From an uncultured Erysipelotrichaceae bacterium (GTDB lineage Bacteria > Bacillota_I > Bacilli_A > RF39 > UBA660): 32,615 bases of DNA. Below the pieces are notes generated by a model. The model worked only from the letters and a program-made list of their open reading frames with translations, did no database searches and was not told the DNA's origin. How positions within the stretch are numbered: the first letter of the stretch is position 1; every line of letters begins with the position of its first letter. Position numbers and translations under genes: made by a program. Shown here in pieces: positions 1 to 32,615 of this stretch. The stretch is from NCBI GenBank assembly GCA_902783265.1, contig CACZQJ010000001.1:1-32615 (forward strand), written 5' to 3'.

Positions 1-12
1 AAATAGTCTTAA

Positions 13-915
13 TTACATAACTTCAATTTTAGACAATTTATATGTATCATTAACTTTATCAAAACTATAAATCATATTTGTAAGAACATTTTTATATAAT
101 TCTAAACTATCTTTAGAATTATATTTTTTAATTTGCTCACCAGAAAGAATATTATATAGCCTGCCATTATCTAATAAGCCTTCTACTGTAGTTATTAAAA
201 CTTTTTCATCACGTTCTTCTATATTAATTATTTCTTTAACAATATCGGTGTCTTCTTTTTCAAATTTTCCATCCGCGAAAAATAATTCTTTAGACGCTAA
301 ATAATGAAAGTTTAATTCATCATATTTAAATGATTTAGGTACAAATTCGCCATCAAAAATATCAGTATACGCTTTCTTCAAATCTTTTTGATCAATATAA
401 ACACTACTATCCTCAGAAATAATTTTATCTGCTTCTAAATTATTTAATGAAAGATACAATTTTAATTCATCAGAAAGTTTTCCACTATAAAACAATTTTA
501 AATAACTACTATCTTCATCTATTTCAATATTTTTTACTAAATAGCCATACTTTTCGGTTAAACTTTTTAAAGTATTTACTTCTTCCTCTTCTTCCTTAAC
601 CGGAGTTTCAATCACTTCGGTTTTTGTTTTAGAAGAATTATTAGTAATGTCAATATTTATATTAGAAGATTTATATAAATTATATCCTAAAAATAAAGAA
701 ACAATAAGTAAAATTATTATAACAATGTCTCTTTTTATAATAATCGCATTCTTATGCCTAACTAACTTTTTAGTAGATTTCTCTACAGCTAAAGAAACTT
801 CCCTATCAATTTTGTTTTTCATATAGTCTGTAAGTTCCTCTTTAACTTTTTCTAAATCAATCTCTTTCTTAATTGCAACCTCTTCTTTTTCTTCCACTTC
901 TTTTTTCTTCGCCAT
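13..915 (-). CDS. Hypothetical single-pass membrane protein
   Basis: ORF 13..921; ATG at 915 (MAKKKE) follows AGGAGG. Charged N-terminus, one hydrophobic segment (IVIIILLIVSLFLGY), then a soluble domain with no recognised motif. Confidence 0.75.
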   Translation of the reverse strand: MAKKKEVEEKEEVAIKKEIDLEKVKEELTDYMKNKIDREVSLAVEKSTKKLVRHKNAIIIKRDIVIIILLIVSLFLGYNLYKSSNINIDITNNSSKTKTEVIETPVKEEEEEVNTLKSLTEKYGYLVKNIEIDEDSSYLKLFYSGKLSDELKLYLSLNNLEADKIISEDSSVYIDQKDLKKAYTDIFDGEFVPKSFKYDELNFHYLASKELFFADGKFEKEDTDIVKEIINIEERDEKVLITTVEGLLDNGRLYNILSGEQIKKYNSKDSLELYKNVLTNMIYSFDKVNDTYKLSKIEVM

Positions 916-1061
916 ACGCAAACCCTCCTATATAATCATTATAACAAAATATATAAAATTTTAAAAGATTTTCCTTAACACAATTATACACTTGAAATAA
1001 AAATTATTAACTCACTTAAAAAAAAACTCTGATACAATAAATATGTTAGGATGTGCGTAGA

Positions 1062-2354
1062 ATGAAAAATAAAAAAATATTAATTAGTATTATGGCAGTT
1101 ACAATTATGATAATATACACTTTCGTATTATATAATGTAATGTTTACACCACAAAAAATGTTTAACAAAGCCATTAATAAAATTACAGATAAAATTAATG
1201 AAAACACATTAAACTTAAATTTTACAAAAGCTATGACAGATATCAATTTTAAATTTAATACTAATGCGGCAGATTTAAAAAAATTTGCCAACTATACATA
1301 TGGCCTTAAAATGGGAACTGATAGTAAAAATAAAACTTTTGAAACAAAAATATATATGTTAGACCAAGCAAATAAAGAATATAGTTACACCGGTTATATA
1401 AAAAACTCAAACTTATATCATAAATTATCAACCTTAGATAAACTAATTTTATATAATATTAAAGATCAAGACCTAACTTCTTTTTTTGAAAATACCGAAG
1501 ATATTAATACAGAAGACATAAAATATTTAATTAATGCTAGTGCGAAAAACATAAGTAAAAATTTTAATAAAAAGTATTTTTCTAAAGAAAAATCCACTGT
1601 AACCATAAACAATAAAAATATTAAAGTAACTAAAAATACCTATTCAGCAGACACAAACGAAATAAAAAGATTATATAAATCCATATATAATGATTTATAT
1701 AATGACTCAAAGACTTCCAAAATAATAACATCAATGACAAACATGACTAAAGAAGAAAATCAAAAACAAATAGACCTAATTCTAAATACACTAAATAATG
1801 AAAAAATAATATTTAATGTATATAGTAAATTCAATAAAATATTAGGATTTGACATATATGTAAATAATGAAAATATTATTTCATACTATAAGAAAAATGA
1901 CGACTTTGAAATTAATTATGATAATTATAATATAACTGGCATAAAGAAAAACAAGAATTTAGAAGTTACTATAAAAACAAATAATGATATATTAGCATCT
2001 TTAGTTTTCAGTAAGTATCAAAGTGATGACTTTGCATTCGACTATTCTACTGAAATGTATATAGGAAAAGTTAGCTATAAAAGAGAAAAAAATAAAGATA
2101 ATTATAAAGCTAATCTAAATATAACTTTAAATGATGGAAGAAATAATTATTCATTTGATATTAATGCTAGCCAAGATTCCAAAAGTAAAATAGCTAACAT
2201 TAATACAGAAAGTGCAGAAAAATTTACTGAAGAAGAATTTTCAGAAGCATTAATTAACTTCGTAACCTCTTTAGAAGATACTCCTTTAAGCTTCTTAAAT
2301 GATTTATTTGTCCCAAACTACGACGAAACAAAATATTTTACGAATATTATATAA
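1062..2354 (+). CDS. Hypothetical exported or membrane-anchored protein
   Basis: 433-aa ORF with basic N-terminus plus hydrophobic helix (ILISIMAVTIMIIYTFVLY). ATG 1062 preferred over GTG 1053 from RBS spacing. Only long plus-strand ORF in the window. Confidence 0.75.
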   Translation: MKNKKILISIMAVTIMIIYTFVLYNVMFTPQKMFNKAINKITDKINENTLNLNFTKAMTDINFKFNTNAADLKKFANYTYGLKMGTDSKNKTFETKIYMLDQANKEYSYTGYIKNSNLYHKLSTLDKLILYNIKDQDLTSFFENTEDINTEDIKYLINASAKNISKNFNKKYFSKEKSTVTINNKNIKVTKNTYSADTNEIKRLYKSIYNDLYNDSKTSKIITSMTNMTKEENQKQIDLILNTLNNEKIIFNVYSKFNKILGFDIYVNNENIISYYKKNDDFEINYDNYNITGIKKNKNLEVTIKTNNDILASLVFSKYQSDDFAFDYSTEMYIGKVSYKREKNKDNYKANLNITLNDGRNNYSFDINASQDSKSKIANINTESAEKFTEEEFSEALINFVTSLEDTPLSFLNDLFVPNYDETKYFTNII

Positions 2355-2357
2355 ATT

Positions 2358-2389
2358 AAAAAAATAGACTTAATAAAAGTCTATTTTTT
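2358..2389. terminator. Bidirectional intrinsic terminator
   Basis: Inverted repeat aaaaaatagactt / aagtctatttttt between two convergent stop codons. Confidence 0.75.
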
Positions 2390-2825
2390 AATTCAATTTT
2401 TCTTTTATAATACTACTGACCTTGCCCATATCAGCTCTCCCCTTTACTAAAGGAGTGACAACCTTCATAATTTTGCCCATATCTTTAGTTGATACTGGTT
2501 TTACTTCACTAAAGGCATTTTCAATAATTTCTAAAACCTCTTCGTCTGATAACTGTTTAGGCAAATAAGTAGTCAAAATATCTATTTCTTTGGCAGTTGC
2601 TTCTATCAAATCATCTCTGCCGCCTTTTTCAAATTCGCTAATAGAATCTTTTCTAGTTTTTATTTGCTTAGAAATAACATCTATAACCTCTTCATCTGTA
2701 AGCTCTCTTTTTTTATTAAGTTCTTCCATTTGCATAGCTGATTTTACCATTCTAATAACAGCAAGCTTCGTTTTATCTTGAGCTTTCATAGCCAATTTTA
2801 AATCTTCCAAAATTTGATTACGCAT
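2388..2825 (-). CDS. yqeY: GatB/YqeY domain protein
   Basis: DLKLAMKAQDK..L..IR, R.DSI.EF.KGGRDDL, YLPKQLS and KDMGK.M motifs; directly downstream of rpsU as in Bacilli. Confidence 0.93.
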   Translation of the reverse strand: MRNQILEDLKLAMKAQDKTKLAVIRMVKSAMQMEELNKKRELTDEEVIDVISKQIKTRKDSISEFEKGGRDDLIEATAKEIDILTTYLPKQLSDEEVLEIIENAFSEVKPVSTKDMGKIMKVVTPLVKGRADMGKVSSIIKEKLN

Positions 2826-2865
2826 AAAACCACCCTTTCCTTATTCAAAAAGACCAATTAAGGCC

Positions 2866-3066
2866 TTAATAATTATTTCTATTTTCTCTTCTATTTCTTT
2901 TTCTAGTATTTCTAATACCTTGTTCTTTTTTTAGTCTTCTTTTAACGCCAGGTTTTAAATAACCTTCCATGTTTTCTCTAAGTTTTCTACGGGAGCCGTC
3001 TTTATCGACTTTTAATGTTCTAAGAGCACCATCGACATTACCATTTCTAACTACTACTTTTGTCAT
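2866..3066 (-). CDS. rpsU: 30S ribosomal protein S21 (66 aa)
   Basis: True start ATG 3066 after AGGGAGGG: MTKVVVRNGNVDGALRTLK...YLKPGVKRRLKKE resembles S21 (VVR....ALR.FK...Y.KPS.KR..K); rpsU-yqeY synteny. Confidence 0.85.
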   Translation of the reverse strand: MTKVVVRNGNVDGALRTLKVDKDGSRRKLRENMEGYLKPGVKRRLKKEQGIRNTRKRNRRENRNNY

Positions 3067-3140
3067 AAAAATCCCTCCCTTCTTGGCTAAACATATTATA
3101 GCATGAAATTCCCTTATTTTAAAGCATTTTTTTAAAAAAA

Positions 3141-3165
3141 CAAAAAAAGTGAGAAAAATCTCACT
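3141..3165 (-). terminator. Intrinsic terminator of the exporter-peptide operon
   Basis: Minus strand AGTGAGA-TTTT-TCTCACT followed by a T run, at the stop of the 53-aa peptide. Confidence 0.75.
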
Positions 3166-3326
3166 CATATTTTGCACGAACTATTAGTAGTAACTCTTCG
3201 AATAGTCGAGCCTAAAGTTTTACCCAATTCCATTAATAAGGAAATACCTTTAACAATTGCGTTTATAAATGTTGCATTAAGATTTCCACCTCTTAAATTT
3301 AAAAGATCCTTGTCACCCAATATCAT
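3165..3326 (-). CDS. Double-glycine leader peptide 2 (53 aa), bacteriocin- or pheromone-like
   Basis: Hand-translated: MILGDKDLLNLRGG|NLNATFINAIVKGISLLMELGKTLGSTIRRVTTNSSCKI*. AGGTGT upstream; overlaps the end of peptide 1; not in the ORF track. Confidence 0.8.
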   Translation of the reverse strand: MILGDKDLLNLRGGNLNATFINAIVKGISLLMELGKTLGSTIRRVTTNSSCKI

Positions 3327-3456
3327 TAATACACCTAATTGGGTTTAAAAAACCATCGACCATACTAATTAAAAACGCAATTGCCGCCCCTATTGAAGCT
3401 GCTAAACTGAATCCTCCACCAGATAAACTAATAAGTTCTTTTTGTTCTAATTTCAT
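3313..3456 (-). CDS. Double-glycine leader peptide 1 (47 aa), bacteriocin- or pheromone-like
   Basis: Hand-translated: MKLEQKELISLSGG|GFSLAASIGAAIAFLISMVDGFLNPIRCINDIG*. GAAAGGA RBS; starts 13 nt after the exporter stop; L-xx-KEL-xx-L-x-GG leader. Confidence 0.8.
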   Translation of the reverse strand: MKLEQKELISLSGGGFSLAASIGAAIAFLISMVDGFLNPIRCINDIG

Positions 3457-3469
3457 ATCAAAATCCTTT

Positions 3470-5479
3470 CTAAATATTACGCACTTCATCTAAAACAACC
3501 CTTCCACCTTCTAATTTTAAAAATCTATCAAATAAATCCAAATTATCAAGCCTATGTGAAATAAAAATAATAGTTTTGTCTTCATACTTTTTAAATAGTT
3601 TTTTTAGTATTCGTCTTTCCATATTTACATCAACCTGGCTTAATCCCTCATCAATAATTAAAATTTGAAAATTTGAAAGTGCCCTAGCTAAAGCAATTCT
3701 CTGTCTTTGACCATCAGAAATATTAAAACCTTCTTCTTCCACCACGTCATTATAATCACCTATAAATTCAGGTAGTTCACAAATATTATTATTTTCGATA
3801 TCCATTTTTCTAATATTTAAATTATCAAATATTTTTCCAGTAAACAAAATTTCTTTAGGAGAAATATATAGCACATTTTCAAAATTACTTTTATTACTAT
3901 GAAATTTATCAATTAAAGCCTTGCCACTATAATCATCATAATATCCCTTGATAATTTTAAATAATGTACTCTTGCCAGAACCACTCTTACCGCTAACCAT
4001 CACCTTAGAGCCTAATTTAATACTCAAATTAATATTTTTTAAAATAAAATCTACTTTATTAAAACTATAATTTAAATTATTAACAAAAATATCCCCATTA
4101 ACAGAAACATTATCTTTAACGTAATCATTAATAAAAAGTTCTCCTATATGATTAATAGAGCTTTTAACCCCCTCATATTCAAAATCAAAATTTAAAATAT
4201 TTGCCCAAGAACTATTAAGAATAGTTGAAAGTAAAAATATTGTTATAAAGATCTCCACAGGAAGTCCATTTCTCATATTAAAAACTCCATAAATAATAAT
4301 TAATATTAAAGATAAATTACTAATAATTTCTTTAAATAAAAATTCCATGTTTTTAGTATTTTCTAATTTTTTAGAAAGTTTTAAATAATTAATATATTTA
4401 TTACTAAAATCATTAATTCTTTTTTCCTGCAAATTTAAATTTCTAATTGTCTCATACCCTTTAACACTTTCGGTAATAAAAGAATTAATTAAAGATTTTT
4501 CACGCAAAACTTTTTCCATTAAACAATAATTTTTCTTCTTAAAAGAAATATATAAAACTAAATATAAACTAAAAATAAACATATTAATAACAAATAATCT
4601 AAAATGGATAAAATATAATAAGATAAGCAAAATAATAATTAATGGAATATCAATAAATATTGAAACAGCTACATGGTTAATAACATCTTTAATCAAAAAC
4701 AAATCATTAAAATAACTTATAATTTCACCAGTTGTTTTATTTTTAGCGTGCTTATAAGGAAGCCGAATAATATGTTTAAAAGTATTAATAGAAAGACTTA
4801 TATCGATATTTTGATTTAGTTTTATTAATATTAAATTCCGTATATAGCCAGTAAATGTAAGAATTAAAAATAAAAAGGAAAAAAACAAGATTATTTTAAA
4901 AATAAGAGAACTATTTAAATATGTAATCACTGACTGTATAAAAAACGAAGAAAAAATTGATAAAAGACTTATTATTAAAGAAAAAAAAGATATTAAAAAT
5001 AAGTACTTAATATTTGGCTTTATAAGGTTAAAGATAAAATCAAAAACATTTATTTCCCCCTCCTTAACCAGTTTATGTTTTAAAGTCATAGAGATAATTA
5101 TCCCATCAAAACAAGATAAAAATTCCTTAAATTTTACTTTAACTATTCCTTTAGACGGATCACCTATTATAAGATTTTTCTTCTTAAAATTAATTTTATA
5201 TATTACAACATAATGATTGTAGGAGTGAATATTTATAAGTGCAATACAAGGACATTTTATAGAAGACAAATCATCATACTTGTAACCATCACTATCAAAG
5301 CCAAGTGATTTTAATACCTGAATCATATGATATGCCGTTGTTCCTTTATTATTAGTACAAAGCATATCACAAAGTTTATCCAAGCTTACATAACCACCAT
5401 AATATTTTAATATCATCAAAATACATGCCGGCCCACAATCCTTAAGACCTCTTTGTCTAACCATCGGATACTTTTTCAT
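3470..5479 (-). CDS. Peptidase C39-containing ABC exporter (ComA/SunT-like)
   Basis: N-terminal Q....DCGPAC, HYVV and IGDP (Cys-His-Asp), TM domain, Walker A GKSGSGKST, signature ISDGQRQR, Walker B ILIIDE, H-loop ISHR. Confidence 0.93.
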   Translation of the reverse strand: MKKYPMVRQRGLKDCGPACILMILKYYGGYVSLDKLCDMLCTNNKGTTAYHMIQVLKSLGFDSDGYKYDDLSSIKCPCIALINIHSYNHYVVIYKINFKKKNLIIGDPSKGIVKVKFKEFLSCFDGIIISMTLKHKLVKEGEINVFDFIFNLIKPNIKYLFLISFFSLIISLLSIFSSFFIQSVITYLNSSLIFKIILFFSFLFLILTFTGYIRNLILIKLNQNIDISLSINTFKHIIRLPYKHAKNKTTGEIISYFNDLFLIKDVINHVAVSIFIDIPLIIILLILLYFIHFRLFVINMFIFSLYLVLYISFKKKNYCLMEKVLREKSLINSFITESVKGYETIRNLNLQEKRINDFSNKYINYLKLSKKLENTKNMEFLFKEIISNLSLILIIIYGVFNMRNGLPVEIFITIFLLSTILNSSWANILNFDFEYEGVKSSINHIGELFINDYVKDNVSVNGDIFVNNLNYSFNKVDFILKNINLSIKLGSKVMVSGKSGSGKSTLFKIIKGYYDDYSGKALIDKFHSNKSNFENVLYISPKEILFTGKIFDNLNIRKMDIENNNICELPEFIGDYNDVVEEEGFNISDGQRQRIALARALSNFQILIIDEGLSQVDVNMERRILKKLFKKYEDKTIIFISHRLDNLDLFDRFLKLEGGRVVLDEVRNI

Positions 5480-5539
5480 ACTCTCACCTCCTCATTTATT
5501 AATATACTGAGGAAAACTACTATTTCCTTTTTTTCATCA

Positions 5540-5566
5540 AAAAAACTTTAGAAAAAATTCTAAAGC
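5540..5566 (-). terminator. Intrinsic terminator downstream of the truncated TasA-like gene
   Basis: Minus strand GCTTTAGAA-TTTT-TTCTAAAGT followed by a T run. Confidence 0.55.
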
Positions 5567-5641
5567 TATAATAATATATGAATTTTAGATATCAAGACGT
5601 GTGCCCGGTTATATTGAGTTTGTATTTATTGCATACACCTG

Positions 5642-5854
5642 TTAAGCTGCTGGTATCATATTCATTCCAGTACTTTTTCCTTTTGTTATTTCATAAGTAC
5701 TTATTTTAGTATTATCAAATCCGACACACCAGTTTGTTGAAATACCAGCTGTACCATTTATTTGTAAATTGGTACTAAATGCCGCAAAGCCTACTGCCAT
5801 AAATAATACTAATAAAAGAAGACCTACTATTATATAATTTCTTTTATCTCTCAT
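5642..5854 (-). pseudogene. Truncated TasA/CalY-like paralog (70 aa)
   Basis: Same signal peptide and first strand (MAVGFA|AFSTNLQINGTAGISTNW) as the 164-194 aa paralogs, but stops before the PGD...N.GSL core. Confidence 0.6.
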
Positions 5855-5949
5855 GCTCTATCTCATATTTTCCCTACTTCCTATTATCTAATACTAGTAT
5901 ATCTAAAAAACAAGCAACATTTTCCCTAAATCACTTGTTTTTTTAGTTT

Positions 5950-6483
5950 TTACAATTTAAAGTTATTTCTATATATAGAAACCATCTTAGGACCATAATT
6001 TTTTTCTTTAATCAACTCTAAATTTGTTTCAATTTTTATATTTTCATATTCACAAATAACAATTCCATCATCATTAAGTAATTTTCTCTCTTCAATTACT
6101 CTTAAAGCCTTATTCATAAGTCCAGCTCTATAAGGCGGATCTAAAAATATAATGTCAAACTTTTCATTAGTTTCTTTCAAATATCTTTTATAATCAGCAT
6201 TAATAACATCAATATCGTCATCAAATGACTTAATATTTTCTTTTATAACATCAATAACAAATTTGTTATTATCAACTAAAACTAATCTTTTAGCTCCATT
6301 GCTTATTGCTTCAAGCCCTAGTGAACCACTTCCAGCAAATAAATCAAGAACAGTTGCTTCTTTAATATAACCTTGAATAATTCCATATATTGATTCCTTA
6401 ACCCTATCCATAGTAGGTCTCGTTCCCGGCATATCATAACCCTTTAATTTTTTACCTCTATATTTCCCACTAATAATTCGCAT
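5950..6483 (-). CDS. rsmD: 16S rRNA m2G966 methyltransferase
   Basis: MRIISGKYRG, TRPT.DRVKES, LDLFAGSGSLGLEA.S.GA and DPPY motifs; start placed at MRIISG. Confidence 0.95.
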   Translation of the reverse strand: MRIISGKYRGKKLKGYDMPGTRPTMDRVKESIYGIIQGYIKEATVLDLFAGSGSLGLEAISNGAKRLVLVDNNKFVIDVIKENIKSFDDDIDVINADYKRYLKETNEKFDIIFLDPPYRAGLMNKALRVIEERKLLNDDGIVICEYENIKIETNLELIKEKNYGPKMVSIYRNNFKL

Positions 6484-6510
6484 TAAAATCACCAATATTA
6501 TTTTATCACA

Positions 6511-6732
6511 CTATTTAAAAGCCTGCATAATTTTTTCTATTGTTTCAAAAGTATTAAAAATATTTTCTATTTTATCTGCCTTAGTAAGACGATATGTTTT
6601 TTTTACCTCTTCCTCAAACTTTCTAAAATTATTAGAATCTCTATTTAATAATTTATACCAATAAGAATGTGATCTTAAATATCTTAAATAATAAGGGTTC
6701 TCCCTTATTTTAAATTGAATAGGTAAAATCAA
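6511..6732 (-). CDS. ylbE: YlbE-like protein
   Basis: YLR..SYWYK.L.R motif, 73 aa, located between ylbD-like gene and rsmD (B. subtilis order ylbD-ylbE...ylbH). Confidence 0.75.
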   Translation of the reverse strand: MILPIQFKIRENPYYLRYLRSHSYWYKLLNRDSNNFRKFEEEVKKTYRLTKADKIENIFNTFETIEKIMQAFK

Positions 6733-7073
6733 TCTTCAAAATGTTTATAAATTGGTCTTGGTTTATATTCTTCGTTATTGGTATGAGATTCATTATTCTT
6801 ATTTGACATATCTTGAAATAAACTTATCACCCTCTGCATACTATTTACCCCAGATTGAATACTATCCAAATCTAAATTTTTAATATAATCAAAAAGGCCC
6901 AAACTAGCACCGGCCGAACTAACCGTTAAATAATCTTGCCAAGCATTTTCATCTTCACCATACATATCGTAAATTTCATAAAATTTTTGCCACGTCATTG
7001 TACCATTTTGAACATATTTTAAAAGTGATGGATTATTTTTAACAAACTCTTTAAACTTTTCTTTAGTATTCAT
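6729..7073 (-). CDS. ylbD: YlbD-like spore coat-associated protein
   Basis: FKEFVK.NP.L...V..G..TWQ.FYE.Y...GED...W..Y pattern; ATG 7073 after AGGTGA; 4-nt overlap with ylbE. Confidence 0.78.
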   Translation of the reverse strand: MNTKEKFKEFVKNNPSLLKYVQNGTMTWQKFYEIYDMYGEDENAWQDYLTVSSAGASLGLFDYIKNLDLDSIQSGVNSMQRVISLFQDMSNKNNESHTNNEEYKPRPIYKHFED

Positions 7074-7128
7074 TACTATCACCTACACTAATATATGTAT
7101 TTTATATAAAAAAAAGCACAAAAAAAGA

Positions 7129-7623
7129 TTATGCATTTTGAACATAATCAAGTTTAACCGTAAGTGAAGCATTTAACGTCGCAGGTTGGCTAGTAACATC
7201 TTTATCGTAAGAAACCTTAACTGTAAAAGTATGAGTATCAGAAGCTTCCAAAATATCACCTTCATTAATACCACTAGTTTCAAAAATAATTGCTGGATTA
7301 TTAGAATCAGTTAAAGTAATTTTATCAACTTTTGCATCTAAAGTACCACTATTTTTAACTGTTACATCATAGGTCATACTATCACCAGGAGAAACTAAAG
7401 TTGTTTTAAATGTAGCAGAAGTCTTAGTATAAATAGGCGCTGAAGTGTCAGAAGCACTTCCAACCTTGTCTTTACTAACTATATTTATAATTTCAACATC
7501 CCACTTACTATCAATACGAGCAGTTCCATTAATTGTTAAATTAGTACTAAAAGCTGCGAATCCTACCACAAGTAAACATATAATTACAACTAAAATACCG
7601 ATTATTATATATTTCCTTTTCAT
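7129..7623 (-). CDS. TasA/CalY-like secreted fibre subunit with SipW-type signal peptide (164 aa)
   Basis: VGFA|AFSTNLTINGTA..W, core LVSPGDSMTYDVTVKNSGTL, C-terminus LDYVQNA. Confidence 0.7.
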   Translation of the reverse strand: MKRKYIIIGILVVIICLLVVGFAAFSTNLTINGTARIDSKWDVEIINIVSKDKVGSASDTSAPIYTKTSATFKTTLVSPGDSMTYDVTVKNSGTLDAKVDKITLTDSNNPAIIFETSGINEGDILEASDTHTFTVKVSYDKDVTSQPATLNASLTVKLDYVQNA

Positions 7624-7689
7624 AATTTCACTTACTTTCCTAAATATATTTTAACATCTATACACCGTTTTGTAAATAAAAAAGCTCTA

Positions 7690-8340
7690 TTAACTAGAAC
7701 TCTTTTCACTCATAGAAGCCACTTCTAACTTTTTATCATTATGAATAATAACTAAACTTCCTGAAGTTTGATAGCCCAAATCTTCCTTGTAAGTAACTTC
7801 AAAATTAACAACATATGCTTTTTCATCAATAAAATCGCCATATTTGAAAGATTCAGTTTTTACTTTTTCAACATCAACACTAGTAACTATTGGAAGATCT
7901 TGATTTCTATTATCATAAACATTACTCTCAACACTTTTGTACATTGAATCCATCGCATATTTAACAAAATCATCACGATACTTTTCGTACACAAATTGCT
8001 TTCCACCAACATCATTTTTGTTTAATTTATTATCCAAATTAAAGAAATCTGCCACAAACATTTGTCCAACCAAAGTCATATAATCTTCTTCAGAAACTTC
8101 TTTACTGTCTAAAGCTTTTTCTAGTTTTTTAAACAAATCCTTATAATACGAAGTAGCATTTTCTTTTAAAGTATAGCCGTATTCACTAATTGTTGAAATA
8201 TTTTTAATTTCTTTAACAGGTGCTTTTTTAACATTCAATTTTTTATAAGCAAAATATCCGCCAAAAGCAAGTAAACAAATTAAGAAAAGCAACACTAAAA
8301 TTCGGCCAAATCTAATTTTTCTCTTTCTTTTTTTTGCCAT
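7690..8340 (-). CDS. Hypothetical membrane-anchored protein
   Basis: Very basic N-terminus, single TM helix, 216 aa; starts 3 nt after the LTA synthase stop, so probably co-transcribed. Confidence 0.75.
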   Translation of the reverse strand: MAKKRKRKIRFGRILVLLFLICLLAFGGYFAYKKLNVKKAPVKEIKNISTISEYGYTLKENATSYYKDLFKKLEKALDSKEVSEEDYMTLVGQMFVADFFNLDNKLNKNDVGGKQFVYEKYRDDFVKYAMDSMYKSVESNVYDNRNQDLPIVTSVDVEKVKTESFKYGDFIDEKAYVVNFEVTYKEDLGYQTSGSLVIIHNDKKLEVASMSEKSSS

Positions 8341-8343
8341 AAA

Positions 8344-10389
8344 TTATTCTCCCTTTAATACCTTATCAGATTCTTCAGTTTTCTTAATTAAATCATGAAC
8401 AATTATATCATTAGAAACAGCAATTTCTCTTTCAGCTCTTTCACGAAATTTATCAATGTAATCACCCTCTATTACCGCATTCTCATCTAACATAGTTGCC
8501 TGATCATTTTGACTATCATAATATATTCTATCAGTAAGAAAATTACTATTCGGAAAAATTATAAAGTGCTCATTAGTATTAAATACATCATGTCCCAAAG
8601 AGTATTTACTAACCTGAACGCCAAACATATTAGATAACGTTGGATAAACATCATACATTCCCATTGGAAAAGTTAACTCTTTATTAATTTTCTTAGATAT
8701 TTTTTTATCCTTAGTCCAAATTATAAAAGGCACTTTTCTATTTAATTCATAATCATATTTAGTAAATTCTTTATACTCTGGATCATCATCTTTACGTTTA
8801 GAATCAGTCGCCGGATTATAATTATAATAATAATCATACTCTGCTCTTTTAATTTTAGAATCGTGGTCACCATAAATAACTATAACTAAATCATCAAGTA
8901 ATCCCTCATCATCAAGTTCATTAATAAACTCGCCCAAAGCTTCATCCGCATAATGAGCAGTTGTAAAATACTTACCCAAAGTAGTATTCTTCAAATAATT
9001 ATTAGTAACTTCTGAAGTTTCGCCCGTAGTAGTATCTGTTTTCGTATATTTATATGTTAAATCTAAATCAGTTGTATCCTCTAAGCCTTCGAAAGGAGTA
9101 TGGTTCGTAAGCATTAATAATGTACCATAATAACTGCCTTTATCATCTTTAATTTTCTTAATTATTTTACTAGACTGCTTAAAAAATGACTTATCTGATA
9201 GACCCAAACCAATTATATCGTCAAGTTCATAATCTTTATCATAATAATAAAAATTATCATATCCTAACGTCTTATGCATAGCTTCCCTATTCCAATAATT
9301 TCCCTTATTCGCATGCATACTAAATACATAATAATCAGAATTTTTAAAACTTTTTTGAATAGACTCATAATATCTATCATAATAACTTACAAAAACAGTC
9401 CCACTACTAGCTGGAAGTAAAGAAGTACTTAAAGTAAACTCGGTATCACTACTAGTTCCGACACTCTCTTGTGCATAAAAATTAGAAAAATACATTCCCT
9501 CACTAGCAAGTCGCTTTAAATTAGGGGCAACCGCCTTACCATTAATTTCTGTATCAAGTAAATAGTTCATTATACTTTCCGCATGAATAACCAAAACATT
9601 CTTACCCTTAAAAATATCCGTATATTCGTTATCAGATTTTGAAATTTCATATTCTTTATAATATTCCCTAAATTCCTTAGCCGCCTTATCATAACCAAAT
9701 AACGGACTTATTTGCGGTTTTAAACTAGCTATTAAATCATTGCCTTGATATACATAAATACCAAACTTCATAACTACATATTCACGGTTCCATTGCTTAT
9801 AAAGTCTACTAATATCAGTTCCTGTTAAAGTTGAAGCAAAGAAAGCCGTTACAATAACCGCTGCAACCAACACTTTTAAAACTGCAACTTTAACATTCTT
9901 ATCAGCTCTTAAATGCGAATAATAACCGTTTTTTTTAAGTTTGTGATGCAAAAATATAAGCATAATTGGCGCCCACAAATAACAAAAATCCTGAAGATCC
10001 ATAATCGTTTGTAACGCATCACTTACACCAATTATTTGAAAACTTGTTGCTAAAAGTGAAAAAGATGTAAATGAAATATAATTAGTATAATAAATAGAAT
10101 TTATTAGACACACAAGCATCAATATAATTGACCACGTTATATAATATCTAAATCTATATTTTGGTTTAAAAAAATAACCAAAAGATCCAACAAACAAAAT
10201 AAATGCCAAATCTGCAAGGAATGGACTAATACTCATAATCTTTTTTACCGTAAAAGCCCTAAGCAATATCCCATTTATCAAAGATGAAATAACAAAAGCC
10301 GAAAACAAAATATTATTTTTAAAAAAATAAATAACTTCTTTTTTTGTTTTAATTAATAGTTCAACGAATCTATTTACAAAGTTTTTCAT
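8344..10389 (-). CDS. ltaS: LTA synthase family protein (LtaS-like, sulfatase fold)
   Basis: About five N-terminal TM helices, then IHAES, Q...G.SSD.EFT, MHAN...YWNR, LTNHTPF and YGDH motifs. Confidence 0.85.
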   Translation of the reverse strand: MKNFVNRFVELLIKTKKEVIYFFKNNILFSAFVISSLINGILLRAFTVKKIMSISPFLADLAFILFVGSFGYFFKPKYRFRYYITWSIILMLVCLINSIYYTNYISFTSFSLLATSFQIIGVSDALQTIMDLQDFCYLWAPIMLIFLHHKLKKNGYYSHLRADKNVKVAVLKVLVAAVIVTAFFASTLTGTDISRLYKQWNREYVVMKFGIYVYQGNDLIASLKPQISPLFGYDKAAKEFREYYKEYEISKSDNEYTDIFKGKNVLVIHAESIMNYLLDTEINGKAVAPNLKRLASEGMYFSNFYAQESVGTSSDTEFTLSTSLLPASSGTVFVSYYDRYYESIQKSFKNSDYYVFSMHANKGNYWNREAMHKTLGYDNFYYYDKDYELDDIIGLGLSDKSFFKQSSKIIKKIKDDKGSYYGTLLMLTNHTPFEGLEDTTDLDLTYKYTKTDTTTGETSEVTNNYLKNTTLGKYFTTAHYADEALGEFINELDDEGLLDDLVIVIYGDHDSKIKRAEYDYYYNYNPATDSKRKDDDPEYKEFTKYDYELNRKVPFIIWTKDKKISKKINKELTFPMGMYDVYPTLSNMFGVQVSKYSLGHDVFNTNEHFIIFPNSNFLTDRIYYDSQNDQATMLDENAVIEGDYIDKFRERAEREIAVSNDIIVHDLIKKTEESDKVLKGE

Positions 10390-10474
10390 ATTTCACCTCA
10401 TACTTTAAATATTATAACACTTTTTACCCAGAAAAAAAAGTAGTATGAGCTACTTACATTAAACATATGTAAAC

Positions 10475-10517
10475 CAAAAAACAATATTAAAAAGTGATTA
10501 ATATCACTTTTTAATAT
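10475..10517 (-). terminator. Long intrinsic terminator
   Basis: Perfect 15-bp inverted repeat atattaaaaagtgat (10484-10498) / atcactttttaatat (10503-10517), followed on the minus strand by TGTTTTTT. Confidence 0.7.
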
Positions 10518-10611
10518 ATACCTTGTAATACTTTTTAGAATTCTCAAACAAGAAAACATGAAGTACTAGTAGTCTGAGGTAAGTACATATCAGGTAACAA
10601 ATATGTACCCA

Positions 10612-11454
10612 CTAACTATTTTTCTCACCCTTCACATTTTTATACTTATTTTTATATGCTAAATATCCTTCTGCATTTATTGCAATACCCATCACAAATA
10701 TAAATGAAAGCATATAAATCCAAATCATCATTACTATAATTCCAGATAAACTGCCATAAAACAACGAATAATTGGCAAAATTAGAAACGTAATATGAATA
10801 TACAAAAGTGGTAATAATCCATCCAATAGTAGTAAAAAATGCTCCTTTATTCATAAAACTGCTAGAAATTTGCTCATCTGGAGCCATCGTATATAAAAGC
10901 TTTAAAATCCAGAAAAATAGCACAAATGCAAGTGGCCATTTTATTAAAACAAAAATAACATATATTTTATCCCTAAACTCTAATAAAAAGTCCAAATTAA
11001 GAATATAATTTAAAATTACATTACCGTAAGCTAATACAACTAATATAAAAATAAATAGAAAAAGTAAAATGAAAATCATAAAAAATGCTTTTATTCTTCT
11101 CTTAATATAATCATCATATTCAATACCAAATAGTTCATCTGATGTAATAATAATTGAATGAGTACCATTAGAAACTAAAATAAAACCAACAATCATAACA
11201 AACGCAATATTACCAGAAATATTACTACCATCTAAAAAAGGAAGTAATATTTTTGTAAAATTGCCAGGAATTACTTTTTCTATTATTTCAACAAAAGGCA
11301 ATGATAAAAGGGTTATTTTAGAAACAATATAACCAAGTAAAGTTAATAACGGAAAAATAGACAAAATTAGAAAATATGCAAGTTGCCCAGGCAATATTTT
11401 CATCTCTGGTCTCATTATAATATCATAAATTCTCTTAAAATAACCCTTTAACAT
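10612..11454 (-). CDS. YihY/virulence factor BrkB family membrane protein
   Basis: LAYFLILSIFP, LY..AP, F.NYSLFYGSLSGIIVMMIWIY and G..IN motifs; multi-TM. Confidence 0.9.
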   Translation of the reverse strand: MLKGYFKRIYDIIMRPEMKILPGQLAYFLILSIFPLLTLLGYIVSKITLLSLPFVEIIEKVIPGNFTKILLPFLDGSNISGNIAFVMIVGFILVSNGTHSIIITSDELFGIEYDDYIKRRIKAFFMIFILLFLFIFILVVLAYGNVILNYILNLDFLLEFRDKIYVIFVLIKWPLAFVLFFWILKLLYTMAPDEQISSSFMNKGAFFTTIGWIITTFVYSYYVSNFANYSLFYGSLSGIIVMMIWIYMLSFIFVMGIAINAEGYLAYKNKYKNVKGEKNS

Positions 11455-11471
11455 AAGCCTCTTCCTTAATC

Positions 11472-13499
11472 TTAATTATTTACCTCTTCTTTATTGCTAC
11501 GCATATCAATAGTTGCTTCATTTATCGCATCATCAATAGTTTTTATTTCATCATTTATCATACTATATCCGATTGCTGCTCCAAATCCATGTGAAAGTTC
11601 TTTAAATTCTTTATTTAACTTACGCATATATGTAACAATTGTTTTTTCATCATGACCAACTGTAAATACTAAAAATTCATTTCCATCAGTTCTGACAAGC
11701 TCACTATCACTAAGCTGATTATTAATTAATATACTAGCACCTTCAATAATAACCTTATCCCCTTCAGCATGGCCAAAATTATCATTAATATATGCTACAT
11801 TATTTAAATCTATAATTATAACCGCTTGTGGGTATACTTCGCTATTGTCCCACTTACTAATATTATCATTTAAGTAATCTCTATTTTTAAGAGATGTCAT
11901 TGAATCAATATAGCGTAGTTTGTCAGCTTTAGACAATTTGAAATCATATGTCTTACGGCGTTTAAAAATTTTAGCAGCTAAAAATATCGTAAACGAAATT
12001 AAAAGAATAACAAGTGCACTTAAAATAGTTTGTAATAAAACAATACTATTATTAGAATTTAAAATACCTATATAACTATCATTTATAACATCATTAGTAT
12101 CTATAAAAGATAAATAGAAATTTAAAAATTCATTAAACACTTTATTACCACTAATATCTCGTGTCAAAAATCCATAATCACGCTCAAAATCCAAAACACC
12201 CAATTTTTTAACATCACTAAATTTAGATCTTACATAATAATCATAAGTATATTCATCAATTGCCGCTATTTTCAAGCCCTTTAAATCATTTAGTAAAGAC
12301 CTAGAATCATCATAAGAATTAACTTTAATGTTATTTTTCTTTAAATAATTTTCTATATAACTATTTTTAACAGTAGAAACAGTCTCGCCATTTAATGAAT
12401 AAATATTATTAATAGTCAAATCAGAATTATCTTTAGTAACTATCACTACTTTATTATTATAAACACCTACAGTATTTAATACATCCATATTAAATTTAGT
12501 TGTACCATTATCACTAGAAATAATATCCAAACCATTCTTATTAAAATCATCAAGAACATTATCAATTGATGAATATCTTTTAAATTCCACTTCCACATTA
12601 GCCATATTAGCAAATTTTTTTATAAATGAATAATTAAGTCCTTTTAAAGAACCATTTACATTCACTTCGAAAGGCGCATTCAAAACAAAACCATATTTAT
12701 ATCTTTTACTTCTAAAACTAGCCTGTTCTTTTTCATCAATATTATTAAAAGTAAAATAACTATCCATTAAATATTTATTCAAAGATTTTTGATATTTTTT
12801 GTTTTTATAATTTTTAAAATATTTAACTAAAATTTTATTTAATTTTTTATTATTTCCTAAAGTAATTACATAATTTTTATTATACTCAGTAATATTATAA
12901 GCAATATTTAAATCATTATTTAAAATTATTTCCAAATAATCTAATTTAGGTAAAACAACACCATCAATGTTTTCGTTTTTAACATCAGTAATCATTTCAT
13001 CTTCGGTTCCATAACCTTTATAAGAAAGATTACTACTGCCATTTAAATAATTACCAACCTTAGTTAAATCATTATTTAAAACCCCAATACGCAAATTTTT
13101 AAGATCCGTAACACTAGTATAGTGTAAATTCTTTTTAGTTACTATAACATAATTATCTTGATATAATAAAATGTCATCCTTAGTATCCTCTTTAATAGCT
13201 AAAGCATATTCAGAGTTTGTTTTAGAAGATTTATTATAAGGTAACTTATTAATTTGTAAACCCGTATCCCTTTCTAAAGAATCAAAAAAATCAAATACAA
13301 TTCCATTACCACTATAGCTAACTATTGGAACATCACTTAAAACAGCAACATCTATTACTTTATCTTTATTATTTTCAATCCATCTTTTTTCAATAACAGT
13401 AAGAGATGTTTTTTTATCTTCATTTGTAAAAAAATATACACCAAAAGCTATAATAATAACAGCTAAAACTGCAATAACAACTTTCCATTTTTTATCCAT
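11472..13499 (-). CDS. Membrane sensor: extracellular solute-binding-like domains plus degenerate GGDEF domain
   Basis: N-terminal TM, two repeats resembling family-3 solute-binding domains, second TM, then DSMTSLKNR, IDLNN..YINDNFGHAEGD and RTDGNEF in place of R.GGDEF. Start placed at MDKKWK after AGGTGG. Confidence 0.8.
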   Translation of the reverse strand: MDKKWKVVIAVLAVIIIAFGVYFFTNEDKKTSLTVIEKRWIENNKDKVIDVAVLSDVPIVSYSGNGIVFDFFDSLERDTGLQINKLPYNKSSKTNSEYALAIKEDTKDDILLYQDNYVIVTKKNLHYTSVTDLKNLRIGVLNNDLTKVGNYLNGSSNLSYKGYGTEDEMITDVKNENIDGVVLPKLDYLEIILNNDLNIAYNITEYNKNYVITLGNNKKLNKILVKYFKNYKNKKYQKSLNKYLMDSYFTFNNIDEKEQASFRSKRYKYGFVLNAPFEVNVNGSLKGLNYSFIKKFANMANVEVEFKRYSSIDNVLDDFNKNGLDIISSDNGTTKFNMDVLNTVGVYNNKVVIVTKDNSDLTINNIYSLNGETVSTVKNSYIENYLKKNNIKVNSYDDSRSLLNDLKGLKIAAIDEYTYDYYVRSKFSDVKKLGVLDFERDYGFLTRDISGNKVFNEFLNFYLSFIDTNDVINDSYIGILNSNNSIVLLQTILSALVILLISFTIFLAAKIFKRRKTYDFKLSKADKLRYIDSMTSLKNRDYLNDNISKWDNSEVYPQAVIIIDLNNVAYINDNFGHAEGDKVIIEGASILINNQLSDSELVRTDGNEFLVFTVGHDEKTIVTYMRKLNKEFKELSHGFGAAIGYSMINDEIKTIDDAINEATIDMRSNKEEVNN

Positions 13500-13959
13500 T
13501 ATTGCCACCTGCAATTCCATAATTTACACTATCACTGCTTTTACTCTTATAACCAATTATTGGATATTGCTCACTTTTTTCATCAGAATCAATAAATATT
13601 TGAATATCATAATATTTTTGATCATCTTTACTTATTTCATTTATAATACTACCTGCAAATTCCTTGGCCTGATTAACGCCAAAATTACTATCTACAGTTA
13701 TTGTAAAATTCAAAATTCTTCCTTCTTTGTTATATTCTATTTTAGACACACTGTCATTGTCTTTTGCTTTATCTTTTATTTTAGATATAACCTTATCAGA
13801 AATTTTATGTTTTTTTTCATCCTTTAACCTATCACCATATTTATTACCATTAAAACTAGGTAATATAAATAACCATGTCATAAGTATTATTAAAATAATA
13901 ACTAAACAAATAACTCCCATAATCATTTGTTTTTTATGTTTTTTAATAAATTTTTTCAT
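13492..13959 (-). CDS. Hypothetical membrane-anchored protein (155 aa)
   Basis: ATG 13959 after GTGGTGA; single N-terminal TM; stop overlaps the start of the GGDEF gene. Confidence 0.7.
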   Translation of the reverse strand: MKKFIKKHKKQMIMGVICLVIILIILMTWLFILPSFNGNKYGDRLKDEKKHKISDKVISKIKDKAKDNDSVSKIEYNKEGRILNFTITVDSNFGVNQAKEFAGSIINEISKDDQKYYDIQIFIDSDEKSEQYPIIGYKSKSSDSVNYGIAGGNNG

Positions 13960-13991
13960 TAAAATCACCACTTCCATTATACTATAATTTA

Positions 13992-14354
13992 TCACTTCAA
14001 ACAAGAAGGAGTACATTCATTAACATAAGCATAAACATATTGATTACTTTCAAGCTTTATTTCTACATACCCCCCTAACATCCCGCCTTTAGGATTTACA
14101 GCCTCATTTTCAATATATCCTTCACTAACTAAGTCTGTCACGCTTACACAACAACTACCACTATCAGGCAAATTTGCCGTATGTTCAACACCCCATTCTT
14201 TTGCTGCTTTTTCTACTATTAATTTTTGGCTTTCATAAGCCCTATCTTTTGAAGCATTAATTATTCCCATAACAGATGGATATGCAATAGTTGAAATCAA
14301 GCCAATAATAACAATTACTACTAATAATTCCACTAATGTAAAACCGTTTTTCAT
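13992..14354 (-). CDS. Type IV pilin-like protein (class III prepilin signal), 120 aa
   Basis: ATG 14354 after AGGTGA: MKNG|FTLVELLVVIVIIGLISTIAYP, with L...GYI motif and four Cys. Confidence 0.88.
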   Translation of the reverse strand: MKNGFTLVELLVVIVIIGLISTIAYPSVMGIINASKDRAYESQKLIVEKAAKEWGVEHTANLPDSGSCCVSVTDLVSEGYIENEAVNPKGGMLGGYVEIKLESNQYVYAYVNECTPSCLK

Positions 14355-14376
14355 ATCTTCACCTACCCTATAATAA

Positions 14377-14405
14377 ATTATAAAATAATTGCCAAAATAA
14401 GTCAA
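14377..14405 (-). promoter_or_regulatory. Sigma-A type promoter for the pilin-GGDEF-yihY operon
   Basis: TTGACT (14405-14400), 17-nt spacer, TATAAT (14382-14377). Confidence 0.6.
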
Positions 14406-14423
14406 TTAAGTATGCTCCTTTTG

Positions 14424-14451
14424 AAATTAAAAAGCCAAGATAATCTTGGCT
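14424..14451 (-). terminator. Intrinsic terminator after the DUF5305-like gene
   Basis: Minus strand AGCCAAGA-TTA-TCTTGGCT followed by T-rich tail. Confidence 0.65.
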
Positions 14452-14455
14452 AATT

Positions 14456-15580
14456 TTAAATATAAGTTTTTTCTCTATCTTCACCATAATTAATAGTATT
14501 GAAATGATCAAAATCAGATTCTTTAAGTAAAAACCTATAAGCAGTTTTATCATTTAATATTAAGAATACACATTTTGAGTTCTCTTCAATTTCAAAATAT
14601 ATAATTGGTGAATGAAGTTCTTCTTCGATATCAACCATATCAGTAAAGCTCTTGATATTAACAATATCGTATTTATTTAAATCTGGCATATTATGAGTTT
14701 CTGCAATAATATCGCCATATTCCTTCATAATCTTATTAACAGCTAATATATATTCAGATTTTCTAGTAACCGCAAGTAAACTCTTACCAAGTTTTACAAA
14801 TACTACTAATGAACCTAATAACACTAAAGTACCCACAACAGCTAAAGGAATGTTAATTTCTTTATTTTGATTTGCCGTACTATAAACTGTATTACTGCCA
14901 GTATTTACATAATCTGATTTAACTCTTACAGTTTGAACAAGTAAAGGAAATTGTAAACTCATATCATATTTTTCTTGTAAATTTTTCTCAGTTTCACCCT
15001 TAAGACCAGCCGAAATATTAATATTCATAGTCAAATCTACGCGAGCATCAACTGAAAGTCCAAATTGATTTCGGAAATCGGCAAGGACTTGATTATAAGC
15101 ATTATAATCTAAATTAACAACTTTATCAATAATAAATTGTTTTCCAGTACCATTCATTGTTTGCATAGCTAAAATAGGATACTCTTTAGACCAAACATCA
15201 ACCTTTCGTCCATCAGAATCTTCGCCTAATCCTCTAGCAGTAGCTACAATAGAATAATTATAAGTATAATCCAAATCCTCAGTACTGTGGAATTCAAAAT
15301 TTGGTTGAACTTCAACATGATCAATTATTGAGGCAATATACTGCTTATTCATTTCTAAATAAGGAGCCGTAAAAAAGCCGTTATTTTTCAAGTAAACTTT
15401 ATAATCCATTTTAGAATTATAAGTATAAGAATAAAGTTTTTTCTTAGCACTAGCTTCAGGATTTACAGCCTTAACAATAGAAAAAATCGAAACAGCCATT
15501 ACTGCAATAACTATAAGTAGTAAAAAAACTCTAACCCATTGTTTCAAAATTATTTTATTTTCATCTTTTTGTCTTTTCAT
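14456..15580 (-). CDS. DUF5305-like two-TM membrane protein
   Basis: N-terminal TM, beta-rich extracellular region, second TM, cytoplasmic tail EYGDII...IVNIKSFTDMVDIEEELHSPII, which I recall as the DUF5305 C-terminal pattern; 15 nt downstream of the signal peptidase. Confidence 0.65.
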   Translation of the reverse strand: MKRQKDENKIILKQWVRVFLLLIVIAVMAVSIFSIVKAVNPEASAKKKLYSYTYNSKMDYKVYLKNNGFFTAPYLEMNKQYIASIIDHVEVQPNFEFHSTEDLDYTYNYSIVATARGLGEDSDGRKVDVWSKEYPILAMQTMNGTGKQFIIDKVVNLDYNAYNQVLADFRNQFGLSVDARVDLTMNINISAGLKGETEKNLQEKYDMSLQFPLLVQTVRVKSDYVNTGSNTVYSTANQNKEINIPLAVVGTLVLLGSLVVFVKLGKSLLAVTRKSEYILAVNKIMKEYGDIIAETHNMPDLNKYDIVNIKSFTDMVDIEEELHSPIIYFEIEENSKCVFLILNDKTAYRFLLKESDFDHFNTINYGEDREKTYI

Positions 15581-15595
15581 ACTATTCTCCCCTTT

Positions 15596-16738
15596 TTACG
15601 AAATTGCACCACTAAGCCATACTGATGGATAACCAATAAATGGTACAACAAACATTACTTTTCCTTTCACATTTTCAAGATGGGCTTTATCAACATCTAT
15701 CGTATTATTATGATCACCTTTAGTAATAAATAATTTATTACCATAATCATCATTAGTAATCTCAACTATCCTATGGATAACATATTTACTACCGCTTACA
15801 AACTGAATAACATCTCCAACTTGAAGTAGGTCTTTCTCTTGAGTGTTTATTTTTTTAACAACAACCGCATCGCCTCTATTAAATGTTGGTGACATACTAC
15901 CAGACATAACAGCAATAGGTTGATATTTAAATAAACCCATAACAAATCCAGCAAGAAGTCCAATAAAAACAAATACAGGGATATAAACTACTGGACTATA
16001 TTTTGTTCTTTCCCTTTTAGAAAGCCTTTCAGTTCTATTTACATGAACATAATTCATATAAACATAAACAGCAAGCGGCAATGCCACACCTACAAGTGCC
16101 GTTCCAAACCAATCCAAATCAGGGATAATCGGAACAATAAATGGTGGAATTTCAACAAAAGCTCGGTACATAATTGAAAACTTAGCTCCACCTATATAAA
16201 CAAGATAAGTAAGTATTGCGCTTTCAAGTATTGTTGGAATTAACATAGATGAAACATAAGTAAATCCCGTTTGCAAATCAGCAAAATGATTCAAAAAACC
16301 TGAAAAATTAATATTCAAAGCAGCAAACACAATTACAATCAAAACATAATTAATTCGTTTCTTCTTTTCATTTTTAATTAAGGCTTCTCTCACAAATTCC
16401 TGGAAAAACAAAATTCCAACAAATGACCATAAGTTTCTTAATATACTAAATATTTCTTTTGAATATGGTGTTCTCTCAAACCCAAATATCAATCCGAGTA
16501 AAAAATATATAATAATATATATAATAAGTGTGATCAATAAACTTTGAGTTTTATCTCTTTCGCCTTTTACTCTTAAATTCGTATCATGACTTAAATAAAC
16601 TGCAACGCCACATATAATAATCCAAAACATAGGATTAATAAATTCATTATAATATGGTAAATTCATTGGACTTAAGACAAAAGTGTTAAGAAAGAAGTAT
16701 ATAGTAAGAAGACCATAAACTATTAAATTGTTCTTCAT
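15596..16738 (-). CDS. SipW/Sec11-type (S26B) signal peptidase fused to a polytopic membrane domain
   Basis: C-terminal VMSGSMSPTFNRGD, VIHRIV (His general base) and ITKGDHNNTID boxes of ER-type peptidases; about 265 N-terminal residues with about 8 TM helices. Start placed at MKNNLI after AGAGGGG. Confidence 0.85.
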   Translation of the reverse strand: MKNNLIVYGLLTIYFFLNTFVLSPMNLPYYNEFINPMFWIIICGVAVYLSHDTNLRVKGERDKTQSLLITLIIYIIIYFLLGLIFGFERTPYSKEIFSILRNLWSFVGILFFQEFVREALIKNEKKKRINYVLIVIVFAALNINFSGFLNHFADLQTGFTYVSSMLIPTILESAILTYLVYIGGAKFSIMYRAFVEIPPFIVPIIPDLDWFGTALVGVALPLAVYVYMNYVHVNRTERLSKRERTKYSPVVYIPVFVFIGLLAGFVMGLFKYQPIAVMSGSMSPTFNRGDAVVVKKINTQEKDLLQVGDVIQFVSGSKYVIHRIVEITNDDYGNKLFITKGDHNNTIDVDKAHLENVKGKVMFVVPFIGYPSVWLSGAIS

Positions 16739-16862
16739 GTTATAACCCCTCTTATGAATAGTATTTACCACACTATCCACTACTATAATAAATTATAACA
16801 TAACAAAATGTAATTGACAACGATTTTAAAAATTTTTTTCCCATTTTTACACTTTAAAATAA

Positions 16863-16887
16863 GAAAAAGCTTAATTTTAAGCTTTTT
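16863..16887 (-). terminator. Probable terminator overlapping the stop of the 188-aa TasA-like gene
   Basis: Inverted repeat aaaaagctta / taagcttttt. Confidence 0.5.
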
Positions 16888-17443
16888 GAACATAGTTTAA
16901 AGTCATTAATACTGTTTTTTCAAGTTGGGCTGCTGACGGTTGAGTAGTAACAGCAGGATTATAAGTAGCAGTTACTGTAAACGTATCAGTTCCACCATTA
17001 GCATTTAAATCATCACCAACAGCAATTCCTGAATAAGTGTATAATATTGCATCAGTTGGATTAGTTTGCCCCATAGTTGCATCACTGAACGTAATACCAC
17101 CAGGTCCTAACTCAGCATTAATAGTACCACTATTTTCAACAGTAACAGTATAAGTTACAGACTCAGAAGGTGAAAGTAAAATTGCACTAAATTCAGCCGT
17201 ATAATTATCTTTAACCTCATGTTTTATACTTCCAGCAGTAGTATAAGTAGTCTCTCCATTGCTATAAGTGCCCACTGCGGTCGCAGATGGAGTAATTGAT
17301 TTAATATGAACATTCCATGAACTATTAATATTAGCCGTACCATTAATATTTAAATTAGTAGCAAACGCTGCATAACCTACTGCCATAACTAAAACTATTG
17401 CAAGAAGTACTCCTATTAAAATATTTTTATGCCTTGATTCCAT
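16877..17443 (-). CDS. TasA/CalY-like secreted fibre subunit (188 aa)
   Basis: VGYA|AFATNLNINGTA..SSW, core LLSPSESVTYTVTVENSGTI, C-terminus LNYVQKA; directly upstream of the SipW-like gene. Confidence 0.72.
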   Translation of the reverse strand: MESRHKNILIGVLLAIVLVMAVGYAAFATNLNINGTANINSSWNVHIKSITPSATAVGTYSNGETTYTTAGSIKHEVKDNYTAEFSAILLSPSESVTYTVTVENSGTINAELGPGGITFSDATMGQTNPTDAILYTYSGIAVGDDLNANGGTDTFTVTATYNPAVTTQPSAAQLEKTVLMTLNYVQKA

Positions 17444-17527
17444 ATTCTACCTCCTATCATAAAATCTACCCTAATAAAACTATATCATTTTTTAAAGACT
17501 TAATCAAGATTTTTTTATTATTTTAGC

Positions 17528-17555
17528 AAAATAAAAGACCGCTTATAAGCAGTCT
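17528..17555 (-). terminator. Intrinsic terminator between two TasA-like genes
   Basis: Minus strand AGACTGCT-TATA-AGCGGTCT followed by TTTATTTT. Confidence 0.7.
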
Positions 17556-17567
17556 ATTATAAACACA

Positions 17568-18140
17568 TTATTGAGCTTGACTAGCTACGATAGTAACAGT
17601 AATTCCAGCACTTTCTTCACCAGCTAAACTTGTAACGTTTTCATTTTTGAATTCAGCAGTTACTTTAATAGTAGTATTACCAGTATTAGCAACTAAAGAA
17701 TTACTTGCAGGATTTTCAACAGTAAATTGAATATGTCCAGCTTGACTAGTACAAACATTACCAGTACATGTTGTAGTACCTGTTCCTGAAACACTAGGAG
17801 CTGCTAAAGTTGCAGGTAAACTACCTTCATTTAGAATAGTTAAAAGAAATTCAACTTTATCGCCAGGTTGGTTTAATGTAGCATTAACATTTGCAGTTAA
17901 ATTACCATCATAACCAACAGTTCCTACTGGGGCGTCAGTTCCACCAGTTCCAGTTGTTGGAGTAACAACACCAGGTGCTGTTGTAGTTTTAGAAGTATCA
18001 AAATGTACATTCCAACTTGAATTAATTGTTGCAGTACCATTAATTGTTAAAGTAGTAGCAAATGCTGCATAACCTACTGCCATAACAAATACTACTGCTA
18101 GTAGTGCTCCTATTAACGCATTCTTGTGTTTAGATTCCAT
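17568..18140 (-). CDS. TasA/CalY-like secreted fibre subunit (190 aa)
   Basis: VGYA|AFATTLTINGTA..SSW, core LNQPGDKVEFLLTILNEGSL, Cys pair CTGNVC, C-terminus VASQAQ; strong RBS AAGGAGG. Confidence 0.72.
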   Translation of the reverse strand: MESKHKNALIGALLAVVFVMAVGYAAFATTLTINGTATINSSWNVHFDTSKTTTAPGVVTPTTGTGGTDAPVGTVGYDGNLTANVNATLNQPGDKVEFLLTILNEGSLPATLAAPSVSGTGTTTCTGNVCTSQAGHIQFTVENPASNSLVANTGNTTIKVTAEFKNENVTSLAGEESAGITVTIVASQAQ

Positions 18141-18265
18141 TTTCCTTCCTCCTTATATATTTTTTGCAAGTAGCCTATCTCTACTCTGATACTAATATAC
18201 CATTTTTCTAAATTTAGTTCAAGGATAAAATCAAAAAAAAGAAAAAAATTTTAATTTTTTCTTTT

Positions 18266-19951
18266 TTACATTGCCTTAGGTATACTAATTCCAAGTAATG
18301 AAAGTAATTTTTTCAAAACTTTATTATTAAATGAAAGAACTATATCATAATCATTCCTGATTTTTTCATCAATCCCGTTCATCTTATTAGCCTCATAAAA
18401 GTTATTAGCTATAACCGCAAGTTCATACAAATAATTAGCAATATAATGTGGTTTTCTTTCTAAAGCTGCCTCATTAATCACATTACTTACATCTAATAGT
18501 TTTAATCTTAAAGCCCTATCTACATCATTATAAATTTCAGAAGAAAGATTTCCATCATTATTAGAAAGAAGTTTATTAATTCTTAAATAACTATATAAAA
18601 TATATGAACCCGTTTTACCATTTACTTCACTAAATTTTTTAATATCAAATATATAATTTCTTGTTAAATCATTTTGAAGATCGGCAAATTTAATAATTGC
18701 ATTTACTATTTTATCCAAATCTTCACTACCCATATTTTTATTTTCTTCTCTTAAATTAATAAACTCATCTTTAACCTCTTTAATTAAAGATTCGAGTTTT
18801 AAAGCTCCTCCTTCACGAGTTTTAAAAGGTTTATTATCAGGGCCATTCACAGTTCCATAACCATAATGTTCCAAACTTCCATCATAAATATTTGCTTTTC
18901 TAGTAGCTCTAAAAACTTGCTTAAAATGTAATGCCTGTCTATTATCAGTAACATATATTATTGCATCAGGATTAAAGTCTTTTTTTCTCTGCCAAATAGT
19001 CCCTAAATCAGAAGTTGCATATAAATAAGCTCCATCACTTTTTTGCAAAATAAGTGGTGGAATATCTATTTTATCATCGTCTTCTTTAACATCTATTATT
19101 TTAGCCCCATCGTCTTCCTTAACAATGCCTTTACTTTCAATAAAAGGAATCATTTCTGAAAATTGTTTATAAGAATCAGACTCACCATACCATAAATCAA
19201 AATGAACATCTAAATATTCGTAAAGCCTTTTAATATCAGCAATTGAAATATCACATATTTTTTTCCACAAAATTTTGTAATTTGAATTTCCATCCTGTAA
19301 ATCTTTAGTTATTTTAAGGCATTTGGCTTTTACATCATCATTTTCTTTACATAAAGCACTCATTTCAGGATAAGTTTTATTTAAATAATCTAAATCAAAT
19401 TCAATATCTTTAAAATCAGTATTAGGAAAATCTCTAATAATGCCATAAATAACTTGTCCCATCTGCGTTCCGATATCACCTAAATGTACATCACCTATTA
19501 CTTTATTTCCTTTAAATTTTAAAATATTATAAATAGCCTGGCCAATAATAGCCGTTCTTAAATGCCCAACATGAAGAGGCTTAGCAACATTAGGACCTCC
19601 ATAATCAATAACAATAGTATTATGTTCTTCTTCTATTCCAAACTTATCTTTATTAATAAGCTCTTTTAGCATTTTATTTATAAATTCATCACTGACGCAA
19701 ATATTTATAAAGCCAGGTTTTGCAAGTGTGACACTATTAAAATATAAAGAAAAATCATCCATTTCATTAATAGTTTTTACAATATCCTCGCCAATTACTA
19801 AAGGTGCTTTATGATATTCTTTAGCAAGGCTAAATAAATTATCACATTGAAAATCAACATTTTCTTCTTTAGACTTAACAACTTTAGCATCTACTTCATA
19901 CCCTAGTTTTTTAAAAGCCTGATTTAAAATATCCTCTAATTTTTCTTGCAT
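18266..19951 (-). CDS. argS: Arginine--tRNA ligase
   Basis: PGFIN, DYGGPNVAKPLHVGHLR (HIGH), KSDGAYLYATSDL, FKTREG and Y..LRI motifs; start MQEKLED at 19951 after GGAGGG. Confidence 0.96.
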   Translation of the reverse strand: MQEKLEDILNQAFKKLGYEVDAKVVKSKEENVDFQCDNLFSLAKEYHKAPLVIGEDIVKTINEMDDFSLYFNSVTLAKPGFINICVSDEFINKMLKELINKDKFGIEEEHNTIVIDYGGPNVAKPLHVGHLRTAIIGQAIYNILKFKGNKVIGDVHLGDIGTQMGQVIYGIIRDFPNTDFKDIEFDLDYLNKTYPEMSALCKENDDVKAKCLKITKDLQDGNSNYKILWKKICDISIADIKRLYEYLDVHFDLWYGESDSYKQFSEMIPFIESKGIVKEDDGAKIIDVKEDDDKIDIPPLILQKSDGAYLYATSDLGTIWQRKKDFNPDAIIYVTDNRQALHFKQVFRATRKANIYDGSLEHYGYGTVNGPDNKPFKTREGGALKLESLIKEVKDEFINLREENKNMGSEDLDKIVNAIIKFADLQNDLTRNYIFDIKKFSEVNGKTGSYILYSYLRINKLLSNNDGNLSSEIYNDVDRALRLKLLDVSNVINEAALERKPHYIANYLYELAVIANNFYEANKMNGIDEKIRNDYDIVLSFNNKVLKKLLSLLGISIPKAM

Positions 19952-19954
19952 ATT

Positions 19955-20168
19955 ATCCCTCCATAAAATTAAAAAAATTCCATAAAATAAGGACGGATAT
20001 TTCCGCGGTGCCACCTTAATTCATAGAATTTCTATGCTCTTAAATCTTTAACGCAGATCTGCGAACAAGCTAAAAAGGTGCGTTCATAAGTAAATACTAT
20101 CAGTTTCCACTAAACACTAACTCACTATAAATATTTAATCTTATTACTATTCCTTCGTCATCACTTTG
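19955..20168 (-). promoter_or_regulatory. T-box riboswitch, Arg specifier CGC
   Basis: Antiterminator AAGGTGGCACCGCGG (about 20017-20003), AGTA motif in stem I, specifier loop GAA-CGC-A with CGC at 20082-20080, F-box-like GCGTTA; upstream of argS. Confidence 0.9.
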
Positions 20169-20173
20169 AAATA

Positions 20174-20202
20174 ATTATAAAAAATTATTCATTGTTTGTC
20201 AA
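20174..20202 (-). promoter_or_regulatory. Sigma-A promoter of argS
   Basis: Perfect TTGACA (20202-20197), 17 nt, TATAAT (20179-20174). Confidence 0.8.
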
Positions 20203-20203
20203 G

Positions 20204-20228
20204 AAAAAAGATTACCAAAAGGTAATCT
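20204..20228 (-). terminator. Intrinsic terminator after the TasA-like pair
   Basis: Minus strand AGATTACC-TTTT-GGTAATCT followed by a T run. Confidence 0.8.
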
Positions 20229-20234
20229 ATAAAA

Positions 20235-20819
20235 CTAAGCTTGTGTTGCCGAAAAAGTTACTGCAACCTTTAATTGCTCACCAGAAGCCAAATTTGAAAC
20301 TGTCGTATTTTTAAACTTAGCAGTTACATTAATAGTTGCTGTACCGCCATTTGCTGTTAAACTGGTTTTTGAAAAACTGCCAATTGTGAATTCAACATGT
20401 CCAGCTGTACTTGTACAAACCGTGCTAGTACCACTACCAGAACATGAACCACCACTTGTTGCCGTCATTGTAGGTGTACCCAAAGTTGCTGCTAAACTAC
20501 CAGAATTTTTAACAGTTAAGGTATAAACAACCGTATCTCCAGGTTGATATAAAGTAGCACCTAAAGTTGCTGTAGTATCACCATTAGAATATGCAATAGT
20601 TCCTCCTGAAGGAGCCGTTCCACCAGTTTTACCAATTGTAGTTGCTATAACTCCCGTCCCTGAAGTTTTAGTTGAATCAAATTTAACATCCCAGCTTGAA
20701 CTAATTGTTGCCGTACCATTAATTGTAAGTGCTGTGCTAAAAGCCGCATAAGCTACAGCCATAACTACTAGTACTGCAAGTAGCATTGCTATCATTATAT
20801 TTTTACGATTGTTTGTCAT
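20235..20819 (-). CDS. TasA/CalY-like secreted fibre subunit (194 aa)
   Basis: VAYA|AFSTALTINGTA..SSW, core LYQPGDTVVYTLTVKNSGSL, Cys pair CSGSGTSTVC, C-terminus FSATQA. Confidence 0.72.
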   Translation of the reverse strand: MTNNRKNIMIAMLLAVLVVMAVAYAAFSTALTINGTATISSSWDVKFDSTKTSGTGVIATTIGKTGGTAPSGGTIAYSNGDTTATLGATLYQPGDTVVYTLTVKNSGSLAATLGTPTMTATSGGSCSGSGTSTVCTSTAGHVEFTIGSFSKTSLTANGGTATINVTAKFKNTTVSNLASGEQLKVAVTFSATQA

Positions 20820-21370
20820 TTTCTCTTATCCTTACTTTAATAATTATTAACTAGCTGCTTGAGTAGCAGTAATAGAAACAACAATGCTTGCTTCTTCGCC
20901 ACTAGATAAACTAGTAACAGCAGTATCAACAAATTCAGCAGTTACTTGCATAGTGGTACTTCCATTAGTAGCATTTAAAGTTGAGCTTAATGGACTACCA
21001 ACAGTAAATTTAATATGCCCAGCTGAACTAGTACAAATAAGACCTGAACAATTAGTTGCCTCTCCTGCAGTTGCTGAAGGTGCCCCTAAAGTGGCTTTTA
21101 AACTACCTTCGTTTTTAATAGTTAAAGTAAATACAACTTTATCACCTGGTTGTCTAAGCGTTGCTCTAACACCTGCATGTTGACCATCAGTATATGAAAC
21201 TGTTCCTGATGGCGCAGTTGAACCTCCTGCACCAGTAGTTGGATTAATAACACCGGTTCCTGAAGTCTTTGTTGTATCAAAATGAACATTCCAGCTTGAA
21301 TTAATTGTTGCTGTACCATTAATTGTAAGTGCAGTACTAAATGCTGCATAAGCTACAGCCATAACTACTA
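20691..21370. repeat. Direct repeat: 5' segments of the two tandem TasA-like genes
   Basis: 20691-20770 and 21291-21370 match at 74 of 80 nt by manual alignment, offset exactly 600 nt. Confidence 0.8.
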
Positions 21371-21419
21371 AAGCTCCCAATAACATTGCGATCATCGCAT
21401 TTTTGTGATTGTTTCCCAT
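20847..21419 (-). CDS. TasA/CalY-like secreted fibre subunit (190 aa)
   Basis: VAYA|AFSTALTINGTA..SSW, core LRQPGDKVVFTLTIKNEGSL, Cys pair CSGLIC, C-terminus ITATQAAS. Confidence 0.72.
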   Translation of the reverse strand: MGNNHKNAMIAMLLGALVVMAVAYAAFSTALTINGTATINSSWNVHFDTTKTSGTGVINPTTGAGGSTAPSGTVSYTDGQHAGVRATLRQPGDKVVFTLTIKNEGSLKATLGAPSATAGEATNCSGLICTSSAGHIKFTVGSPLSSTLNATNGSTTMQVTAEFVDTAVTSLSSGEEASIVVSITATQAAS

Positions 21420-21502
21420 AAATAAATTCCTCCTCTATCTTAATTAAACTATAACATAACTTTTTTTTATATGCAACAGCAATTTTAAAACTTTACACAA
21501 AC

Positions 21503-22312
21503 TTACACCATAAAATAAAGCAAAACAATAACTCCTAATATGATGCGGTAATACCCAAATATTTTAAAATCATGCCTCTTAATGTAATTCATTAAAAATC
21601 TTATAACAAACATTGAAACAATAAAAGCCACAATCATACCAGTAAGTAAAATTGCAAGTTCGGCACCTGTAAAATTAAATGAAAACTTAAATAATTTAAG
21701 AAGACTAGCCCCAAACATTACCGGAATTGCCAAAAAGAAAGTAAACTCAGCTGCTACTGTCCTAGATACCCCTATCATCAAAGCTCCAAGTATTGTGGCT
21801 CCAGATCTAGATGTGCCCGGAAAAACTGCTGCTATTAATTGAAATATACCAATAAGTAAAGCAGTATTATAAGTAATTTCTTCCAAAGAATTAATCTTTG
21901 ATTTTTTATTCTTATTTTCAATTACTATAAATAAAACGCCGAAAATAATTAAAGCAAGTGATACACAAACCGGATTATAAAATAATTTTTCAAATACCTC
22001 ATCAAACAAAATACCAACAATCGCTGCTGGAACGCAAGCAACTATTATCTTTCCCCATAAAGATACAATATTTTTATTAATTTTAATATTTTCCTTTTCC
22101 TTATAAAAAGGGAAAATCTTCTTCCAAAAAAGTAATACAACCGCAAGTATTGCACCAAGTTGAATCACAACCTGAAACATACTATAAAACTCATCAGACA
22201 CATCTAACTTCATAATCTCATTAAGTAAAATTAAATGACCGGTACTACTAATTGGAAGCCATTCTGTAATTCCCTCAACAATACCAAAAATAATTGCCTT
22301 TATAATAAACAT
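21503..22312 (-). CDS. uppP: Undecaprenyl-diphosphate phosphatase
   Basis: GIVEGITEWLPISSTGH, IQLGAILAV, PGTSRSGATI and F..YR motifs. Confidence 0.96.
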   Translation of the reverse strand: MFIIKAIIFGIVEGITEWLPISSTGHLILLNEIMKLDVSDEFYSMFQVVIQLGAILAVVLLFWKKIFPFYKEKENIKINKNIVSLWGKIIVACVPAAIVGILFDEVFEKLFYNPVCVSLALIIFGVLFIVIENKNKKSKINSLEEITYNTALLIGIFQLIAAVFPGTSRSGATILGALMIGVSRTVAAEFTFFLAIPVMFGASLLKLFKFSFNFTGAELAILLTGMIVAFIVSMFVIRFLMNYIKRHDFKIFGYYRIILGVIVLLYFMV

Positions 22313-22743
22313 TAATTAACCTCACATTCTATATTTTCTTTTCTCATCTTATTAAAAAATTTAATTGAACTTTTATTTAGCTTAAATTCTTTCAAAACAC
22401 TACTATCTAATCTTTGAACATCTAGCTTATACTTTATTTCATATTCATACTTACTATCTTTAGAAACATAAACAAAAACCTCTTCATCATTATATTTATT
22501 ATTATAACTTATAATAGAGTTCTTAATATTAGATATGGTTTTTAAGCCATCTTCATCTAAAGCCTTATAACTGTGAACAATAATAGCCTCATTAATTACA
22601 TCGTCACTATCATATATCACAGTAATAGAAGTCTTATCATTTAAATGTGTAGTTTTATATTCATAATTACAAGTCTTACTAAAATCCATATTAGTAACAC
22701 ACCCAGTTAAAAGAATTATCAATAACACACTATATTTTTTCAT
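22312..22743 (-). CDS. Putative lipoprotein
   Basis: MKK plus hydrophobic stretch and lipobox LLTG|C; translationally coupled to tex and uppP. Confidence 0.75.
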   Translation of the reverse strand: MKKYSVLLIILLTGCVTNMDFSKTCNYEYKTTHLNDKTSITVIYDSDDVINEAIIVHSYKALDEDGLKTISNIKNSIISYNNKYNDEEVFVYVSKDSKYEYEIKYKLDVQRLDSSVLKEFKLNKSSIKFFNKMRKENIECEVN

Positions 22744-24881
22744 GAAACACCCTTAGGTTCAATTAATGAAAGAGAAACTTTTTCTTTATCATACAAAATT
22801 TCATCAACATAACAATCGACTATATCCCCTACACTTACAACCTCCATCGGATGTTTAATAAATTTATTAGTAAGTTTAGAAATATGAGCAAGTCCGTCAT
22901 TATGAAGACCAATATCAATAAAAGCACCAAACGGTGTTACATTACGAACAGTTCCTTGAAGTTTCATCCCAAGTTTTAAATCCTTTAAATCCAAAACATC
23001 ACTTTTTAAAATTGGCTTTGGCATATCATCACGAGGATCGCGGTTAGGTTTTTTCAAAGATTTAATAATATCTTCTAAAGTATATTTATCTGTTTCTAAA
23101 ATAGAAGCATATTCATCTATATCAATATCCAATTTTTGATTAAACTCTTCTGTTCCAATATCATTAATATCAAGTTTAAGTAACTCTAAAAGCTTTAAAG
23201 TCTTATCATAACTCTCAGGATGAATAGCAGTTCTATCCAAAACATTAACACCTATTACTCTAAGAAAACCTACTGCCTGTGTATAAACCTTATCAGATAA
23301 TAATTTTTTTATTTCTAATCTATCTTTTATTTTTCCATTGTTATCCCTAAAATTAACTATTTTGTCAATGGTTATTTTAGTAAGTCCAGAAACATATTTA
23401 AGTAATGACTTACTTGCAGTATTTACATTAACCCCCACACTGTTGACTGACTTTTCCACAACAAAGTCTAAAGATTCTTTAAGGTCTTTATTAGGAACAT
23501 CATGTTGATACATACCTACCCCAATACTTTCAGGATCTATCTTAACAAACTCAGAAAGCGGATCTTGAAGACGTCTCGCAATACTAATTGCACTACGTTC
23601 TTCTACATGTAAATCAGGAAATTCTGAAATAGCAAGCTTACTTGCTGAATAAACAGAAGCCCCAGCTTCACTAACTATTATATATTCAACTTTTCTTTTA
23701 GCATCTTTAATAATAGAAGCCACAAACGCTTCACTTTCCCTAGAAGCCGTTCCATTACCTATTGCAATAACATCAATATTATATTTATCAATTAAATCAA
23801 GTAACACTTTTTTGCTTTTTTCTTTTTCATTTTTAGGCTCATGAGGATATATAACTTTAATATCAAGCATTTTACCTGTTGGATCTACAATTGCTAACTT
23901 ACAGCCAGTTCTAAAAGCTGGATCAAAGCCCAAGACCATTTTATCTTTCATAGGTGGTTGCATAAGTAATTTTTCCAAATTAAGACTAAAATTTTTAATA
24001 GCCTCTACATTAGCCTTTTCCGTAAGTTCACTTCTTACCTCCCTTTGAATAGAAGGAAATATTAATCTTTTATAACTATCCCTAATAGCTTCTTCAATTA
24101 TATAATTAAGTGGTCCTTCTTTTTTTATAACCCTCTCTTTTAAATAATTTATAATTTTTTCATCATCGACATCAATATTAACCGAAATAACCTTTTCATT
24201 TTCAGCCCTATTAATTGCAAGAATTCTATACTCTTTAGCATACCTTACCTTTTCATTAAAATCATAATACATTTCGTAAAGCTTATTTTCATCATCTGCA
24301 TTATTTTTTTTCTTACAAATAATTACTCCTTCATTAAAAACATATTTTCTAATCCATTTTCTATAAAAAGCGTTATCACTTATCCACTCAGCAATTATAT
24401 AACTAGCACCTGTTATAGCTTCTTCCTTAGTTTTTACATTTTCATTTAAAAAAGGAGCAGTTAAAGAATCCAAATCTTTAGTAGTATAACTCATAATTTG
24501 CTTAGCAAGCCCTTCTAGCCCATTTTTAATAGCTTCAGTAGCTTTTGTCTTTTTCTTTTCTTTAAAAGGCCTATATAAATCTTCTACCTCAACTAGTTTA
24601 GAAGCATTCATAATTTGTTCTTTAAGTTCATCAGTAAGTAAGCCTTTTTCATCAATCAATCTAATAACATCTTCTTTTCTTTTTAAAAGATTTTCTTGAT
24701 AAACATATACATCACTTATTTGTCTAATTTCTTCCTCATTTAAATTACCAGTTGCTTCTTTACGGTATCTAGCAATAAAAGGAATTGTATTTCCTTCATC
24801 AAGCAATTTAAGTACAGCCTCAGCCTGACTACTATTAATATTTAAATTTTTGCCAATTTCATCAATTATTTCCTTATTCAT
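22740..24881 (-). CDS. tex: Tex family RNA-binding transcriptional accessory protein
   Basis: GNTIPFIARYRKEATG, EDLYRPFK, DPAFRTGCK, IGNGTASRES, SEAGASVYSAS and C-terminal S1 domain. Confidence 0.96.
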   Translation of the reverse strand: MNKEIIDEIGKNLNINSSQAEAVLKLLDEGNTIPFIARYRKEATGNLNEEEIRQISDVYVYQENLLKRKEDVIRLIDEKGLLTDELKEQIMNASKLVEVEDLYRPFKEKKKTKATEAIKNGLEGLAKQIMSYTTKDLDSLTAPFLNENVKTKEEAITGASYIIAEWISDNAFYRKWIRKYVFNEGVIICKKKNNADDENKLYEMYYDFNEKVRYAKEYRILAINRAENEKVISVNIDVDDEKIINYLKERVIKKEGPLNYIIEEAIRDSYKRLIFPSIQREVRSELTEKANVEAIKNFSLNLEKLLMQPPMKDKMVLGFDPAFRTGCKLAIVDPTGKMLDIKVIYPHEPKNEKEKSKKVLLDLIDKYNIDVIAIGNGTASRESEAFVASIIKDAKRKVEYIIVSEAGASVYSASKLAISEFPDLHVEERSAISIARRLQDPLSEFVKIDPESIGVGMYQHDVPNKDLKESLDFVVEKSVNSVGVNVNTASKSLLKYVSGLTKITIDKIVNFRDNNGKIKDRLEIKKLLSDKVYTQAVGFLRVIGVNVLDRTAIHPESYDKTLKLLELLKLDINDIGTEEFNQKLDIDIDEYASILETDKYTLEDIIKSLKKPNRDPRDDMPKPILKSDVLDLKDLKLGMKLQGTVRNVTPFGAFIDIGLHNDGLAHISKLTNKFIKHPMEVVSVGDIVDCYVDEILYDKEKVSLSLIEPKGVS

Positions 24882-25255
24882 TTTTTACCAAACCTTCCAT
24901 TTCTTACTTCTGATAATCCATAATCTAAATCATATGAGAAAAAATCATCATTCAAACTAAAAAACTCATGAAATAAATCATCGTGCTTAAGAACATAATT
25001 AATTGTTCCATTAGTATCCTTATCCATTAGAGTAGCAAATAATTTATATTCATGTGGTTTATTACTATCACTAAAAAAAGATTTAATTGTCTTAATATCA
25101 AATATTGATAAAACCTGCTCAGCACTAAAAAATGATAATAATTTTCGAAAACCAGAATATAAATCTCCACTATATTCCTTAAGCAAATTTATAGCAAATT
25201 CTCTTCTTTGCTCTTCATCAGACTGACTAATTTTTAAAAGTGCATCTTCATTCAT
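24878..25255 (-). CDS. Hypothetical protein (125 aa)
   Basis: ORF with GGGATGG-like RBS and TATAAT upstream; ATGA overlap with the tex start. Confidence 0.6.
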   Translation of the reverse strand: MNEDALLKISQSDEEQRREFAINLLKEYSGDLYSGFRKLLSFFSAEQVLSIFDIKTIKSFFSDSNKPHEYKLFATLMDKDTNGTINYVLKHDDLFHEFFSLNDDFFSYDLDYGLSEVRNGRFGKK

Positions 25256-25333
25256 ATCATACCATCCCTATACCATTATACATTTTTTATATATAAAAGC
25301 AAACAAAAAACACAGTATTTGACACTGCATTTT

Positions 25334-26548
25334 TTATTTATTTAAATACTTATTACCAACTTGTTTATGAACTAAAGAAGCTTTTTTAATGGCTTTAAAT
25401 CCGTATTTTTCTTTTATATTATCAACTGTTTTTTCTAACGACTTATTATCTTCTCTAGTATCCAAATTTTCAAACAAAGATGTTTGATGATTAGAACTTT
25501 CTACCAAATTATCAAGTCTCACCCCAATTAATCTAATCCCATCATCAGTATCCATTTCATCAAGTATTTCTTTTGCAGTATTATAAATTTCCTCAGTAAT
25601 ATTAGTCGCATTAACTAATTTTTTCTGATGACTTCGCCTTTTAAAAAACTTATCTTTTAAAGTAACCACTACTACATAAGCATATTTTTCCTGTTTTCTA
25701 AGCCTTAAAGTGACATTTTCCGATAAAGCAAGTAAATATCCATATAATTCCTTCTTAGATGATATATTATGATCTAAAGTTGTTTCATTGCCTATTCCCT
25801 TAGGATCATCAGCTACAGGATTTACAAAATCACTTCCTATTCCATTAGCTGCTCTAACCATATCAATTGCCATGTTTTTAAAATATTTGTATAATTTTTT
25901 ATCATCAGCATGCGCCAAATCATAAATAGTATTTATATTTAAATTATGAAGCTTAATAGCCGTTTTCTTACCAATACCAAATAATTCGTCAACTTGAAGC
26001 GGCCACATTTTATCCTGAACTTCATTTTTGTATAAAGTATGAACCTTATAAGGTTTTGAAAAATCAGAAGCCATTTTCGCACATAATTTATTATTCGCAA
26101 TACCAATATTAACAGTAAAACCCAAAGTATCATATATTTCTTTTTTCAACCTATAAGCAAACTGTCTCTCATCGCCATATAGATGTTTAACAGGAGTATA
26201 ATCCAAAAAACACTCATCAATACTCATTTGTTCAACATCCGGAGTATATTTTTTTATAAGAGCAAACATACTATCACTCATTTTTTTATAAAAATTATAA
26301 TTTGGCGGATAGCTCTTTAAAGCTGGGCACTTTTTTCTAGCTGAATATAACGTTTCGCCAGTAACCACACCTCTTTTCTTAGCTGGCATCGATTTGGCCA
26401 AAACAATTCCTCTTCTAGAAGCTTCATCGCCGCCTATTACCGCATAACTATTTCTAATATCATACTTATAGCCATCTTTAAGCATAAGTACAGCTGACCA
26501 AGACAAAAAAGCATTATTAACATCAATATGCATTATAATCCTTTCCAT
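25334..26548 (-). CDS. dinB: DNA polymerase IV (Y family)
   Basis: HIDVNNAF, SIDECFLD, AKMASD..KP, GIGKKT and IRLIGV motifs. Confidence 0.95.
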   Translation of the reverse strand: MERIIMHIDVNNAFLSWSAVLMLKDGYKYDIRNSYAVIGGDEASRRGIVLAKSMPAKKRGVVTGETLYSARKKCPALKSYPPNYNFYKKMSDSMFALIKKYTPDVEQMSIDECFLDYTPVKHLYGDERQFAYRLKKEIYDTLGFTVNIGIANNKLCAKMASDFSKPYKVHTLYKNEVQDKMWPLQVDELFGIGKKTAIKLHNLNINTIYDLAHADDKKLYKYFKNMAIDMVRAANGIGSDFVNPVADDPKGIGNETTLDHNISSKKELYGYLLALSENVTLRLRKQEKYAYVVVVTLKDKFFKRRSHQKKLVNATNITEEIYNTAKEILDEMDTDDGIRLIGVRLDNLVESSNHQTSLFENLDTREDNKSLEKTVDNIKEKYGFKAIKKASLVHKQVGNKYLNK

Positions 26549-26565
26549 ACAACCACCCTAAAAAC

Positions 26566-26588
26566 ATTATAACACGAACAATCTTTCG
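26566..26588 (-). promoter_or_regulatory. LexA (SOS) box overlapping the dinB promoter
   Basis: CGAAC-AATC-TTTCG at 26575-26588 (one mismatch to the Firmicute CGAAC-N4-GTTCG) directly upstream of an extended -10 TG-T-TATAAT (TATAAT 26571-26566). Confidence 0.7.
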
Positions 26589-26612
26589 ATAAAAGAAAAA
26601 AAGATAAAAAAA

Positions 26613-27164
26613 TTATCTTTCTATATTTCCCCTATAATATTTTTTATATTGAAAATCATGCGGTTTCAAACTTGCATACATAATAGATTGAATAACATCA
26701 TTTACACGCACACTAAAATTGACATTATCCCTAATCATATCTACTAATATTTTATGCATTTCATTTTTTCCAGCCAAAAGCATATCCAAAAAAAGAGAAT
26801 CACCTATCATAATAGTATTAAAAGGTTCACAGCGACTATCAAACATGCTTTTTATTCTATCAAAATCCACAAATGGTTTTGGAGCACTTGCAATAAAATT
26901 TACATCAAGCTTAAAAGCAACAGGTTCAACTCTACTTTTAGAACCACTAGAACAAAGTCCAGACTTTAATCCCAACATTCTAAGATAATTAAAAAGTATT
27001 ATATTATCCTTAGTAACATTAATATCATCAAAAGGCAAAATTGTACAATCTACATCAAATACCGCATACCTAATCCCATTTTCGTAAAGTTTAGGATAAT
27101 TTATATCATAAACAGTAGGTAAATAAGAATCAGGTTTAATTAAATTAGCTATATCTAAGTCCAC
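26613..27164 (-). CDS. YqeG-like HAD-IIIA phosphatase
   Basis: PD.Y...VYDI....L...GI, FDVDCT (DxDxT), A.KP and MIGD.LF.D motifs; GTG start. Confidence 0.8.
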   Translation of the reverse strand: MDLDIANLIKPDSYLPTVYDINYPKLYENGIRYAVFDVDCTILPFDDINVTKDNIILFNYLRMLGLKSGLCSSGSKSRVEPVAFKLDVNFIASAPKPFVDFDRIKSMFDSRCEPFNTIMIGDSLFLDMLLAGKNEMHKILVDMIRDNVNFSVRVNDVIQSIMYASLKPHDFQYKKYYRGNIER

Positions 27165-27181
27165 GTAATCATCCCCTCAAC

Positions 27182-28117
27182 TTATGACAAAACCTTTTCA
27201 AATTGTAAAACCTTTTCTTCTATATAATCAAATTTTTTTAAACTGGCAAGCCATTTTTCAGGAATATTATCATATCCATATATAATGCCAGCTATTGAGC
27301 CAGTAATCGCTCCAATTGTATCCGTATCCCCACCTAGATTAATTGCTCCAACTATAGCTTCAGAATAAGAATTGGAATTTAAAATAACCCATATAACAGC
27401 TTCCAAAGTATACACAACATAACTTGTTGATTTTAAATCATCTATTCTTAAATTATTTATATTTGTTTTTAAAAGCCTATTATAATAATATATGGCATCT
27501 TCAGAAAAATATTCCGAATAATCTAAACATTTAATCATATTGTAACTTGCAAACTTATCCTTGCCGTTTAATATGAAAAGTAAATAATTAACATATATAT
27601 AACATCCAAGAATACTTATTTCATTTGCATTAGTCATTGAAGAAGCATTACTTACTATATTAAAAACTTCATAATCTTTATATTTATTATAATAACAATA
27701 CAAAGCAATTGGAAGCATTCTCATAAGAGAACCATTGCCATTAGAATTAATATCATCACTACCACATTTTGTAGCATCTTCCCCTGTTTCCAAAAATTTA
27801 AGCAAAGCTTTTTTTGTAGTCACACTTATGTCAAACGCTTTACCATTTGCAGAATATATTCCTTTACCAGCCCACCTACAAAATCTAGTCATCATATCAT
27901 TATAATTAATTTCTTTAAAATTTATAATAGAATCCATAGTCGCTAAAGTCATCGAAGTATCACTAGAAAAAGTACCAGCCGAAAGGCCATAAGTTCCATG
28001 TTCAATCATCGAAGTAACTGGCTTTTCAAGTAATTCCTCACGGTTTTTAAATTCTACTGGAACACCCATAGCATTTCCAACAGCAAGTCCAAAAACACTA
28101 CTTCTAATTTCATTCAT
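27182..28117 (-). CDS. ADP-ribosylglycohydrolase (DraG/ARH) family protein with altered active-site residues
   Basis: G.AVGNAMGVPVEF, FSSDTSMT, NGNGSLMR..P and NLGGDTDTIGAITG.IAG..YG...IP..W motifs. Confidence 0.88.
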   Translation of the reverse strand: MNEIRSSVFGLAVGNAMGVPVEFKNREELLEKPVTSMIEHGTYGLSAGTFSSDTSMTLATMDSIINFKEINYNDMMTRFCRWAGKGIYSANGKAFDISVTTKKALLKFLETGEDATKCGSDDINSNGNGSLMRMLPIALYCYYNKYKDYEVFNIVSNASSMTNANEISILGCYIYVNYLLFILNGKDKFASYNMIKCLDYSEYFSEDAIYYYNRLLKTNINNLRIDDLKSTSYVVYTLEAVIWVILNSNSYSEAIVGAINLGGDTDTIGAITGSIAGIIYGYDNIPEKWLASLKKFDYIEEKVLQFEKVLS

Positions 28118-28202
28118 ACAATCACCAATTTAATTATATCATGCAAAACAATATTTTATTATTTTTTTTAAATTTTACTTGTCATTTAATTTTCATAATA
28201 TT

Positions 28203-28712
28203 TTATATATATAAATTACTACTAGAAACTATTAATTCAAAACGTTTATCCGAAGTTTGACTATAAAAATAATCATAACTTAAATTATTCTGTTCTAAAT
28301 TTTGCTTAAACATATCTAAATATTTTAAATTTCTTTTATAATTATAATCCATTAAACCATATGCTCCAAAAACAGCTACTGCAGGAGTAATGACAGGTAC
28401 TAAAGATAACTTTCTAATAAGATTTTCAGGCCTATTAAAAGGAAGATGAGAATAAATAATTCTAACATCCGAAAACATCATAGGATTTTTTATATATCTT
28501 TCCAAAACATCCTCTGTAACAATCCTAAAATTAAGACTTCCTGCTCTATTATTAAAAGAACGGCAAAAAAAATCCAAAGCTGTATTAAAATTATAATCCG
28601 TAATTTCCATAATTTCACCATTACTAAAATTATAACCAACATTTTCTAAAATTGATTTTAAAAAAATCGTATAATCATTTAACAAACTTACATTAAAATT
28701 TCTATTATTCAT
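28203..28712 (-). CDS. Hypothetical protein
   Basis: ORF 28203..28730; ATG 28712 (MNNRNF) after AGAGGT; no recognised motif. Confidence 0.65.
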   Translation of the reverse strand: MNNRNFNVSLLNDYTIFLKSILENVGYNFSNGEIMEITDYNFNTALDFFCRSFNNRAGSLNFRIVTEDVLERYIKNPMMFSDVRIIYSHLPFNRPENLIRKLSLVPVITPAVAVFGAYGLMDYNYKRNLKYLDMFKQNLEQNNLSYDYFYSQTSDKRFELIVSSSNLYI

Positions 28713-28778
28713 TGCACAACCTCTTTTCAAGTAGATAATATCCTACCAGAAATATAAAATAAAATCAAGAAAAAAAGC

Positions 28779-30029
28779 TTAAGCAACCTTTGCCAAGCTT
28801 TTTTCATTAATATTATCACTTATTTGTTTTAAAATTTCTCTATTTCTAATATTTACTACATCATAATCGTTACCTGGATCAACTATAATAGATGAAGCGT
28901 TTGCGTTAACCTCATCAGCATCTCTAACCACTGCCATGTAAATAATCTCACACTCATTTTGCATATTAAATCTATTATTCAAATCGGCAATTATTTTGCC
29001 ACTTGTTAAATCCATCGAAATCATCACATTATATCCAGCCTGCTTTAAAGCATTAACGATTGAATTATACATATTTATAAAATCAAGTAATTTAATATCA
29101 CTATTTCGGTTTTTCTTTACATAATCATTATCTATAGAATAAATAACTAATTTTGAAAAATTATCACCAAATTTATCAAATAACTTAAGCATCCTTTTAA
29201 GCTCAATTGCGCCCATATGTTCATCAGATGCTTTTCCATATATAAATGCCCCAACATTAAAATTTTCACTTTGACACTTAATAGCATTCCTGACAAAAAT
29301 ATCTTCTTCTTTAGAACTATTAACATCTTGGCAGGTAATTACAATCATATCTGCTTTCTGCTTTTTAAATGATTCAATATCTCTAGCATCTAAAACATCT
29401 CCATCAGAAATTTTTTGAATTGATAATTTATTATCTTCATCAAAACTATCGTTTCTTTCTTCTTTCATAGCTACTGCAATATCTGCAGACTTACTATCGG
29501 CATTTTCCTTTTCTTTAATATCCCTAGGCACATTAACAGTATAAGCCGGATTAAGCATAACACTGCTTTTTTTAACAGAAAGTAAATCTTGATTTTTATT
29601 ATATGAAGAAGAATACTGATTTTTTGTTAAATAATATTCACTTAAAATACTTTCTAACCCTTTAGCATATTCAGCATTTTTAAGATCAAATTTAGGCCAT
29701 ACAATTGGACTTCCATTTAAAACCCACTTATTATCAATAAATCTAATAAATCTATTTTCTAAGCAAGCCGAATTAAGTGACCCCTCCAAATAATCTAAAG
29801 CACAATTATAAACCTTGATTAAAGCATTTATAAAACCGACTTCTCCCTTATTTGGAAAATTAATTATATTAGTCCCTGTAGAAGGTGCAGGAGCTTTAAC
29901 TAAAATATCTCTACCTTGCATTTTCATAAATTTGCCATGTTTAAGTTGCAATTTTATCCAATCAAGATGTTCAGGAAAAAGAGTATTAATTCTATTAGGT
30001 AAAACATCTGTATTTTCTTGATTTTTCAT
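28779..30029 (-). CDS. Hypothetical protein with a C-terminal degenerate GH25 (lysozyme)-like barrel
   Basis: C-terminal half reads like GH25 (MIVIT, ED.FVRN...C......VGAFIY..A......E, LVIYSID, L..AGYNV.I) but lacks the DxE motif; ATG 30029 after GGGTGA. Confidence 0.55.
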   Translation of the reverse strand: MKNQENTDVLPNRINTLFPEHLDWIKLQLKHGKFMKMQGRDILVKAPAPSTGTNIINFPNKGEVGFINALIKVYNCALDYLEGSLNSACLENRFIRFIDNKWVLNGSPIVWPKFDLKNAEYAKGLESILSEYYLTKNQYSSSYNKNQDLLSVKKSSVMLNPAYTVNVPRDIKEKENADSKSADIAVAMKEERNDSFDEDNKLSIQKISDGDVLDARDIESFKKQKADMIVITCQDVNSSKEEDIFVRNAIKCQSENFNVGAFIYGKASDEHMGAIELKRMLKLFDKFGDNFSKLVIYSIDNDYVKKNRNSDIKLLDFINMYNSIVNALKQAGYNVMISMDLTSGKIIADLNNRFNMQNECEIIYMAVVRDADEVNANASSIIVDPGNDYDVVNIRNREILKQISDNINEKSLAKVA

Positions 30030-30059
30030 ACCATCACCCACGCTCCATATGCTAAATAA

Positions 30060-30089
30060 ATTATACATCTGCTTTACACACAATGTCAA
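30060..30089 (-). promoter_or_regulatory. Sigma-A promoter
   Basis: TTGACA (30089-30084), 18 nt, TATAAT (30065-30060). Confidence 0.65.
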
Positions 30090-30126
30090 TAATTACATAA
30101 AAAAATGGTAAAAATAATTACTATTT

Positions 30127-32415
30127 CTACCATCTTATTTTTTTGGAAATTATGTAAAACAACTTTGTAAAGAAATTAAACACCAAAATCGCAATTAAAA
30201 ACAATATACTAACAATAATTAACAATTTAGGTGTTAAAATAACTAACGAAAACAATTTTCTCATAAAAGTTATACCAATTAAAAATAAAGTAAGTAAAGT
30301 AAAAAATAACACCCCTCTAATTTTATTAAAAGGTACACTTATTCTATAAAGAAGCATAAATCCGGTAAGACCAGTCATAATAACACATAAAGTAGACACT
30401 TCATCAAGAGAAAGTTTGACAAAAACTGGAAGAAGCATAATTAATAAGATATTAAAAGTAATAGTTAATGCTGTTGGAAAAGACTTTTTTAAAACATTTA
30501 CAAGTATCTTACCATTAATTCTCTCATTGTTAGGTTCAAGAGCTAATACAAAAGAAGGTATTCCAATCGTTACTACGCTTGTTAATGTAAGCTGTATTGG
30601 AATAAAAGGATAAGGCCTTCCTAAAAACATAAATATTATAGCAAGCATTGTCGCATAAGTAGTTTTGCATAGAAACAAAGTTGAAGATCTTTGAATATTA
30701 TTAATACTACGTCTGCCTTCAGCAACAACCTTAGGCATTGAAGAAAAATTAGAATCAAGTAAAACTAATTGTGAAACATTTCTCGCAGCATCACTGCCAC
30801 TATTCATTGCAATACTACAGTCAGCCTCTTTTAAAGCCAAGACATCATTAACTCCATCGCCCGTCATTGCTACTGTATGTCCCTTAGCTTTTAAGGCAAG
30901 TATTATCTCTTTTTTTTGATTCGGCTTTACCCTGCCAAAAATATTATAATCATCAACCAAATCAACAATCGATGATTTTGTTTTACTTAAATCAACATAT
31001 TTAATATTTTCAAGGCCAACCTTTTCAGCAATATAGGCAACTGTTCTAGGATTATCACCAGAAATTAACTTTATATCTACTTTTTCCTCTTTAAAATAAT
31101 CCAAAATAATTTTAGCATCTTTCCTTATTTTATCGCTAATTACAATCAAAGCCATAGGCTGCAAATTCGTAGGCAACTCCTTATTTAATTTCCTATCACT
31201 TTTAGCAAGTAAAACTACCCGATTTTCTATATAATCTTGAAGTTCTTTTATATTATTAGAATTACAAATAACATCAGGAGCCCCTATAACATAACTAACA
31301 CCTTTAAAAGAAATTCCTGACCACTTATTTTTAGAAGAAAATGGCATAATTTCTAAAACTTCATAATCATTTTTTCGCGAATATTTTTTACTAATAGCCT
31401 CCATTGTTTGATTATCATTTTCCATGTGATAACTAATTAATCCTAAAGCATCAGTTATATCACTCATTGCCGTACCATTTAAAGGTATTAGTTTAGAAAC
31501 TTCCATATTACCTTCAGTAATAGTGCCTGTTTTATCCAAACATAAAGTGTCAACTCTAGCCAAAGTTTCAATACAAAATAATTCCTGAACTAATACTTTA
31601 TAATCAGCAAGCCTAATAACGCTTATAGCCAAAACTGTACTAGTAAGTAAAACCAACCCTTCTGGAATCATGCCAATCAAAGCAGCAACAGTAGAAACGA
31701 CAGCATCTGGCAAAACAGATTCTGACATCTGATTTAAAAATAAAAGTATCCCGATTGGAATTATAGCAATAGAAATATATTTAATTATTTTATTAATAAA
31801 ATTCATAATTTCCGAATTAATTTTTTTAATATATTTTGCTTCCATTGATATTTGTGAAGTATAATTATCATTTCCTACATGAATTGCTTCAGCATAGCAT
31901 GAACCACTAACAATAAAACTGCCAGAATATAAAGTGTCACTTTTTCGCTTGCTTACTGATTCTTCTTCACCAGTAAGCAATGATTCATTAACCAAAACTT
32001 CACCAAACAAAATTCTACTATCTGTTGGTATCTGACTTCCAGCATTCAGCTTTAAAACATCACCCAAAACTATTTCATGCATGTTTATTTGTTTAGTAAT
32101 TCCACCTCTAACTACCCATGCTTTATTTTCGTTCAATAATGAAAGCTTGTCAATTGTAATTTTACTTCTAATTTCTTGAACAGTACTAATCAAAGTATTA
32201 CAAATTACCACTCCAAGAAAAAGTAAATTCTTATAAGATCTTACAAAAAATACAGCTAAGGCTAAACCCAAATTTAAAAAATTAAACAAAGTAAAAAAAT
32301 TGCCAGCAATAATTTGCCAAATAGACTTAGTTTTAACATCTGATCTATAATTAACTAAGCCTTTTTCTTCTAGCCTTAACACCTCTTCTTCTGATAAACC
32401 ATTTATTTTTTCCAT
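30127..32415 (-). CDS. Cation-transporting P-type ATPase (CtpE-like)
   Basis: ESLLTGE, IPEGL, DKTGT phosphorylation site, ISGDN, GDGVND and multiple TM helices. Confidence 0.93.
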   Translation of the reverse strand: MEKINGLSEEEVLRLEEKGLVNYRSDVKTKSIWQIIAGNFFTLFNFLNLGLALAVFFVRSYKNLLFLGVVICNTLISTVQEIRSKITIDKLSLLNENKAWVVRGGITKQINMHEIVLGDVLKLNAGSQIPTDSRILFGEVLVNESLLTGEEESVSKRKSDTLYSGSFIVSGSCYAEAIHVGNDNYTSQISMEAKYIKKINSEIMNFINKIIKYISIAIIPIGILLFLNQMSESVLPDAVVSTVAALIGMIPEGLVLLTSTVLAISVIRLADYKVLVQELFCIETLARVDTLCLDKTGTITEGNMEVSKLIPLNGTAMSDITDALGLISYHMENDNQTMEAISKKYSRKNDYEVLEIMPFSSKNKWSGISFKGVSYVIGAPDVICNSNNIKELQDYIENRVVLLAKSDRKLNKELPTNLQPMALIVISDKIRKDAKIILDYFKEEKVDIKLISGDNPRTVAYIAEKVGLENIKYVDLSKTKSSIVDLVDDYNIFGRVKPNQKKEIILALKAKGHTVAMTGDGVNDVLALKEADCSIAMNSGSDAARNVSQLVLLDSNFSSMPKVVAEGRRSINNIQRSSTLFLCKTTYATMLAIIFMFLGRPYPFIPIQLTLTSVVTIGIPSFVLALEPNNERINGKILVNVLKKSFPTALTITFNILLIMLLPVFVKLSLDEVSTLCVIMTGLTGFMLLYRISVPFNKIRGVLFFTLLTLFLIGITFMRKLFSLVILTPKLLIIVSILFLIAILVFNFFTKLFYIISKKIRW

Positions 32416-32501
32416 GTTATCACGCCTTTAAATATATTTTATCATAAATATACTAATCTTTAAATAGAAAGGCTTTTATTAATAATAGACAAAATTTTTG
32501 C

Positions 32502-32530
32502 TTTACAATACCTAAAAAATATTATATAAT
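32502..32530 (+). promoter_or_regulatory. Sigma-A promoter of the tRNA
   Basis: TTTACA (32502-32507), 17 nt, TATAAT (32525-32530), 8 nt before the tRNA. Confidence 0.65.
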
Positions 32531-32538
32531 GTAATTAC

Positions 32539-32613
32539 GCAGGTGTAGTACAACGGTTAGTATATGGCCTTGCCAAGGCTAAGATGCCGGTTCGATTCCG
32601 GTCACTTGCTCCA
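32539..32613 (+). tRNA. tRNA-Gly (GCC)
   Basis: Cloverleaf: acceptor GCAGGTG/CACTTGC, anticodon arm TGGCC-TTGCCAA-GGCTA, T arm GCCGG-TTCGATT-CCGGT, discriminator T, encoded CCA. Confidence 0.96.
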
Positions 32614-32615
32614 TT

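Follow-up and report, generated by a model that had tools for sequence, protein, structure and literature searches.

A probable locus for an AbpX-like donor-strand surface fibre in an uncultured Erysipelotrichaceae bacterium

The 32,615-nucleotide stretch of contig CACZQJ010000001.1 analysed here (the window), from a rumen member of the Bacilli, probably holds a locus that encodes a TasA-superfamily surface fibre assembled by donor-strand complementation, with the AbpX type as its nearest characterised relative. A sequence-only reading had proposed a TasA-superfamily filament served by a dedicated peptidase, and this proposal was supported in silico by a match to AbpX, by a three-copy structural model and by gene linkage across genomes. 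The kinship with TasA that it had drawn stood at the level of the superfamily; the nearest characterised relative was AbpX and not TasA proper, whose curated models gave no match above cut-off.

The six paralogs recognised in that reading were recovered from the ORF list and by alignment, all on the minus strand (Table 1). As had been described, each starts with a basic n-region, continues with a hydrophobic helix and then shows the block AAF.T.L.INGTA.I..W.V, in which A-A-F, T, L, I-N-G-T-A, I, W and V are invariant. The alignment also bore out the motif L..P(GD/SE)...N.G(S/T)(L/I) and the Gln-ending terminal strand (ATQA, ASQA or YVQxA) in the five intact proteins. LPXTG, a C-terminal hydrophobic tail and HExxH were found in none of the 12 family members of the genome, in agreement with the claimed lack of LPXTG or a C-terminal anchor, and no SLH anchor was found in the small paralogs.

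Table 1. Features of the fibre locus in the window.
Feature	Coordinates	Strand	Evidence or remark
Paralog, 190 aa	20847..21419	-	ORF, alignment; subunit taken for three-copy model
Paralog, 194 aa	20235..20819	-	ORF, alignment
Paralog, 190 aa	17568..18140	-	ORF, alignment
Paralog, 188 aa, YVQ-ending type	16877..17443	-	ORF, alignment
Signal peptidase I, ER/archaeal (S26B) type, 380 aa	15596..16738	-	TIGR02228, motifs, hydropathy
DUF5305 protein, 374 aa	14456..15580	-	PF17231, 67.1 bits (cut-off 29)
SBP_bac_3 + GGDEF membrane protein	11472..13520	-	Pfam
Paralog, 164 aa, shortest type, YVQ-ending	7129..7623	-	ORF, alignment
Degraded long-form paralog remnant	5576..5896	-	blastn against contig C11
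70-aa ORF	5642-5854	-	Inside the degraded remnant

Conservation was concentrated just past the putative cleavage site. The mature N-block showed the lowest column entropy; the first 22 mature residues were 64-91% identical among paralogs and the remainder 21-57%. Position -3 was Gly or Ala in 67 of 67 sequences of the wider alignment A2, position -1 was Ala in 66 of 67, and position +6 was Leu in all 67 as well as in the 28 sequences of alignment A4. At the DNA level, a 100-nt 5' segment (family D2) occurred in exactly six copies (61-76% identity), found only at the six paralog starts. The intact mature proteins had a pI of 4.35-8.65 and a D+E content of 3.6-12.8%. For the 20847 protein, a signal peptide was predicted at residues 1-25 with a cut at AYA/AF, leaving 165 aa in the mature form. 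This gene is separated by 27 bases from the 20235 paralog downstream, and terminator-like hairpins follow the 20235 paralog (20228-20209) and the 17568 paralog (17555-17536). RNA-library contigs from three runs and two studies, which cannot prove transcription, lie on four of the five intact paralogs, the peptidase and the DUF5305 gene; they were found on the 20847 paralog, over 20305-20693 of the 20235 paralog and on the 17568 paralog (three runs, two studies; for example 17562-18060, with 6 differences).

Some family members are long forms, made of a paralog module and a C-terminal payload; in relatives, their N-terminal half corresponds to the module of the 7129 paralog. The 70-aa ORF was rejected as a short paralog: it belongs to what remains of a long-form gene, from which two internal stretches are missing when it is compared with a 357-aa gene on contig C11. 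Blastn aligned 5896-5665 with C11 4248-4480 (81%), 5675-5610 with C11 4854-4919 (76%) and 5597-5576 with C11 5388-5409, and the reading frame runs on past the stop of the ORF.

The ER-type signal peptidase and the DUF5305 gene reported directly downstream of two paralogs were confirmed by profile matches. The peptidase ORF (15596-16780) directly follows the 17568 and 16877 paralogs, the latter being the first gene of a paralog-peptidase-DUF5305 unit. It matched TIGR02228 (archaeal-type signal peptidase I) with 94.9 bits for a cut-off of 51.85, and its nearest solved relatives were human SEC11C (E 1.1e-9) and SEC11A (E 1.4e-9). Translation most likely begins at 16738 rather than 16780, because homologs start likewise (379-382 aa). 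Hydropathy analysis indicated that nine hydrophobic segments lead up to the catalytic domain and that one more follows it; the protein carries the motifs SGSMSP (279), IHRI (321) and GDHN (341). The DUF5305 protein, presumed to be an accessory subunit of the peptidase, shows a TM segment (18-36), an outside domain, a second TM segment (244-262) and a cytoplasmic C-domain by hydropathy; a terminator-like hairpin (14451-14433) follows its gene. Since the genome also encodes an ordinary P-type signal peptidase (162 bits), dedicated peptidases of this kind are extra. Of 17 related loci, 12 likewise have an SBP_bac_3 + GGDEF gene on the downstream side. Its product is a possible c-di-GMP regulator of the fibre system, and diguanylate cyclases are described at bacterial AbpX loci in the available part of a preprint (bioRxiv 10.64898/2026.01.04.697558).

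Co-occurrence of paralogs, peptidase and DUF5305 extended across genomes. In the 17 related loci, DUF5305 always lay directly after the peptidase, and at least one paralog was present upstream of the pair in 16. Within the genus, paralogs were found in 24 of 24 genomes and DUF5305 in 23; of 16 sister genera in the family, nine had both and seven had neither, with no discordant case. A paralog lay 1.5-2.0 kb from DUF5305 in 9 of 10 other genomes having both. Family size ranged from 4 to 67 matches per genome of approximately 1 Mb. The window holds one of two such loci in its genome; the second operon, on contig C43, encodes a paralog, a peptidase, DUF5305 and a 528-aa protein with the N-motif, and is only 29-30% identical to the operon of the window. 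Contig C11 carries a separate, canonical TasA-like cluster whose SipW is small (197 aa). On contig C61, a paralog conserved in the genus combines a TM anchor and a body and lacks the donor strand and its motif.

Profile searches placed the family close to AbpX. With a profile built from 28 sequences of 11 genomes (A4), AbpX from Pyrodictium abyssi (PDB 9sj2_C) ranked first among 177,635 PDB sequences (E 2.1e-4, 24.6 bits), profile positions 37-165 aligning with AbpX residues 9-147 of 163, that is, nearly the whole mature domain. Self-complemented AbpX (9rhp) was the second match (E 0.012), and AbpX again came first (E 9.1e-4) with a profile made of 14 sequences from other genera only (A5). The A2 profile matched TasA 5of1 and 8aur with E values of 0.0076 and 0.0083. 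The curated models that the sequence-only reading had put forward as checks were not matched: TIGR04088 found none of the six paralogs, and the best Peptidase_M73 score was 20.4 bits for a cut-off of 22.5, in one of six paralogs (7129). The BsaA model (TIGR04090) reached 15 bits for a cut-off of 60 and the TasA model 12.9 bits for a cut-off of 450. TIGR04088 matched six of seven canonical TasA-like proteins of related genomes. Comparison of the family with canonical TasA-like profiles gave a probability of 93.5%, which fell to 19.8% (E 1.1e-3) once signal peptides were removed.

The resemblance to AbpX includes an amphipathic N-terminal donor strand, in which A10 of AbpX is aligned to A37, and I12 to I39, of the proteins described here. 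According to the available part of the preprint, bacterial AbpX loci resemble the window in having a dedicated signal peptidase I of about ten membrane segments, DUF5305, a number of subunit paralogs, tip-like proteins of larger size and a diguanylate cyclase nearby. Unlike AbpX, the family lacks the acidic, calcium-binding donor-strand residue that is a hallmark of that protein (present in 0/67 and 1/28 sequences), the aligned position being an invariant Leu; position 4 is Thr, Gln or Ser. AbpX has a pI of about 4.0 and a D+E content of about 15%, from which most paralogs differ, and a signal peptide of 54 residues rather than 23-28. The expansion of the family and the absence of any SLH or LPXTG anchor seen are further differences.

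A three-copy complex model of the 20847 protein (mature residues 26-190) put the segment 26-43 from one copy into its neighbour, the N-strand insertion that the earlier reading had named as a check. The score was 0.66, the best of three controls giving 0.00; it expresses likeness and not binding, and may reflect memory of solved TasA/AbpX fibres. In calibration, which used two copies where the model has three, the mark was attained for 20 of 30 proteins whose solved structure is a same-chain pair and for 1 of 23 whose solved structure is a single chain. Runs agreed in at least 77% of contacts, with a partner pLDDT of at least 85. In the model, residues 26-43 are predicted to contact 43-47, 80-91, 95-101, 131-138, 159-163 and 167-187 of the next copy, and the lowest-error residue pairs were 80:31, 82:33, 84:35, 86:37 and 88:39.

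These results bear on the idea that the paralogs act as monomers, Ig-like surface proteins tethered to the membrane: the N-terminal helix would serve as an uncleaved signal anchor, the conserved block as a juxtamembrane stalk and the body as an ordinary, self-complete DUF11/CARDB-type sandwich binding substrates or host glycans. The paralog body gave sub-threshold matches to DUF11, CARDB and DUF7507; giant DUF11-like repeat proteins devoid of the N-motif made up 15 of the best 150 representatives matched, one source labels a homolog 'DUF11 domain-containing protein', and the conserved C61-type paralog is TM-anchored without the motif. We nevertheless consider this unlikely: in 67 of 67 sequences the conserved block comes immediately after a canonical small-x-small site, the family is tied to the dedicated peptidase and DUF5305 in 10 genera without discordance, the top PDB match is a solved donor-strand fibre, and the block is predicted to sit in the neighbouring copy.

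Alternatively, once the dedicated peptidase has cut them, the paralogs could leave the cell and build a secreted matrix lattice or a cell coat, as has been suggested for AbpX networks, instead of forming cell-anchored pili. Such an outcome departs from a surface fibre in final supramolecular form only. The small paralogs have none of the anchors sought (LPXTG, SLH, C-terminal), and in the accessible text on AbpX that protein assembles into para-crystalline lattices, with no anchor identified at the AbpX locus. The acidity (low pI, acidic surface) linked to the AbpX lattice is not general here, with pI values up to 8.65. The genus also has a conserved, acceptor-only paralog with a TM anchor, and the adhesin-like payloads of long forms suggest display on the cell, so that release is rather improbable.

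It is barely credible that the paralogs work as secreted metalloproteases of the camelysin-like (Peptidase M73) kind, or that they are substrates or components of the type IV pilus system to which the prepilin-like gene beside the locus belongs: set against the weak M73 match, the prepilin-like gene (13992-14354) adjoining DUF5305 here and in 13 of 17 related loci, and a reported dependence of Clostridium perfringens Bsa matrix protein secretion on a type IV pilin (available part of PMC11580942), HExxH occurs in 0/12 family members, the same source considers the M73 name a likely misidentification, the paralogs lack the G/FTLxE prepilin motif, a terminator-like hairpin stands between DUF5305 and the prepilin gene, and the loci of G005 and G019 have no such gene.

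The donor-strand fibre was further compared with other known systems. TasA of Bacillus subtilis polymerises by donor strand (PMC9674648, as far as the source was available). As in TasA-SipW-TapA, an ER-type peptidase gene lies beside its substrates, the cut (predicted for the present family) follows a small residue and precedes an aromatic or hydrophobic one, and the proteins have in common the PGD...N.G(S/T)L block and a Gln-ending C-terminal strand. In contrast to that system, the family scores below the TasA, M73, BsaA and TIGR04088 cut-offs, its peptidase possesses nine additional membrane segments and is partnered by DUF5305, the N-terminus of TasA falls after the N-block in the alignment, and TapA gave no match among the 10 locus proteins scanned. 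In haloarchaeal Tafi, the accessible parts of two reports (PMC11821415, PMC12337348) describe the donor-strand pilins TafA/TafE beside a dedicated signal peptidase I (TafD) and DUF5305 (TafG), with several pilin paralogs and variable accessory proteins, and deletion of TafD blocks TafA processing. Tafi differs in its Tat signals and in TafD, which has four TM helices and a second outside domain, and no Tafi protein was among the PDB matches of the family profiles at E up to 10. [quoted passage not shown] Besides the low TIGR04090 score, the Asn of the N-E-K isopeptide triad is described there as facing the core in BsaA, whereas the invariant N34 appears in our model to lie on the face opposite L31, I33, G35 and A37.

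We therefore propose the following mechanism. Each paralog would be exported via Sec with a signal peptide of 23-28 residues, and the ten-segment peptidase with the DUF5305 protein would cut after (G/A)-(Y/F)-A. The new N-terminus, A-F-x-T-x-L-x-I-N-G-T-A-x-I, would form an amphipathic strand whose residues L31, I33, G35, A37 and I39 (20847 protein) would fill the beta-sandwich groove of the next subunit, and would therefore build a head-to-tail polymer in the cell without sortase or chaperone, presumably also without calcium. Because the paralogs keep the strand and vary the body, the small ones may be interchangeable, or major and minor, subunits. Long forms would be tip or adhesin subunits, and the C61 paralog is a candidate membrane-bound base.

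The view that this architecture was undescribed no longer holds, as the January 2026 preprint cited above reports, in its available part, bacterial AbpX loci with a ten-TM signal peptidase I, DUF5305, minor subunits and tip proteins. Collectively, the data favour a recently described, TasA/AbpX-like kind of system that is much expanded here and distinct in lacking the acidic calcium-site residue, in its 4-67 matches per genome, in its payload-bearing long forms and in an acceptor-only, membrane-anchored paralog.

The six open reading frames picked out by the sequence-only reading were found to be real; five of them encode intact proteins (164-194 aa) and the sixth is a remnant. They are carried by a complete contig of 32.6 kb, with a per-kilobase GC content of 19-35% and almost all genes on the minus strand, from an assembly of 0.97 Mb that is 87% complete. 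The layout described for these paralogs was also confirmed. A basic n-region is followed by a hydrophobic helix and an invariant A-A-F.T.L.I-N-G-T-A.I...W.V block, and the five intact paralogs carry P(GD/SE)...N.G(S/T)(L/I) downstream of this block and a C-terminal strand with a Gln end. A 100-nt segment of 5' DNA had exactly six occurrences, confined to these six gene starts. Compared with a 357-aa long form on contig C11 of the same assembly, the remnant has lost two internal segments and stops prematurely, with recognisable sequence persisting past the stop. Searching the assembly with the family profile returned 11 matches.

Location of the features described in the window, in other contigs of the same assembly (G000) and in related loci
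Feature	Location	Strand	Remarks
TasA-like paralog (remnant)	5642-5854	-	
TasA-like paralog	7129-7623	-	
TasA-like paralog	16877-17443	-	
TasA-like paralog	17568-18140	-	
TasA-like paralog	20235-20819	-	
TasA-like paralog	20847-21419	-	
Signal peptidase I	15596-16738		
DUF5305 gene	14456-15580		
C39-peptidase ABC exporter, bacteriocin-type	3470-5479	-	directly downstream of paralog remnant
Membrane protein, SBP_bac_3 outside domain and cytoplasmic GGDEF	11472-13520	-	
Type IV prepilin-like gene	13992-14405, likely start 14354	-	GFTLVE motif; N_methyl 34.8 bits
T-box leader	19986-20170	-	116.3 bits, gathering score 93; upstream of arginyl-tRNA synthetase gene
Promoter-like site, 12/12	20202-20174	-	precedes T-box leader
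tRNA gene	32539-32610	+	62.7 bits; very end of contig
Anchored paralog, C61 type	G000 C61 21071-21781	-	orthologs at L091, L092
Canonical SipW-type cluster, third peptidase cluster	G000 C11 ~17000-24000 (L046)		
PT-HINT long paralogs	L064, L065, L070, L071 (relative G019)		C-terminal PT-HINT autoprocessing domain PF07591
Long paralogs with ~280-residue end domain	L066-L069, L072, L073; G000 C82 1653-2756		

The N-terminal block after the predicted cut is the most conserved stretch of the protein. The small-x-small rule at the cut site was kept in 67/67 genus-level paralogs (profile A2); the residues that follow alternate as F/T/L/I/G/A/I, and Leu at +6 was invariant in both the A2 alignment and that of profile A4 (28 sequences from 11 genomes). 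The I-N-G-T-A motif of all six paralogs places an N-x-T sequon in the invariant donor-strand block. Ser and Thr together make up 24-36% of the mature paralogs, and glycosylation is possible judging from sequence.

The ER-type signal peptidase and the DUF5305-like gene proposed next to the paralogs both passed the cut-offs of their families. The peptidase, 380 aa long, belongs to the ER/archaeal type of signal peptidase I (TIGR02228, 94.9 bits against a cut-off of 51.85) and carries Ser, His and Asp motifs; its best solved relatives are human SEC11C and SEC11A. Hydropathy analysis indicated ten hydrophobic segments, of which nine precede the catalytic domain and the last follows it; in the ESM Atlas, scores for the membrane domain were below 0.9. 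The DUF5305 protein (PF17231, 67.1 bits against 29) has two membrane segments and gave no match against the PDB (E 0.56). A dedicated ten-TM signal peptidase I with DUF5305, the combination described for loci of the AbpX type (AbpX being a donor-strand fibre protein of Pyrodictium abyssi), is therefore found here, with the TM count taken from hydropathy. An ordinary P-type signal peptidase is encoded on another contig of the genome (162 bits), so the multi-segment peptidase is an extra enzyme. Nine terminator-like hairpins were found, against 2.1 +/- 1.2 in shuffled sequences, and hairpins of this kind follow 20235, 17568 and the DUF5305 gene. Based on these positions, the likely transcription units are [20847, 20235], [T-box-argS], [17568] and [16877-SPase-DUF5305].

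The association between the three gene types was conserved among relatives. In 17 related loci found via the peptidase (three of them the same records as L001-L003), DUF5305 followed the peptidase in 17/17, and at least one paralog, and up to seven, preceded it in 16/17. The paralog family was present in 24/24 sampled genomes of the genus and DUF5305 in 23/24, with 4-67 family matches per genome (median 13.5), matches not being copy numbers. Co-occurrence, which the sequence-only reading had made a test of the system, held for paralogs and DUF5305 in the 16 other genera of the family: nine had both, seven had neither and none was discordant. In 9/10 other genomes with both, a paralog lay 1.5-2.0 kb from DUF5305, a gap of about the size of a peptidase gene. 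At phylum level, one draw of 399 genomes gave 13 with DUF5305 above cut-off and 15 with paralog profile matches. These genomes are kin, and the linkage counts are therefore not independent events.

A second complete operon lies on contig C43 of the same genome. It encodes a paralog, a 380-aa signal peptidase, DUF5305 and a 528-aa protein whose N-motif is a variant one, and its identity to the window operon is just 29-30%. In the cluster on contig C11, a 197-aa two-TM SipW-like peptidase lies between proteins with 'SYAWFTANQ'-type signal peptides. Taken alongside the window and C43 operons, this cluster indicates that one genome has signal peptides of two classes and three peptidases of the ER type.

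Existing family models did not recognise the paralogs. The Peptidase_M73 profile (PF12389), proposed as a check, detected only the 7129 paralog, below cut-off (20.4 versus 22.5 bits), and 5/6 had no match at E 0.1. The SipW-cognate signal-peptide model TIGR04088, which spans 34 positions, matched 0/6 window paralogs at E up to 0.1; as a positive control, it matched 6/7 canonical TasA-like proteins of related genomes (best E 5.6e-11). Unlike the SipW-cognate class, the paralogs thus have signal peptides that escape this model. The TasA model NF046066 (12.9 bits against a cut-off of 450) and the BsaA family TIGR04090 (15 against 60) were likewise missed. One hundred close homologs were unnamed or called 'hypothetical protein [Bacilli bacterium]', none with a precomputed Pfam domain. 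In the ESM Atlas, the clusters nearest to a paralog were unnamed and the nearest named ones were Peptidase_M73 (22% of members) and CARDB (50%), both to be taken as leads only.

Profile comparisons with solved structures were more informative than these models. With A2, TasA entries reached E 0.0076-0.0083, and AbpX, at E 0.41, ranked below an unrelated Ig-like domain. A4 is the A2-stage family enlarged with members from ten other genomes, and its top match in the PDB was AbpX (9sj2_C, E 2.1e-4, 139/163 residues), followed by the second AbpX entry. Profile A5, built from other genera only (14 sequences), returned the same order, with 9sj2_C first at E 9.1e-4; by both A4 and A5, the mature domain thus resembles AbpX in sequence. 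Profile A3, made of canonical TasA-like proteins, gave no relevant match against the PDB. Compared at full length with canonical TasA-like proteins, the family scored 93.5%, falling to 19.8% once signal peptides were removed; the first score came mostly from the signal peptide and was therefore set aside as evidence for homology of the body. The N-motif was carried by 127 of the best 150 representatives among the profile matches. Giant matches of 2,000-6,600 aa among these 150 had the N-motif in 0/15 cases and were discarded as unrelated repeat proteins sharing the PGD...N.G block.

Insertion of the N-terminal strand into a neighbouring subunit, as the sequence-only reading anticipated, was reproduced when the mature 20847 protein was modelled in three copies. 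The predicted strand sits in the neighbouring copy with a score of 0.66, against 0.00 for the best of three controls; among proteins of solved structure, 20/30 one-chain pairs and 1/23 single chains reached the mark used for this score. Contact agreement between runs was at least 77% and partner pLDDT at least 85. Residues 26-43 of one copy were placed against 80-91, 131-138, 159-163 and 167-187 of the next, with contacts in register (80:31, 82:33, 84:35, 86:37, 88:39). Donor-strand complementation as in the TasA superfamily is thus found in silico only. Since solved TasA and AbpX fibres exist, the model shows likeness and may draw on memory of these fibres. A BsaA-type isopeptide lock was rejected, as the invariant Asn would lie on the wrong side in the modelled contacts.

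To our knowledge, recognition of donor-strand fibres beyond the chaperone-usher pili dates back only to 2022, and we know of a single characterised member of the AbpX branch (ten-TM signal peptidase plus DUF5305), from a hyperthermophilic archaeon. A January 2026 preprint places AbpX in the TasA superfamily, with bacterial homologs in Bacillota and Chloroflexota, and describes bacterial loci with minor subunits, tip proteins, a ten-TM signal peptidase I and a DUF5305 accessory protein, often accompanied by diguanylate cyclases (bioRxiv 10.64898/2026.01.04.697558). For Tafi, the linked peptidase is reported to be required for pilin processing, and DUF5305 is named as its likely helper (PMC11821415, PMC12337348); for C. 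perfringens Bsa, several TasA-like paralogs are described in each operon (PMC11580942). The architecture of the window, of which the sequence-only reading knew no description, is therefore already known from the AbpX loci of that preprint (bioRxiv 10.64898/2026.01.04.697558).

The window system nevertheless differs from AbpX in several respects. The paralogs lack the calcium-coordinating acidic residue of the donor strand: an invariant Leu occupies the site that aligns with AbpX E4, and position +4 of the mature protein is T, Q or S (acidic in 0/67 sequences of A2 and 1/28 of A4). Most also appear to lack an acidic pI: among the intact five in the window, the mature proteins have pI values of 4.35-8.65 and 3.6-12.8% D+E, against about 4.0 and about 15% for the AbpX clade. 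The aromatic residue expected at mature position 2 in that clade was F in 66/67 A2 sequences, and across genera (A4, n=28) F in 14, Y in 4, L in 9 and I in 1, so this feature is general in the genus and only partly kept in the wider family. The subunit family is also expanded, and its signal-peptide class escapes TIGR04088.

Other assembly routes and neighbouring genes were considered. None of the 12 family members in the genome has an LPXTG sorting signal or C-terminal hydrophobic anchor as in sortase-assembled pili, an absence that the sequence-only reading had noted for the window paralogs; the four sortase genes are all on other contigs. The type IV prepilin motif G|F(T/S)LxE was found in 0/6 paralogs, and N_methyl and TIGR02532 matched only gene 13992-14405. 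This prepilin-like gene comes directly after the DUF5305 terminator and was near the locus in 13/17 related loci, in many cases with a gene of the opposite strand in between; contigs C74, C2 and C17 encode type IV pilus ATPases and a prepilin peptidase. A link was rejected because a terminator-like hairpin sets the gene apart as a unit of its own and because some relatives' loci lack it. A link to the C39-ABC exporter was rejected as well, intact long forms on C11 and C23 having no such neighbour, and a metalloprotease reading fails on the lack of HExxH in 12 family members. The SBP_bac_3 and GGDEF protein was near the fibre locus in 12/17 related loci. The argS gene interrupts the paralog array in the window and in the related loci L052 and L057, but its position in other relatives is upstream of the complete array.

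Near-identical DNA was found in runs of 13 studies, the labelled ones mostly bovine gut metagenomes. Contigs of three metatranscriptome libraries (two studies) fell on four intact paralogs, the peptidase and DUF5305, which can neither prove transcription nor rank genes. No RNA-library contig covered argS in any of the three RNA runs, where missing cover proves nothing; a DNA run covered all 30 bins. Our literature search found no paper joining 'TasA-like' and rumen.

Collectively, the data indicated that these genes form a real, coherent system, and we consider it probable that this is a donor-strand fibre of AbpX-like type, free of the calcium site and equipped with DUF5305 and a ten-segment peptidase of its own.

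Long forms of the family have a 7129-type module in common and varied C-terminal payloads. The PT-HINT domain of the relative G019 scored 68-77 bits in the two long forms scanned; only 9-21 residues follow its closing VHN motif, so no toxin module lies behind. The 87%-complete assembly that includes the window yielded no PT-HINT, and none of the papers listed in our literature search on Hint domains and donor-strand pilins contained the term 'Hint domain'. The ~280-residue end domain has the signature GDGLY..GRY.YKG.NPNNYITFN..WRI and no Pfam or NCBIfam match. A stretch resembling the NPNNYITFN..WRI domain also occurs in an ORF beside the prepilin gene of L001. The C61-type paralog has a long cytoplasmic region of acidic character, a single TM helix and a family body ending INYVQR, without cleavage site or donor-strand block; its orthologs are full-length at 67% identity in two relatives and partial in many more. 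We propose this paralog as a membrane base.

A broader, rather doubtful idea is that the family is a modular plug-in display system based on donor-strand complementation, more than another matrix fibre. Its proposed parts are the membrane-anchored, acceptor-only C61-type paralog as base, a set of interchangeable small subunits, and dozens of long subunits with the same strand and body and different end payloads, among them the unnamed NPNNYITFN..WRI domain and, in a relative, PT-HINT with almost nothing behind. Such a system would be served by a canonical SipW as well as by two peptidase-DUF5305 pairs that are orthogonal to each other, and its assembly would be calcium-independent because the donor strand is hydrophobic. 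If true, it would represent a major investment (up to 67 matches in ~1-Mb genomes) and would permit adhesin or antigen variation in an uncultured rumen lineage, and Hint-mediated covalent attachment or release would perhaps be possible.

About 130 unannotated protein clusters, missed by current Pfam and NCBIfam models, were flagged. The locus places AbpX-type machinery in uncultured small-genome Bacilli of animal guts. The 0.97-Mb assembly also contains a classical SipW cluster and another, divergent copy of this machinery, and in some relatives the subunit family takes up a visible part of the genome. The locus provides a compact gene set of mesophilic origin for probing the roles of the ten-TM peptidase and DUF5305, and for asking whether the signal-peptide class sets which peptidase cuts which subunit and how donor-strand fibres anchor without sortase.

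Follow-up and report, generated by a model that had tools for sequence, protein, structure and literature searches.

A predicted Ser-His signal peptidase fused to a CPBP-fold membrane domain that appears to have lost its catalytic motifs, encoded beside AbpX/TasA-like fiber subunits in an uncultured Erysipelotrichaceae bacterium

Introduction

Fibers of the TasA/AbpX type build the biofilm matrix of many bacteria and archaea, and we know of no mechanism by which the subunits leave the membrane and are passed on to the growing fiber. One locus of an uncultured Erysipelotrichaceae bacterium raises this problem in a specific form. Beside several AbpX/TasA-like subunit genes it encodes a signal peptidase that is preceded, in the same chain, by a large membrane domain (hereafter the N-domain) resembling a CPBP (CAAX protease/Abi) protease with its active site replaced. 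What would a signal peptidase do with such a domain? A peptidase that carries its own apparently dead protease domain, kept in hundreds of lineages, offers a direct handle on subunit release. It also connects to a recent observation in staphylococci, where a signal peptidase is controlled by a free-standing CAAX-protease-like protein.

The DNA analyzed is a stretch of 32,615 nucleotides (GCA_902783265.1, CACZQJ010000001.1:1-32615), here called the window. An earlier sequence-only reading had described the gene as a SipW-type peptidase joined to an apparently dead CPBP-like domain, and we return to its claims where results bear on them. Features of the locus are collected in Table 1.

Results

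Gene Structure

The fusion is encoded on the minus strand by a single stop-free open frame of 380 codons, at the position given by the sequence-only reading, which had also put its length at about twice that of a typical SipW; the Bacillus SipW profile has 189 positions. The automatic ORF call extends the gene to a GTG at 16780, a codon that falls between the -10 box of the promoter-like site and the Shine-Dalgarno sequence. We prefer the ATG at 16738 because the Shine-Dalgarno sequence AGAGGGG stands just before it, because the promoter-like site lies upstream, and because Met occupies position 1 in 116 of the 124 relatives aligned. The promoter-like site, identified as a consensus match only, agrees at 11 of 12 positions and has a TG-extended -10.

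Table 1. Features of the fusion locus, in coordinates of the window; residue numbers refer to the fusion protein.
Feature	Position	Strand	Basis or remark
CPBP-like::signal peptidase I fusion gene, 380 aa	15596..16738	-	stop codon 15596-15598
N-domain, residues 1-245: eight membrane helices, Rce1/CPBP fold, no catalytic His	16004..16738	-	structure search, alignments
Motif 1 relic QEFVR, residues 113-117	16388..16402	-	hhalign, column counts
Anchor helix (249-267), SPase I catalytic domain and C-terminal helix (370-379), residues 246-380	15599..16003	-	profiles, model
Ser281 codon, predicted nucleophile, motif S-x-S-M	15896..15898	-	conservation
His322 codon, predicted general base, Ser-His type	15773..15775	-	conservation
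Promoter-like site TTGTCA-17-TATAAT upstream of the fusion gene	16820-16792	-	consensus match only
DUF5305 gene with its own Shine-Dalgarno sequence, 15 nt downstream of the fusion	14456..15580	-	PF17231, 2e-18
Terminator-like hairpin directly after the DUF5305 gene	14433..14451	-	consensus match only
AbpX/TasA-like fiber subunit, 188 aa, presumed substrate	16877..17443	-	subunit profile
AbpX/TasA-like fiber subunit, 190 aa	17568..18140	-	subunit profile
AbpX/TasA-like fiber subunit, 194 aa	20235..20819	-	subunit profile
AbpX/TasA-like fiber subunit, 190 aa	20847..21419	-	subunit profile
Fifth subunit paralog, 164 aa, about 9 kb from the fusion	7129..7623	-	subunit profile

Peptidase Domain

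The C-terminal third of the protein looks like an active signal peptidase I of the Ser-His (Sec11/SipW) type. Two models are matched above their cut-offs by residues 251-378: TIGR02228 for archaeal/ER-type signal peptidase I (95 bits, cut-off 51.85; 3.9e-27) and PF10502 (31.3 bits, cut-off 22.9), the latter in all 124 relatives as well. The threshold of the Bacillus SipW equivalog NF046067 is missed (76.2 bits vs. a cut-off of 190). When PDB sequences were searched with the family profile, SEC11A/C at about 1e-22 were the nearest solved relatives of the peptidase, and Foldseek agrees. S281 and H322 occur in at least 90% of the 124 relatives, while M282, R323, D342 and D348 are invariant, and the catalytic Lys motif is absent from the peptidase domain. 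For S281, H322, D342 and D348 we presume the roles familiar from this family; their conservation, together with the kinship to TIGR02228 and SEC11, is why we regard the enzyme as a probably active Ser-His peptidase. The catalytic domain is thus C-terminal with its catalytic residues conserved, as had been proposed.

The same genome also encodes a LepB-type signal peptidase I (5.5e-48) and a second locus with a fusion and a DUF5305 gene, which argues that the fused enzymes are dedicated rather than housekeeping peptidases.

Fold of the N-Domain

AlphaFold2 models were built with the 124-row alignment and gave a pLDDT of 95.2 and a pTM of 0.89 for the whole protein, and a pLDDT of 94.7 for residues 1-255 modeled alone. 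Ten helices are present in the model: eight in the N-domain (residues 2-25, 30-49, 60-85, 96-122, 128-142, 155-183, 185-201 and 210-236), the anchor helix (249-267) and a short C-terminal helix (370-379). The number ahead of the anchor helix agrees with the roughly eight transmembrane helices that the sequence-only reading had counted before the peptidase.

We compared the N-domain model with 48,161 representative chains using VIA-align. The best matches were Rce1 (4cad_C, Z 12.2) and SpdC (6u0o_A, Z 12.1), with 218 residues and an rmsd of 4.2 each, in a method for which helical bundles with Z under about 13 may share only a common arrangement. APH-1B (Z 7.0) and 6w6l_4, chain 4 of the TMCO1 translocon (Z 6.9), which we take to be TMEM147, came next, and all others were at 6.1 or below. 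A repeat search gave Z 12.3 and 12.0 for the leading pair, 6.1-7.0 for three APH-1 chains, and no more than 5.2 for unrelated folds. We do not regard the leading matches as a mere common arrangement, because about 90% of the domain is covered at five Z units above unrelated folds, and because the next matches are CPBP-derived scaffolds: ECOD classes APH-1 with Rce1, and TMEM147 was modeled on APH-1. Foldseek, the check suggested at the outset for similarity to Rce1/CPBP, likewise placed SpdC first (probability 0.99, TM 0.55/0.56) and Rce1 eighth (TM 0.41), with all others at TM 0.22 or less and no E-value under 0.37. An Rce1/CPBP fold for the N-domain is therefore well supported by the models.

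Sequence searches are silent on this relationship. No Pfam or NCBIfam model matches residues 1-250, and PF02517 is absent there at E <= 0.1. Nor is PF02517 among the 25 Pfam families shown for the 124 relatives (E <= 1); as that list reaches down to families with a single member, at most one of the 124 could match it. True CPBP genes are readily detected, both in this genome and in 30 out of the 31 related ones. The profile search of PDB sequences with the family profile returned peptidases only and nothing for the N-domain, and an ESM Atlas feature search with the N-domain returned unnamed clusters only (0.89-0.90).

Loss of the CPBP Catalytic Motifs

As a reference we used 16 true CPBPs from related genomes, in which E149, E150, R154, F178, H182, H220 and N224 are invariant. 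Alignment of the N-domain family with this profile by hhalign (probability 47%, E 2e-4, 70 columns) pairs Q113-E114..R117 with EExxxR, across a one-residue gap, and F138/N142 with FxxxH. Longer alignments, which had to be forced and are of low confidence (probability 35-52%), place R192 and E196 on the HxxxN/D of motif 3. The link between N-domain and CPBP at the level of profiles is marginal, within that same range of probabilities.

Column counts over the 124 sequences were used to follow each catalytic position. In motif 1, E114 is kept in 121 relatives and R117 in 120, and position 113 is variable (Q in 46, K in 17, I in 17), so that the family motif reads QExxR, one residue shorter than EExxxR. 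In motif 2, F138 is kept in 87, and position 142, the site of the His in FxxxH, is acidic or Asn (E 37, D 32, N 22), with Asn in the fusion itself. Position 192, which the low-confidence alignment equates with the motif-3 His, is Arg in 73. Independently of any alignment to CPBPs, no column of the N-domain has His in more than 46 of the 124 sequences. The most constant positions of the domain also include N102 and G82 (123 each), P206 (122) and P203 (120).

Compared with Rce1 and other CPBPs (PF02517, 4cad), then, the N-domain has the eight-helix fold and helix order in common; in motif 1 it keeps the second Glu and the Arg, and in motif 2 the Phe. It lacks the Pfam match, the first Glu and the motif-2 His, and appears to lack the motif-3 His and the conservation of the motif-3 Asn. 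From the column counts, the loss of the canonical Glu/His/His/Asn set across the family appears well supported, with the second Glu and the Arg left standing; without the catalytic Glu and the two His, the domain would no longer cut by the CPBP mechanism. The short strings that the sequence-only reading had likened to the three CPBP motifs are indeed found, at residues 112, 138 and 174, with a spacing slightly different from that supposed (QExxR, not EExxxR). Its statement that one Glu and both His are replaced appears to hold across the family, the first Glu being variable and His filling no column in even half of the sequences, and the structural part of its claim of a dead CPBP-like domain is supported.

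Shortened and degenerate motifs of this kind have been described before. The ECOD paper, summarizing Pei et al. 2011, notes that remote CPBP homologs (APH-1, PrsW) have EExxR or QExxR motifs, which can be aligned with EEXXXR. SpbR of S. aureus is CAAX-protease-like and its motifs (HELYMR, FIYLD, QIVAI) are degenerate (PMC12260438); judged by these published motifs, it has lost the first Glu, kept the second Glu and the Arg, and exchanged the motif-2 His for an acidic residue, as in the N-domain family.

These parallels bear on whether the N-domain might have kept an enzymatic activity, such as that of a glutamate-dependent intramembrane protease that uses E114 and an acidic residue at position 142 to clear the signal helix once it has been cut off. 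The near-constancy of E114, R117 and N102 (120-123 of 124), the Glu or Asp found at position 142 in 69 of 124, and the EExxR/QExxR motifs of the remote homologs would all suit such an activity. We nevertheless think it quite improbable: the N-domain has no conserved His, motif 1 varies at its first Glu, the fusion and 22 of 124 relatives have Asn at position 142, and the equivalent H, E and R of SpbR could be changed without effect on function unless expression dropped (PMC12260438).

The loops of the fusion carry a charge bias, with 16 Lys and Arg per 54 residues in those assigned to the inside and 2 per 55 in those assigned to the outside. This fits a topology in which the N-terminus would lie inside and the peptidase on the outer face of the membrane. 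Outer-face segments of the N-domain are somewhat more conserved than inner ones (1.75 vs. 1.29 bits per column). E114 and R117 sit near the inner end of helix 4. Conservation of 97-99% at N102, E114 and R117 could mean that these residues have a function beyond structure and that the domain is not dead.

Distribution of the Fusion

Searched alone against the 50% library (1.84 billion representatives), the N-domain matches 915 clusters at E <= 0.001, a number that rules out a chance family, and 346 at E <= 1e-10. In the 90% database it matches 344 proteins, the best 120 of which are 348-400 aa long and all carry PF10502. Architectures were counted with local profiles for both domains in the 149 listed representatives other than P0070. 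Both domains are present in 127 of these, including every one of the 119 that are at least 360 aa long. Among the remaining 22, 13 break off within the N-domain, five extend through the anchor helix and end ahead of the catalytic Ser, and four end no more than 17 residues past the N-domain; judged by these sequences, at most four to nine of the 149 listed representatives could be unfused forms.

Genome-level searches gave a similar picture. With the single-protein N-domain as query, 11 of the 400 scored genomes drawn from the phylum match, including nine of the 16 other genera of the same family. A profile of the N-domain only, run over 399 genomes of the class, found 35 matches in 28 genomes. 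Of these, 33 are strong (E <= 1e-32) and lie in frames of 371-410 aa, and two are weak, in frames of 441 and 495 aa; in these 399 genomes no match was found in a frame of about 250 aa, or in any under 371 aa. Fusion is the rule for the N-domain family.

The survey of fusion frequency that the sequence-only reading had called for thus returned the fused form in 119 of 119 full-length representatives and in all 13 additional loci described below. The same counts dispose of the concern, raised with it, that the fusion might be a local artifact of two genes that stay separate in relatives. An error of assembly or gene calling that joined two genes, to which we assign next to no probability, is refuted by the single stop-free frame, by the 119 representatives and 13 loci, and by the 33 strong genome matches, and a pTM of 0.89 for the whole-protein model also speaks against it.

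Genomic Neighborhood

Besides the window, the comparison took in 13 loci, namely the second locus of the same genome and 12 in other genomes. A DUF5305-like gene lies directly downstream of the fusion in 12 of them; at the exception, L055, the sequence continues for 4.1 kb downstream. Directly upstream, 11 loci have a subunit-like gene; of the other two, the contig of L045 ends 0.7 kb upstream, and none was found at L057 with the subunit profile. In the window, four subunit genes lie within 5 kb upstream of the fusion, and five paralogs are present in all. The same genome has one DUF5305 gene per fusion gene.

The N-termini of the five subunits are near-identical, with basic residues, a stretch of about 21 hydrophobic residues ending in G-Y/F-A-A, and then a conserved strand reading L-x-I-N-G-T-A. 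A 23-row subunit profile run against solved chains matched AbpX (9sj2_C, 3.7e-5; 9rhp_A, 1e-3) and, weakly, TasA (about 0.2). The alignment with AbpX puts the N-terminus of the mature subunit right after the A-A-F region.

The conserved partners for which the earlier reading had suggested a survey are thus the AbpX-like subunits and the DUF5305 protein, the latter a putative accessory subunit of the peptidase. Together with them, the fusion belongs to a widespread three-gene kit (peptidase, subunits and DUF5305) for TasA/AbpX-like surface fibers. A C39 transporter, a prepilin-like gene, a GGDEF gene, argS and bacA are not conserved neighbors at the 13 loci.

This conservation pattern also decides how to regard a role in immunity to the GG peptides, which the sequence-only reading had offered as a weaker alternative. 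The N-domain would then be an Abi-like protein protecting against the double-glycine peptides that the C39 ABC transporter at 3470-5479 exports. Some CPBP/Abi proteins do act in bacteriocin self-immunity, going by the reference list of PMC12260438, and the transporter lies about 10 kb from the fusion. Its match is weak (3.5e-8), however, and it occurs at only one of the 13 loci, where the constant partners are fiber subunits and DUF5305 and the N-domain is always fused to a peptidase. A role in immunity therefore seems to us extremely improbable.

Discussion

Comparison With Known Systems

Fused peptidases of this kind have already appeared briefly in print. A January 2026 preprint (bioRxiv 10.64898/2026.01.04.697558) describes, in its main text, the signal peptidase I of AbpX loci from bacteria and archaea as "structurally distinct, possessing ten transmembrane helices" and treats DUF5305 as a putative accessory subunit. 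That enzyme and the fusion are of the same TIGR02228 type, have about ten helices, and adjoin AbpX-like subunits and DUF5305; the copy here comes from a small-genome uncultured lineage of Bacilli and is accompanied by five subunit paralogs. The helices are only counted in the preprint, and the terms "CPBP," "CAAX" and "Rce1" have no occurrence in its main text. Our literature search, which covered the preprint by its main text, likewise returned, apart from the listing of one general review of Bacillus proteases, no publication describing a SipW/TasA-type signal peptidase with a CPBP or CAAX-protease fold. Within that scope, the assignment of the CPBP fold is new, and it brings a useful link to SpbR.

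The SipW-TasA system of B. subtilis similarly pairs a dedicated Ser-His signal peptidase with the fiber subunit that it processes, encoded beside it. SipW, however, has no eight-helix domain, and for the subunits here AbpX (3.7e-5) is a closer match than TasA (0.2).

Other parallels come from proteins that share the N-domain's fold. SpdC (LyrA) of S. aureus (6u0o), a near-tied best structural match (Z 12.1 over 218 of 248 residues), serves a different enzyme as its non-catalytic CPBP-fold partner, according to PMC12260438, much as we propose for the N-domain. Its partner is the peptidoglycan hydrolase SagB, though, and not a peptidase; it is unfused, and its sequence identity to the N-domain is 14%. 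APH-1 and TMEM147, the third and fourth structural matches, are described as CPBP-derived non-catalytic scaffolds in membrane protease and translocon complexes, but they are eukaryotic, have seven helices and are far more distant from the N-domain.

SpbR is the closest functional parallel that we propose. It binds SpsB, a type I signal peptidase, through the membrane helix and outer domain of that enzyme (PMC12260438). In that system there are two proteins, SpsB is a housekeeping enzyme of the Ser-Lys LepB type, and SpbR acts as a general inhibitor, whereas the fusion is one chain with a dedicated peptidase of the Ser-His type.

Proposed Role of the N-Domain

On balance we favor the view that the N-domain is a non-catalytic CPBP-fold scaffold or gate for its own peptidase, dedicated to AbpX/TasA-like subunits and forming a covalent counterpart of SpbR-SpsB. 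The fusion would be a dedicated signal peptidase that processes the neighboring subunits. Its N-domain, packed on the anchor helix and the catalytic domain, would serve as a built-in scaffold or gate that shapes the access of the precursors' long signal helix to the active site, and with its DUF5305 partner it may restrict cleavage to cognate subunits. Cleavage would free the N-terminal strand that the subunits use in polymerization. On this view, E114 and R117 would survive as a structural relic. The analysis itself shows the two domains, the fold, the loss of the catalytic residues, and the conservation of both the fusion and its gene neighborhood; that the N-domain is inactive, that it contacts the substrate helix, and that it gates or scaffolds are the parts of this proposal that we infer.

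A predicted complex of the fusion with residues 1-60 of a subunit lends weak support to an association of the two, with a score of 0.35 vs. 0.00 for the best control; the score is silent on which domain is touched. Contact agreement among runs was at least 48% and the pLDDT of the partner at least 48. In the benchmark for this procedure, 116 of 157 solved complexes and two of 215 mismatched pairs came up to this mark, and the range up to 0.60 held only 18 of the 157 solved complexes along with both of the passing mismatches.

The same neighborhood could be read differently, with the N-domain as an assembly platform that docks DUF5305, holds the base of the fiber and couples cleavage to donor-strand insertion, with no recognition of the signal helix. 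DUF5305 is the most constant neighbor, found directly downstream at 12 of 13 loci and with one copy for each fusion gene of the genome, and the preprint (10.64898/2026.01.04.697558, main text) proposes it as an accessory subunit of the signal peptidase. The most conserved positions of the N-domain lean outward, beside the catalytic domain (1.75 vs. 1.29 bits per column), and other dead CPBP-fold proteins are scaffolds: SpdC with SagB (PDB title) and APH-1 in gamma-secretase. DUF5305 is, however, also found with ordinary short signal peptidases in Tafi loci, where it is predicted, as TafG, to assist the peptidase TafD (PMC12337348), so that DUF5305 would not need an eight-helix domain. We consider a pure assembly platform unlikely.

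A scaffold or gate for the fused peptidase might be one case of something broader. In bacteria and archaea, dead CPBP-fold proteins may form an ancient and general class of partners gating type I signal peptidases, and SpbR-SpsB would be the version in two pieces. Where both are fused, the CPBP cavity would be open only to the long signal helices that AbpX-type subunits carry, coupling cleavage and donor-strand polymerization at one membrane site. We offer this extension tentatively, with clearly less confidence than the scaffold or gate itself. If the fusion and SpbR-SpsB do reflect a common principle, the cleavage of signal peptides would be regulated generally by pseudo-CPBP proteins. SpbR inhibits its peptidase, and a permanently fused inhibitor would be sensible only as a selective gate, which is speculation on our part.

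A second copy of the module in the source genome

The whole module, consisting of a fibre subunit, the fused peptidase and the DUF5305 protein, is present again in diverged form on another contig (C43) of the window's own genome. The N-domain of this second fused peptidase is about 21% identical to that of the window's copy. Coordinates are listed in the table below.

Features of the window and of related loci (all in the window unless a locus is named; L053, second locus of the source genome, on its contig C43; L046 and L048, loci from other genomes).
Feature	Position	Strand	Remarks
ABC transporter with C39 peptidase domain	3470-5479	-	Double-glycine peptide exporter
70-aa ORF	5645-5854	-	Residues 1-58 match subunit profile (5.7e-20), then stop
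216-aa protein	7690-8340	-	Single N-terminal membrane helix; adjoins fifth subunit paralogue
Membrane GGDEF diguanylate cyclase	11472-13520	-	Outer domains solute-binding-protein-like; near fibre locus
Small prepilin-type protein	13992-14405	-	N-terminal methylation motif (PF07963, 1.1e-8)
Terminator-like hairpin	17555-17536		After subunit gene 17568-18140
Arginyl-tRNA synthetase	18266-20014	-	Separates two pairs of subunit genes
Terminator-like hairpin	20228-20209		Directly after subunit gene 20235-20819, upstream of arginyl-tRNA synthetase gene
Subunit	L053:7197-7799	+
Fused peptidase	L053:7853-8992	+
DUF5305	L053:8973-10031	+
Large protein with subunit-like domain	L046:4340-6517		726 aa; after DUF5305 gene
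Large protein with subunit-like domain	L048:111-2189		693 aa; after DUF5305 gene

Subunit genes and neighboring genes

Because two terminator-like hairpins and the arginyl-tRNA synthetase gene interrupt the series of subunit genes, these probably belong to several transcription units. The 70-aa ORF is probably the remnant of a truncated subunit gene. The 216-aa protein has no match to any family, and its alignment to the subunits is poor, at 14% identity. The large subunit-domain proteins of L046 and L048, for which the window holds no counterpart, are possibly a tip or anchor component.

Neither the prepilin-type gene nor the diguanylate cyclase gene was a conserved neighbor of the fused peptidase in the 13 further loci that hold it. 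The diguanylate cyclase could possibly link c-di-GMP to matrix production. The prepilin-type gene lies directly beyond the terminator of the peptidase-DUF5305 unit.
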